A stretch of DNA of 64,000 nucleotides from Ascidiella aspersa. Taxonomy: Eukaryota. A program made the translations under genes and the position numbers. Location of the stretch: positions 34,906,001 through 34,970,000 of the forward strand of contig OZ004610.1 of assembly GCA_963924565.1 (NCBI GenBank). The letters are read 5' to 3'. Numbering within the stretch: the stretch's first letter is position 1; each line of letters starts with the position of its first letter. The notes under the pieces are model-generated. The model was not told where the DNA came from. It was given only the letters and a program-made list of their open reading frames with translations, and did not search any database. Below, piece by piece: positions 1-64,000 of the stretch.

Positions 1-3000
1 CAATTAAACACCATATTTCCGCACATAACTCTTACGTATGGTTATTGATTTAAACTAAAGTGATTTTTATTAAAAAACAATTACTATAATAAATTGTAAT
101 AAAATCTCCGCAAATTATGTTGAAACTGAATGACTAAAGTTGTTTTAAACAGTTGAGAACTTCGTAAGGTTATCGCGATTCTGTGGCGACGCAAAACAAA
201 CTTGCGGCTTGGAGCGAATAGCTGAGGTGGCCCATCCCCAAAGCTATTTTAAGCAAACCGCGCAAAATTTCAGCCAAAACTGATCAAGGAGATTTTAAAG
301 TCACGAGATTTTCTCAAAAAAAAAAAAAAAAAAAACACGAAAGCATCGTTGTTTTATGCTTTTCAACGTTTACATAAAAACGCGGGCAGTCGTAATCACT
401 CATGCATATTAAGCAGCCTCAGCCAATCAGCGCCAAGTATCCGATGATTCATTGTTATGCTATATGACGTCACAATGGCATGCGACGATCATGCTCGATG
501 GCGACAACAGCTGATTCACCATTGTTACGTCACTGAAACAAACATGTTTTTTGAAATTGTGAGGTTCGAATTAGATACAAGCTGCCTTAAATCATCGTAA
601 TCGTCGTAATTACACGAGAAAAACAAGTCAAAAGTAAAGAGTAGAATTAATATCAAAGCCCATACAAGTTGGAAGTATTTTGTGAACGTTTTTATTACAA
701 CTTTATTATTTTTGAAATTATTTTTATTCAAAGCTTTTACAAATGCTACCTACCTAAGTATTGGCCAAGGTATTTAACTACATTTAACTCCAGCCATTAT
801 TCATAAAAGGTAAATATTAAGTGAAACCAATTATGTTCTGTTTTACCGCATTTAAAGAATATCAAACCCTTCTTAATCCTCAAAGATGCCAATGTTTTCC
901 GAATCACAACCTAGCTATTCTGGGTGACCTTATGTAATCCCTGATTAATTTGATAAAACGAAAAATTCGTCGCAAAGCCTTCAGCAGATCTCGGTAAATT
1001 TAGATTAGGTCGAAATTAAATGTTACTCGAACATCGCACCAAACTCTGCACAGTTAAATATGGAGCAGTGCACTAAATTTTATACATTTTGTGGTAAACG
1101 CAATATATTTTATCTAATCATGATATAATTTTTCGCAGTTAACTTAAAAACGTATTTTAAGAAACAAATATTTTAAGCACCTAAATTAATCGCCATTGTT
1201 GTTGTAAGAGAATCTAGTTGTGTATTTGGTTTCCTAGTTGCAACAAGTTTGGGCCCAACATTGCCTTATAAGGTGTTCTACAGTGGAGTTCGAACTGTGA
1301 CTTGTAACAACACGAGAGATTGTGTTTCACTTGAACTTCGAGCAACTTGCAAGAAACACAGACAGATCAGTCAAGTGAAGCGCCGCGAATAGAGGGATAA
1401 AAACACGAAACAAAAAGGAATAAAAATTACCCACCGACCTATAACTGAGGTTGTGAATCTCTTGCACGAACAACATTATGCATATAGACGGAAAGTTTAA
1501 TTTCGTTATTATTACGTAGTTTTATAAACTCTTAAAACCACCCTTATTTTTATGGTTTAGTAAATAGTACCTGCACCATTTGTGGCCCGAACGTAGCTAT
1601 GGGTCACAGGGGCATGTCTTTGAGGGGCAACACCTCTCAATTTCTTATTGAACAAAAGAAACATCAGTTATTAGGGACAACCAGCTCTCGATTTAGGGGG
1701 TTTACCCGGTATCCATATGTTTGAACGTGGGAGTCGAAGTTGATTCAAGGTTAAATAAACAAATCAATCTGCAATTCGCTTGTTGGGTGGCCTCAGCTTA
1801 TCAGTCAAGTACAACCTGATAAACCAGGTCCCAGCCAACATTTACAACTTACTTCACAAACTTAACAGTGGTTTTGATTAATGGCGATTAAAAAGAAATA
1901 TTTCAGTCAAAACCAAAAATCAGGTATTGGTGCCAGGAAACGTCAGTTTATTTAAAGCTTATTCAAAGTTCGCGTCACGAATTACCAAACTTTTCAGTTA
2001 GCACCCGTTTGTATTTATTTAAACTTTACGAAACCTTTTAGTGAAGCAGAACAATCCTTGTCATCTGCTTTATACACTTGTTGAAAAAAATTCTATTTAG
2101 TTGGTTATTGTGCTTTGTATCATTTTTGCTATTTGCAAAACGAAAAAAACAACTTTCCTAAAATTCGTTGCGCGAAAGAGTTTGGGAAGGTCTAGTCCAG
2201 ATAAAGCAACCAGATACAGATTAGTAAATCAAATGGAAATTAAAAATCATTATTGGTGTCAATAATTACCCCTAAAACACTTCTTCCGCCACTTGGCTCG
2301 CCAAATTGTTGTGTTTATTTATAAAGCGTTCGTTTAATTACATACACGTGGTTAGTGATTAGCTTCTGCAAACGAATGGCGGAGCAAAAGCAACCCACAC
2401 CTTGCAAAGCACAAAGCATTAAATAACACAGGACTTTCCAAAATATTGAGTCTATTACCATACTATTTTAATTTCCAGCAATTATTTGACAGTAGTTACC
2501 TTTACTGGTCATCTGATTTTACACGTTTTGTCGAGGTAATGTAAAACTTACTAGTAAATTAAGCTTTGTTAGTTGTGCCATTTGAACATAGAAAAAATAC
2601 AATAATAGTTGTACTCCCTAGAATAAAACCCAGGTCTTCTCAAGACCCTGAAACTTTGGGAAGCCCAGGTTTAAACCGCACAACAAACAGCTTAAAAGCG
2701 CAGCCGCAGAAGAAAGCAAGCAACTTGAAACTTACAAATATCTCAGTGAGTTTAAACCGTGAAAAGCGTCCTCATCGATTCGAGCGATTCGGTTGTTGTT
2801 CAACAATCTGAAAAAATATATAAGAATAAGCGTAACTACATAAATTTGAAAATGCACTTTCAATGTTTGATGTTGATTGGATTTATTAACAATAAACTGC
2901 CCATATGGTGAAAAGCTTGAACTTACAATCTAGGGACCTTCTTGGAACAAAAATCTTCGCTTGAAGCATATCAACGAAAATCAATTTAATACTTGCAAGT

Positions 3001-4282
3001 GGATTTCAGATTAACTTATTTATATTTTAACATTAAACATATTTTGCATTAAAAGCATGAACACTACTTTTGTTATTTAAATGTCACTTTTTAAAAGGAA
3101 AGAAGCTTGCATAATACTAATCAACAGCAAAAGTTTTTACTGCTACTTTCAAAGTGTCAAGGTGATTAATGTAAGACATTCTCAACATTTTGTTCGTACA
3201 CACAAAGCCCTGCATCAATTTGACCTTTGACCTACTCAAGTGTGCACTTGACCTTTTTACCTTGTCACGTGTTTGAGAGGTAACGAGCGTTTGTTTAAAA
3301 CCAACACGAGATTTCGCAACCTGACCTAAAGTCGTAAAATGGAAAAACTTGTCAGGACCAAAACGACTTGGATGGGAGTTGCTTTAATCGCATAAAAATC
3401 GACTGATAAGGAGAAAATGTGATATTAACGCTAACCAAAACCATTAAAATGCGACGGATCTATTCTCATAAACATGCGACTTTATTTTTTTTTCTTTATT
3501 GTTTTAACTTTAGGTTTTGCTTAGCACTAATTTCACTTTAACGCTTTTTACTTTGGTTTAACTATTTACTGATTAACTTTAGTTGAAAGTTTAGGTGAAA
3601 GTTGGCTTCTATTTGTGGAGAATCAGCCGAGTCTTGTGAGTCATAAATCGCAGTTTGCTTATCTCCCAAGGAATTATGACTCACGCTCTAAGTGCCTCTA
3701 GAAGCGACTTCGCGGCAATTTGACCCGATCAAGCAAACACTGGATCGCTGCAGAGGATTGCCGCAATGCAGCAGAAAAACCTGCAGCGGTAAAAACTGCA
3801 ACGGGAAAAAATGCAGCGGGGCGATAAAAATGAAATATTCTACAACTTTTGCAGCAAAAGTGTTTATTTGAGGTGACACTCGCCATGAATCACAAGTGTG
3901 ACGTTACAATCAACACAACTGTGATGTCATAGAGGTGATTGTCACTGATGAGTCACGTTCAACATCAGTGATTCGTTGGGGAAGTCCCACTTATCCCAAC
4001 AATTCCAAGGAACACTAAAACAACTTTACAAGTTAGTAGACAACAAGCAACTTTCCTTGAAACCGCGTTGAACCTGCTCCTACACACAAATAAGTGACTC
4101 AGTTTTTGTACCAAGGTCTTCAATTTAAAGCCTTAAACCCTAAAATTAAAGAGCATTAAAATAACTGTAAAAAGGTCGCAGTTAAACATCTTAAGCAGGG
4201 GCGTATCCAGAAATTCAAAAAGGGGGGGGTCCAAATTTTTGAACTTTTATAAACAACTAATGGATAAGGCAGACTATATTGC

Positions 4283-4540
4283 CTGGTTAGAGCTTATCTC
4301 GGAGTTGTACTGCAGATATCTTTGATAGAAAAACCTGAGATAAAGGACTACTTCAGTAGAAAATGGACTGAATATTTCCCATTTTTTCTTGATGTATTTT
4401 CTCGAAGGCGTTTTTTGCAAATACATTGGATGCTACATGTAAAGTCGCCGGAACCAACCACAGTACCCATAACCCGTGGAAGTAGAATGAAAAACTTCAT
4501 TTCTACGTCAGAAGTGTTTGAAAGTGATCCCTTTGTCTAG
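4283..4540 (+). mobile_element. piggyBac transposase fragment (PGBD-like, DDE_Tnp_1_7), degenerate
   Basis: Frame reads RAYLGVVLQISLIEKPEIKDYFSRKWTEYFPFFLDVFSRRRFLQIHWMLH. This matches the piggyBac pattern 'G....M.L.KP.I.DYWS......PFF..VMSR.RF..I...LH'. Truncated on both sides. Confidence 0.75.
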
Positions 4541-6194
4541 TTGAAAGTAATAACTTTTGCTCAGAAAGACCATGATACAAAAAAAAATACGAAAACTGGG
4601 CTGTTATAAAAACGCTAAAAAAATAAAAATGAAAAAAAATTTGACAAAAAAAATCGACAAACGTAATCTAAACATACAAAACTAACCAAAAATGCATTAA
4701 AAAAAATTGGACCTGTGGTAACCGAAACTGTAAAAAAAGAGGACCGCAAAGGGTTAATGAAGAATGTAGTACGGAAACATATTTTATTCTGGCAACCTCC
4801 CAAACATAACGTAGTAGTCCTGGTTGAAGGAAAGGATTTTTGCCAATATTACAATCATTAATTCACCCAGGGTCGTTCTACTGACGGACAATCTCATTAA
4901 CGAAGCTTATAAGCGGCTTAACACCTTATCAGGGCGAAGAGGCGGGGATTAAGTGATCGTTCACTCCTAAACCTAACTCATACTTTAAACAAAACCTGCA
5001 GGTTACCTTAACGACGCCGTTATAAGGTTACGGCGAAAAATTTGGGGTAAATCTGGCATTTTGTGTCAAATTTCGGTGAATTTGATCCCACCTATTTTGT
5101 TCGCTCGTGAGAAAGTATAATGTGCATCGTCATGCTTAATAAACTGCAGAGTCACGCGTGAAATGCTGCCCTTTAATTAGTTTTTCCTAGTTGTAACTTA
5201 TCGGGGATTTAGATGGAGGTGAAAGATTCGAATCTTAAATATTGAGCTGAAACTTGATGATTCTACTGACGTAATCCCATGCACCGTGGTTTAACAAAAA
5301 TATATTTTCAGTTATCAAAACTACTGGAAATGTATTTTCAAACGAGTTTTGTGTGCTTCGTCTTTTATTTTTAATTCTTCCGCAGCAAAAATGTTTGAGG
5401 CTACGTTTTCACTTTAAACGGGTCAGTCAAGGCAAGTCTTGAATCAACGCGTTTGAACAACTAAGTGCTCAAGAGTCAGTCTTTTAAATCATAATGTTAT
5501 AAATCACATCACTGACTTACAAAATATAATATAGGTTTTGGAAACTAGAACTAGGGCAATTAATGCCCTTGTATTAAATTAAGGTCAAGTCAGTTATGTG
5601 ACATCTGTAAAATATCCATTGTTACGTGGTTAAGCAGCACTGTGACGTAGACAAGAGAGTGATGAAAAGCTGACACATGAAGTCGGATGAGACGAACCGA
5701 CAGAGGTCAAAAGGTCAAGACGCAGAGTTGGAAGCTCAACTTGTTTTTCAACACCGCGTCTCGTCTATTACATCACAATGCAAGGTTGTGGAAGTTGCTG
5801 ATCCCCCGAAGTTGATGGCGCCGAAGCAGTCTGCCATTACCACGCAACTTGGATCACTTACAGTGCTGATTGAGCGCTCCCCTGGCGATTGTGACGTCAC
5901 TGACACCGCGCGATCCGCTTAACTCAATTTAAAGTTTCCGGGATGCGACGCGAGTTACATTGTGAGGAGTTTGCGCTGATTTTAACGCAACGTTTAAAGC
6001 GAATGTACTAAGTGAAACTCCGGGTGCAAATGCAGGTTTGCTTGAATGGAAATTGTTTGGATTGTTTGATGAGATGTTTGGTGGCTGTGGAGATGCAGGG
6101 GGTAAGAAGTGACAAAATTAAAGGAAATGTGGATCACTTTTGTGTATTGCGTGTTGCGGCGTGCAGCAAACCACGTAACCACATTTGCCGGCTT

Positions 6195-6250
6195 GTGATT
6201 GGCTGGAATAAGGGCGTGGTTGCTGGTTTAGCCACGCCCCTCTATAAACC
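6195..6250 (+). promoter_or_regulatory. Pol II promoter-like cluster (inverted CCAAT, two GC/KLF boxes, TATA)
   Basis: GATTGGCT, GGGCGTGG, CCACGCCCC and CTATAAA occur in canonical order within about 55 bp. No downstream gene was established. Confidence 0.35.
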
Positions 6251-6438
6251 AACATTTCAACGACGACATATTTGACAAAGAGGTTTGTGAGCCAAAGGAA
6301 TTTTTACATGCTTCATTCACTTGGTGTTTTATAGTTTAGTGGAAGCGACCAACAATTAACTAAACAACGCATAAAAGGTGGAAGTTAGCACGAAGAGGTT
6401 TAAGATTGGTGGAAACGTTCGGCACAATTCCCTTAATA

Positions 6439-7315
6439 CAGGGGTCGGCAACCTTTTTGCACTGCGGACCGGTTTAAAAATAAAACTTTGTCACGGACAG
6501 GCCTTAAAAAACAACAAATGTCCAGCAAAGGAAATTTATTACAACGTTCAATGCGAACTTTATGCTTGTTTTGTCGCAAAGTGAGGCTCCCATCAAGGAA
6601 TTATTGAACTGAAACCCGCGCCGGGCGGCATTTGGTCAGCCAAACAATTTAATTTAACCCAGCCCGCGGCTCATTTCAATAAAACGTTTAGGCCTTTACG
6701 TTTTTTCCTAAATTACACTTGTATACCAATATTACCAATACCTGAAAGGCATTTTTACAACAAAAATCATTTTTTTACCGTGGTTGATGTTAGAAAAATC
6801 ATTTGGCTTTTCTGTCATTTTTATAGAGGCTAAAACTAATTAATATACATACGTTTTTTTCGAAACCTTTCCTGCCTAATCAAAATAATTAATTATTTCA
6901 TTATGGGACATAGTTTATAAATATTATTTACACGAAATTCTATTGTACTTTAAAGTGAGCACGCCTAAAATTAAATCACATGATATTTTAGCCTATTTTT
7001 CGATATATTGTAAGTACTAGAAGTTGGATTTTGGAATAACAATTTGCATTATGGATGTTGTGAACGATCTATGTAACGCATATGGCCAAAGCACACTAGT
7101 TGTTTTGAACCTCACGAGAGCTTGATACTAATTGTGATTTTTTATTAGAGCAATCAACAATGGAGTAGTAGGCTAAATTAAAACGAAGGTAAATGTGTTA
7201 AATATAAAAATACATTTGAGTATTTTTGACTTTTTACCAGGTTTTTACGTTCAGTTCGTGTTTAAACAAAATTTTAATCTCAACCCTGCTACGGACCGGT
7301 GTTTGCCGACCACTG
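6439..7315. mobile_element. non-autonomous hAT element (MITE-like)
   Basis: Termini CAGGGGTCGGCAA / TTGCCGACCACTG, a subterminal CGGACCGGT at both ends, and 8-bp flanks CCTTAATA / CGTTAATA (7 of 8 match). Confidence 0.8.
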
Positions 7316-9467
7316 CGTTAATACATAAACATTTTTGTCCGTCAAGTAAATGCTGGCAAGTGGCAAGGCCACTTACACTGTGGCAATTGACGATGTGGCA
7401 TGTGGCAAGTGCCAAGAGGTGTGTTGTCACAAAAAGGTGCTAATGAAAAAGCAGTTGTATATTTTTCTTTGAACCCGTTCGACCCCATTTTAAAGTTAAA
7501 TACTGGCCTGCTCTTTTTGAGGTTTAATCACACACTGAAGCCACAACCCTTAAAACCAAAACTAAACCGAAGATGTTTTAACACACTCCTAAGTTAAGCT
7601 AAGCGGCAAGGTGAAGATGAACATGGTCAGATTACGATTTCCCAGTTGACTTACTATTAAATATATACAACGGGTCAGATTCCATGAACTCAATAAACAA
7701 GAGCTGGAGAAATCCATGAAAGCACTTGCGGGAAAAGTAGCCAAGCGGTTTACCAAGCGGCGTATCAACCAACTCAATAAAAAGATCGAATATTTCATTT
7801 GTGAAACCACTCCTCGACAAAGATGGATTCTCTGGTTCAAGTGGCCTAAACCCAACACCTCACTCATATTGTGTGGGGGGGCTGGTACCCTTAACGCAAC
7901 ACCCCCAATTAAAGTGAAGGGGAGACAGTAAGGCAGGTGTGTGTAAAGACCCACCAACACAGGACACTTAAATTACTTTCCTTCTCGCTAAATGTGCAGC
8001 TGTTGTGTGCGATTGGGTGACAAACTTTTCCCACCTTTCCCACCATTAAATCACTCTTGTTACGATTTCCCTTAATAATGGCACTTTGCCGCAACTCTAA
8101 CAACGCTTTTTTTACGTTTTAACATCAAGAAGCTCAAACAAGAAATAATCCTCTAAATTAGCATTTTTTATCGATTTTAAATTGCCCTCTTCTGCTTGGA
8201 TTACATTTTTTTATTTACCGATTTGATGACGTCATTTATAAAAAATGTAAAAGTAAATATTTTTCGTCTAAAATGGCATTTTACGTCAGAACAGCCTGAA
8301 ACTTTTTGCTTTCATTTAAAGCCATCGTGCAAAGCAAGGTTTTGCTTTCGGGTCAAAAAAAATGCTTCAAACGTTCAATTGCAGCAAAGCACGTGACCTG
8401 CGACCCCGATTCAATTGTTGCGTCACAACCACTGGCATCCAGTGATAGGAAACCAGTGGGGCGTGACGGGATTAAATAACGTCGCGACCTGAAGGCGTCG
8501 GAGTCACGTGACGTGGCGGTGATCGATTGTTACGACATTATGCAACAATCGAATCGCGCGCTTTAATCATCCAACAGAAAACCAAACCAACAAATATATT
8601 TTACGAACTCACATCGAGTTGATTTTCCTGAGCCCTCTAAACGTCCCGGATGGAATATCCTCGATCATGTTGAACCGCAAGTCTCTGTGAAGCAACAAAC
8701 AGGTTATATGACGTCACAAGGAGCAGTATGACAAATGAAAGTGATTGCGGGAATTATCGATGAAGTAAAATACAGAATATGCGAAGTTGGTTGCAAAGTC
8801 GTAAACATATTTTTCGGGGAAACTTTCGCTCTTAGACGCGCAAACTGTGACGACATAATTAGCATTCTTCGCCGCTGACATCCGCGATTTGGTTTCCTTC
8901 GCGGCGGATGAATATATGCACATTTATGGTAAGGAATGCGGAGTGATACGATCCGGGAAATATTTTAAACTACTCGACCATTAGAAGTGATTCCATATTT
9001 AGCGACATCGCGTCGTTCCTTTATGACTCAACAAACGAAGTTAAGTGGGGGGTTTGGGGTACTCCCCTACAGTAAGTGGAGTTTTTTGGGAAACCCCCTA
9101 CAATAAGTGGGGTTTGGGGAGTTACAGGTGTCGGCAACAAATGATCCCAACAATAAACCCGTTTAAACTTCTTCCACGAAGTTTTATCACTCGCGGCTTA
9201 TCGCGCCTCAATCTCCTCCAACAAACCACTTCCTAAACCAACGACAACGACGCGAGAAGCCGAGAAGCGACAACAATCGACAGTGGGGCAGACAATCGAT
9301 CGCATGACGTCGTAGAAAAGTTAAAGAAAGACATAAATATTTTATTCACAAATTAGTTGGAATAAATTTATCTCAAGCAAATAATGCTTCATACAGGCGA
9401 GCCCGTATCATAGAAACATTTAAACTGCTTTAGAATGGAGCACAATGGCTAAAGGTCGTGGTAAGGC

Positions 9468-9577
9468 GTAATAGGAATATCAAATCCCTTACAGAAGTAG
9501 GTGTTGAAATGAATAAAGAGATATTCGAAACGTTCAAAATAATACCAACTTCTATATGGGCTTTGATATTTTTATTA
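9468..9577. mobile_element. short foldback element, same family as 31382-31556, with a degenerate hammerhead-like loop
   Basis: Arms GTAATAGGAATATCAAATCCCTTACAGAAGTAGGT / ACCAACTTCTATATGGGCTTTGATATTTTTATTAT. The loop contains TGAATA...TATTC-GAAACGTT. Confidence 0.6.
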
Positions 9578-11731
9578 TGTTTTAGAATTCTGTGAAATAT
9601 TTTGTTTCCTGTTTTGATATGTGGCTATTTCCTTGATCGCTGGAACACATGTGCGTGCAAATAACTTGGTTTGAAGTGGCTTGTAAAGATGAAACAGCGG
9701 CAGCTGTGTCGCTTCTTGGTTTAACACGATGATAGCCTGGGGAGATAGTTTGGCACAACACGACGTTTCGCGAACAAATCCGAAACCACGCGAAGTTTCC
9801 CGAGCGGTAACGGGCAGATTAAGGGTGTATTAAGTGGCTGGTTCAGATTACGACTGGCGGCTTGGCGTCGATGGTAATTAACTGATGTCTGGTTTGCTCG
9901 CCTTTCTATTTTCACGCCCGACCAGCTCGTTCATCCAAGGAAACCGTATTTGTTGCGCAAAACATCACCGACTAGTTTGTAACAACGCTGTGGCTCATGT
10001 TCGACAAATTATTAAATCGTCCGCCCAAGTATAAAATATTTTAACTAAATCCTTATTAAAGCAAACAATACAAAAACACTTTACATACCGATTAATCGGC
10101 TTTAACATTTATAATATGACAATAATTGATATACTTTTAAAAGCTAGACCAAGTTTATTGCGATCTGCGCTTTTTGGGAACACAGACGTAATCACGCAAG
10201 ACAAAAGAGCGCCGGAAACTTGATTGTTTCGTCACAAACCCGCTTACCGACAAACCACCCCGATGAGAGCTCAGGTTCAGACAAAAGTGGCCACTTTTTG
10301 TGGCTACATTAAATGGCCGGCTCATTTTGTGGGTTCTTTTGTGAGATACGGTGGAAATATAATTTATTGGGGTTGTTTTATCACAGGATTGCCATTATCC
10401 CAGCTGCACGGTTTGCGTTTCAGGGTTTAAATGAGTTTCAGGGTCGCGAAAGGTTCACACCTATTTGTCACATGCGTTATAACGTCATACATCGCGCTTT
10501 TCCGCTTTTACGAGAGAATGTTAAACCCAATTTAAAAGGATTTCAGACGAACTTTACCTCAAGAAAGGCGAGCCAAGCATACAACCTATAAGTTTATGAA
10601 ATTGCAATGGACATTGGATTCAAACAAATCCTGGTTTTAAGGCTTACAACCTGGGATAGGTTGGCCACGAGACGAGGTTGATATCTGTGTGGAGCGAAGC
10701 GGTGAACTTCTTATCACTGCTCGTTGAAAGTTGCCGCTTAAGTGGTCTTATCGCGCGTCTGAAGCGGTGTGAAGATAACGGTGTGTGTTTAACCAAGTGC
10801 GACCAGTCAACCGTGACCGACCACAGCGGGTCAGTGGGGCGTGACGGCTTATGGAGCTCTTTTAAACCTGGCTTCGACACGTTTTAAGCGTTTTTCATTA
10901 AAATTCGGTTGTGGATATCTTTCGCATGTGTCAAATAATAAAATATCGGCAAAACTGTTTAAACCCAAACAGTTGCTCGCATTAAAATATGAGGAAAATA
11001 ATGGTTCAAGTTAACCTTAGCACATCATGTTCGAAAAACTCTTGTACTTTTGGGTTGAAATCTAATACGAAGCGAGAATTGTGAGTCCCACAATAAAGTA
11101 AGAACCTAAACACAACCACAACAATACAAAAACCAATCCACAATGTTTCAATGGATTCAAACAGAGTCAAGATCCACTTCCCAACTTTTTTTAACTTTTT
11201 GACTTCACATAAAACATTGTCAGAAAGGAACCGCGGTGCATTGTGGGGCGGCAAACATCGCGCTCCTTTGTGCGGAACAATGCAAATATTTGGGCACGTC
11301 GCGCGATCGACAATGGCGACTATGACGTATTACACGTCACACGTGGGTGACGTCTAACGTGATGCAAGAGGAAAAGTGACGTTCCAAAGCAAATGCAAAA
11401 AGTAAAAGTTTGTTGTAGTTGATCAAATAAAACGAGAATTCTAAACGACCTCATTAGAATGCATTCAAGTGGTTTGTGGCATTTCAAACGCAAGAAATAG
11501 AAACACTGTTATGTTTAAGTCGTCAAAACTCGTGACTTCAACAATAAGCATTCTCTGCAGACGTAAAGCTTAGCGTTTAGGGTGAGAAAAATTAAATGCA
11601 GCCACATTATGGGACAAGCAATCACGTCACGCAAACCGACCCAGGATTGTGCTTAATGCTGACATATTCCTTCCCACATGTAAACACACGGTTAAGTTGC
11701 CACTTCATTTACACAAACCCGTTTGACTTAC

Positions 11732-11934
11732 AAGGTCCTTGTGTCAGGAGGGATCCTCGGGATTGTGTCGAGTCTGTGGTGAGTGCACCTCACAGTGGAG
11801 ATGAGACACACACAACCGCTGGGGCAGGAACGACTGGAGAATCCTCGCCGCTGAGCGAACACCGAATCCCCGCAGAACGTCGCCACCAGAACCGTGGTGA
11901 GAAGGAGCAGCCGTAAAGCGCTCGAGCCCGGCAT
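11732..11934 (-). CDS. PXDN: peroxidasin, first coding exon (signal peptide + LRRNT)
   Basis: MPGSSALRLLLLTTVLVATFCGDSVFAQ...CPSGCVCLISTVRCTHHRLDTIPRIPPDTRTL is followed by a GTAAGT donor at 11731. It resembles vertebrate peroxidasin exon 1 (CPSRCLCFRTTVRCMH...QTSIL|). No further exon was identified in 1-11731. Confidence 0.72.
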
Positions 11935-12361
11935 TATTACGTCGCTTTTGTGCCTTTGTGTTATTCCAAGCCGCCTGAAGAAAGGCACAGAAAGCCTAAC
12001 GCCTGTGGGGAAACAAGTCACTGTTGGTTTGAAGCATTGCGAATAGAACAAGGCTTCTCACCAACTTAACAAGACTAGATATAATTGGTTGGGTAAAATT
12101 CCGGCAAAATCATTAATCGCAATGACACAACCTAAGCTTAGTGCTGACCTAAAACTAAAACACAAATAAGATGAACTGATCTGTAAGCTCTTGGTAGCAC
12201 ATGAACTTTGCTGATAACGGCCAATCTTCTATTTACTTTATTACGTGCTGAAAGCATTCCTAAGCGAACTCAACTGAAAGGTTAAAGCAGCTACGTTCGG
12301 ACAGATCTTTGTTTGCTTGCAAGGAATCTTAGCTCGTCGTTTAACTGCACTGACGTTACAC

Positions 12362-12404
12362 GTTAACTGAAAGATGATACAAGCTTGTATCGAAACGTCT
12401 TATT
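12362..12404 (+). ncRNA. type I hammerhead-like motif (Penelope-type), one extra nt in the core
   Basis: TAA-CTGAAAGA-T-GATACAAG/CTTGTATC-GAAAC-GTC-TTA. Stem II is perfect, GAAACGUC is intact, and stem I is TAA/TTA. Confidence 0.45.
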
Positions 12405-13271
12405 CAAGATGATGTCGATCTACTCGAACTTTTTTGGCTTTGCAAATTATTATCAAGCTGCATTACAGATACGCATAGCGTACCCAAGCAGTCAAGCACT
12501 TACATTCCATTGACAAAATATGGCAAAATATCCACACCACAAGTACAAAAATAGTACAGCTAACGACAGCAGCTTAAAGTACAAGTATCCACAGCACATT
12601 TAGTACAACTAACTACAGCATTAAGTACAAGTTTGTACCGCAGCAATAGGTACAACTCTGTACAGCAGCAGTAGTAGGTAGAGCTATCTGTAGCAGACTA
12701 GACACTACGTCAGTCACCTGCGGCGAGCGCCTCTCGTCAAACTCGCCATTAATTTCCTGTCTACCTTTCTTCTCGACTCCTTAGACGACTGCTCTGTGAC
12801 GACATAATGTGGATAACCAAGTTGCTCGATCCAGCCGCCAAAGTTTATTTGAAATGATGGATTGCCGATAAATAGTTTTAATAAATCGTAACTGTTTGAT
12901 CGATGTCTTTGTCTTTTATCGTACTGTTTTTTTGTTGTAAAGTTATTTTTAATTTCTCTTCAACTATTTTAGCACCAACATGGAACTACGGTTTATGGCC
13001 GCATTTCTCCTGTTTAAAACCTATTTAGCGTTGTTGCCAAAACGTATTTTAATTTAGCTTTTGCCCAACTCTGACTTACGAGGTCGATTAAGTAATAATC
13101 AAGTGTTTCTAACTTTGCCTGGAGCAGATTTGCGAAAGCACAAAGATCTGAACAACACGAAGTCAACCTCGTCTTTTGTTTATTTCACCAGTGTTCATAA
13201 TTAAAAAGCTTCATTCGCGATTAATCGTTAAAATTACGACGTCATAGTTGTGACGTCAATACGTAGTGACG

Positions 13272-16200
13272 TCACACGTCGATAGTTGTGGTGATCGCTT
13301 CTTCTGTGATCACTTTCATCGCCTCGAACATTTCGCGGCAGTTGTCGGGAATCTGAAGAAAAACAATTTCGTAAAAACGCGAAGCAATAATTAGAATAAT
13401 GACGTCAAGAAATGGTACGGAAAGTTTAGGGTTAACCGAGGCAGAACAATGTAAATAATCAAAAGTTACGTCACAAACTTTAGAAATATTTCGCAAGAGC
13501 TAAAAAATTCAGCGGTGTCTAAAAAATACTATTGCTAGGTCATGATTGGGGTTGTACAATATTTGACTTTTTGTTCCGATTTCGATACTCGATGTATTGG
13601 AAAGAAATTATCGTGATCCGATATGATACAAATGACGTCATTACTACGTCAAACAAGCAAAATAGATCAAATTTAACATTCGGAGGTGTTTCCTTAAGGT
13701 TATTAAGCCAAGTCAGGCTTTGATCGGCACCGATACAACCCTAGTATCGGACCAGTACCGAGAATAGCCCAGGTCATTGACCTCACCTGCTCTTTAGCTT
13801 ACCCAAGGTCATTGACCTCACCTGCTCTTTAGGTAACCCAATGTCATTGACCTCACCTGCTCTTTAGGTTACCCAAGGTCATTGACCTCACCTGCTCTTT
13901 AGGTTACCCCAGGTCATTGACCTCACCTGCTCTTCAGGAAGCAGGAATCCGAATTCTCCGGTGTCTCTTAACTCGATGGTCCATGATAGGGGAATCCCCT
14001 GCAACCAAGTGAAATCCTTGGCACCTCCAGAAACTCCATCTGCAAAAACAAGCGGGGTTAGAAGTCGGTGGGTCGTGGGTTTAAATCGCGCCACAGCACT
14101 TACACATCGATGTAGTTCCAGGTCCGTAAGTGTATTTCATCCCAGTTGTATCTAAGATCGCCTGAGCAGCTCGTTCTGACAAGTCGTCCTTTAAAACAAA
14201 GGAAGGAGTTATAATAAATAATTATTTATGCAGGGGAAAAAGCTACTGGTCGGCATCAAACCATTTCAGGTCAACAACAACGCTCAATAGGTTTGGAACT
14301 AAAAAAATCAACAGTTTTGTTGTATTTTTCTTTTAATCTGAATAATTAGATTTAGAATCATTTAAACATGTATGCTGCTTACCAGTTGTTCAGCATTGCT
14401 GGTTGATACGTTGGAGTAGGAGAAAGGGTAGACGAACACCTGCGTGTAGCTGTGGAAAGCAATGTACGCCTGCAAAACAAAGTTACAAGGGTTAGTAGTT
14501 CAGGCCTCAACAAACTAAGTTGTGCGAATTGTTTCGTGCAAGTTTTTGCTTGTCGTGTTTTCCCATTCGAAAGTTCATTTACACACGACGTTTACTTTAC
14601 ATTAACTTAAACATTGGATAATGTTCCGAGGGTTATTGGTTCGATGCCCACCTTGGCAGTGTCGCTGTGCTTCCTTATAAGGTCAGCGCTTGCTTTAACT
14701 TCTGGTTCGGATTCTACAGATGGTCCGTGGTAGGTTTGGCTGCAGGGGTCAGGGGAAGCCCCGGGTCCACTCCACGATACGTCGTAGTTCCTGTTCGCGT
14801 CGGTTCCAACGCAAAGACTGCCAGGGTTTAGCGATCGGGTTTTCCTCCACAAGCGATTCTAAACAAAACAAGATAAATATTTGTTAAAAAAAGTAAAGGT
14901 TTTATAGGGAGTTGAAAATTATTTGTCCAACTTCACAAAAATCTTAGTTTCTTGCCCAAAAAAAGGAAAGTAAAGTTAATGGGATATGACATATTTTAGT
15001 CGATCAGCCAAAGTTTTATGTAAACTACGAGTGGAGCGAGTCGTGAAACAACCATAGCGCCGTTTTTTGGGCTGGGGTTAGTGATATTTAGTAGCATCAA
15101 TTGAATCCTTACATCGGTCCAGGTGTAATCGTATCCATCCACGTTAAGAAGCGGAATAATGACCCAAGTCATCTCGTCCATCATTCGACCAACCTGAGGG
15201 TCGCTTGCGTATTCGGTGAGCATCTGTAAACAACACAATCTTACAACACAAATCGCAGTTTGGTCGTAAATACGAACAATGTGTTTCAAATAAACAACGC
15301 TTATAATCCACCACCTATTCAGCAATGTAAAGCGTATGAAATCAGGACAAAACACGTTTAATGTTTACAATACGAAAATTAGTGAACTTTAAAACCAATA
15401 AACTCCGATTTTAAAGCATACTAGAAGTGTGTTTACCCTGTGCACAAAGTACTGGCAGAATGCAGGAGCTATCCACTCCCGGGCGTGAATTCCACAGTCG
15501 ATGATGAACTCCGGCTTGTCAGTGGACGACCCCAGGGTCAGCTTGGGGATTAACCTTCCTTCTGTGCTGAAGGCGAGTTCTTCCCATCGAGCCAATTTCG
15601 GGAATGCATTGCTGATGTCACGTGACCATTGAACGATCTAAATCGATGCAATATGTCATCTCGTGGCACGCCTGCAATCGACACTATACCTCACCTCTTC
15701 GTATGTGTGATACTTGTAGTAGTCGTAACCCTCACTTTTGCCCGATCTTTTCGAATTGTGTTGATTCTCCATCAACTCTTGCACGTTCGAGATCTTTGTC
15801 TGAATAAATGTCAAACTTGTTTTTCGGTTGGCTCGCTATTACACTTTTAACTAGAACTATACTACATAACCATTTTATTCAACAATTGTGGTTGTAGGGT
15901 TACAAAATTACTTTATCGAACAAAAGTAACTCTAAATCCTCACCTGGTAAAATAGACCTGACTTTTCTATTTTCGACAAAATTCCTTTTAGAAAATGTCT
16001 GTGACGTAATAATTACAATTATTACTCATTAGTTTAACAAAGAGTCGATTTTATTGAATTCACGCTTGACTGACCTCGGTACCCTTATGTCCACTGGGTG
16101 TCCTACTTGCACTGAATCTGCTGAGTCAGGATACCAGAAATCCACCTGACAAAAAATGCAATGTCATGCTCGAGGAATAAATTCCTAAGGTCGAGGGTTC

Positions 16201-16739
16201 GAATCCCAAGTAGGCTACTTCGGGTTGGCATATTGATTTTCGCTATATTTGCTTAAAAGTTATTTAAATATCAAAAACGAAAATTGCTTCATTGAAACGT
16301 GCATTTTCATAAAGACGTAGAAATTGTTAATAAAATGTGGAATATAATTTACTTAGTGCATATTAAGGTTGATTAAGATGTTTATGTTTTACTGACCAAT
16401 CCTGTAACTTGACCAAACTCCTGGATGACCTCCAAATGACCTTGAGTTTGTGGGAAAAGAGTCAGAACTTGATCCCTTTAAAAACAAAGTAACTTTAAAA
16501 ACTTTTCATACGAGCATTTATGCAGACTACACATTTGGTCAGTTGTAGAAGAAACTAGCGGCAAGGTAATCTAACTTGCATTGGACGCATTGCCCTGGTT
16601 TTAGGCAACAATCCTTTAAAGCAATTTGCTAAAAGCTTAACATTATACGATGGTGATTGAGCCAATAAACAACTTACCCGTCAAATCTGAGCTTTGAAGC
16701 GCAAACGACTGAAATGAGCAAGCTTAATATCAACTTCAT
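13272..16739 (-). CDS. M14A zinc carboxypeptidase (CPA/CPB/CPO family) preproenzyme, copy 1, about 12 exons
   Basis: ATG at 16739 ([15 protein letters not shown] signal peptide). Exons 16678-16739, 16397-16475, 16075-16145, 15944-15998, 15695-15799, 15437-15637, ~15112-15223, ~14652-14858, ~14382-14469, ~14104-14188, 13927-~14039, 13272-13352. Motifs: [50 protein letters not shown]. Confidence 0.93.
13768..13940 (-). repeat. 35-bp tandem repeat (5 copies) spanning a carboxypeptidase exon/intron donor junction
   Basis: CCTCACCTGC recurs at 13781, 13816, 13851, 13886 and 13921. The unit on the minus strand is AAGAGCAG|GTGAGGTCAATGACCTTGGGTAACCTA. Confidence 0.93.
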
Positions 16740-18544
16740 GGTGATCACTAAACCTTGCTTGTAGTTGCTTCTGTTGGTGAAATACTTGTGAATGTTGCAC
16801 TAAATACTTGTGAATGTTGCAACAAGTTGTCGGTGGCTCGAAGCATCTGCTTTGCTTCTCACGATGCTAACATCACGCGTCAGCATTTTACTTATCGCTT
16901 CTGTTTGGATAACAAGCGGCAGATACCTGTTTGTTCGTCAACTTTTGTTCCTTAAATAGATGGCCATCGCACCAAGAAAATCGAGGAACGTTTTAATTAA
17001 TCATCAAAATTGTGGCAAATGTAAGGTATTGACTTACATATTAAAAGTTTATTTATGTTTAAATTTGTTTATATTATTTTGCTAAAATGGGACACATCGT
17101 GTTTATTCTTACGTCACAGAAGGAATTATTCCACAATATATAGCCCACTTCCAATACCCCCAAAAAACCGAACAGGTGGTTGCTGAATGACAGTGCGAAT
17201 TAAATGAATTCGTCACCAGCTATGCGGTTATATTTGTTGCTAATGTTGTCAGTTAATTCTGGTTAAGTCATTTTTTTGCTTGTTAACGAATGTTATAAAA
17301 ATATATCTGGAACGAAAACAAATTGGCTTCCATTTTATAACTCGACTTCGTTTTGCGTTTGCGACATTTTTTCAACAAAATGTTTAATTTTTTGAACAAT
17401 CGGACTGTGCTATAACTGAATATAGCATTCCCTTTTAACAGCTGTGATAATTCTACTATCTTATCTAATATGAAGTACGTTTTATACGTCAATAAAGTCC
17501 ACTCATATGTGACCAACGCCCACAGCGAGGTCTTTTACCACAATTTCATTCCATTATGTTTTAATCTGCTTCGCCAACTGCCCGGATAATCGAGTATGCT
17601 TTCGTTTGTGCTGAGACCTAATTGTGAATATACTCAACGATCAATATCAACTAAGCGAAAAGTAAGTCATGAGTTCAAGAAGTTTATAACAGGTATTTTT
17701 GGCGGCCTGCTTATTTAGAGTCAAATATATACAATGAACGTGTGGGAGGCTTAGGCAGCCGTCGGCGCTCTTAAGAGCCAGCGCCATACTGACCCTAAAC
17801 CTTAGTCCACAAGTAAACCAATGTTTCTCAACGTCCTGTATTTTTCCAATGCAATATCCAATTTAATGGCAAGTAATGTCCGTTGTTTAAACAAACTTTA
17901 AAGTGTAGTATATTTGTCAAATGCCAAGCTCTTGTAGTGGCTTTTAACTTAGGACACTTAACACCCGTGATACCCTTAGACGAGATGGAAACATGACCAT
18001 AGGACAACTGTCTTACAATACAAAATCAATGCACAATCACAAATTGTGTTTTGAACGTGGTTTGGTTAAAAGCGTTACCGGTACCCATTAAAACGACCTA
18101 ACATGAACAGCGGCTTTGTAATCTGATTATAGAATTTGGACATAATGTGCATTATGGGGGTCACACCTTGATACTTATTAACCAATGAAATCGTCTAGAA
18201 ATGCTTTTAATAAATCGGAAATCATTTGATCGTTGATTTATGTAATCCATTCAAACTTTAGAATGTTGTTAAAGTTAAATTGAGTAAATAATTTAAACAA
18301 AACGATAAAATATTGCATTTAAATGGATCATTGTACACAAAAACCCACTCTTCCAATCCAAATTGCCAACATTTTTGTTTGATTTGAAACAAAAAAATTA
18401 AAAAAAATTAATGCAACAATTTTCTAAAAAAAAGTAACAGCTAGTTTTCACAAAAAAACACAACAAAATTGTTTTATTGTTCTAAATATTTGTCGTTGTA
18501 TGTATTTATTTGCGGAGGTTCGTTATTGCGCCGACATTATGACG

Positions 18545-21500
18545 TCACACATCGATGTGTGACGTAATCGCTTCTTCGGTGATTTCTTTCATCGCTTCGA
18601 ACATTTCTTTACAATTTCCCTCGATCTAAAAAAGTAGAAAAAACACAAGTTTATGCTGACGTCACCAATAGTGAGCGAATATTGACAAGAGTGTTCCAAA
18701 CCGAGGATGTGGCAAGTAAAGTGGTCAATTTACTTGTTCACCAACTTTGTGCGTGATTTGAGGGTTTGTTCGACGTTGAATTCGATGCCAAAACAGCGGC
18801 GCCCAAACGTCCAGCAATTTACTAATTTACAAAAGGTGGGAAATAAAAAGCGAAATGGAAGGGTAGCAAGGTACCATGGTGTGTCTGTTCTGACCGGGCT
18901 GAGGTGCCATGGCGGACTCTCTTGTTGAGAGCAAGTACTGAATGTGGGGAAAATACTACTATTATAACACAAATAGGAATTCAGTTTGGTAGATAAAGCT
19001 CCCACTACATAGAGGCATTTACTGCCACCACTTACATTCACTAACCAGGCGGATTTAAATTCCTCAATAGACAATTTAGGACTTATTTCGATATATTTAT
19101 GGCTTCCACAGGTGAAGTCTTACTCCGACGTAGACATTACGTCCTATTGTGAGGATTTTATTGTAATTAAGGCAGTTCTCTCCTTAGATATTTCTTATAA
19201 ATATTAAACTTACGTGATTCTCTGGAAGCAGGAATCCGTAATACCCGGTGTCTCTCAACTCGATGGTCCATGAGAGGGGAATCCCCTGCAACCAGGCGAA
19301 ATCCTTGGCACCTCCAGAAACTCCATCTGCAAAAATAAGCAGGGTTAGAAGTCGGTGGGTCGTGGGTTCGAACCCCGCGACAGCACTTACACATCGCTGT
19401 AGTTCCAGGCCCGTAAGTGTAAACCATTCCGGTTGTTTTTCTCAACTTGTCAGCGGCTCGCTTTGAAACGTCGTACTGCAAATAGAATTTGTTAAGATCT
19501 GTGCAGCAATACAGTAAGATTTGCACAATTCAACAGATACACCAGTGTAAAGCACGATACACAACTAAAAAGCAACAACCGCATTTTTTTAATTGCAGAA
19601 CGTGTTTGCAAATGCAAGAATTTTTTAAAGACTCATTGTAGTTTCCCACTTCATGGAAATCTTTAGTAAAAGGCGAAAGATTTACACGTTCAATGAGTTT
19701 TTTTCTTTTCTTACAAACATGCCTTTTACATTCGTGATAAAAATGAAATATAGCGTTCCTTGACATGTTTGAGGTTAAGAGCTTACCAGTTGATCAGCAT
19801 TGCTGGTTGGGTTGTTAGTGTATGAGAAAGGGTAAACGAACACTTGACCATAGCTGTGGAAAGCAACGTACGCCTGACGAAAACACAACGTTTTTAAACG
19901 CAAAACAAACGTAAACATCAGCAACTGTTGAATACGCCAAAAGAGTAAAAATACGTTGTTGAGGGTGTTGGTGTTGAAAAACTTATGTGCATAGGATTTC
20001 GTTTGTTCGATCATTATTTAAAAATAAAAAAAAGTAAAAAACAGCAACAAAATCTTTGGGATTGGTTCGAATCTATAAATTAAAGTATAAATTATGGGCG
20101 CGAGATTCGAACTCACGGTCTCCAAACAACGACAAGAACTCTAAGAGATAATCCTATTGCTAAAAATGTGCGCCAATCCTCTGTAAAATTGAATATTGGT
20201 TTACCACAAAGGTTCTTGTTTGTCAGGTAATTACTAACGCCACTTCTATTTTGGCTACTGTGCCTTCATTCAGCAGTTGTTAACCCACTAAGTTTCCTGT
20301 TAAGGAAAGTGTTTTCCCACGTAACGTTTACTTTACATTAGTGGTTCTCAATCTTCTTTTCACTGCGTACCACCTCGAGGTTCTATGGTCTTGTTGCGTA
20401 CCACCAATTATCGAAAAACTTAACTCTACTCAAAATGTATATAGGATTATTAACAGGGGCGGATTAGCTAATTAGTTAGCCCGGAAATTTAGAAACAAAT
20501 GCGGCCCACCTCAAAAAAGTTTCCCTTTTTTAACTTTACAAGATACTGGTCAAGTTTTGTGATTCTTTGTTGTTTGCTATGATGTCATTAAATAAATTTG
20601 CATAGATGTTCCGGAAAGATTATAGTTCTTATCGTTTATGAAGCATAAAATATTTAACTATACAATAATTACGATCAATGTATTTATTACAATACAAAAA
20701 AATGCTTAACCTTTTGGTAAAACTGTAATTTTACTTAAAAACATCTGTGTACAGCGTACCACCCAAAATGACTTTGCGTACCACTAGTGGTACGTGTACC
20801 ACAGGTTGAGAACCACTGCTTTACATTAACTTAAACATTGGCTTATATTCCGAGGGTGATTGGTTCGATGCCCACCCTGGCAGTGTCGCTGTGCTTCCTT
20901 ATAAGGTCAGCGCTTGCTTTAACTTCTGGTTCGGATTCTACAGATGGTCCGTGGTAGGTTTGGCTGCAGGGGTCAGGGGAAGCCCCGGGTCCACTCCACG
21001 ATACGTCGTAGTTCCTGTTCGCGTCGGTTCCAACGCAAAGACTGCCAGGGTTTAGCGATCGGGTTTTCCTCCACAAGCGATCCTAAACAAAACAAGATAA
21101 ATATTTGTTAAAAAAAGTAAAGGTTTTATAGGGAGTTGAAAATTATTTGTCCAACTTCACAAAAATCTTAGTTTCTTGCCCAAAAAAAGGAGAGTATTAA
21201 TGAGATATTACATATTTTAGTCGATCAGCCAAAGTTTTATGTGAACTACGAGTGGAGCAAGTCGAGAAACAACCATAGCCTGCTACATCTTGTTCGTAAA
21301 CTAGTCTGCGGCGAGGTTCGAACTCACGACCTCGGTTATACTAGCAACGTCGCTCTACCAACTGATATGTGTTCAGTTGTAAATAAAGTTGATTAGTTGA
21401 ACTTCTTAAGGGCTGAGGTTACTGATATTTAGTAGCAACTATTTCCTGCTTACTTTCTCCCAGCTGTGTTTGTATCCATCCACGTTAAGAAGCGGAATAA

Positions 21501-23077
21501 TGATCCAAGTCATCTCGTCCATCATTCGACCAACCTGAGGGTCGCTTGAGTATTCGGTGAGCATCTGTAAATATCACAATCTTTATAGGAACATGGCATT
21601 TTAAAATAAACAACGCTCTTGATCTCACCCACACTTTGCAACGTAAATCGTAAGAAAGAGTGACGTAACACGTTTATGTATACAATAGAAAAAAATGAGA
21701 AATACAATTAACTGCCAATTATAAACACACACTAGAACGGTGTTGTTTAGTAAAGTTTAAAACGATTACTAAAAAACAGGATTTAAAGCATACTAGAAGT
21801 GTGTTTAGGTTACCCTGTGCACAAAGTACTGGCAGAATGCAGGAGCTATCCACTCTCTGGCGTGAATTCCACAGTCGATGATGAACTCTGGCTTGTCAGT
21901 GGACGACCCCAGGGTCAGCTTGGGAATTAACCTTCCTTCTGTGCTGAAGGCGAGTTCTTCCCATCGAGCCAATGTCGGGAATGCATCGCTGATGTCACGT
22001 GACCATAGAATGATCTAAATCGATGCTATATGTCATCTCGTGGCACGCCTGCAATCGACACTATACCTCACCTCGTCGTATGTGTGATACTTGTAGTAGT
22101 CGTAACCCTCACTTTTGCCCGATCTTTTCGAATTGAGTTGATTCTCCACCAACTCTTGCACGTTCGAGATCTTCGTCTGAATAAATTTCAAACATGTTTT
22201 TCGGTTTGCTCGCTATTGCACCTTTTAACTAGAACTTTACTACAGCATTTTAAACAACATTTGTGGTTGTAGGATTACAAAATTACTTTATCGAACAAAA
22301 GTAACTCTAAATCCTCACCTGGTAAAATAGACCTGACTTTTCTATTTTCGACAAAATCCCTTTTAGAAAATGTCTGTGACGTAATAATAACAATTATTAC
22401 TCATTAGTTTAACAAAGAGTCGATTTTATTAAATTCACGCTTGACTGACCTCGGTACCCTTATGTCCACTGGGTGTCCTACTTGCACTGAATCTGCTGAG
22501 TCAGGATACCAGAAATCCACCTGAGAAAAAGTGCAGTGTCATGCTCAAGGAATAAATTCCTAAGGTCGAGGGTTTGAACCCCAAGTAATCCGAGTTTGCA
22601 TAATGTGGTGTTCGCTATTTTTTCTTAAGTTATTTTTATATATAAACGGATGTTTTTTAAAATTGTGAATAAAATATGGAATAGATTTCACTTAGTGCAT
22701 ATTAAGGTTGATTAATATGTTTATGTTTTACTGACCAATCCTGTAACTTGACCAAACTCCTGGATGACCTTCAAATGACCTTGAGTTTGTGGGAAAAGAG
22801 TCAGAACTTGATCCCTTTAAAAACAAAGTAAATTTAAAAACTTTTCATACGAGCATTTATGCAGACTACACTTTGGTCAGTTGTAGAAGAAACTAGCGGC
22901 AAGGTAATCTAACTTGCATTAGACGCATTGACCTGGTTTTAGGCAACAATCCTTTAAAGCAATTTGCTAAAAGCTTAACATAATACGATGGTGATGATTC
23001 AATAAAGCAACTTACCCGTCAAATCTGAGCTTTGAAGCGCAAACGACTGAAATGAGCAAGCTTAAGATCAACTTCAT
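18545..23077 (-). CDS. M14A zinc carboxypeptidase preproenzyme, copy 2 (tandem paralog)
   Basis: ATG at 23077. Same exon series and motifs as copy 1, with long near-identical stretches including introns. Last exon [26 protein letters not shown], stop at 18545-18547. Confidence 0.92.
20339..20818. mobile_element. non-autonomous hAT MITE in a carboxypeptidase copy 2 intron
   Basis: TIRs TAGTGGTTCTCAA / TTGAGAACCACTG and a perfect 8-bp TSD CTTTACAT. The empty site is visible in copy 1 at about 14595. Confidence 0.92.
21304..21366 (-). mobile_element. tRNA-derived SINE head / tRNA-like pseudogene fragment
   Basis: Minus strand reads TCAGTTGGTAGAGCG (A box) ... GAGGTCGTGAGTTCGAACCTCGC (B box/T arm). 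It is absent from the matching intron of copy 1, and there is no complete cloverleaf. Confidence 0.6.
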
Positions 23078-23807
23078 GATGATCACTACACCTTGCTTTA
23101 AGTTGCTTGTGTAGGTGAAATACTTGTGAATGTTGCACTAAATACTTGTGAATGTTGCAACAAGTTGTCGGTGGCTCGAAGCATCTGCTTTGCTTCTCAC
23201 GCTGCCAACATCACGCGTCAGCATTTTACCTATCGCTTCTGTTTGAATAACAAGCGAGCGATGCGGGAGTGTTGAAAGTTAGTTCGATAACTCCGATCCT
23301 GACCATTCTGCCATCTCCTTGAATGTAATTAAACTACAATTACAGTTGCATATTTATGCACCAGTGAACTTGCAGTGGCGCTCCTTCTTGACTTGCTTTG
23401 ATAAAAAACTTGACTGGGTCTTGAGTTATTTTTACTAATGACTTGACTTGGACGTAGGTTTTTTCAAACGACTTGTTTACAACACTGTTGGGCAAAACAT
23501 CGAACTAAAACCTCAGATTTCAGATTAAGGTTAACTTCTTTCAAGCGTTCCGTTATAACGTAACAGAAAATATTTTATTTTCACCCCTGGTCCAAACGTA
23601 AACTGTAAAAAAGATTTAAAAAGAAACACAAGACGGCAGCCAAAATAAAGGAGACACAAGAACACAAGATGGCGGCCAATTCCACAGGTTTTTAACCTTC
23701 TCGCCTTTCGAGAGAACAGCGAGAAGAAGGCAGTGACGTTGCAGTTGTTGAAGGCTCTCTCGTTTTATTTTGCAAGTTTTTGCGATTTATTTTTTTAAAG
23801 TTTGAAG

Positions 23808-26800
23808 ATGTTTCACAGAAATGCCGTGGCATTTTCTGCCATAAACCTTGCTTCTTCGTTGATGAACTCTGTTTTCTTCTTCTATTACGTGAAGTTGTTT
23901 CTCGACCAATACAAAGTGCCTTCGTCATGGTTCCAAATCGCCCAAGTAAGTAGTAATAGTGGTTCTATTGTAAAGTAGCTTTGAGTTATTGAATTTGAAA
24001 AACCCTAACTCATTTAGACATAAGCTCAAATGCTTTTTTTGACATGATAGGTTTTTTTTTTCAAATGCTGTCAGGCAGGACTTACCAATGTATGAAGAAC
24101 ATCCTAAATCTTTAAATAGTGTGCACACCTTTTTGATTCTACATGTGCATGAGCAATTTCATTCCTGGCATACTAGATGTCATAAAATGCCGTTATCTGG
24201 AGTCTAGGCCAGTGTTTCTCAACCTTTAATAGTAGTAGCCTCAATAGTATTTCAACTATCTGTGCTCCCCAGCCCCATTGCATTTCAGTGCTTTGCTCCA
24301 AAATATCTTTGGCGTGGAACGCTTGCCCAAAACCATGCTAGTGACATCATTTGCTATGAGATACCACCATGTTACCTTGAAACGTAACATTTTGGCAAGT
24401 ATATGTCATGATTTTAAGCGTACAATTTTAGTGAAAAACATTTTGGTGCTCACTTTTGGCCGCCACAAGTTACGGAATGCAGTTCGTGCCACCTGTATAG
24501 TTATAAGTAAGGTCTCTTAAGTCAAGTTTAGGTTAAAAAGTTTATAGTTTGATTATATATGCTCATGGCCCCAAAGATCCAAGAAAAGGGTTAGGGTTAG
24601 GAAACCCTAAATGTATCCATTTTTTTGTTTAATTTTTTCCATCCTTAATACCTAACTTATGTTCCAGGTAATTTACATGCTTTGGAATGCAATCAACGAC
24701 CCGCTGTTTGGATATTTCCAGGACAATTCAAACTGGTCATTTTGTCGCAGCCGTAAAAAGGCGATTTACTACGGAGCTCCGATCTGGGCGCTCACATTCC
24801 TTCTCCCGTGGTTTCCATGGGCAGATTACGACAGTAAGTAAAATGTGATCAACTATTATGTCATTATAATGTTAAATTTTGTGTTATTCCCAGAGTTTCC
24901 TTGGGTAGCCGGCATCCATCTAATTGTGACACTTTGTGCTTACGACGCGATGTTAACGTTTGTTTTGCTTGCTCAGTGCGCTTTGTTCACAGAAATATCA
25001 ACCAAACAAGAAGATAGATTGAGACTTATCAAATACAACCAGGTCAGAGCATTAAGGCTCAATGAGAAAATTATTAATGTTGTGCCAGATGCTATTTTAA
25101 AGGAAACTGTTTTGTGACTAATGTCATAGTGTAGGCTGTATATTTCTTTTATTACAGCTGTATATTAATATTTTATAATTTTTTGAACTTGTTACCTATT
25201 TAGAAGCTTAATATCAGGGTTTAGTGTGTACAATTTGTACACACACTTTTTTCTTTACATCTCTTGTTATCAACATTTGTATACTTACTTTGACTCAATA
25301 AAGCATGGTTGCCATATTATTGTCCCACAGCTTCCACACCATATTGTTATTCACCCAGCTAATTTTATTTGTGCAGGTTGCATCAGTTATCGGCAGCACA
25401 AGCGTGTTTTGGTCCAGTTTGGTTTCCGACAACATGAAAAATTATTTTAATCTGAAGATATTCTGCGTCTGCATTGCTGTGGTCGCCTATCTTTGTTTAA
25501 GGTAAATACTTAACCTTTCAGACCTTATTAGAAAAATAAACCTTTTAAACAAATATTAAAACTACTAATTAAATATGTGTGTGAATGCAAATGGTGGAAA
25601 CATTTCAGAGTTTAATTCATCATAATATTTGTAAAACATGTTTTTGTAGGTATTCAAGTTTAAATGTTGTAACAAAGTATGAAGGTGCAGATATAAATTC
25701 GGTGTCAGAGCCGCTTGTTTCAAAAGAAAGCGAGAACTTTGGTTGGCGCGGCGCTCTTCAAACCACCAAAGAAATCCTTTTCAACAAAAACTTTTTTGTC
25801 TTTGTAATCATGAACTTTTTTCAGGTAAATTTAACAGTTCTGACATAATACAACAGATTAAAGAAACCTAATACCTCACAATTATTGTTCTAGGTATTCC
25901 ATGCAACTTTTTGTTCCAACTTTATGTTGATTTTTGCGAACCACTTGATTCCTCCCGGGGTTTTACCATCAGTTGCTATGAGCGCAATCTACGGAGCATC
26001 TTTTATTCTGCCACAAGTAAGCTACGTACAAAGTATATAACAGATCATTCTTCACCACAGTATGACCTGTTAGCTATTCTCACATGTGGCATTTTTTTGT
26101 AAAATTTGATTTGAAGGATTGTCACAAACCTCACTAAAATAAACCAAAGCATTCAATATTTTGTAATATGTTTACCATTTTGATAATGGTTGTAATATTT
26201 ACACTAATTCTACTAAACTATAAAATAATAATTCCTGTTTCTATCAAATCTTGTTATTATGCCACATCAATTCAAACTTGCTTTGTTTAATTGATAGTAT
26301 TAGATAATTAAATGTCACGGGTTAGCCAATATTTAGTTCTAAGACAAAATGTATGTTTTTCAGATGATAATTTTCCTCGGAGGGGCTGTGATCGCCAAGT
26401 TTGGCGTTTATCGCGTAGTAATGACAACATTTTTCATGCAAGCAATCTCCGCCACACTACTTTATTTTATTGGCATGAATGTTTATTGGCTTTTGGCATT
26501 TTTCTTTATATTAGACATGTAAGTTAATTAGAAGTTTATTTCTAGTCCAATGTTTATAAAAATACATTTATTATGCTTTATTTATTGATCGGATGTAAAA
26601 TATTATGAAGTATTGGATAAAAACCTTAGTTGTGTGATTTTTACAGAATGCAGTTCATTGGGATTCCACAAAATATATAACCCCTTTACTTATATTAACA
26701 AAGCGTTGGATGGGTTGAATTCCACTGTGATTAGGGTTAGTCAGGATGTCACCAACAGTCTATTGTAGTATTCTACTATACTTGGGTTATTTTCTGCTCT

Positions 26801-28060
26801 AAAAAATTGTTTTTCTTTCAACATTAAGAATATAGCTTTTAAGAAACGTTATTTTTATGTTAATAACGTATTTGAGTTAAATTTGCAATAGATAAAAACT
26901 GCACAGCTGTCGTATTTCAGTTAAATTCGCTTTAACTAAAAGGAACAAATTTCACAGCTGAATGATTTGTGCTTACAACGTTGTCTTTTCAGGACTCTGC
27001 CATCTCTTGCGTTCAGTTTGTTCAGTGTTCCACTGTCCGATATTGTTGACGAGGATATGAAAATATATTCAAGGAAGTAAGTTTAGGTCAACTTTACCCT
27101 ATCGAACATTTATTAATTCCTCCTAAACACAATTATAAATTTTGTGCTGGAAGTGTTTAAATTGAAAAATTACCAGATTTTCAAACATCGTTTAATGTTG
27201 ATATATGTTTGCAGAGCGCCTCAGTCGTCGATGGTGTTTGGAACGAATGCTTTGATCACGAAACCTGCCAACTCACTCGCTCCAATGATGGTGGTCGCCA
27301 TCCTCAACAAGTAAGTCCAACTAACACCTGCCTGGCAGGTTTGTGGCCCAAAGCATTTTCGCTTCTCACTTGAGATTGTGGTTCCACCTTACTCTAATTA
27401 AGAGAGCTTTCCGTGCTCGAGGCCAATTCTACAAACTACTGGGCCAAGCAGTTAAAATAATAAGTTCATGTTCAGATTCGTTTCACACATTGCATTTTCC
27501 GGCAAACCATATATATTTTTTTGCCATTTTGAGCTGTTTACAGCTGTTTTTTTGCCATTTTGAGCTGTTACAGCTGCTTGAATTGTTACGACACAGTTGA
27601 AGTATTGTGTAATTATAATTTATTACGCATTAAGCAGTTGGCTTTTTGTAAATAGCTTTGGTGAATTTGCATGTTTGGTATTTAATGTTTAATGTTTAAT
27701 TGACCTTATGCTTTTTTACCATTTCACCGAAGCGCCAAATAACCTTAGTGTACTTGAACTGTGCAATGTGGGTTTATTTAATGTGCGCTTTGTATCTCTT
27801 GTCAAGTGTATTTGCTCGATGTTCTGCATGTAGCCACTATAACGTTGTAACCCTCTATTACCGCCAGTTATGGATACGAGCAACTTAAGGATCTCTCCAG
27901 CGAACCAACTTCGACGGATTCCCTTCAAGTTCTTCACTCCGTCATGTTCTCTCTTCTCTGTTTCATTCCAATCGTCGTCTCACTTCTGCAATGTGTCATC
28001 TGGAGCTTCTACGGCTTGAAGAACAGCCACTCGCTCGAGGCAAAGTACACAGAGTCCTGA
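23808..28060 (+). CDS. MFSD13A: MFS-type transmembrane protein MFSD13A/TMEM180, multi-exon
   Basis: Exon 1 (23808-23945) MFHRNAVAFSAINLASSLMNSVFFFYYVKLFLDQY. Later exons give VIYMLWNAINDPLFGYFQD, FLLPWFPW, LCAYDAMLTFVLLAQCALFTE, NFFVFVIMNFFQ and SSMVFGTNALITKPANSLAPM. Stop TGA at 28058-28060. Confidence 0.88.
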
Positions 28061-30666
28061 CAACTTTGCACAACTTGTTTCACCTTCAACTTCTCGCTTA
28101 GCATATTTAAAGAGGTGCAGCGCTGTGGGAACGGTGTTGCCCTTCTTCTATAGATGCCCATTGTGAATTATTTCAACAGTCGTGTATAAATTTTATGGCT
28201 GTATGTTTTATAATAACTGCGTATGAAGTTGTAGCCTTACATATAAATTTTACATTCACAATATTTATTTATATTTTAGTAAAATCATAGTTTAGTTAGG
28301 GTCTGAACTAAACTTTAAACCGAGTTTGTTTTGCAACTTGCAATACGTAAGTATCTCACACGAAGCATACGCTTCCTTCATTTATTTTATTGAAACTATG
28401 GTGTTTTGATCCATTGTGTTGTACCACTGATCAGGAAACAAACCAACCCGTTCATTGCACTACTTCCAGCGCACTTATATATGGCTTCTCATGTATTCCA
28501 CTCTACAATATTGTTTTAGCATCCACAATGTTTGGATATAATGAAATTTAAGTTGTTGCCAACACTCGTTTTTATTATGATGTTTGACTTATTAATCCTC
28601 GTTAAAAGTTTTTTGCTGAGTTTTAGTTTGCGCTTTAGCTTTATTTGTTTGTTACTGGGCTTAATATGCTCCAACAAAGCACCTAACTCAATATACCTCG
28701 GAACACCTTCTTTAATTAGTTTAACCAACTTTAAAGGCTGACATTAAACAGGTACCCTGCTTTGAATTTATTTCCGCCAGTTTTGTTCAATGCAGTGCCT
28801 TTCAATTATATTTTATCGTAATATTTTGTGAAGTTTCGTGATTATTATTGCACGAGAAACATTTATCAATTATCCCGCTTGGCAGTTTAATAAATGTGCG
28901 TGGTACAATTAAATATTGATGATGTATGTTGTAAAAGCAAGTAGGAATTTCTGTGTTTATCAAAAAGTTAAATTTAGTATTAATAGAAGATCCGAAATTA
29001 CTGCTGTTTTTCAATTGTAAAATAATACGTTTAACAAAAATCATTGTACGTATTAGATTGTTAAAGACCAGGCACAGTTACCGGGTAACGAGTAAGTTTT
29101 GTCACACGAACAGAATTGTTTTCAAAACAGTTTAATGTCCTTGATGTTTAGGGTCCACTGATAAGTTATGACTCGTGAAAAACACCAGGCATTATGCAAA
29201 GTAGTTCCTAATAAGATAAATCTTTTGAATCTAATTTGAAACGGTGTTTGACGTTAGTTACCTCTCTATCCCTACCTAGCGGTTACGATTTTCAGGATTT
29301 TCTAACTTTCCGTAAACTTGACACGTATTCTATTGTGTGATTCCGACATTTTAGTTTTAATTTGACTGCAATCGATATTCTAAGAAACGTTCGATTGTTT
29401 TATTCCAAAAATGAAGCGTAAAACTAGTTTTTGTTTGGTTTCTATTTGTGATTACCATTAAATAGCCTCAGGCTGTATTTCTACTTCTTAGTAATAAAAG
29501 GTAGCTACAAACCTGGAAATTATCAAAAATTGAACAACAGTTTTGTTTGCAGTTAATTGTTTAGTTGATCAAGGCAATTTGTTTTCAAACTTATAAAATC
29601 CACCACAACTTTTTGCCCAAAACTGTCAATGAATTGTAAGTATTCTATGGTTCTAGTAGTTGACGAAAAAGTTTAGAAAATATGTGACGTCACTGAAATA
29701 ACGAGAGCTTTAAAGATGAAATACTTAGTTTTGTTTGTTTCGAGCGAAGCAGGTGAACATTTAAACTAAAAAAAAAAGCCAATGGCTTTACTAAACAGCC
29801 TTACTCTTTAGTTTCATTGTCGCCAAATCAAAAAAACAGAAAAACAAAAAAAACATGAACTTAATAAGATATACGTATTTGAAAACATAAATGGTTAAAT
29901 ATTGCGTTGGCAGAAACATTATCGGGAAAAGTTAACTTTAAACAAGTTTTTAGTTTAATATCGTTGCTGTCTGTAAGTAAAGTGACTAAAGAATCGGAAT
30001 AAATAAAACGTTGGAATAGTTGAACAGTTCAGAAACTTGAAGCAGCACGTTATGAGCAGAATTTAGAAAAGCTAAACTTATCACCCATGAAAGCGTATTT
30101 AAAGAAATCGTGACACCAGTCAATATACAGGAATACATTTTACCAATATAGCATAAATAGGAATAAGTAAAAGCAGACAAAATTAAAAGATAATAAATCT
30201 TAAGACGTTTTAATGGAGCATAGATTTTATTTTTTGTTGCATAAGACTGAAGCTTTTTTAAAAGACTAGTATTGAATATGTACTGTACTACTGCTCACTA
30301 ATATTTGCCAATTTTAATTTAAAGCTCATTTTGTAATTAATTGCTTTCTTTTGTATTATTTATTGTGGATTTAAGTGTTGTTTATGTAAACAGTTCAAAA
30401 TTAAATATTTTTTGCACTGTTCTGTTAATGTTAATGTCAGTCATTTTATAAGATATGTTAAAAAGAAATGCATTGTCTGAATATTTTTTTTCGTTGTCGT
30501 CTTTAACCGACAAAGTTGAGGCAATCTGTAAATATCTTGTTCAGACTTTGTATGTTTAAATTTATCTTTGTATGTTTCTATCACATTGTATGATTTAGCA
30601 GTTGCTAACTTAATTTAAAAAGTATTAATTGAGATTAAGACTTCATTCAATCAAATCATCCTTGAA

Positions 30667-33600
30667 ATGCTTCATGGAAGCAACAAAAGCTTCCAAACAA
30701 AGTTAATCAATGCTCCAAAGTTGGTAAAAATCTTGATTTTATGTTTCCTTCTTGCTCAAACCACAAATGGACAACATTTCCACAACGAATGGGCCGTAGA
30801 AATCATTGGGGATGAAAACAACGCAAATGAAGTTGCTGACGCCCATGGATTCATTAACATGGGAAAGGTACTAAAGTAATTTAATTTAAAAAAAATATAA
30901 CTATCTTGTATAATAGTGTTTTTCACTTAATATTAATTAATAATTTATGAAATCTTGATTAAATTTGTAGATTTTGCAAAGTGGAAACTTTTATCGTTTT
31001 TCCCACCCTCACGTTAGCAAACGTTCATTGGAAAGCAGCTCAGAACATCATTTAAACCTTGTTTCTCATGAAAAAGTGAGTTGTTGTATCATCTTTATTA
31101 TTGTATATAAAACGCGCTTAATTTTGTATAATCTACTTGACTTGAATTTGGGTTGTTTTGATGGAGTTGTTGTTAAATAACATACATTTCCAGTCAAAAA
31201 TAGTTTTTAGATGTCCATTATGGATGGTCAGACCCAACAAATTTTGTATTTTGTCTTAAATATTATTTTTCTCGTTTCTTTAATAATGTGAAAAAGTTGT
31301 ATTCTGTAAATATTGTCTCCGGTGACGTTAGTTCATTACAAGTATTTTGTGGAGCATAATGGTTGGAGGTTGTAGTAAGACGTAATAAGAATATCAAAGC
31401 CCATACAGAAGTAGGTATCATTTTGAACGTTTCGAATAACTCTTTATTCATTTTCAACATCCATTTCAACATGATGTTGAAAATGAATAAAGAGTTATAT
31501 ATTCGAAACGTTCAAAATGATACCTACTTCTGTATGGGCTTTGATATTCTTATTACAAGTATTTTTGTTTTGTGAAAAGTCTACGAAAATTTGCTAAGAT
31601 TTATTTTGTAGTACTTTTTATTTTAGTGATGTTAATGTAAATAATAATAAATAAATAATACTTTCTAAAAATGGAAAACAAAATTTGGCACAGTTATAAA
31701 TAATAGATCTTTTAAATATAAACATTTGTCCGAACTAAATTTTGAGTTGCATATGCTTTAATTGCCAAATGTTAAAAATGTTTAACCTTTGCACAAAAGT
31801 AATTGGGCATTTTTGATCTCACAGAGAGAGGATCGTATTTGCAATAAAATGTGGCTTTGGGTAATAAGGCTGGTTTAAATATGAATAATTCAGGAAGGTC
31901 AGATGCCTCATCTCATAACTTTACACACACACGATGCCTCAGGCTAAATACTATATTATAATTTTGCAATTTCCCAGAACTAATTAAATTTAAATTGTTC
32001 TGGAAGCAAGATATTGACCAGGTAATCCCGAACTTACCTGTCACCGTTTGTGTGCAAGTAAATGCCCCCCTGATAATAAGTCGTCTATCAGAATTCCCAG
32101 GTGCGATTTTTGCCGGTATGACGTAACAAAGGGACGCGAGCGCTGTCTGTGGGAAATCCAGGTTTCGCGCGTTTGTGGGAAACCATCTTTCAAGGTCACT
32201 TAGGCCGTCAAGGTCGCTGAGGGTATTGCACAACAATCGATATTTGTTTGAATTGTCGCGCGTTCTACTTAACGCCCATTTAGCGAGCTGCTAATGAGCT
32301 CTGATTGAAACCAGAACATTATTACGCTTCGTTTTTGTTCGTAGTCGCCAAACAAAATAAAACCGCATCTCGCAGCTAATTATTTAATGAAGAATTTATT
32401 GGTGACTTCGCCCTTGCTGTGTAAGTTTGCTGAAGATTCTTGCGTTGATAAGTTGTTTATTGATCGAAGTTTTGGCCCAACAACCGCTTAGTGTCCCAAA
32501 CCCGCGCTAATTAACCAAACTTGTTTACACTTGTCTCGTGGTATTTTCGTTCAGCGAATTCCTGCCGCTGAATAATTCATGTTTTCACATTTTTGTTCTT
32601 TTGGAAGCTAATTGGGTTCCTTGGAGCCGATAGATAATGTTCTTACGTTGGAAGGATGTATGTTAATGGTAAACGGAACAAGATGTCAGACGTATTGTCT
32701 GCTGCCTTGTATTGTGTGTACTATATGTGTGATTTGTATGCACAGCTGTTTTATTCTGTGCAAACAATAGATTGTACACACTGTACAAATTGATTGTCGT
32801 GTCAGCTGGCCATCATCGTGATTGAAAATTTAACCTCAATATCAAGATAGTTGAGTTAATTATTCGCAAGAATTCTGCACAACCTTTTTGCTTCCGAACG
32901 GAATACTTTAATTTGTGGTAATTTCCCCAAATACGATATGGCCTGGGCCTATGACGTCACAATGCGACACGTAGCTATCTTATGTCGCGATCGTTTGTCT
33001 GAACACACGAAGCACAAATCTTAGAGGTTGTGCAGTTTCTTTGGCAAACTATTTGTGGTCCACTTTGCTGGTCCCATTAAGCACAACCGGCCCATTGTTA
33101 CATCACAATGCTTGGTTGCTCGTGGAAAGATTGCTCAGACCATTTCGTTTCCAACATTACCAGCAAGTTCATTGTCTACATGCAATTGTGAAATATTCAC
33201 GGTAGGTTGTATTGAAACTGAAAACATTTTTAAACACTTGATATGTAGATGGTTCAGTTTCGACTTAACATTTTAAATTTAAATCGTTTGCAAATCGCAT
33301 TTCCAGCTATATCTGTAAAGTTATCGTTTAAAAAGTATTTTTTGCGTAAGAAACTTGAAAATATTGTGAACTAAGTTACATTTCCACATAAACTCGGTGA
33401 ACATGCTTTAAACATATGATGCCATTTATACATTGTTGGATTGAAATATGTTTGCGATGATAAATAGATTGTGTGACTTGTTATGTTTCAAAGTTCGAGC
33501 GACAATAGGCGGTAGTGACGTGTCAATGGCGATTGTGTGTCATCAAGCAGAAATGCCTGTAATTGCCACAGCAACACTAGTTTTGAACAATTGTTTTGTT

Positions 33601-36600
33601 GCAGGTTGCTTGGGCGGAACAGCAAGTGGCAAAAGTTAGAAGAAAACGAGATTTGGTGGAGCTTGGTCGAAGCCACTTTCCTAACGACCCACTGTGGGGA
33701 CAAACCTGGTACTTGGTGAGCTCAACTTAATAATGTGCTCACATGTCTGTGTGTAACCCGACCCCTTCAAGTTTGGGGGGGATTACTGGGGTATATTCAG
33801 CTCACGATCCCGGTAATTGAGGCGCAGCTAGCCAACCCGAGGCCTCGGTAATCTGCACAAAGTGACTTTCTCCCAACTTAGTCTGCTATTTCGCCCAAAG
33901 TGAAGTCACGCTTGGGTGGGTCGCTAAAGTAGGGACGTGATATTCCAGCATCTTAGAATGCTGACAACACTAAGACATTAAATGACGTTCCGTTGATTAA
34001 ATCTAGTGCCAGCTGTGCCAATAGTAGATTGCTATCGTGCAAATATTCCCCTCATATTTGTTGGTTAACGTTAGCCGGGCTTTGATTGACAGGTCATTTA
34101 TCAACCGCACACCTGTTGCCATCCAAGCTGGAAAGTTAAACCAATGCCACGTTTTAAGTTTCCTGCGTTTCTTGTCACATTTTTGTCGGATCACTTGTAC
34201 AATCAGCGAAACAATTTGTCCCGGGGCTAAAAACACAACAAGCCAGAAAGCTTTTATGTTAGGTGGAGAAACTGGGGGGATTAGGAATGAGGTTATGGTG
34301 TAAATTATTAAGTCAAAATACACCAAACAAACGATAAATAAAATATCAAAACCAGTCAATTGCTTGTCGTTGTTCTACTTTCCATATTAAATGTCGCCGG
34401 TTGAACGTAATATTACTCTGTGCATTGAAACAACCTCAGGCGTTTGTTTTTCTTGGTAAATAGTCGCCAGAGGATGTTATCCGACACACACTGGTTTGAT
34501 TCCTGTTTTCTGCTAAATAATACGTTTATCCATCGGCGTAAGCTAAACGTCCCAGTCATATCTGCCTGTAAACCTCCTTATGGTAAATGGGATGGCATTG
34601 TATGTCCCACATACAATCTATCTTTGTATAAAATTATTTTTCATTCTACTCACAGCATTGCTCCCTAACTTTAAGGCACTTACTTATTTTAGGCCTTACG
34701 CATGTTACACCAACCTTACCCAAAATGACAGTGTTATTCACACCCGTAAGTTCGTGTAACCCCATATACTAGTTGTATGCCCCCCCTAACCCCATATACC
34801 CCTGTTTTTAGCTCCCCAGTAAGAAACCAAGCATGCGTGTAGTTGAGGCCTGGGAAAGGGGATTCACCGGTAAGAACGTTGCAGTGACGATATTGGACGA
34901 TGGAATTGAATACACGCATCCTGACCTCGAAAAGAACTACGTAAGTTGTGGGGTAAAGTAGGGGAGTTTGGGTTAAAGTAGGGGGTTGTCGGGTAAAATA
35001 GGGGGGTGTGGGGTAAAGTAGGGGGTGTGGGGTAAAGTGGGGGAGTTTGGGGTAAAGTAGGGGAGTTTGGGGTAAAGTAGGGGGGTGTGGGGTAAAGTAG
35101 GGGGTGTGGGGTAAAGTGGGGGGTGTGGGGTTAAGTAGGGGGGTGTGGGGTAAAGTAGGGGGTTGTCGGGTAAAATAGGGGGTGTGGGGTAAAGTAGGGG
35201 GTGTGGGGTAAAGTAGGGGAGTTTGGGGTAAAGTAGGGGGGTGTGGGGTAAAGTAGGGGGTGTGGGGTAAAGTGGGGGGTGTGGGGTTAAGTAGGGGGGT
35301 GTGGGGTAAAGTAGGGGGTGTGGGGTAAAGTGGGGGGTGTGGGGTTAAGTAGGGGGGTGTGGGGTAAAGTAGGGGGTGTGGGGTAAAGTGGGGGGTGTGG
35401 GGTTAAGTAGGGGGGTGTGGGGTAAAGTAGGGGGTTGTCGGGTAAAGTAGGGGGGTGTGTGGTAAAGTAGGGGGTGTGGGGTTAAGTAGGGGGGTGTGGG
35501 GTAAAGTAGGGGGGTGTGGGGTAAAGTAGGGGGGTTGAGGTAAAGTAGGGGGTGTGGGGTAAAGTGGGGGGTGTGGGGTAAAGTGGGGGGTGTGGGGTAA
35601 AGTAGGGGGGTGTGGGGTAAAGTAGGGGGGTGTGTGGTAAAGTAGGGGGTGTGGGGTTAAGTAGGGGGGTGTGGGGTAAAGTAGGGGGGTGTGGGGTAAA
35701 GTAGGGGGTGTGGGGTTAGGTGGGGGGGTGTGGGGTAAAGTAGGGGGGTCTGGGGTAAAGTAGGGGGGTTGAGGTAAAGTAGGGGGGTGTGGGGTAAAGT
35801 GGGGGGTGTGGGGTAAAGTAGGGGGGTGTGGGGTAAAGTAGGGGGGTGTGGGGTAAAGTAGGGGGTGTGGGGTAAAGTAGGGGGGTGTGGGCTAAAGTAG
35901 GGGGGTGTGGGGTAAAGACGTTGATGTTGTTCTTACTTCGGTTTTATGGCTGGAGTCCGGTATAACTTGTTAAACTAAAGACGTCCATTGTTTCGTCACA
36001 GTACCCTGGCGCTTCCGGTGACATCAACGGGAACGACGATGACCCGATCCCAAGGTTAAACCCCAGCGATGAGAACAAACACGGGACGCGATGCGCAGGA
36101 GAAGTCGCCGCCCAAGCAGACAATGGAGTTTGCAGCGTCGGCGTCGCGTATAACGCCAGGATCGGGGGTAGGTCGCATATAACGGCAGAATCGAGGGTAG
36201 GTTGCGTATAACGGCAGGATCGGGGGTAGGTCGCGTATAACGGCATGATCGAGGGTAGGTGGCGTATAACGGCAGGATCGAGGGTAGGTGGCGTATAACG
36301 GCAGGATCGGGGGTAGGTCGCGTATAACGGCAGGATCGAGGGTAGGTGGCATATAACGGCAGAATCGAGGGTAGGTGGCGTATAACGGCAGGATCGAGGG
36401 TAGGTGGCGTATAACGGCAGGATCGAGGGTAGGTGGCGTATAACGGCAGGATCGGGGGTAGGTCGCATATAACGGCAGGATCGAGGGTAGGTGGCGTATA
36501 ACGGCAGGATCGAGGGTAGGTGGCGTATAACGGCAGGATCGGGGGTAGGTCGCATATAACGGCTGGATCGAGGGTAGGTGGCGTATAACGGCAGGATCGA

Positions 36601-39600
36601 GGGTAGGTGGCGTATAACGGCAGGATCGGGGGTAGGTCGCATATAACGGCAGAATCGAGGGTAGGTGGCGTATAACGGCAGGATCGAGGGTAGGTTGCGT
36701 ATAACGGCAGGATCGGGGGTAGGTGGCGTATAACGGCAGGATCGAGGGTAGGTGGCGTATAACGGCAGGATCGGGGGTAGGTCGCGTATAACGGCAGGAT
36801 CGAGGGTAGGTGGCATATAACGGCAGAATCGAGGGTAGGTGGCGTATAACGGCAGGATCGAGGGTAGGTTGCGTATAACGGCAGGATCGGGGGTAGGTCG
36901 CATATAACGGCAGAATCGAGGGTAGGTGGCGTATAACGGCAGGATCGAGGGTAGGTGGCGTATAACGGCAGGATCGAGGGTAGGTGGCGTATAACGGCAG
37001 GATCGGGGGTAGGTCGCGTATAACGGCAGGATCGAGGGTAGGTGGCATATAACGGCAGAATCGAGGGTAGGTGGCGTATAACGGCAGGATCGAGGGTAGG
37101 TTGCGTATAACGGCAGGATCGGGGGTAGGTCGCATATAACGGCAGAATCGAGGGTAGGTGGCGTATAACGGCAGGATCGAGGGTAGGTTGCGTATAACGG
37201 CAGGATCGGGGGTAGGTCGCATATAACGGCAGAATCGAGGGTAGGTGGCGTATAACGGCAGGATCGGGGGTAGGTCGCGTATAACGGCAGGATCGGGGGT
37301 AGGTCGCATATAACGGCAGAATCGAGGGTAGGTGGCGTATAACGGCAGGATCGAGGGTAGGTTGCGTATAACGGCAGGATCGGGGGTAGGTCGCATATAA
37401 CGGCAGAATCGAGGGTAGGTGGCGTATAACGGCAGGATCGGGGGTAGGTGGCGTATAACGGCAGGATCGAGGGTAGGTTGCGTATAACGGCAGGATCGGG
37501 GGTAGGTCGCGTATAACGGCATGATCGAGGGTAGGTGGCGTATAACGGCAGGATCGGGGGTAGGTCGCGTATAACGGCAGGATCGAGGGTAGGTTGCGTA
37601 TAACGGCAGGATCGGGGGTAGGTCGCATATAACGGCAGAATCGAGGGTAGGTGGCGTATAACGGCAGGATCGAGGGTAGGTTGCGTATAACGGCAGGATC
37701 GGGGGTAGGTCGCATATAACGGCAGAATCGAGGGTAGGTGGCGTATAACGGCAGGATCGGGGGTAGGTCGCGTATAACGGCAGGATCGAGGGTAGGTGGC
37801 GTATAACGGCAGGATCGGGGGTAGGTCGCATATAACGGCAGGATCGAGGGTAGGTGGCGTATAACGGCAGGATCGAGGGTAGGTGGCGTATAACGGCAGG
37901 ATCGGGGGTAGGTCGCATATAACGGCAGGATCGAGGGTAGGTGGCGTATAACGGCAGGATCGAGGGTAGGTGGCGTATAACGGCAGGATCGGGGGTAGGT
38001 CGCATATAACGGCTGGATCGAGGGTAGGTGGCGTATAACGGCAGGATCGAGGGTAGGTGGCGTATAACGCCAGGATCGGGGGGGTAGGCGGCATATAACG
38101 GCAGGATCGAGGGTAGGTGGCGTATAACGGCAGGATCGGGGGTAGGTCGCGTATAACGGCAGGATCGAGGGTAGGTGGCGTATAGCGGCAGGATCGGGGG
38201 TAGGTGGCGTATAGCGGCAGGATCGGGGGTAGGTGGCGTATAACGCCAGGATCGGGGGTAGGCGGCATATAACGGCAGGATCGAGGGTAGGCGGCGTATA
38301 ACGGCAGTATCGGGGGTAGGTGGCGTATAACGGCAGGATCGAGGGTAGGTGGCGTATAACGCCAGGATCGGGGGTAGGTCGCGTATAACGGCAGTATCGG
38401 GGGTAGGTGGCGTATAACGGCAGGATCGGGGGTAGGTGGCGTATGATCGAGGGTAGGCGGCGTATAACGGCAGGATCGAGGGTAGGTGGCGTATAACGCC
38501 AGGATCGGGGGTAGGTGGCGTATAACGGCAGGATCGAGGGTAGGCGGCGTATAACGGCAGGATCGAGGGTAGGTCGCGTATAACGGCAGGATCGGGGGTA
38601 GGTGGCGTATAACGGCAGTATCGGGGGTAGGTGGCGTATGATCGAGGGTAGGCGGCGTATAACGGCAGGATCGAGGGTAGGTGGCGTATAACTCCAGGAT
38701 CGGGGGTAGGTGGCGTATAACGGCAGGATCGGGGGTAGGTGGCGTATAACGGCAGGATCGAGGGTAGGCGGCGTATAACGGCAGGATCGAGGGTAGGTCG
38801 CGTATAACGGCAGGATCGGGGGTAGGTGGTGCGTATAACGGCAGGATCGGGGTAGGTGGCGTATAACGAAAGGATCGGGGGTTGGTCGCGTATAACGCCA
38901 GGATCGAGGGTAGGTGGTGCGTATAACGCCAGGATCGGGGGTAGGTGGCGTATAACGGCAGGATCGGGGGTAGGTGGCGTATAACGACAGGATCGGGGGT
39001 AGGTCGCGTATAACGCCAGGATCGAGGGTAGGTGGTGCGTATAACGCCAGGATCGGGGGTAGGTGGCGTATAACGGCAGGATCGGGGTAGGTGGCGTATA
39101 ACGACAGGATCGGGGTAGGTGGCGTATAACGACAGGATCGGGGGTAGGTCGCGTATAACGGCATGATCGAGGGTAGGTGGCGTATAACGGTAGGATCGGG
39201 GGTAGGTGGCGTATAACGGCAGGATCGAGGGTAGGTGGCGTATAACGCCAGGATCGAGGGTAGGTGGTGCGTATAACGCCAGGATCGGGGGTAGGTGGCG
39301 TATAACGGCAGGATCGGGGGTAGGTGGCGTATAACGGCAGGATCGGGGGTAGGTGGCGTATAACGACAGGATCGGGGGTAGGTCGCGTATAACGCCAGGA
39401 TCGGGGGTAGGTCGCGTATAACGCCGGGATCTGGGATAGGTCGCATGTTGGACGGCCCAGTCGATTTTATTTGTTGTTTGTGTGCAGGTGTTCGCATGTT
39501 GGACGGCCCAGTCGATTTATTTGTTGTTTGTGTGCAGGTGTTCGCATGTTGGACGGCCCGGTTACTGACGCGGTTGAAGCAGCTTCGATTGGTTTGAAAC

Positions 39601-42600
39601 CGCAGAACGTTGACATCTACAGCGCATCTTGGGGACCGGACGATGATGGAAGAACTGTCGATGGACCGGCGAGATTAGCTAAGATCGCTTTTGAGGAAGG
39701 AGTTAAGTTGGTGAGTTTAACGAACTGAACAGTTCGCATTTAACAAAATGACTGGTAATTGTTGTGTTAAAAAAGTACTTGCCTTTATTACTCAAGTTGG
39801 GAAAGAGTTCAAATACGGAGTTGTCATAATTTTCACCTTCTGTGGAGTTGTGACGTCGTGTGTATTGTTTTTAATAATTAATGTGATTGGTTATTGCGCG
39901 CTACGTCGTGACTCATTATGATCCAGAACCTTTGTATTGAGTTGGTTTTAGTCGTGAATGCAAAATTATGTTGCTGGTGTCTGAAGTTAAAACACTACAT
40001 TTACCTGGATTCCCAATCAAAGCAACCCTTTCTATGTGCACTTGTGGTTATGTGCAGGGCCGCGGAGGTAGAGGCTCGATCTTCGTGTGGGCTTCAGGTA
40101 ACGGAGGGAGGCATGAGGACAACTGCAACTGCGATGGTTACACCAACAGCATATTCACCCTCTCCATCAGCAGCACGACTGAGAGTAAGAAGAAACCGTG
40201 GTACTCTGAGTCGTGCTCGTCCACCTTGGCAGCAACCTACAGCAGTGGAACCTTCGGCGAGAAGCAAGTGGTGAGTAAGTGAGGTGACACGTAACACGTA
40301 ACACTTACATCACAACAACTTGTGACGTGTACAGGTGACGACAGACCTACGTCACAGGTGCACCAACAAGCACACCGGCACCTCAGCGTCGGCTCCACTG
40401 GCCGGAGGGATATGCGCGCTGGCCCTGGAAGCGAAGTGAGTCACAACTCGTTGTTAATATTAATGCGGTATTTACTTGGTTTAAGTGATTCACAGCTTCG
40501 TTAGATTACGTCGCTCTACTTTGTTTCGTTGCCTCAGAATGATGGTTGAAATATTAATGTTGTTAATGTTGGCCGACTTAGACAACTTATGTGATGACTT
40601 CAACATCTTTATAAATATTTAAAATTCATTTAATGTTTCGACAAAACCCCGACCCCCCTACAACCACTGACCCCGATGCCCCCTAGCCCCGGTAACTCTG
40701 AATTTAGCACACAGTCTTTCCTCACGTCATCGGTTGTTACCTCATGACGTCATCACATGACGTAACCGTGTGCTTCCCTTTAGTGGTGACCTCACGTGGC
40801 GCGACATGCAGCACCTAGTGGTGAGAACTGCCAGGTCGGAAGGACTCGAGTCGGATTGGAAGACAAACGCCGTCGGGAGGCCTGGTGAGTGTGACGTCAC
40901 TATTGTAGCAATGTAAGGTGATTGTCACGCGTTTGTTTTGTCATAGTAAGTCACTCGTTCGGTTACGGTCTGATGGACGCGCTCGGGATGGTTGACATGG
41001 CAACCAACTGGACGCTTGTTCCTAAGCAACACATCTGCAACATTTCGGTGATTTCCCCTGAACAACCACCCCGAATATTCAGCTCGGGGAATACCCTAAG
41101 GGTGCCTGTCCTGGTAGGTGGTTCCCCGCTTCACCCGCGTGTGTGGGTTGCTTACCCCCAACTTGTGCTAACCCTGTTGTTGTTGCCCCAGGTTTCATCG
41201 TGTGACGACGGAGGGGTGATGGTGGATCGGCTGGAACATGTGCAAGCTGTCCTCACCCTCCGCAACCAACGCAGGGGCGACCTCACGATCACCCTAACTT
41301 CACCCCTCGGAACCCGATCGACCCTGCTCGGCAGAAGGTGAACATCGCAGCTTTGGTTCACTCGACCTTGAACTAATGTCTACTTGAACTAATTGCTGTT
41401 GATTTCAGACACAGCGATATGTCGACGCGGGGCTTCACCAAGTGGCCCTTTATGACGACACACTCGTGGGACGAAGACCCAAGGGGAACCTGGATTCTTG
41501 AGATTAAAGACTCCAACACCCCAACATCGGGTAAGTCCCTAACTTTCCCCAACATCGGGTAAGCCCCTAACTTCACCCAACATCGGGTAAGCCCCTAACT
41601 TCACCCAACATCGGGTAAGCCCCTAACTTCACCCAACATCGGGTAAGCCCCTAACTTCACCCAACATCGGGTAAGCCCCTAACTTCCCCCAACACCGGTA
41701 AGCCCCTAACTTCACCCAACATCGGTTAAGCCCCTAACTTCCCCCAACATCGGGTAAGCCCCTAACTTCCCCGAACATCGGGTAAGCCCCTAACTTCCCC
41801 AACATCGGGTAAGCCCCTAACTTCCCCCAACATCGGGTAAGCCCCTAACTTCACCCAACATCGGGTAAGCCCCTAACTTCACCCAACATCGGGTAAGCCC
41901 CTAACTTCACCCAACATCGGGTAAGCCCCTAACTTCACCCAACATCGGGTAAGCCCCTAACTTCCCCCAACATCGGGTAAGCCCCTAACTTCACCCAACA
42001 TCGGGTAAGCCCCTAACTTCACCCAACATCGGTTAAGCCCCTAACTTCCCCCAACATCGGTTAAGCCCCTAACTTCACCCAACATCGGTTAAGCCCCTAA
42101 CTTCACCCAACATCGGGTAAGCCCCTAACTTCCCCGAACATCGGGTAAGCCCCTAACTTCCCCAACATCGGGTAAGCCCCTAACTTCCCCCAACATCGGG
42201 TAAGCCCCTAACTTCACCCAACATCGGTTAAGCCCCTAACTTCACCCAACATCGGGTAAGCCCCTAACTTCCCCGAACATCGGGTAAGCCCCTAACTTCA
42301 CCCAACATCGGGTAAGCCCCTAACTTCCCCCAACATCGGGTAAGCCCCTAACTTCCCCCAACATCGGGTAAGCCCTTAACTTCCCCGAACATCGGGTAAG
42401 CCCCTAACTTCCCCAACATCGGTTAAGCCCCTAACTTCACCCAACATCGGGTAATCCCCAAACTTCCCCCAACATCGGGTAAGCCCCTAACTTCACCCAA
42501 CATCGGGGGTAGATACTTAAACGTCCATAGTAGGATTCTAAATCCAAGCGTTTTCAGAACGCTTCCTATTGGCTGGAATTTTATGACGTCACAGATATAA

Positions 42601-45600
42601 TTTTATGACGTAACAGACGATCAGCTGAACGGCCTACTAGATAATTTAGTTTTCTTATAGAAGAAAAATACCAAACGGGTATTTTGAACATATTTTTAAC
42701 TCTGATAATAGGACACGTCGAGCCGCTGCAATGCTGTCGTACCACATTTTCGTCCGGGGGCTTATATTGCTAACATTATTCGTGTTAGCGCTTGGGCTTA
42801 CGTGGGTCAAGTATTATTATATTTATTAATAATGTTTAACCAAACCAAAACCTAAACCAGTCCCTAACCAAAATAATATGCATTGTGGTGCGATTTTTAA
42901 TGAGGCTCTTTTAATTTATGCCTACATGTTGAAGCACATTTTGTTACTTGGTTAACCACAAAGAGCCGCGCACCTTACACACATGAAACAAAAAGAATAG
43001 CCTCTCCCTGTTATTTTTTTTATTTAATTTGTTTGCGTGTATCGTGTTTCAAAAGTATTGTTAAAGAAACGTTGGCCTTAAGGCAAACAGACTAACTCGG
43101 AACCGGCAATAATCCACACCATAAAGTTGACCAAACGAAATCGAAACATTCTAAAAAATCATATTTGCAACATGAACGGAAGAGCCGTACACAACTGGGT
43201 TAAAAGCCGCATGTGGCGACCCCTGATATATATATTCTAGAAACAACTGTTTTCACAAAAAATGTATTTGTTTTTAAATGTGCACATACCTAACATATGC
43301 ATTGACCATGCTTTCTTTATTACACCAAAAATTGACAACACTAGATAAGGAGACTTACGTATTAAAAAAACAGAAAAAATCACAAAAAACACTTCACAGA
43401 TTAAATAAAAATGACTTTAAACTTTGCATACACATTCTCCGGCTTATGTGAATTTGCAATTAATATGATTAAAATTAAACTGTAATATTTGAAATAATTC
43501 ATTTAAAATCAGTTTCAGTAATTCAGGCTGTGATGCAAGCAACATCTAGCCATGACATGAGGCTTGCATCCAAGATCTTGGCTCAACAGGGACAGTCACT
43601 TTTTCACCTGAGCTACATAGGGCTCCATGGGAACGGGTTAAGGAACAACCATACCACATTGCCTGTTCCCTTCTGTTACATTTACAACTCCATTGAAGAT
43701 CATCTAAAAGACTATTCATAGCATGTTAAACCTAGTTAGTTATAAATAGAAATGCCTATCAAATTAAGAAAGTTGAAATAAAATGCATTAGAACACAAAA
43801 TAAATATTATGTATACAACAACATCATAGTTTAGTTTTCACCCCTTTAGGTCGTAACCAAACGGTAAAGTGCATTCTTACAATTTGAATCCTAATTGCTT
43901 TAATGTCATTCATGTTATGGACCAACAAATCAATATTTACCATTAAAAAACTTATAACATTCTGGATTTGAAACTACCATTTAATAATACCTCTGGTATT
44001 CTACTTTGAACATCCCATTCCTATCAATCAGGCATTTTTTTTAAATGAAATTTACTGTTTAGGACTTTAGGATCTTAAATATATAATTTAGATTTTAGAT
44101 GTTTCTTTAGATTATTATAAAAAAATGTTGTGTAATCTAAAATTGTGGCAGATTTAATGTCAAGGATAATTATTTTAGTAATTTCTTAAGTTTAAAATTT
44201 TTGCTAATTGAAAAACAATTAATTAGTGAGTTAATAAATCAAGATTTCCATAACTGGTCCATATTCAGTAAAATGTTTTTTAAAACAGCAAATCTAAAGC
44301 TTAAGGCAAAACCCGTTATGTCCAAGCGTATTAAATATTTTCAAAAATAGTTTTTAGATTTCTTTATAATAAATCTAGATGTTTTTGATTTAATTTATTA
44401 TCGTTAAAAAAATGGTAACTATGATTGAAACAGTACACACCAACTGTACACAAGCAGAAAATCCTTCTTAGTTTGTTGCACTTTAATCATACTCAAAAAT
44501 TGCTAATTAAGATCTTAATGAAAATCAGAAAATGAGGCAAAAATTGTAAGTGTTGTAGATATTGCACCAAAGTGCCAACTTAAAATACAATCAAGTCAAT
44601 CAGTCTTATATAGCTAATCCTGAGGTGTGTTTAACAATCACTGGGTAAAGTTGTGTGCTTCAATTAGCCTACTTAGACCACCACAACAGATTCATAATCA
44701 ACTAATTCTAACCTAAAGGAAAGTGGCACGCCGCCTGGTAAATAATACAAAGTTTGTCACACAATTGCAGATTTGATCATCCTATTTATTCAAGTTGTAT
44801 GATATTTGCAATCAGGAAACTGCAGGCTATTGTTACTAAAATGGCAGCTAGAAATGAGTAAAAGGCAGCCAAAAAAAATTGCCAATTAAGTTGGTTGTTC
44901 AAACGCACATGACAAAAATATTTATGTTTTAATAAATAATAAACAAAACGAAGTTATTAAGTTTAGTACGTATACCCTGCATAGTTGCGTACGGTCATTT
45001 AAGCAGACTGTACGCAATTTTTTTGTAATGGCCTGTTTTGGCTTTGCACACCTGCATTCACACATTGGTCAAGTTTAAACACACTTGAACTAATTTTTGA
45101 GACATATACTGCTAACGCTTGTTTTTTAACATAACAGTGGTGTGGTTATTTTGCGCTTCTTTTACGGCGTAAAATTCAAAACGGTGTCAAAGTATTTACC
45201 CATAAGCCAATTAATTTTCTCCTATTTACCGACACGACAATAAACGATGTTTTGACTTTTTATTTTTCGTCAAGTACTACAGTACATTTGCGCTTAATAA
45301 GAATCTATTACGTCATAAAATTTCAGCCAATAGGAAGCGTTCTGAAAACGCTTGGATTTGGAATCCTACTATGGACGTTTAAGTATCTACCAACATCGGG
45401 TAAGCCCCTAACTTCCCCCAACATCGGGTAAGCCCCTAACTTCCCCCAACATCGGGTAAGCCCCTAACTTCACCCAACATCGGGTAAGCCCCTAACTTCA
45501 CCCAACATCGGGTAAGCCCCTAACTTCACCCAACATCGGGTAAGCCCCTAACTTCACCCAACATCGGGTAAGCCCCTAACTTCACCCAACATCAGGTAAG

Positions 45601-47329
45601 CCCCTAACCCTAACCCAACATCGGGTAAACCCCTAACTTCACCCAACATCGGGTAAGCCCCTAACTTCCCCCAACATCGGGTAAGCCCCTAACTTCCCCC
45701 AACATCGGGTAAGCCCCTAACTTCACCCAACATCGGGTAAGCCCCTAACTTCACCCAACATCGGGTAAGCCCCTAACTTCACCCAACATCGGGTAAGCCC
45801 CTAACTTCCCCCAACATCGGGTAAGCCCCTAACTTCCCCCAACATCGGGTAAGCCCCTAACTTCACCCAACATCGGGTAAGGCCCTAACTTCACCCAACA
45901 TCGGGTAAGCCCCCAACTTCATCCAACATCGGGTAAGCCCCAGCGCTGTACATACAAGGTGTAGTGAGATATAGCATCGATCACAGCAAGCTTTTCCTTG
46001 TAGGAACTCTTTCTGGTTTCAACTTGATCCTCCACGGTACAGTGAAGTCCGACTGGGGAATCCCCACACCAAAGGACGTCCAGCTTCCCGATGAAGCAAC
46101 AGATTCACCACAGGTTGCAACATTTTAACCACTTTAACACTTAGTTCTACAAAGTTTCAAATTCGATGTTTTTTGCAGCAAGTTGAGCCGACAGCGCCCC
46201 CGAGTGTCGCCACCACCCCCAGTCCTTCAGGTAACTTCCATTGTTCCTTCCTTTGTTCCTTCCTTTCACATTTTACTTTTTCAATAACACAGCTGTTAGC
46301 TTCGCAGTTAGAGTAACAAGCAAAACTTATTTCATCACAACGAGCTAACAGCACGCTATGACGCAACAATGGGGTAGACTAAATAAAATTACATGTGTTT
46401 AAATCATTGATGTGACCGTATATGGGTCAAAATGCCAAAGACCCCGATAAAATCAAACACATACGATGTTTAAATGTTGGTGTGATGCTGCACGATTGTG
46501 ACGTAACACTACTTTCTATTCAGCTCACGTTGTCGAGAATTGCGAGATCGAACTTTCATCGGAGCCTGGATGTTTGGGTGAGCATTTGCTTGTTGTTGTT
46601 GTTTTATTGTTGCTTAATTTTGTTATTGTTGTTGTTGTTGCTGTAATGTTGTTGCCGCCCGCAACTGCAGCAACCACAAACTTGTGCCTCGATGTTGTGG
46701 TCGTTGTACTTTCGGCCGCTCACTAACTCCCCTCCAGTAATTTGTTTCTTTTTGGCTTTTCTCCTCACGTCCTGACGTCAACCACAACTGATGACGTCAC
46801 AGTGTGTTCCGCTGGTTTCGCGCTGAGTGGATCGAAGTGCGTGGCGAGCTGCGAGGTCGGCCACTACGCGGTGCAAGAGGGCGGTGGCCTGGTGTGCCGG
46901 GGATGCCCCTCATTCTGTCACAGCTGCGCCGGGTCACGCTTCATTGATTGCGTACAATGCGTGTCTGGGGCCAGGATGGGGGAGGGGAACAGGTGCTTCC
47001 CCCCGGAACCCCCGCCCACACCCACCAGGGTCTACTACATGGTCGCGGTCTCCATCCTAGCGCTCGCCTTCCTTTGTTGCGCAATAATATTCGTCATCAA
47101 CAAACGACGCAGCGCCTCTAGCGGAGACGCGTACAAATACATCCCGTCGGAAGATGGCGCTATTTCGAGGCTTATAAACGACTCGGGTTTGGAATATTAC
47201 GATGACCTTGACGAGTACGAGGACAATCCTGTCAAGGTCGCCACCGGGGGACGCACCAAGCGTAAGAATGGCCACGTGGTTCGGACTTCGGGGAAATCCC
47301 CTTTGCTCGACCACGAGGGTGGTTTCTAG
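30667..47329 (+). CDS. furin: furin-like proprotein convertase (S8B), 16 coding exons
   Basis: Exons 30667-30867, 30971-31075, 33605-33715, 34812-34940, 36002-36167, 39538-39710, 40058-40270, 40335-40435, 40784-40884, 40947-41113, 41192-41337, 41409-41530, 46004-46113, 46179-46230, 46524-46577, 46803-47329 splice in frame. Features: RRKR propeptide site, ILDDG (Asp), HGTRCAG (His), ASGNGG (oxyanion Asn), TGTSAS (Ser), P domain with RRGDL, Cys-rich region, TM helix, and a tail with YKYI and an acidic cluster. Exact PCSK orthology was not tested. Confidence 0.93.
31382..31556. mobile_element. near-perfect foldback (arms about 80 bp) with degenerate hammerhead-like cores, in furin intron 2
   Basis: GTAATAAGAATATCAAAGCCCATACAGAAGTAGGTATCATTTTGAACGTTTCGAAT... 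is mirrored by its reverse complement ending GATATTCTTATTAC. Related copies lie at 9468-9577 and about 648-715. Confidence 0.8.
34941..35917 (+). repeat. G-rich 21-22-bp minisatellite (about 45 copies) filling furin intron 4
   Basis: Unit GTGGGGTAAAGTAGGGGG(G)T. It starts directly at the GTAAGT donor. Confidence 0.95.
36143..39446 (+). repeat. 29-bp minisatellite (about 113 copies) made of the furin exon 5 end plus donor site
   Basis: Unit GCGTATAACGGCAGGATCG(A/G)GG|GTAGGT(G/C). The first copy is the coding sequence AYNARIG plus the real donor at 36168. Confidence 0.97.
39441..39559 (+). repeat. 50-51-bp tandem duplication of the furin intron 5 acceptor and exon 6 start
   Basis: TCGCATGTTGGACGGCCC occurs at 39441, 39492 and 39542. 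TTGTTGTTTGTGTGCAG|GTG ends at 39487 and 39537. Confidence 0.92.
41521..45940 (+). repeat. 28-bp minisatellite (about 35 + 20 copies) made of the furin exon 12 end plus donor, split by a transposon
   Basis: Unit CCCAACATCGG|GTAAGCCCCTAACTTC(A/C). Blocks at 41521-42507 and 45392-45940. Confidence 0.96.
42508..45391. mobile_element. non-autonomous Mutator-like (MULE) DNA transposon, 2.9 kb
   Basis: About 85-bp TIRs beginning GGTAGATACTTAAACGTCCATAGTAGGATTC, with few mismatches. 9-bp duplication AACATCGGG at 42499-42507 and 45392-45400. AT-rich interior with no transposase ORF. Confidence 0.82.
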
Positions 47330-47959
47330 GGAAAGACCCGGTTCTGTAACAAGTTGTCAGTGAAATTATGTAACCCCGTGCAATATGCAACAGGGGTCAC
47401 GACCTTTGACCCCAGGTACAAATTATTAATGACGTCACGCTTGTGGGGAGCAATGTGGTGAATGCACCCCTCAGGTTTTGCGATGTTCACTTTTATTGGT
47501 TTGGATCGAACGTGATATTGCAGTAGTGTAGAAGGGGAAGCCCCTAAAGTGCCCTTATATTTCTTTGGTACGCCGTCGCCGGGATTCGAACCTGCGACCC
47601 TCGTAACTATTTACTCGTGCTTTATCTGCTTGGTTTTTCTTCCTTGGATGACGTATACTGACGTCACGATGACGTGTGCTGGAAACCTTCCATTTTATTG
47701 ACGCTTTACTTCTTTTGTAGTTTGTTATTCTACGTGAAATTCAAACATTTTAAAATAAGAACAATTAATTGTGCGTCATCGCTCAACCGACCAATCATCG
47801 TCCGCCACGTTTCTTGCACTTCTCTTGTTTTGTAGTTTCGCTTCTGGTTATTACCCGTATTTATTTTCGAATAAACGGATTTGACGAACAATTGTTTTGT
47901 CATTATCAAGCAAATACTACTCAGTCTCAGTTTATTGAGAATTGATTCCAAACCCAAAG

Positions 47960-48282
47960 CAGGGCTGCGGAGTCGGTTAAAAACAACTCGAGTCCGATTC
48001 CGGTCAAATGTGCGATTTCGTCGAGTCCCGAGTCCGACCCTGACTCAACAGCCTGTATTTCACCAATTTATGCAACTAAAATAACGTGGATATTTAGCAA
48101 TCCACTTATGGGTGTCGTATAATTCATTCACTCACAACACATGGTTGGAAAATATTCCAACTTTACAATTTCCAGTTGGCGGCTACATCAGTTTTCAAAT
48201 TTGGTACTGCCAATGTCGGACTCGGGACTCGGGTAATTTTATGTGGTCGTACTCGAGTCCCAAGTCCGACTCCGCAGCCCTG
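47960..48282. mobile_element. MITE with CAGGGCTGCGGAGTCGG TIRs (probably hAT)
   Basis: CAGGGCTGCGGAGTCGG ... CCGACTCCGCAGCCCTG, with internal GAGTCC/GGACTC motifs and imperfect flanks ACCCAAAG / CCCAAAAG. Confidence 0.8.
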
Positions 48283-49304
48283 CCCAAAAGTATTTTACAT
48301 CAAGAACTGCGTAAAAAATAAGCAAGGCAAGAAAAAACAGTTCTTAACAACAAACATTTCAGGACAGTTAAAATGTTTTGTTTAGATTTTACTTTCTACT
48401 GTAACCCAGTTTTGCTTTTAAACGGTATTTTACGCATAATTAAAACTGTAACCCAAAAAACTCTTTAAGCAAGATTTAACAATTGGAAACAACATGAATA
48501 TATTTTTGCTGCGAGGCTTTGTTTCAATTGTAAAACTTGCTGGAAGACCAATTTTACAATTGGAAAACAACATATTAGCATTTTAAAGTACTTGCTGTAA
48601 AAATATGCGACATTTCTCCTAAAATGCTCGCCAACGCCGTTGGTGGTCAGTATAGTATTATTAAATTTCCGCTTGGTGTCAGTAGTGGTGCTGTGCTGAT
48701 TGTTGGTTTTGCGCGAAGCTTGTTTTCACTGGGGACGTGTTTTCACTCGTTGGTGGAAAGAGTGCTTGCAGCGAGCGACATTGGAAGCTCACGTTGTAAG
48801 GTTCGAGTTGTTAGCTTATATATTGACACCAGTTCGGGGCAAATAAACTAAAGTCAGATATGTTGGATTTATTGTTTGATACGTTTAAGATTAAATAAAT
48901 GTTTGGTAAAAGGCGGATTTAAGCATTAACGAAAATCCGCCATTTTATCCATGTGTTGTAGTGCAATTTACTCAGGTATGGCATGTTATATTTTGATGTA
49001 CTTTTGAATACAGGCTTAGTATTTCAAGTTATGCGTAGTTAAGAAACGTGTTATGAAGTTACTAATGAAATTTAATTCGTGTGATTTAATTGTTTGTTTG
49101 GATCACCACGAAGCAGCCTTTCCAAATAGCAAGGGAGACGACTCTAGTCAATATTAAAAGTTTGTCTATTGGAAGTAAAGTTTTTGTACTTTTTTAAGTG
49201 GAAAGTGGATGTGAACGCGGTTTACCATTATCTGCTTTTTTTCCATTATCTGCTTTTTGTGTCGTTTTCAGTGAATTACTGAAGCTCCCAGCAAACCCCG
49301 AACC

Positions 49305-49512
49305 CAGGCTTGTTTACATTGTTCCTGGGGCTTGAATCGCGACGATAAATCGCGACGATTGTGGAGCGAAGGTGCGCTTTGTCCCACCATTGTTAAACGC
49401 AGACATCTCGCGGCCATTGTTCAGCACTCGATTCCATTGTGACGACATAACGCGTGAAATTCCATTGTTCGTCGTCAAATAAACAGACACCGCGCTGTTG
49501 CTAGGAAACAGC
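49305..49512 (+). promoter_or_regulatory. candidate promoter/enhancer: RFX X-box, Sox cluster and Fox sites
   Basis: GTTGCTAGGAAAC at 49497-49509, CATTGT five times in 49317-49470, plus TGTTTAC and TAAACA. The cluster lies about 0.7 kb upstream of ATG 50204. Confidence 0.45.
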
Positions 49513-50203
49513 TGGTACCTTGAGAGCTTTGGTGGTTTCCTGGTGAAAACGCGGCGAAATAATTCTTGTTTGGATTAACAACTTGTTGTTATAATATTCA
49601 TCACTGATTACTTTGGATTTAACCAACCTTATTTGTGAATTAAAACCCTAAATCATTAAAACAGAATCCTAATGTTGGATTCGTATTGTGTAGTTATTAA
49701 TGCAATTATGAAAGGGAGATCACTTCAGTTGTTTCCCAATGTATTTATTTGTTGGATTCTGGGCGTCCTTCAAACCTTGTGAAACTTGAAACCTTTCTTT
49801 TGTTGTTGCACATAAAACCTCGGTGGAGCGTTGATTCGATTAGCTTTTCTACTTTCCACACATTGGAATCAACACTTATATTGTGGCATACTTGTAATTG
49901 TGCAGATTTCTGCAACACTTTTCATCCAACCTAATGTCTATTGTGTGCATTTTAAGCCGACAAACGGTGACTCACGTGTTTTTATAAACTTGATATACAC
50001 AATCACAAATGCTGACTCATCATATTCGTGGCTTGTTACGGCTTTTGTGATTATTCGATCAAAGTTTAGCTAACCAACGCATTTTCCGGTTTGAGAAATA
50101 TATTGAAGCTGGTTGCAGCACGCATTTATACTCGTATTGCATGTATGTGTGTTCTTACTTCATATGTTCATTGTATTTGCAGCAGTAATTATCCTTATTT
50201 ACA

Positions 50204-53200
50204 ATGGGTTGCATGAACAGCAAGACAACAGCAGTGAGCGCTGCCCCAGTTAAGAAAGCTACTAATGGAACAAGTGAGATGACAGCAACTGTGAAACCGA
50301 CTCCCAGGAAAGAATCGCCTCAAACACAAACCAAAGTCGAGCAAGGTGCGTTGCTAGGGGTTAGCTGGGGGTGCGTTGCTAGGGGTAAGGTATTGAAAAT
50401 TGGCAACCTTTAGATAAATTTGCATTTTCCTTAAACATTACTTTGACAATTGCGTGTTCAACGCAAAATAATTTTTATACAATTTAAATAAATGTTTTAA
50501 ATTTTAGTGAAACCAGTCGCGGAAGAAAACAACGCATCTTCAACAGAAAGTAAGAAAAAATACCAGAGCTATTGCTTAGCGCTCTCGTCTATGTTTGTGT
50601 GTGTATGCGTGTGTTCGTATATATGTGTGTGTGGTTGGCCTAAGTTTAGATTTAACGAACTGAAGTTTATACTGTGCCGCGGTTTTTGGCTGTTAGCTTT
50701 AATTTTAATTCCCACCTAACACTTAACATAGACAAAGTGAGGTAATAATGGGATGTTATAGGCATGCAATATTGCCTCGCTCACACGAAACGGTTAACAT
50801 TAAACTGCGCCATAAATATTTCATCTTAGATGTCTTGGTCCATGTTTACTTTTCCTTAGAACCGCTCCAACCCATAACGAGCCTTTAAACTGAGAAGTTC
50901 AATATTTAACCAACTCAACAAGAAGTTGTGTTTGCTCTCGTGTTATAAAATGTTAAATACTCCGTGTTATTTGATGATTCCATGCTTGCTATGGGCGTTT
51001 GTGCTATGTCTGTGTGTCCAAGGTGTAGCTGCTTCGCGCCCCTAATAGTGACGTCACACTGCGTATTTCACGCTAACCTTACGTTGGTGGACGGATTGGC
51101 GACCCACAGCCTGGACGTTGAAATACAGCCACACTGTCCACTGGTTTTCAACGAAAAGTTGATCAATATCTTGGCGAGTAAAGCCGACTCTTCGGCATTA
51201 ATGACGTCACTACGTCCCACTGGAGGCGCTGTTGTTATGAGTTATTTTGACGACGAAGGGAACCTGATATTTCGAGCTGTCAGTTGTAACTTGATTCTGC
51301 GGTAGGCCGGTCTTGTCCCGCCAACCTCTCAACACAAAAGCGCTCGTTAATTGAAGCTGGATGTTCGTTGGTGACGATTCGTGGTAAATGCCCACTCAAG
51401 GGTCTTCTGGCTAAAGTCGCTTGTCGATGTTGCGGTGAAACAAAAAGTTCCTGCGTTGGGGAAATTATATTAAATCATATTAAGCTAACGGCAAATGAAT
51501 ATGGGCCTCGCTAATTTGTTGATTTACGTAACTACATAACAAGGTTTACCGATTTTCATTGAGTTGTGTTTGGTTGAGCTATAGGCTTACTTGCAGCCGC
51601 CACTTTGTGAAGCGGGCTTATGTTTGCCAGGACGTACAATCCCGGCGAGAATGTTGGCTCAGCAAACAACTCAGAGTTCAAACGCAAATATCCCAAAGTT
51701 GGCCTGATTGCTATGACAACACCTGCCTACGCCAATAGAAGCAAGTTGTGCGAAAGTGAATGCGATAAACCTGGTGGAAATTTATTTGCTCAAGTGGAAC
51801 CATCCACGCACTATTCTGATCATTAACTCGTCTCATTTAAAGATAAATGGTTCAAGTTTTGCTCGAGTAATTAAAAGATGTAAACCGGCTTGTTTATATT
51901 TTTAGCTGGAGAACAAACCACGACGTCAGCAACAGAACCAGGTCAGTAAGCTGAACTGGAAATGTTCCCACAACCGCCTTATGTTTTTACTTTTTCGTTG
52001 TAGGCTACGGTTTATTACAAACTTATGTGAACAGGGCTGGTTAGTTTGTATTGAGCGACAAGTGGAGTGGTGGTAAACAAATCATAAACACCTACTGGTT
52101 ATTTATTAAAAATCTTCTTTAATAATAACAAATGACACTTATATTTTCAGAACCCGAAAAACCAGTCGAAGAAAGTAAACCTGAACCCGAAAAGACCCCA
52201 ACACGTGAGTGACCTTTAGTAACCCCTTAAAAGTTATTTCCAGTGTATCCCTGCTCCTTCCTTTCCGAAACCAATAAGCAAAGACTGATAAATAATTTAT
52301 TATCTGTTTGTAATTTCCTGCTTTGAGTAAAGTTTACACAAATATTCACAAACACCGGTTAGACGCTGAATTTCTAAACATCCAAATAAATATTTCAATC
52401 AAACAAACAAAACTGTTATTTTATCAACCAACTTCGAGGACACGTTTTAATTTGCTAAATAAAACATAAATCCAGATAATTCCTTTTTAAATTTAAATTA
52501 GGAACACTATATAGGGATCTGTTCATAAGTTTAATCGTGAAAATAACTGCCCAAATAGACGTTAAAAGCGACATGCTTTATCATCACTGATGATGGCATT
52601 AGAAATTGCCGAAACGTTTGAAAATAAAGCATGTCGCTTTTAACGTCTATTTGGGCCGTTATTTTCACCATTAAATTTAAATTAGTTTAAAATTTTGCCC
52701 CCACTAACTCTTTTGCGCCACCTGCCGGAAGTAATGTTATTTTAATTTCTATGAACCAGCTCCGGAAGAGGATAAACCGGAACCGGAAGTAAAGGTTCCC
52801 ACGCCCGAACCGGAACCGGAAGTAACCCAAGAGGAATCGCAAGGTGAGGCGGAAGCGACGTAGGTTGTCACGTGATTGCTTGAAGCTTGCTGATTGGTTG
52901 AGGCGATTCACACTTTGGAAATGGCCCGAAATTCAAAAATCATTCCGCCCGTAATTTGAAAAGAACCTAAACCCACGATAAATAAAAGGCAATTTTTTAT
53001 TAACCCTGCCAGCTGTTGTACGTTTTCTGGGGTGAAATAAATAAATATTTAGTGATGCACGGAAACGTGTGAATGTAACTGGTCACATGGTTTTAAACCA
53101 ATAACCGTCTCTCTATAAAAAAAAAAAAAGAAAAAAGAGGAAAGCGAACTGGTCCTAATGACCGCACCCTAATGTTGATTTGTATTTGTAACTTTAGAAA

Positions 53201-55472
53201 TTTGTCTGATTTTCGTTGATTTTGTGAGTAGTTGTTTATAGTTTTCCAATCAGCACGGTTTTGTAGCCATTTTGATTCTAGCAGAAGAGTTCTCAAGGTT
53301 AATAGTTCGAATCCCACTTATTCAATCTACTGAATAATCTGAATCTGCACACACACTGTCTATGAATCTGCACACACACTGTCTATGAATCTGCACACAC
53401 ACTGTCTATGAATCTGCACACACACTGTCTATGAATCTACAACACACACTGTCTATGCACTGCTTGGCAACATTTAGAAAGCATAGAGCTGGTTGAGAGC
53501 GACGCACAAACGCATGCGAACAGTTAGTCGAAACTTAAGCAGATGATGTCACACAGAAGCAACACAGACAACGGAAGCGGTCCAAGAGCAAGCAGAGATC
53601 TCATACAACAGTGAGCCCTCCCAACAAACTGAACCTACCCAACAAACTGAGACCGTAGATCAGAATAACCAAGGTTAAATGGCATGGATATGTTTCATGG
53701 CTGGCTCGTGTCTATGTTTTTTGCGAAAAAGTAAAATCGGCATTATTTATTGTCATTATAATTAATCAGTTTTAACATAACATTCAAGTTAATAAGTTAT
53801 TATTTACTGCTCAGCGTGGTTTGGGTTAATTACGTAATGAGGTACACCATAGTGACGTCATGCATTTGAAATATTGGTATAATGACGTCACGAATTGTTC
53901 AGACTCTTTGAAAGTGGAGCCTTCTGTTAGCGAACAAACGTGTGATCAGAACAATGAACAAACGACTGAAACAGGTGCAAACAATGACGTTTGTTGACGT
54001 CACAATACTTCAGTCACTGAGTTTTGTAGCACTTTGTGTTGTTGGAATGTTTGTCATAACCTTAACGGTGTTTTTGCTCGTTTTTACTTACTTTTTGAAA
54101 TATATACTGACAAAAGCACTTTATTGCGTCAATCACACATTAAAATATATTAAATGTAACACAGAAATTTTGTCGGAATAACCGACAAAGAACAATCATC
54201 AAAGTTACTCCACATTTATTATTCAGTTTTTTTATTTTATTGCTAAACTAACAGCACGAAAGGGCGCATGTTTACCCTTGCTGAGAAACCCGGTATGCGC
54301 TATACCTTGCTTACGTGTATGACGTCATGACTTGCTAACACGCATGACATCACATATATGATGTGTTAACTTGTATGACGTGTTTGTTGCAGAAACAAGC
54401 AAACCTGAAGTGACAGAACAAGAAGAAGCTGCCACAGGTGAGAAAATAGAAATGTCATGGGTTATTGGAGGTCACTGGGTTATTGAAGGTCATGGGGTTA
54501 CTGTATGTCATAGGGTAATTTTTGAATGTACTTAGTCAAAATAGGCCAATAGCACGGTTTGGGAGGCCATGGCAACGTGCACTAGTAGGCAGTGTGGTAA
54601 CGGACGTTCTCCTCTAACCCGTGAAACTGACGACCGCCAGTGATTCGAATGAATGGTTAAGAACCACTTAGATATAGGGTTTAGTGTGGCCTGTGTCAAC
54701 TTGAAATAAATTTTGCCTCATTTCTATAAACGACCATCAAATTGTTTCATATTCTTTTTATAAAACGTATTGCAGTAGTAGTCTTGTGTTGGTTTGTGGA
54801 AGTGCTTGAAGGTTGGCAACATTCCTTAGTGGCTTGTGTTGTAAGCACTTACAAGCACCCGCCAACACTTAACACACACTCAACGAATCCTGCTTACAAT
54901 TAAGCCCTAACCTGGGTCAACAATCTTAGCGCGGGTCGTAAGTGGACAAGCCAAGACAACAAGGCCGCAACAAGCTTTGGCTGATTGCATTATAACCCAC
55001 TCACCGTTTTACCACCAACGTTCAAGGCTTTAAAATAGGAAACTTTTAAAAGCAGTGACCTTTATACAAATTTATTTGAAATTTAAGCGACGTTTTTTGT
55101 TTTAGCTGAAGAAGCGGAAGGACCAACTGCCAACGATGCAGTCGCCGAATCAGCGCCTGACGCAGGTGAACTAACTTTAAACTAGCTTCGTTTGTGGTGG
55201 GGACGAATGGAAACGGCGTACCCATCATGTTTGTATTCACGTGATCACCACAACTAGTTGTTAACAACAATTGCATTTCACGTATTCGATGAGTGATTGT
55301 CGTCCTTTGTTATCTAACAATGCTTGCTTGTTTTACAGGGGACGGCGGCGATGGTTCCGGGGGTACAGGAGATGGGGGTGCAGGTTCCGGGGGTGCAGGG
55401 GATGGGGGTGCAGGTTCCGGTGGTGCAGGGGATGGGGGTGCAGGAGGTTCAGGGGGAGACGGTGGTGCCTAA
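50204..55472 (+). CDS. orphan acidic, disordered protein with N-terminal MGC acylation motif (about 261 aa), 10 exons
   Basis: Exons 50204-50345, 50508-50549, 51906-51941, 52151-52204, 52760-52843, 53557-53673, 53903-53974, 54393-54437, 55106-55165, 55339-55472. All are bounded by AG/GT, all introns are phase 1, and they join into a stop-free E/P/T/Q/A-rich frame ending in (GDGGAGSGGA)-type repeats and TAA. Confidence 0.75.
52527..52678 (+). ncRNA. type I hammerhead ribozyme (minimal, Penelope/retrozyme-type) closed by a stem I of about 60 bp
   Basis: CTGATGA at 52587-52593, then T, stem II GGCA/TGCC, GAAA at 52611-52614 and CGTT (predicted cut after 52618). Stem I TCA/TGA continues into the long flanking inverted repeat. 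Confidence 0.72.
53340..53457 (+). repeat. 23-bp tandem repeat (about 5 copies), probably a SINE tail
   Basis: Unit TGAATCTGCACACACACTGTCTA, directly after a B-box-like AGTTCGAATCCCA at about 53304. Confidence 0.85.
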
Positions 55473-55968
55473 GGTCAAATAATACCCCCGTTTTAACTTT
55501 TATTGCCATGCTTTGTAAAAATATTTATCAGAGTTTAACAAAAGTTTCCTTCTTTTCTTGTGCTTCGCTGTCCTTCGCAACTTCGCAAGTCTGCTTAAAA
55601 GTGCTCATCATGACACAATTGTGTTTAAACTTAAAATGTAAAACCTAAAATATAACTGTTTATGCGATTGGCAGATGTTTTTTACACAAGAGCGGAGCAT
55701 ATAAATGTACCTACATTTCATTAAAGTGTTTAGTGTTTTTCGTATTACTCCCTTTCTAGCGTATCCTACAAACTAACCATGACAAAACCAAAGGAAATAT
55801 AAATATAGAAAAGCGTTTTACAAACCTGATTTTTCGTACTGTTTAGGTTTCAAAACTATATCAAGAATAAAAACGCTTTTTTATTTCATATTTGTGCTAT
55901 TATTTAAATTGCATTTAAATAACGAAAAAAGAATAACGTTTTCTAAGAATTAAAATTGTATTTTACAC

Positions 55969-56944
55969 CAGTACTCTTTAACCTTTTTTGGTTTGGTGAA
56001 CCCTTAAAGTTGTTGTGACGAACTCATGCACCTTGTTTACTTAAAAGGTAAACTGAGGTAAAAAGCGATATGAAAAATCATTATGCATATTAATATCATC
56101 GTGTCAATTAAACCAAGCGGAGCCGCCGAAGTTTTACCAACTGTGAGAGTTCGATTATGACTGCAGGCTTCTTGCGGTTGCGAGTACTATTGCATTTCAT
56201 AAAACAACATTCAAACAAAGACAAATAGCAAAGAGACTTTTTAATGACTGGTTTGTTGTTGCACATTATTAACTAACAACTCAAACCGAGGTATGATATA
56301 TTTTTCAATTGCTTCCCTCATCAATGGGTCGATGTGTGTGATTGAATTTCTCTTTCGAGATTTAATTTCACACAAACAAGAAAACCCGCTTTCGCATAAA
56401 TACGTTGTTGGCATTTGAATAAGCACGGAAATTGCCTTTTCTGCTATGCTTCTGTATTCTGCCACATTTCAGTGTATGGTGTCTCTTATAATAATACTTA
56501 CGGTATATTGAGTTAATATTTACATGTAGACCTACAACTAAACATTCAACGCAGCACTTAAATATTAGCTTGGGTTCAAATGATTTTTTTAACTACACAG
56601 CAAATGTAACTTCAAACAGTTGTTTTAAATTAAGCTTGAAATTACTTCTGTAAAGTCACTAACAATAAAGTATTTGCAGCTCAAAAACGTAGCAAAACAA
56701 GTGGCTACATTTCCAACGAAAAACGAGGCGAAATCGTGACCTCATGAGGCGTTTTTTTTAACCATTTAAATTATACAAAAGGTGAACTGATCACAGAAAT
56801 GTATATTTGCGATGCAACAGATTCATTTATACATCAGTCGAAACTTACATTATTTTTGTAACATCCTGAAAGTCAAATATAAATGGTTCATTAAAATTTT
56901 GCGATGCACCCTTGTATACCCTTTCGTACCGTTGAAGAGCACTG
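55969..56944 (-). mobile_element. internally deleted hAT (Charlie/Buster, ZBED5/8-like) transposon retaining the C-terminal dimerisation-domain fragment
   Basis: TIRs CAGTACTCTTTAAC / GTTGAAGAGCACTG and a perfect TSD TTTTACAC. ORF 56241-56465 reads EYRSIAEKAISVLIQMPTTYLCESGFS...KSRKRN. Confidence 0.9.
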
Positions 56945-58528
56945 TTTTACACGAGCATATTTATGCTCATTCGAAATAGTAGCGAATAAATAGTAGCGAA
57001 TATCAGGCTGTACATTTTTCCACAACCTTTTTCACTTGCGGCAGACCAACAGAGCTAACATCGTTTGACTTCATACGCACAAAATATACCTGAAACGACA
57101 ACACATTACAATGCATTCTACGGCAAAGAAGACGAAGCCCCTGAAATATACTAGGCCGCTCAAAACTTCATTATAATAGAGAATTAGAGAACATCTTGGG
57201 TTTCCAAAAAGGGTGGCCTACCTAAAAAATAAAGCTTTTTACGTTTTGGCCTAAATTAATTGGAAACCCCAGTAATGTAAAATTTACAAAACGCCTCCAG
57301 GAACCTCCAGGAACATAGCAATACACCTGACATGGTCTCAGATTGAGTTATTTAGTCTCTATAATCAAAGTTTCGAAATATTCCCGCGATGATATAAAGC
57401 TATTTGTAGAAAAGCTAACACTGTAGGTGTATATTTTACTAGAAGGTTAGCAAATCCCAGCCCGCTGAAATGTAAAAGTGAACTATCGAAAAAAAGTAAA
57501 GCAATTTGAACCTAATAAACCCTGTCACCATTTATTACTTGTTGACGTTCAATCTAAGGTTTTAAATTTAATTTAAAATGTATGTTCGGGATCGACTTTG
57601 TTCACAAATGTAGCTTTGTGGAGTTTCACATAAAAAATTCAAGTTTTATTTATGTTAAGCAAAAAGTTAGTTCTAACGTTGTAGACAAATATATATTCAC
57701 GGGATTCAAATATATTGTACTAGACGAAATACCCGGCGTTGCCCAGGTTAAATAGAATATTTACCGATTTTTCGTAAGATCTTCGTAAATGACATAAATA
57801 ATGCAAACATATTTTTTTAAATGTCATAACAAATTTGTTTATGCCTAAACGGTTGAACTGAGTGTCACTAAATAGAAATTTCAAATCGTGTGATGTGAAG
57901 TCGGTTAACTATAGCGCACAACACTTGGCTAAGCATGCAATACAAACTTTTAAGTAACGAAAACTTTTAAGTAACGAAAACCCTTGACGTTTGTCAATTG
58001 AGAATAACTCCCAAACGTTAAACTTTAGGTTGCAGCAGCAATTGCTTAGACTTGCTTGATAGCGTCATGTTCAAGCAAATACGTAATCCCGGTGCTAAAC
58101 TGCGTCAAACGTGAGAAAAATCCTCATTGAAAAAACAAATGCTTACTGTTAACTGCTGCAATAAACGCAATATTTCGCGAACTCTGCTAAGTATTGCGTG
58201 GGTAAACACATTGTAAGAAGTCATTAGGCTTTGGCCTTAATCACTATCGCTAACAAACGGCATAAAAATAAAAATTCAATTCTTCGTAAATTTGCGAACT
58301 CTACCTAAATTTTACGCGTAAACAGGCATCAATAAGTTCCTAAACGTAATAGTCTTAGTTGGAAACATTAAAATTTTACTTTATGAATGAAATGTACTTA
58401 GTTTTATTTTTTTATTTCCCTGAAGGTAAATTAAACTTGGACTATCTTTTACTTACTGCGACAACAAACGAGATATTTTGCGAACTCTGCCTAAATTCGG
58501 CATTGATAAACTGGTCTTTACTTGGAAC

Positions 58529-58722
58529 CAGGGCTGCGGACTCGGGACTCGGGACTCGGGACTCGGGACTCGGGACTCGGGACTCGGGACTCGGGACTCG
58601 GGACTCGGGACTCGGGACTCGGGACTCGGGACTCGGGACTCGGGACTCGGGACTCGGGACTCGGGACTCGGGACTCGGGACTCGGGTAGGAACCACGTAA
58701 AACTACATGAGTCCCGAGTCCG
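58529..58722 (+). repeat. (GGGACTC)n heptamer array (about 21 copies) expanded from a transposon terminus
   Basis: Begins with CAGGGCTGCGGA, the same terminus as the 47960 MITE. A perfect 7-bp array follows, then an inverted GAGTCCCGAGTCCG. Confidence 0.9.
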
Positions 58723-58920
58723 ACGTGCGCAAGCGCAGTATCAAATTTAAAAACTGTTAAGGCGGCAAAATGTAAGTTATAAAAGTGTAATAGCAAATGG
58801 TGAAATATTTTTTAACCATGTAATGCGGTGGATCAATTATGACACCAATATGAGTGGATTGCAGAAACTCCACCGTAATTTAGTTGCGTAAATGGGTAAA
58901 ATTCAGGCTGTAGAGTAGGG

Positions 58921-59112
58921 CTACCATATTTTCAGCACCTTAAAAGAGGACATTTTCTTGCCTGCAAGTGAAACGAAAGTAGAATTGTTACGTTTGAGAA
59001 AAACGTGCCATATCCAAGTATTGCATTCAGCTTCGAAATTAACACGTCTTTTTCTGAAACACGGATACTTATGGCGTAGCTCATCAGTAAACAGAGTTTT
59101 CCTTTTTAGCAT
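58921..59112 (-). pseudogene. degenerate N-terminus of a hAT-type transposase
   Basis: KRKTLFTDELRHKYPCFRK...FEAEC...TFVSLAGK resembles BED-like N-termini of invertebrate hAT transposases. Recognised from memory only. Confidence 0.4.
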
Positions 59113-59246
59113 TATAATATATAGCTTATATTTTGCTTTATTGTTGTCTCAATTTAAAGAAAGCGTCTGCTGAGAACCACCTGATGCCATAGACAAGTGG
59201 TTCTTACTCTTTTTCAGCCGTGTCCCCCTTGGTAATTTTTCCATGC

Positions 59247-62200
59247 TGTTGTGGAACGCAACCGCGCCATTCCCGAGCACGCGGCTCGAGGCATTCTTGT
59301 GTTATTTTAATTGCTATGCGTTGTTTGTGTGTACGCGCTTGATTTGTGCCTACTGCAGGAATGTAATTGGTGTGTTTGTAATTACTTCGTAAGCCTATAA
59401 AAGGCTGTTCACTTACTACTACGTTACCATTCCATTTTACTGATTTCGACTGAATACAACTTAAGTTACAACAAACTGTGCTTATTTGGACTCTGTAAAG
59501 AAGCAAGGCGCAAACGTGATTGAAAACACAACAGAGTTTTTGGCGACGAGGATGGGATCGGTCAACTGAACAACTTGTTTCAATCTCAACGTTTGTGTCA
59601 ATATGGAGAAGCTATTGGAGACGATGCAGAAGCAGATGAAACAGCAACAACGACAGCATGAAGAGCAAATGAATCTTATCCTATCTGTGTTGGAAAAGTC
59701 ATCTGGTCCCGCTGTTACCAATTCTAATGTTGCTGCACCTAGCTTTAACCCTTTTGATTCTACGACAGAATTGTGGGATGACTACTGGTCTCGCTTCTCA
59801 ACATTTGTGAAGGCTCATGCAATATCCGAGAAGAGGGTTGCCCAAGTGTTTTTAACGAACCAAACCACGACAACTTACAAGCTGCTGTCCAATTTAGCAG
59901 GACAAAGTTCGCCAGCGAAAGACGTCAACGATCTAACAATGAATGAGATTGAAGGCTTCATGAAAGATCAATTTGATCCCAAGCGTTTTATTATTCGCGA
60001 AAGGTTTCGGTTTTGGAGCAACATGCAGCGCAAGCCAGGTGAAACGGTGCAAGAATTAGCCGCCCGTATTCGTCACGATGCTGCTACTTGCGATTTCACC
60101 TCTATCAAAGATCCGTTGGATGAAGCTTTACGAACCAGGTTCATCTGTTCAATATCCAATGAAGCGGTGTTGAAGGCCATGTTCAAACTCAAGTCAGATG
60201 AACTTACTTTCTCTCGTGCGATTGAGGTTGCCATGCAGACGGAGGATGCGGCGCAAGTTGCCAAGGAAACCGTCTATGGGACGAGCGGTTCTGTGCGTAA
60301 GGTGCGCGGATCCAAGAAGCCGTTTACAAAATCCGCACCGAATGAGAAGCCCAAAGAAGCTGCCCGATGTTATCGCTGTGGGAAAACTGGTCATTTTGCG
60401 CCGGTTTGCCGTCACAAGAATGCGACGTGTCGATATTGCAATCGTATAGGTCATACTGAAGATGCTTGCCGTAAGAAGAAGTCCGATGTGGTCAATTCGA
60501 TGACGAATGTTCATTTGCTGAAGTCAATTTCCACTCGTTCCCCACTACACAAGTTGAAGGTTGTGGTGTCACTTTTTGGCAAATTTTGCGAATTTGAGCT
60601 GGATACAGCAACCAGTGGAAATTTCTTGTCTGTCCACGATTGGAAGAGAATCGGGTCGCCTAAGCTTCGCGCTCCTGATCGACGTTTTAATTCTGCGACA
60701 GAGCACCCAGTGCCTTTGTTGGGTATGTTTACGACGCCAACTACTTATGGTGGTCGAGTCTTTGATCAAGATTTCTTTGTCACGAAAGTTCCATGCTTAA
60801 ATTTGCTTGGTCGCAATGCCATATGTTCTTTGGAGATTTCGGTTGACGACATACTGCATCATTCATCTTCCAAAGATTGCGTGAATTCCGTTGTTACTTC
60901 GGGCGATCAACTCTATCTGCCTTTACAAGATGCTTGCCGAGGTCTTTGCAACGAGTTTAAAGACATTTTCAAACCTGAACTGGGTTGCTTGAAAGGTTTA
61001 GAGCTTGAAGTGAAGTTTCAAGCGGAGGCTAAACCGGTTTTCTTTAAGCACCGTTCTGTGCCATTTGCGCTTCAAGAAGATGTTGCCCGTGAATATGACG
61101 CAGGAATTGCCCGAGGAATCTGGACTCCAGTCAAGTTCAATGACTGGGGTACACCGGTGGTTCCTGTTCGAAAAGCACCGTTGTCAACACACAACAGGCC
61201 ACGGCTAAGACTTTGCGGGGATTATTCAGCCACGGTAAATCCCCAATTGGCACTCCATCGACATCCACTACCTCTTCCAGATACTTTGATGCAGAAACTT
61301 CGAGGAGGATTTGGTTTCACAAAGATCGATCTTGCTGATGCATACAACCAAATACGTCTAGGTCCTGAAAGCCGGAAAAGGTTGGCGTTGAGCACTCACC
61401 GAGGTGTCTTGCTGCAAAATGTATTACCGTTTGGCATCACCTCGGCTCCGGGATACTTTCAACAGATTATGGACGAACTGACGCAAGATCTTCCAGGAGT
61501 GGCTGTATATCTTGATGATTTACTTGTCAGCGGTTCATCGGCAAAAGATCACTTAAACAATCTCCGTCAATTGCTTCAACGTTTAAGTGAGAAGGGGCTT
61601 CGCTGTCGTTTCGAGAAATGCAAGTTTGCACAACCCACAGTTGAATACTTGGGTCATTTACTTCATAAAGACGGCATCAGGAAAGCTTCCAAACTCGATG
61701 CTGTGCTCAATATGCCTGCACCCAAAAACGCATCGGCACTACGTTCGTTTCTTGGGTCGGTTCAATTTTATAGTAAATTTTTGCCACCAAGTTTTTCTTC
61801 CATTGCTGAACCTCTGTATCGTCTGACTCGAGACAAAGTTCTTTGGAGTTGGAATAACGAAGAATCAAAAGCTTTCCGTCAATTGAAGACATGGCTGTCT
61901 TCTGACAATGTTTTAACTTACTTTGATCCCTCTCTTCCTATTGGGATATCTTGTGATGCGTCAAATGTGGGCATTGGTGCCGTACTTTTTCATCGCTATT
62001 CGGACGGAAGCGAAAGGCCAATTGCAAATGTCTCAAAGTTGCTCTCCTCCAGTCAGCGCAACTACAGCCAAATTCAAAAAGAGGCTCTTTCAATTATCTT
62101 CGCACTGAAGAAATTTTACCAGTATCTTTTTGGTCGTGAATTCATTCTTGTCACCGACCACAAGCCACTGTTGGCACTTTTTGGTCCTACAAAGCCAACT

Positions 62201-64000
62201 CCTCCACTTGCGGCAAATCGGTTAGCACGATGGGCGCTTTTCCTTGGTCAGTTTAAATACAAAATCGAGTACAGGAAGACCGCCAGTCACCAGAACGCCG
62301 ATGCACTCAGCCGGTTACCAGAAGGGGAAGATGCCTATTTTGACAAAGAGGAAACTACAGATGATGTCGACACTGTTTGCACCATCACTACGCTAAGTCG
62401 TCAAGTCCAGCCCACAGACCCTAACACCATGAAGAAGGAATCCGGAAAAGATGATGTTCTTTCCCGAGTCATGCGTTTTGTCCAACACGGTTGGCCAACA
62501 ACTTTTTCCTCAAATGACCCAGCTGCAAAGTTTCGCAGGTCTGCTGATTTATTGACAGTTTCTCATGGTTGTCTGTTCTATGGAACTCGATTGGTTATTC
62601 CGCAAAAGCTACGACAGCACGTCCTACAACTACTACACCAAGGTCACTTTGGCATCCAAAGGATGAAGCAGTTGGCTAGGTCTGCAGTGTACTGGCCGAA
62701 CATTGATGACGATATTCTGAATCTTTGCCGAAAATGTTCCATTTGCGGAGAACAGCAAAACCTTCCTACTAAACCTTCTGTCCATCCATGGATGATTCCT
62801 GAAAAACCATGGAGTCGTGTTCACATCGACCATGCTGTGAATTTCTTGGGGAGCAATTGGTTGCTCATGATCGACGCCTATTCCAAGTACCCGTGCATTC
62901 ATGCTACTTCATTGATGACGTCCAAGGCGACCATGAACTTGCTCGAAGAAGACTTTGCACATTTTGGTTATCCACACACTATCGTCTCAGATAACGCGCA
63001 GGCTTTTGTTTCTGCCGAGTTCCAGGATTTCTGCCGGCAGAGGGGTATTGTTCATCTAACGGGTGCGCCTTACCACCCGTCCACAAATGGCGCCGCCGAA
63101 CGGCTAGTTCAAACGTTCAAAAAGGCAATGAAGAAGTCAGAGAAACCCCCGAAAGAAGCTTTACAGGAGTTTCTTCTTCAGTATCGAAGAACCCCAAATT
63201 CTAGCGGTTTCTCCCCGAGCGAGCTACTTAACGCTCGACAAATTCGATCGCTCATAGACACGATGGTACCATCACCTACACATGTCTTGCAACGCCAGCA
63301 ACAAAATTCCGTGTCGAAGAACAACAAACCAGTGCGTATTAGTTTTCGAAATGGTGATCCATGTTACGCGCAATATTTTGGATCTAGACACGATGGTTCG
63401 AAAAGATGGGTTCCTGCCACTATTGTTAAATGCTGTGGGAGTAGAACATTTAACGTGAGAGTATTTCCTCGTGGTCCAATCTGGAGACGTCACCTTGACC
63501 AACTTCGCCCTAGATACCCTAATGAAGACGATGACCCGGGTGAGCCTGAACTTTCATGTCCGTCAGAGCATATTCCCCTGGTCCCGTCCACTCATATACC
63601 GGCATCATCCTCACCTACTCCTCCAGATTCCCCGAGGTTTGGTCCCGACAATCCCCGTCGCTCGAAGAGACAACGTCTACAGCCGAGGAGGTTCGGCTAC
63701 GGTGTTCTGGGTGGACAATAATTTAAAAGGGGAGGTGTTGTGGAACGCAACCGCGCCATTCCCGAGCACGCGGCTCGAGGCATTCTTGTGTTATTTTAAT
63801 TGCTATGCGTTGTTTGTGTGTACGCGCTTGATTTGTGCCTACTGCAGGAATGTAATTGGTGTGTTTGTAATTACTTCGTAAGCCTATAAAAGGCTGTTCA
63901 CTTACTACTACGTTACCATTCCATTTTACTGATTTCGACTGAATACAACTTAAGTTACAACAAACTGTGCTTATTTGGACTCTGTAAAGAAGCAAGGCGC
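59247..64000 (+). mobile_element. Ty3/Gypsy LTR retrotransposon (Mag-like), apparently intact; 3' LTR runs off the window
   Basis: 5' LTR 59247-59533 (TGTTGT...ACAACA). PBS TGGCGACGAGGATGGGAT at 59541. PPT AAAAGGGGAGG at 63725-63735. 3' LTR starts at 63736 and appears identical to the 5' LTR over the 265 bp visible. Confidence 0.97.
59603..63721 (+). CDS. Gag-Pol polyprotein, 1372 aa (Gag with two CCHC knuckles, protease, RT, RNase H, integrase)
   Basis: CYRCGKTGHFAPVC and CRYCNRIGHTEDAC; LDTATS protease; LPFG and YLDD RT; CDAS/TDHKPL RNase H; H-H-C-C plus HID/SDN/AER integrase. Domain order is Gypsy-type. Confidence 0.97.
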   Translation: MEKLLETMQKQMKQQQRQHEEQMNLILSVLEKSSGPAVTNSNVAAPSFNPFDSTTELWDDYWSRFSTFVKAHAISEKRVAQVFLTNQTTTTYKLLSNLAGQSSPAKDVNDLTMNEIEGFMKDQFDPKRFIIRERFRFWSNMQRKPGETVQELAARIRHDAATCDFTSIKDPLDEALRTRFICSISNEAVLKAMFKLKSDELTFSRAIEVAMQTEDAAQVAKETVYGTSGSVRKVRGSKKPFTKSAPNEKPKEAARCYRCGKTGHFAPVCRHKNATCRYCNRIGHTEDACRKKKSDVVNSMTNVHLLKSISTRSPLHKLKVVVSLFGKFCEFELDTATSGNFLSVHDWKRIGSPKLRAPDRRFNSATEHPVPLLGMFTTPTTYGGRVFDQDFFVTKVPCLNLLGRNAICSLEISVDDILHHSSSKDCVNSVVTSGDQLYLPLQDACRGLCNEFKDIFKPELGCLKGLELEVKFQAEAKPVFFKHRSVPFALQEDVAREYDAGIARGIWTPVKFNDWGTPVVPVRKAPLSTHNRPRLRLCGDYSATVNPQLALHRHPLPLPDTLMQKLRGGFGFTKIDLADAYNQIRLGPESRKRLALSTHRGVLLQNVLPFGITSAPGYFQQIMDELTQDLPGVAVYLDDLLVSGSSAKDHLNNLRQLLQRLSEKGLRCRFEKCKFAQPTVEYLGHLLHKDGIRKASKLDAVLNMPAPKNASALRSFLGSVQFYSKFLPPSFSSIAEPLYRLTRDKVLWSWNNEESKAFRQLKTWLSSDNVLTYFDPSLPIGISCDASNVGIGAVLFHRYSDGSERPIANVSKLLSSSQRNYSQIQKEALSIIFALKKFYQYLFGREFILVTDHKPLLALFGPTKPTPPLAANRLARWALFLGQFKYKIEYRKTASHQNADALSRLPEGEDAYFDKEETTDDVDTVCTITTLSRQVQPTDPNTMKKESGKDDVLSRVMRFVQHGWPTTFSSNDPAAKFRRSADLLTVSHGCLFYGTRLVIPQKLRQHVLQLLHQGHFGIQRMKQLARSAVYWPNIDDDILNLCRKCSICGEQQNLPTKPSVHPWMIPEKPWSRVHIDHAVNFLGSNWLLMIDAYSKYPCIHATSLMTSKATMNLLEEDFAHFGYPHTIVSDNAQAFVSAEFQDFCRQRGIVHLTGAPYHPSTNGAAERLVQTFKKAMKKSEKPPKEALQEFLLQYRRTPNSSGFSPSELLNARQIRSLIDTMVPSPTHVLQRQQQNSVSKNNKPVRISFRNGDPCYAQYFGSRHDGSKRWVPATIVKCCGSRTFNVRVFPRGPIWRRHLDQLRPRYPNEDDDPGEPELSCPSEHIPLVPSTHIPASSSPTPPDSPRFGPDNPRRSKRQRLQPRRFGYGVLGGQ

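What the first reader, a model, noticed from the sequence alone, without database searches (positions are those of the whole stretch)
13768..45940. Recurrent splice-junction-templated minisatellites: introns filled with copies of their own exon/intron boundary
Seen: four unrelated tandem repeats in two unrelated genes each have a unit that is the local splice junction. Three copy an exon 3' end plus GT donor (35 bp in carboxypeptidase 1; 29 bp and 28 bp in furin) and one copies an acceptor plus exon start (50 bp). A fifth array begins exactly at a donor (34941), and a small duplication of the intron start occurs at 50346-50385. The arrays always extend into the intron. No junction-spanning unit length is a multiple of 3, and reading through the donor arrays meets stops. 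Inference: splice junctions are a tiny fraction of intronic DNA yet seed most long arrays here. That points to a junction-targeted amplification process (for example co-transcriptional R-loop or slippage at splice sites) and to a splicing system that tolerates dozens of decoy sites. I know of no named system of this kind, but cannot exclude prior description.
Basis: partly seen in the sequence, partly recalled or inferred. Interest (0 to 1): 0.82.

Follow-up and report, generated by a model that had tools for sequence, protein, structure and literature searches.

The report
Splice-junction minisatellites filling short introns
Several introns of a furin-like gene and a carboxypeptidase gene are filled with tandem copies of their own exon/intron boundary, a real and extreme case of something already described in a few human genes, and probably ordinary minisatellite growth in very short introns.

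Summary
Four locus-specific tandem arrays have units that span a real splice junction. They are 35 bp x4.8 in a carboxypeptidase gene, and 29 bp x113.6, 28 bp x55 and 50 bp x2.4 in a furin-like convertase gene. A fifth array (20 bp x49.6) starts 6 nt after a donor. About 107 decoy donors sit in one intron.

- **Short host introns.** The introns are ancient and were originally about 50-90 bp. A tolerated duplication of 20-50 bp there almost has to include a junction: 3.0 of 6 expected, 5 seen, p=0.07.
- **Ordinary growth.** The arrays show a flanking microhomology, variant repeats and multi-unit periodicity.
- **Prior description.** This kind is already in the literature for human F7, IFI6, CBS, LMNB2 and PDGFA (PMC1557585).
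- **Other genomes.** I found the same thing in furin-like genes of two other genomes.
- **Rarity here.** Such arrays are rare in this genome. Perfect-consensus donor triplets occur at 4 loci in 308 Mb. Looser donor-motif arrays, seen on one chromosome, lie towards its ends.

The preference for short introns inside the furin gene is not explained. No genome-wide test of enrichment was possible, and no read or RNA evidence could be obtained. The scan's first readers noted similar repeated junctions on two other pieces of this genome; those notes are unchecked.

The parts
13771..13938 (-). 35-bp x4.8 minisatellite spanning the donor of a carboxypeptidase (Peptidase_M14) exon. The exon's last base is 13927. 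Each unit is a GT...CAG module, giving 1 authentic and 4 decoy CAG|GTGAGG donors.
   Evidence: TRF; sequence; Pfam; unit anatomy. The paralogue at 19211-19420 has the same intron position but no array.
34941..36001 (+). Furin-like intron 4 (1061 bp). The 20-bp x49.6 G-rich array at 34947-35917 starts at intron position +7, and its units begin with a donor-like GTAAAG. About 90 bp of the intron is non-array.
   Evidence: TRF; sequence; tblastn; locus-specific; 39- and 59-bp super-periods.
36146..39431 (+). 29-bp x113.6 minisatellite made of 22 nt of exon 5 end plus 7 nt of intron start. The authentic donor GT is at 36168-36169. 107 of 112 units keep GT. The first unit is flanked by a GTCGC microhomology, and a three-unit (87 bp) higher-order pattern is present.
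   Evidence: matches occur only at this locus in the 308-Mb genome.
39441..39559 (+). 50-bp x2.4 repeat made of 28 nt of intron 3' end (pyrimidine tract plus CAG) and 22 nt of exon 6 start. The authentic acceptor AG is at 39536-39537, with two decoy acceptors upstream. Each unit is a GT...AG module.
   Evidence: The intron position before VRMLDG is conserved in many other organisms.
41520..42507 (+). 28-bp x35 minisatellite, first block, made of 11 nt of exon 12 end plus 17 nt of intron start. The authentic donor is CGG|GTAAGT at 41531; the decoys are GTAAGC.
   Evidence: P_proprotein domain exon; locus-specific.
42508..45391 (.). 2.88-kb DNA transposon with 89-bp terminal inverted repeats, inserted into the 28-bp array and splitting it in two.
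   Evidence: at least 25 genomic copies at 85-98% identity.
45390..45941 (+). 28-bp x19.7 minisatellite, second block of the same array. It ends 62 bp before the acceptor; exon 13 starts at 46004.
50345..50391 (+). Two copies of a ~17-nt motif (GGTGCGTTGCTAGGGGT) about 25 bp apart, starting at a putative donor. The exon status was not verified.
   Evidence: Sequence; below TRF threshold.

Best explanation
These are ordinary, locus-specific intronic minisatellites.

**Birth.** Each began as a small tandem duplication, by replication slippage or template switching at a short microhomology, that happened to straddle a splice junction of an ancient and originally very short intron (about 50-90 bp). 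A duplication wholly inside an exon breaks the protein. One that straddles a junction is harmless as long as the outermost, exon-adjacent site is used. In introns this short, most tolerated duplications of 20-50 bp must therefore contain a junction.

**Growth.** The duplications then grew to 0.2-3.3 kb by unequal exchange or slippage, in what is probably a distal, minisatellite-prone part of the chromosome.

**Splicing.** The first donor (or the last acceptor) is used, as shown experimentally for the human F7 intron 7 VNTR. Any use of a decoy gives a premature stop and would presumably be cleared by nonsense-mediated decay.

**Shown here:** junction-spanning units, locus specificity, ancient intron positions, internal array structure, stops after decoy use, and occurrence in other genomes.

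**Inferred:** the slippage and unequal-exchange mechanism, which sites are actually used, the decay of mis-spliced RNA, and the regional effect.
For: - **Junctions fixed** by homology and Pfam.
- **Ancient intron.** The intron before VRMLDG is conserved across many organisms, so this is not intron gain.
- **Short ancestral introns.** Non-array remainders are about 90, 52 and 79 bp. Unexpanded neighbouring introns in the same gene are 58-68 bp.
- **Geometry.** It predicts 3.0 junction-spanning arrays of 6; 5 are seen, p=0.07.
- **Microhomology.** GTCGC lies 29 nt apart, in exon 5 and at intron +5, and flanks the first 29-bp unit and the array's end.
- **Variant-repeat structure.** Only 5 of 29 positions vary much. 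There are three-unit higher-order repeats, and ancestral-type units sit at both array ends. The 20-bp array has 39- and 59-bp super-periods.
- **Decoys not eroded.** Decoy GTs are as conserved as other positions, 107 of 112. So there is no sign of selection for or against them.
- **A transposon inside one array** and **a paralogue without the array** show real, derived, datable events.
- **Uniform seeding.** Small two-copy duplications are spread uniformly.
- **Same architecture elsewhere.**
  - L021 in this genome.
  - L031, an ENA contig: 66/81 bp x3 at the same acceptor.
  - L032, GCA_009805615.1: 107 bp x7.9 across a donor of a furin-like gene.
- **Literature precedent** and 5'-most donor use (PMC1557585).
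- **Rare and distal.** Donor-motif arrays are rare, and on C1 they lie towards the chromosome ends.
Against: - **Geometry is not enough.** It does not explain why the four furin arrays all sit in three short introns and none in about 5 kb of longer introns of the same gene (p 7e-6 to 4e-4, post hoc).
- **Two arrays in long introns.** The carboxypeptidase and L021 arrays span donors of introns of about 330-355 bp, where the geometric expectation is only 17-26%.
- **No expression or population data.** No RNA evidence shows which sites are used. No reads confirm copy numbers.
- **Distal location only bounded.** The window's distal position on C4 is bounded, not measured.
Confidence: 0.6

Rival explanations
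1. Junction-biased amplification. DNA at or next to splice sites is a preferred place for minisatellite birth or, more likely, expansion. Possible causes are transcription- or splicing-coupled instability (polymerase pausing, R-loops), or exon-derived sequence making a unit more expansion-prone than the AT-rich intron DNA around it.
For: - In the window, 4-5 of about 8 substantial arrays are at junctions against about 5% expected.
- Inside the furin gene, long introns carry no array.
- Two arrays span donors of introns over 300 bp.
- One of only two substantial arrays in 111 kb of unrelated kinase loci has a perfect CAG|GTAAGT in its unit.
- AGGTAAGT triplets give 8 matches at 4 loci against 0 for the reversed control.
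- Expanded arrays have 46-60% GC against about 38% background, while the small unexpanded duplications are AT-rich.
Against: - Conditioned on the host intron, the excess is not significant (p=0.07).
- Strand skew is opposite in different arrays.
- Two-copy seeds are not junction-biased.
- Such arrays are rare genome-wide. There are about 10 GGTRAG arrays on a contig of at least 41 Mb and 4 perfect-consensus loci in 308 Mb. That is of the order expected if about 2% of non-exonic DNA lies within a unit length of a donor; this is my own rough estimate.
- The window was chosen because it shows the pattern.
- AT-rich donor-type arrays also expand elsewhere.
Confidence: 0.2
2. Selected function. The decoy-site arrays are kept because they do something. 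They might lengthen introns that are too short, load U1 snRNP along the transcript, or tune convertase output through unproductive splicing coupled to nonsense-mediated decay.
For: - Decoy donor GTs are well kept, 107 of 112.
- The authentic donor of the 28-bp array (GTAAGT) is a better consensus match than every decoy (GTAAGC).
- The 35-bp and 50-bp units are GT...AG modules that could in principle be removed stepwise.
Against: - GT is no better conserved than the neighbouring unit positions, as expected from recent homogenisation alone.
- In L021 the decoys are stronger than the presumed authentic site.
- The carboxypeptidase paralogue works without an array.
- The homologous junctions in other species are mostly array-free.
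- There is no expression data.
Confidence: 0.08
3. Assembly artefact. The arrays, or their copy numbers, are produced or inflated by mis-assembly of repetitive reads.
For: No read evidence could be obtained. Long near-identical arrays are error-prone in assemblies.
Against: - Units carry structured variants and higher-order periodicity rather than perfect copies.
- A dispersed transposon with intact inverted repeats sits inside one array.
- Both array edges join unique exon and intron sequence in the correct reading frame.
- The same architecture occurs in independent assemblies of other organisms.
Confidence: 0.07
4. Intron gain caught in the act. The introns were created by tandem duplication of an AGGT-containing exon segment (the Rogers / Hellsten model).
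For: The start of intron 5 is a near-copy of the start of exon 6, so the genomic sequence reads like the spliced exon 5-exon 6 junction followed by an insert. The 35-bp and 50-bp units are GT...AG modules.
Against: - The intron before VRMLDG is present in many distant organisms.
- It is present in L031 and L032.
- The carboxypeptidase intron is shared with its paralogue.
- All arrayed introns interrupt the alignment to homologues exactly where exons end.
Confidence: 0.03

Closest known systems
Human F7 intron 7 37-bp VNTR, and the similar minisatellites in IFI6 (6-16), CBS intron 13, LMNB2 and PDGFA intron 4 (PMC1557585, Borensztajn et al. 2006)
   Same: It is an intronic minisatellite whose first monomer spans the exon-intron boundary, so the authentic donor is followed by identical pseudo-donors. 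The array extends into the intron. In F7 only the 5'-most site is used, although the pseudo-sites are functional.
   Different: The scale and clustering differ. There are about 107 decoys in one intron (F7 has 4-8, IFI6 has 25), and four to five such arrays in two neighbouring genes. One array spans an acceptor rather than a donor. The arrays make up nearly the whole intron because the ancestral introns were only about 50-90 bp. Site usage is untested here.
Intron gain or intron sliding by tandem duplication of an AGGT-containing segment (PMC3265369 Hellsten et al. 2011; PMC2891723 Lehmann et al. 2010; PMC4974935)
   Same: A tandem duplication that includes a splice junction or proto-splice site yields duplicated functional-looking sites. 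The 35-bp and 50-bp units are GT...AG modules.
   Different: No new intron was created here. The intron positions are ancient. The duplications only enlarged existing introns.
Classical GC-rich hypervariable minisatellites of vertebrates
   Same: Units of 20-50 bp, interspersed variant repeats, higher-order periodicity, GC content above background, and a tendency to lie towards chromosome ends.
   Different: The repeat unit here is templated by a functional junction of the host gene. Hypervariability between individuals was not tested.
Recursive-splicing ratchet points (juxtaposed AG|GT)
   Same: The end of each 35-bp unit (CAG|GTGAGG) and each 50-bp unit (CAG|GTGTTC) recreates a juxtaposed acceptor and donor.
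   Different: There is no RNA evidence. The modules (35 and 50 nt) are shorter than the shortest normal introns seen in this gene (58 nt). The resemblance is structural only.

Membership tests
Junction-spanning intronic minisatellite (F7 IVS7 type) | Head-to-tail array with a unit of about 10-100 bp | tested here: met
   TRF periods 20, 28, 29, 35 and 50 bp, with 2.4 to 113.6 copies and 89-98% matches.
Junction-spanning intronic minisatellite (F7 IVS7 type) | The first monomer contains the authentic exon-intron boundary | tested here: met
   Exon ends and starts were fixed by tblastn and Pfam. Arrays start 12, 22 and 11 nt inside exons, and the 50-bp array ends 22 nt inside an exon. The 20-bp array starts at intron +7 and does not meet this criterion.
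Junction-spanning intronic minisatellite (F7 IVS7 type) | The splice-site sequence is reiterated in the intron as pseudo-sites | tested here: met
   107 of 112 units (29 bp), 44 of 54 units with exact CGG|GTAAG (28 bp) and 4 of 4 decoy units (35 bp) keep the donor. There are two decoy acceptors, each with its pyrimidine tract.
Junction-spanning intronic minisatellite (F7 IVS7 type) | Only the outermost (5'-most) donor is used in vivo | not testable with these tools
Indirectly, every decoy use modelled gives a premature stop.
Junction-spanning intronic minisatellite (F7 IVS7 type) | Copy number polymorphic between alleles (VNTR) | not tested
   There is one assembly only, and no reads or second haplotype were available.
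Intron gain by tandem duplication (AGGT model) | The intron lies at a position absent from relatives or paralogues | tested here: not met
   Genomic fragments from many organisms show unrelated read-through sequence before GV-RMLDG. L031 and L032 have the intron. The carboxypeptidase paralogue shares the intron position.
Dispersed satellite, introner or MITE-derived intron sequence | The same unit is present at many loci in the genome | tested here: not met
   The 29-, 28- and 20-bp array sequences match only their own locus in the 308-Mb genome. The 35-bp unit was not searched.
Recursive splicing site | Juxtaposed AG|GT used stepwise, shown by RNA intermediates | not testable with these tools
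   The AG|GT juxtaposition is present at unit ends of the 35- and 50-bp arrays. No RNA data.

The most novel reading that the evidence does not exclude
In this genome, and perhaps generally, DNA at splice junctions is intrinsically more likely than other neutral DNA to grow into long minisatellites. The cause would be transcription- or splicing-coupled instability, or the presence of exon-derived sequence in the unit. Junction-spanning arrays would then exceed the intron-length-aware neutral expectation several-fold. This furin-like gene would be a natural hotspot where more than 100 functional-looking donors are ignored by the spliceosome.
Probability: 0.18. Interest if true: 0.7.

Novelty: new member of a known kind. 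Interest (0 to 1): 0.36.

Why it matters
As a class this is known, so the value lies in the example. One intron has about 107 near-identical donors, of which 48 match the authentic site in the -3 to +6 nonamer (GGG|GTAGGT). A neighbouring junction has triplicated acceptors.

This makes a stringent natural test of how splice sites are chosen by position rather than by sequence, whether by 5'-to-3' scanning, first-come-first-served or exon definition. It also measures how much unproductive splicing a cell tolerates.

It is a practical warning for gene annotation. The annotated product at L032 runs from the exon into the repeated junction copies.

If a length-aware genome-wide test did show an excess at junctions, it would point to a link between transcription or splicing and minisatellite instability.

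Tried and rejected
- **Genome-wide array sampling.** I planned 200 x 10 kb by the fetch from genomes. Those loci were also biased towards intron-poor kinase genes.
- **Pattern counts as an enrichment test.**
  - GGTRAG x3 gave 674 matches against 1721 for the reversed control.
  - The control is dominated by one dispersed transposon family and a 10-bp satellite.
  - Match counts are dominated by a few long arrays, so I rejected the comparison as uninformative.
- **Chromosome length.** A random 14-mer pattern only bounds C4. The largest coordinate seen other than the window is 34.64 Mb.
- **Repeat content of the long furin introns.** The search was saturated by one MITE family, so the age of those introns stayed open.
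- **Look-ups with no useful result.** P0005 and the window's own 60-aa ORF are not on record. P0002's contig has no DNA available. P0003's contig is only 806 bp.
- **Explanations rejected on evidence.**
  - Intron gain by duplication.
  - A dispersed repeat family.
  - A lariat or circular-RNA rolling-circle origin, because the units contain exon sequence and are far too short. This last rejection is by inference.
- **Joined spliced protein.** Exons were searched one by one by reference.

Full report
**What is there**

The window is eukaryotic and lies at C4:34,906,001-34,970,000 of a 308.6-Mb assembly with nine chromosome-sized contigs. Other first-reader notes on this genome mention vanabin-like genes and trans-splicing. 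That would fit an ascidian, but I did not verify the organism.

| Position | Unit | Copies |
|---|---|---|
| 13771-13938 | 35 bp | 4.8 |
| 34947-35917 | 20 bp | 49.6 |
| 36146-39431 | 29 bp | 113.6 |
| 39441-39559 | 50 bp | 2.4 |
| 41520-42507 | 28 bp | 35.4 |
| 45390-45941 | 28 bp | 19.7 |

**Genes and junctions**

Three full-length convertases were recovered with one exon as query. Aligned to the window by tblastn, they map a 14-exon furin-like gene on the plus strand from 30721 to about 47326. Pfam confirms Peptidase_S8 and P_proprotein on single exons, and Peptidase_M14 on the minus-strand exon next to the 35-bp array.

Reading the sequence at each boundary gives the following:

- Exon 4 ends at 34940, with donor GT at 34941-34942.
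- Exon 5 is 36002-36167, phase 1, ending GGG|GTAGGT.
- Exon 6 is 39538-39710.
- Exon 12 ends at 41530, with CGG|GTAAGT.
- Exon 13 starts at 46004.
- The carboxypeptidase exon ends at 13927 on the minus strand, with CAG|GTGAGG.

The 35-, 29- and 28-bp arrays begin 12, 22 and 11 nt inside their exons. The 50-bp array ends 22 nt inside exon 6. The 20-bp array has no exon sequence and starts at intron position +7.

The two 28-bp blocks are one array. It was split by a 2.88-kb DNA transposon with 89-bp terminal inverted repeats, which belongs to a family of at least 25 copies.

**The arrays are secondary growths in old, short introns**

- The intron between IGG and VRMLDG is ancient. Most genomic fragments of convertase genes from other organisms show unrelated read-through sequence right up to that point.
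- The carboxypeptidase paralogue 5 kb away has the same intron position but no array. The 35-bp array is therefore younger than the gene duplication.
- Without the arrays and the transposon, introns 4, 5 and 12 would be about 90, 52 and 79 bp. This is the same class as the unexpanded 58-68-bp introns elsewhere in the gene.
- The 20-, 28- and 29-bp array sequences match nothing else in the genome. They are not a dispersed satellite or introner.

**Anatomy points to ordinary minisatellite dynamics**

In the 29-bp array, 24 of 29 positions are nearly invariant and five carry interspersed variants. A three-unit (87 bp) higher-order pattern fills the first two thirds. Units like the exon copy sit at both ends.

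The motif GTCGC occurs in exon 5 and again 29 nt downstream at intron +5. It brackets the first unit and the array's end. This is the signature of a microhomology-mediated duplication.

That downstream GTCGC lies in the leftmost copy of the 50-bp acceptor repeat. The acceptor duplication therefore probably came first. This ordering is an inference.

The decoy GT is intact in 107 of 112 units, no better and no worse than neighbouring positions. I see no sign of selection on the decoys.

GC skew is strongly positive over the 20- and 29-bp arrays and negative over the 28-bp array. This does not fit a single R-loop-type strand bias.

**Consequences for splicing (inferred)**

Of the decoys in intron 5, 48 match the authentic donor in the -3 to +6 nonamer (GGG|GTAGGT) and 54 differ only at -3. 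Site strength therefore cannot be what picks the right one. Intron retention meets a stop within 6-16 codons. Each of the first six decoys modelled in the 29- and 28-bp arrays gives a premature stop.

The documented behaviour of the human F7 intron 7 VNTR is the best available model. There the pseudo-sites are functional but only the 5'-most donor is used (PMC1557585).

The 35-bp and 50-bp units are GT...AG modules, so stepwise removal is conceivable. At 35 and 50 nt, however, they are shorter than any normal intron seen in this gene.

**Is it more than chance, and is a junction-targeted process needed?**

*Window-level test.* If seeds fell uniformly on non-exonic DNA, each array would have about a 5% chance of spanning a junction. 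With 4 of 8 substantial arrays doing so, p is about 6e-4. This test is post hoc, on a window picked for this feature.

*Conditioning on the host intron changes the picture.* For an intron of length I and a unit of length p, the share of tolerated duplications that span a junction is 2(p-1)/(I+p-1).

| Array | Expected share spanning a junction |
|---|---|
| 29 bp | 0.70 |
| 50 bp | 0.97 |
| 28 bp | 0.51 |
| 20 bp | 0.37 |
| 35 bp | 0.17 |
| 51 bp (L021) | 0.26 |

The expected total is 3.0 of 6. Five are observed, p=0.07.

*Seeding looks uniform.* About 35 small two-copy duplications are scattered over the window and are not at junctions.

*What geometry leaves unexplained.* All four furin arrays sit in three short introns and none in about 5 kb of longer introns (p 7e-6 to 4e-4, post hoc). 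Part of that long-intron DNA is a MITE, and more of it may be young insertions, but I could not show this.

**Independent cases**

- **Same genome, L021.** In 111 kb of unrelated kinase loci, only two substantial arrays exist.
  - One, L021 at C4:0.158 Mb, is 51 bp x4.2. Its unit carries CAG|GTAAGT.
  - It starts 32 nt before a CAA|GTAAGT that follows an acceptor-bounded open stretch.
  - Its exon status is probable, not proven. Its unit length is a multiple of 3.
- **Same genome, unchecked notes.** First readers noted similar repeated junctions on two other pieces of this genome (s1-787254, s1-788278).
- **Other genomes, furin-like genes.**
  - L031, an ENA metagenome contig: a 66/81-bp unit, three identical copies, across the very same acceptor.
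  - L032, NCBI GCA_009805615.1: a 107-bp unit x7.9 across the donor after SSLEKQ.
  - P0002 also shows a repeated exon piece after read-through.
- **Rate.** That is 3 of 130 genomic fragments, with some ranking bias. By my own rough estimate, this rate is of the order expected from ordinary tandem-duplication density.

**Genome-wide rarity and location**

Three consecutive AGGTAAGT at 22-52-bp spacing occur at only 4 loci in 308 Mb, against 0 for the reversed control. The looser GGTRAG x3 gives about 10 true arrays on contig C1, which is at least 41 Mb long. Fifteen of the 16 sites lie within 0.7-5.5 Mb or 31.9-40.9 Mb of that contig.

L021 is 0.16 Mb from one end of C4. The window is the highest coordinate I saw on C4. 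Lower bounds for the nine large contigs sum to about 298 of 308.6 Mb, so the window is probably, but not demonstrably, near the other end.

A regional, recombination-linked propensity for minisatellite growth would account for the clustering. This is an inference.

**Comparison with what is known**

The kind is described: minisatellites whose first monomer spans an exon-intron boundary in human F7, IFI6, CBS, LMNB2 and PDGFA (PMC1557585). Duplication of splice junctions as a route to new or shifted introns is also described (PMC3265369, PMC2891723). It does not apply here, because the introns are old.

What is unusual here is the degree:

- about 107 decoys in one intron;
- an acceptor-spanning member;
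- arrays that constitute almost the whole intron;
- four to five cases in 32 kb.

**Limits**

- There is no unbiased genome sample.
- Pattern-count controls were uninformative.
- The organism was not identified.
Exons were searched singly by reference.

**Verdict**

This is a real and striking example of a known phenomenon. It is most likely neutral minisatellite growth seeded across the junctions of very short introns (confidence about 0.6). A junction-biased expansion process is not excluded (about 0.2).

Noticed in passing
window 42508-45391: A 2.88-kb non-autonomous-looking DNA transposon with 89-bp terminal inverted repeats (96% complementary). It is inserted in the 28-bp array. At least 25 copies at 85-98% identity lie on many chromosomes.
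   Followed up: partly
window 13934-16918 versus 19221-23256: Tandem carboxypeptidase (Peptidase_M14) paralogues with blocks of 88-97% nucleotide identity. Only the first copy carries the junction array.
   Followed up: partly
window 31347-31570: A palindromic ~210-bp MITE in furin intron 2. More than 1,400 first-look candidates exist in the genome, and the scored copies are 87-95% identical.
   Followed up: partly
window 59207-63998: A Ty3/gypsy-type LTR retrotransposon with an uninterrupted 1383-aa ORF (RT, RNase H, integrase) and LTR-like repeats at both ends.
   Followed up: partly
L031:9963-10178 (ENA ERZ25073769 contig): Another eukaryote's furin-like gene has three 100%-identical copies of a 66/81-bp unit spanning the same acceptor (before VRMLDG).
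   Followed up: yes
L032:18527-19361 (NCBI GCA_009805615.1, VIIS01000670.1): A 107-bp x7.9 array spans the donor after SSLEKQ of a furin-like gene. The recorded 295-aa product (P0090) runs from the exon into the repeated junction copies, so the gene model is probably wrong there.
   Followed up: partly
L021:91-304 (G000:C4:157676-157889): A 51-bp x4.2 array with a perfect CAG|GTAAGT in each unit, about 1.1 kb upstream of a kinase ORF. It is one of only four loci in the genome with three spaced AGGTAAGT.
   Followed up: partly
G000:C4:15576269 and C6:17418659: Two loci share the same ~49-bp unit containing AGGTAAGT. They could be a duplicated gene or a small dispersed repeat.
   Followed up: no
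G000:C2:1148315-1149824: A long 35-bp array (at least 43 units) whose unit contains GTG|GTGAGT. Its flanks could not be fetched, so its relation to an exon is unknown.
   Followed up: no
window 45596-45612, and the 28-bp unit generally: The 28-bp unit contains CCCTAA, and one unit reads as two and a half telomere-type repeats. The L021 unit contains TTAGGGG. This may be coincidence.
   Followed up: no
window 55353-55444: A 30-bp x3.1 in-frame Gly-rich coding repeat in the last exon of the gene at about 50-55 kb. It is the only substantial array inside an exon, and its unit length is a multiple of 3.
   Followed up: partly
window 58538-58686: A perfect (GGACTCG) x21 heptanucleotide array.
   Followed up: no
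G000:C1, many sites (e.g. 1104334, 9121104, 11153877): A dispersed element with internal GAATGG-rich subrepeats in inverted pairs, and a (GAATGGTACC)n satellite. Together these swamped the reversed-pattern control.
   Followed up: no

What the first reader, a model, noticed from the sequence alone, without database searches (positions are those of the whole stretch)
52527..52678. Intact-core hammerhead ribozyme capping a 60-bp hairpin, in sense orientation in an intron
Seen: the loop of a long inverted repeat is a type I hammerhead: CUGAUGA-U-[GGCA..UGCC]-GAAAC-GUU. Its stem I (UCA/UGA) is continuous with the inverted repeat arms. AATAAA follows the cleavage site. Established: minimal type I hammerheads with a palindromic AACGUU stem III occur in Penelope-like element pLTRs and retrozymes and typically cleave as dimers; Penelope insertions often carry an inverted terminal copy. 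Inference: the inversion has given the ribozyme an unusually long stem I. Lying between micro-exons 4 and 5 of the host gene, it could cut the pre-mRNA or yield small RNAs.
Basis: partly seen in the sequence, partly recalled or inferred. Interest (0 to 1): 0.72.

Follow-up and report, generated by a model that had tools for sequence, protein, structure and literature searches.

The report
Short Penelope retrotransposon stub with hammerhead
The hairpin is one of hundreds of short, head-to-head leftovers of a Penelope-type jumping gene; it sits in an intron that is spliced out, and the ribozyme letters in its loop are predicted to be misfolded and likely do not cut the host RNA.

Summary
The hairpin and the minimal type I hammerhead core at 52587-52618 are real. 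The core is in sense orientation in intron 52205-52759 of a spliced gene.

It is a 184-bp Penelope-like (PLE) insertion: an inverted tail-bearing copy joined to a direct copy of the terminal repeat, with a 13-bp target duplication. The genome holds 279 exact core matches; longer copies run into GIY-YIG and RT coding sequence.

The Penelope link is supported; the proposed function is not. Stem I is native and parted from the long arms by a 2x2 loop. The monomer has no stem III and is predicted to mispair its core, and the active dimer needs the 61-bp arms swapped between molecules.

The more interesting signal is family-wide. In 26 of 62 copies the 5' end lies 1-9 nt before the core, about 30 nt after a TATA box. 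Eleven of 12 copies starting at -6 carry an extra G, likely run-off copies of uncleaved transcript.

This scan reported such stubs, and the pile-up of ends, in other genomes before. Ordinary element, modest mechanistic clue.

The parts
52489..52501 (.). Target-site duplication, left copy (13 bp)
   Evidence: Identical 13-mer at 52489 and 52673; 43 of 62 family loci have a flanking repeat of 8 nt or more, mode 12, against 4 of 62 control pairs
52502..52581 (-). Inverted, 5'-truncated copy of the element's 3' end, carrying the tail (left hairpin arm; about 52502-52525 has no partner in the right arm)
   Evidence: 3 mismatches in 81 nt against the direct, tail-bearing copy L036; spans +38 to +119 relative to hammerhead C3
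52582..52582 (+). Single junction base (C) between the two copies, not explained by either arm
52583..52675 (+). Direct copy of the Penelope terminal repeat, from -4 (the commonest 5' end of the family) to the short 3' end at +88
   Evidence: 0 mismatches in 93 nt against L036
52584..52621 (+). Minimal type I hammerhead: 3-bp stem I, core, extra U, 4-bp stem II, palindromic ACGU in place of helix III; predicted cut after 52618
   Evidence: Sequence; core invariant and stems covarying across 9 motifs from several PLE-type families of this genome
52631..52675 (+). First 15 codons of the Penelope ORF (inferred start ATG at 52631), preceded by AATAAA at 52623-52628
   Evidence: tblastn of the sister family's 848-aa ORF hits the left arm (14 of 25 identical, E 9e-5) and the core-to-start region (E 0.009); translation
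52673..52685 (.). Target-site duplication, right copy (overlaps the last 3 nt of the direct copy)
52205..52759 (+). Host intron containing the insertion, between 54-nt and 84-nt micro-exons
   Evidence: Joint 52204 to 52760, GT..AG, depth 205 in run X3; exon borders

Best explanation
This is a 184-bp insertion of a Penelope-like retrotransposon's terminal repeat, made of two short copies joined head to head and flanked by a 13-bp target duplication; its hammerhead is a passenger that is predicted to be inactive in the host intron. Shown: family membership, layout, target duplication, splicing of the intron in one run. Inferred mechanism: the element's RT-endonuclease nicked both strands of an AT-rich target about 13 bp apart and primed two cDNAs at the two neighbouring start sites (+88 and about +120) of an uncleaved element RNA. 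One cDNA likely ran off the RNA's 5' end at -4, about 30 nt downstream of the pLTR TATA box; the other stopped at +38; the two were end-joined. When the host gene is transcribed the two copies fold into a long hairpin that is removed with the intron; if anything acts on it, double-strand-RNA enzymes are likelier than self-cleavage.
For: 279 exact core matches (137 forward, 142 reverse, 0 for the control pattern) and 390 exact tail matches. Four longer copies (L073, L075, L078, L084) continue upstream into GIY-YIG-type coding sequence; L151 carries broken RT and EN sequence 43-56% identical to the sister family's open 848-aa ORF over the long blocks and matches the window copy at 94-96%; that ORF hits Pfam RVT_1, E 1.6e-9. 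46 of 62 tail-selected loci have an inverted arm; in 42 of those 46 exactly one arm has the tail (my count; p 2.6e-9 against independent choice). 26 of 62 long arms start at -9..-1, against 0-5 in each other 9-nt window from -54 to +62. 11 of 12 copies starting at -6 have a non-native G before it (p 6e-7) and 11 of 22 at -4 (p 0.016). TATA-like boxes at -34 to -39 in 6 of 7 reference copies from four families; ends also cluster just upstream of the core in two other families (5 of 22 at -10..-6; 13 of 28 at -12..-6). Folding: core mispaired, P(core unpaired) 0.014; active dimer -170.7 against -174.8 kcal/mol for two monomers. Core in scattered copies decays like the flank (13 of 451 against 14 of 736 positions, p 0.32). 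RNA reads of family copies cross the cut site in hammerhead-sense orientation (22 sense, 30 antisense, p 0.33) with no pile-up of ends.
Against: No cleavage assay was possible; the anole PLE hammerhead cleaves only with the element's protein (PMC11167929), so protein-assisted cutting here is not excluded. The X4 reads at the hairpin come largely from other copies (97% run on unlike the window), only about 6% of that run was read, and ordinary RNA-seq is poor at showing cut ends. X3's genotype at the insertion is unknown. The window copy itself has C, not G, before -4. The extra G is not seen in family 3 (0 of 13 ends at -12..-6) and is ambiguous in family 2; because the -6 and -4 ends are palindromic, a short fold-back gives the same G, and a T precedes that G in 8 of 11 and 7 of 11 cases. 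Some G's at -4 can be read as part of the inverted arm. No start site was mapped in RNA. No intact master copy of this exact family was found among 16 matches. Pfam did not recognise the GIY-YIG domain; it is identified by motif (recalled) and by similarity to the sister ORF.
Confidence: 0.88

Rival explanations
1. The long arms hold the hammerhead in a cleavage-competent state (alone, as a dimer, or helped by the Penelope protein), so it cuts the host pre-mRNA and affects splicing or 3'-end formation.
For: Core intact and in sense orientation; hammerhead-like monomer fold is only 2.4 kcal/mol above the minimum; protein-assisted cleavage is published for a PLE hammerhead (PMC11167929).
Against: No helix III possible in a monomer; dimer needs exchange of 61-bp arms; single minimal hammerheads were inactive (PMC4209133); intron spliced at depth 205 in X3; no excess conservation of the core in genomic copies; no sense depletion across the cut site.
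Confidence: 0.06
2. The hairpin matters as double-stranded RNA: it is edited by ADAR or diced into small RNAs that could silence the family.
For: 33-bp perfect helix inside 61-bp arms. At L151 position 6963 (window 52643) A>G appears in 7 of 50 sense and 0 of 34 antisense X4 reads and in 8 X3 contigs, against 1 of 221 genomic arms.
Against: Reads are pooled over the family and come from other individuals; no matched DNA, so allelic or copy differences can mimic editing. The second site (6969) lies inside my search anchor, so its genomic count is biased. No small-RNA data. Rfam miRNA hits are far below cut-off (28.4 against 99 bits). This can be true together with the best explanation.
Confidence: 0.25
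3. The short copies are a separate non-autonomous family (retrozyme or MITE-like hairpin element) that spreads as a unit.
For: Hundreds of short copies, many with similar length and a shared 5' end; only 16 matches to the endonuclease-coding region.
Against: The junction between arms differs from copy to copy; 5' ends grade continuously into the ORF; the tail sits on either arm; no two same-strand matches lie within 1 kb among the first 100 listed of 279 and of 390, so no tandem array was seen.
Confidence: 0.05

Closest known systems
Inverted-pLTR insertions of endonuclease-bearing Penelope-like elements (PMC8557442, PMC3846280; passages seen)
   Same: 5'-truncated inverted copy next to a direct copy, 30-40-bp tail at one end only, target duplication, pLTR that includes the first codons of the ORF, TATA box and Inr-like sequence in the pLTR.
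   Different: Very short: only the last 93 nt and 81 nt are present; target duplication 13 bp against 8-10 bp in the rotifer examples; no intact master of this family found in the assembly.
Minimal type I hammerheads of metazoan PLEs (PMC4209133; results and discussion read)
   Same: No helix III, palindromic 15.2-16.2, extra base between 9 and 10.1, G10.1-C11.1 pair, thousands of single or opposite-strand motifs per genome, predicted dimer requirement.
   Different: Stem II is 4 bp and stem I 3 bp here (7-8 and 4-5 bp in the Schistosoma motifs); this copy is enclosed by a 61-bp inverted repeat.
Poseidon element PAc of the green anole (PMC11167929; main text read)
   Same: Two reverse-transcription start sites bounding the tail, AT-rich targets cut on both strands, hammerhead at the ORF start, insertion from uncleaved RNA.
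   Different: That study did not describe a pile-up of 5' ends at the hammerhead's edge or an added G in the part I read; here the inferred start codon lies after the cut site.
Metazoan non-LTR retrozymes (bioRxiv 10.64898/2026.07.22.740005; first part and passages seen)
   Same: Type I hammerhead derived from a PLE terminal repeat, non-coding.
   Different: Retrozymes are tandem direct repeats with two or more hammerheads; this is a solo, inverted stub.

Membership tests
EN+ Penelope-like element (pLTR-derived insertion) | Same repeat lies directly downstream of an RT plus C-terminal GIY-YIG ORF | tested here: met
   RVT_1 hit on the sister ORF; GIY-YIG by motif and similarity only, no Pfam hit
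EN+ Penelope-like element (pLTR-derived insertion) | Inverted 5'-truncated copy adjacent to the direct copy | tested here: met
   Window copy and 46 of 62 loci
EN+ Penelope-like element (pLTR-derived insertion) | 30-40-bp tail on one end only | tested here: met
   33 nt between the two 3' ends; 42 of 46 two-armed loci
EN+ Penelope-like element (pLTR-derived insertion) | Target-site duplication | tested here: met
   13 bp here; 43 of 62 against 4 of 62 controls
EN+ Penelope-like element (pLTR-derived insertion) | Clade (Penelope/Poseidon, Neptune, Nematis) by RT phylogeny | not tested
   No tree built; the sister ORF shows no obvious extra zinc-finger linker, which would fit Penelope/Poseidon (by eye)
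Minimal type I hammerhead | Core CUGANGA / GAAA / UH, G10.1-C11.1, extra base after A9, palindromic 15.2-16.2 | tested here: met
Minimal type I hammerhead | Stems I and II supported by compensatory changes | tested here: met
   9 motifs, 96.8% of cells paired, 5 of 7 pairs with changes on both sides, 0 of 500 shuffles reach the covariation score; slid controls 8-48% paired. Sequences are related and were found with core-based patterns.
Minimal type I hammerhead | Self-cleavage at the predicted site | not testable with these tools
   Folding argues against it for this copy; no pile-up of read ends
Non-LTR retrozyme | Tandem direct repeats with two or more hammerheads | tested here: not met
   Single core in the insertion; no same-strand neighbours within 1 kb among the first 100 listed matches
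MITE (non-autonomous DNA transposon) | Fixed termini and fixed internal structure shared by copies | tested here: not met
   Junctions and arm lengths vary; tail on either arm
Domesticated intronic hammerhead (RECK type, PMC6155905 passages) | Conserved at the orthologous site across species | not testable with these tools
   No related genomes are held; the copy is young (0 of 93 and 3 of 81 differences from a sibling)
microRNA precursor | Match to a curated family | tested here: not met
   mir-3618 28.4 bits against cut-off 99

The most novel reading that the evidence does not exclude
The short stubs record the Penelope copying reaction: a capped transcript starts at the first bases of hammerhead stem I, a protein dimer primes both target strands at the two start sites of one uncleaved RNA, and the longer cDNA runs off the 5' end and copies the cap as an extra base, giving head-to-head hairpins with the tail on exactly one arm. 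The hammerhead would then sit at the very 5' end of the mRNA.
Probability: 0.4. Interest if true: 0.5.

Novelty: new member of a known kind. Interest (0 to 1): 0.2.

Why it matters
As a host regulatory ribozyme it most likely does not matter: it is one of hundreds of like stubs. If it did cut the pre-mRNA, every sense-oriented intronic copy would be a potential gene switch, but the evidence points the other way. The family's junction statistics are more useful. How Penelope elements make inverted repeats and one-sided tails, and what their hammerhead is for, are open questions, and the pile-up of 5' ends at a TATA-defined position with an added G gives predictions that cap mapping and the existing in vitro system can test.

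Tried and rejected
Rfam scan of the whole window: no hammerhead model at E <= 1. Loose core pattern: at chance level in the window. Pfam on the endonuclease C-terminal part: no family; PDB sequence search with the sister ORF: 0 matches.

Idea that the family is a fixed 275-nt SINE-like unit (several copies seemed to begin at one place): rejected, longer copies continue into the ORF. Idea that short arms come from cleaved RNA starting at +32: no clear peak (2 of 62 long arms and 2 of 46 inverted arms end at +32). A stop caused by a splice or trans-splice acceptor: no AG at the native -7 position. Cap-like G in two other families: not replicated in family 3, ambiguous in family 2.

No RNA holder was listed by the index (no evidence either way); X4 was added by species label, and X3 behaves as RNA because it shows spliced joints. 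No empty-site allele was listed in X1 or X2 (contigs cannot show absence).

Rows dropped before counts: overlapping loci were merged (60 to 42; 30 to 22 and 30 to 28; 8 of 30 tail loci merged and already-held or tandem-duplicated sites skipped). L196 and L197 are duplicates kept in the 62, and L156's arms were assigned the wrong way round by the script. The 102 rows pool loci chosen by different searches.

Literature searches for a prior report of the 5' pile-up, an added G or twin priming in PLEs listed nothing that states it in title or abstract start; most listed papers were not opened, the library lacks most subscription journals, and no supplements were read. The paper on dimeric PLE hammerhead variants (recalled) is not held. 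Look-up of earlier findings by sequence gave nothing.

Full report
1. The observation. The inverted repeat is there: 61-nt arms, 92% complementary, folding at z = -13.4. Its loop holds every core base of a minimal type I hammerhead at 52587-52618, with a 4-bp stem II, an extra U after A9, and ACGU in place of helix III. The core pattern alone is not unusual in this window (4 matches, 4.75 expected) and Rfam gave no hammerhead hit. Across 9 such motifs from several repeat families of this genome the core is invariant except one U-to-C change at position 7 and changes at 17, while stems I and II change in compensating pairs, so the motif class is real. Stem I is not strictly continuous with the arms: a 2x2 loop intervenes. 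The host gene runs on the + strand, and a contig of run X3 joins 52204 to 52760 with GT..AG ends, so the hammerhead is in sense in that intron.

2. What it is. The stretch is a dispersed repeat of this 308.6-Mb genome: 922 candidates in a DNA search, of which 40 were scored, 279 exact core matches and 390 exact tail matches. Longer copies extend upstream through a 3' untranslated region into GIY-YIG-type coding sequence, and locus L151 holds broken RT and endonuclease sequence next to the same terminal repeat. A sister family with a nearly identical hammerhead has an open 848-aa frame with an RT domain, and its N-terminus is similar to the translation of the hairpin arms. So the arms are the first codons of a Penelope ORF, and the AATAAA precedes its inferred start codon at 52631. 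The window insertion is 52502-52685: an inverted copy with the tail, one extra base, a direct copy from -4 to +88 (C3 = 0), and a 13-bp target duplication. It differs from a sibling at 0 of 93 and 3 of 81 positions, so it is young. This layout is the family's norm: 46 of 62 tail-selected loci have an inverted arm, 43 of 62 have a target duplication of 8 nt or more against 4 of 62 controls, and 31 of 41 core-spanning copies have an intact core. No intact master of this exact family was found among 16 matches to its endonuclease region.

3. Does it cut? Probably not. A monomer cannot close helix III. The predicted minimum pairs GAUG of the core with CGUU, leaving the core fully unpaired 1.4% of the time. 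In the active dimer stem I forms between molecules, so the 61-bp arms must be exchanged, and that form scores -170.7 against -174.8 kcal/mol for two monomers before any concentration penalty. A native leader without the inverted arm misfolds the same way and its active dimer is also unfavourable in this model, so the energy model does not separate active from inactive contexts well; the kinetic argument is inference. Published single minimal motifs showed no cleavage and dimers little (PMC4209133, results and discussion read); the anole motif cut only with protein and was not needed for insertion (PMC11167929, main text read). In scattered copies the core decays like its flank (13 of 451 against 14 of 736, p 0.32). 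Family RNA reads cross the cut site in both orientations (22 sense, 30 antisense) without a pile-up of ends, but they are pooled over copies, about 6% of one run, and insensitive to cut ends. A>G changes confined to sense reads at one arm position (7 of 50 against 0 of 34; 1 of 221 genomic arms) hint at editing of family hairpins; without matched DNA this is a lead only.

4. How such stubs likely form. In 42 of 46 two-armed loci exactly one arm carries the 33-nt tail. This fits priming of both target strands at the two neighbouring start sites shown in vitro for the anole element; that both use one RNA is my inference. The 5' ends are not random: 26 of 62 lie at -9..-1, against 0-5 in the other 9-nt windows, mostly at the pyrimidine-A steps -6 and -4, about 30 nt after a TATA box at -35/-37. 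Two other families show clusters just upstream of their cores. Eleven of 12 copies starting at -6 and 11 of 22 at -4 have a G before the first base. Copying of a cap as an extra G is recalled from L1 work, not from a call. A short fold-back on the palindromic end would give the same G, the G is missing in family 3, and the window copy has C there. I give about 0.7 to run-off at a transcription start and about 0.5 to the cap as the source of the G.

5. Comparison with what is known. Inverted truncated copies, the one-sided tail, target duplications and TATA/Inr motifs in the terminal repeat are described for Penelope elements (PMC8557442, PMC3846280; passages seen); D. virilis Penelope instead has a TATA-less internal promoter (PMC2377424; passages seen). 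Minimal hammerheads in such repeats, including opposite-strand pairs and solo copies, are described in PMC4209133. It fails the tandem-repeat test for retrozymes (bioRxiv 10.64898/2026.07.22.740005; first part and passages seen) and the fixed-structure test for MITEs, and nothing suggests a domesticated intronic ribozyme (PMC6155905; passages seen), though no related genome was available. No supplements were read; they may hold close consensus matches. Earlier notes of this scan (seen after I had written down my reading) describe the same kind of stub and the same pile-up of ends in other genomes, and pointed me to PMC3846280; they are unchecked AI notes. Searches did not list a paper stating the 5' pile-up or the added G for these elements.

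6. Verdict. Observation confirmed, origin confirmed, proposed host-cutting role unlikely. New member of a known kind; interest 0.2, with the junction statistics as the part worth keeping.

Noticed in passing
window 31385-31560: A second head-to-head insertion of Penelope type from another family, with two opposite-strand minimal hammerhead cores of the U3-A8 variant (31477 on +, 31457 on -) and an apparent target duplication.
   Followed up: partly
window 50204-55471 (+): Host gene of micro-exons encoding an acidic, Pro/Glu/Thr-rich protein of about 200 aa that starts MGC, resembling a lipid-anchor signal (recalled); five joints seen in run X3, later exons picked by eye. An exon-like stretch near 53283 is skipped in the X3 contig.
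   Followed up: partly
window 52214-52445: Run X1 shows a 230-bp deletion allele in the same intron, upstream of the insertion.
   Followed up: no
window 19592-19700 (-): U5 snRNA match, 54 bits, above cut-off.
   Followed up: no
window 59570-63721 (+): Open 1383-codon frame that looks like a Gypsy-type LTR retrotransposon gag-pol, by eye.
   Followed up: no
window 34700-39700: Long G-skewed tandem arrays with open frames over 1100 codons on the minus strand.
   Followed up: no
window 40922-47329 (+): Exon-like frames resembling a furin-type proprotein convertase, by eye.
   Followed up: no
L133:1723-4269 (-); L111-L114: Sister Penelope family with an open 848-aa frame whose reading frame runs through the hammerhead core; another family occurs as a tandem array with a 2671-bp period.
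   Followed up: partly
L255-L284: A third hammerhead-bearing family is more abundant, with 858 exact tail matches.
   Followed up: partly
L005, L038, L050, L211: Short repeated snippets of the element's first bases stacked at the 5' junction, suggesting repeated re-priming at the RNA end.
   Followed up: partly
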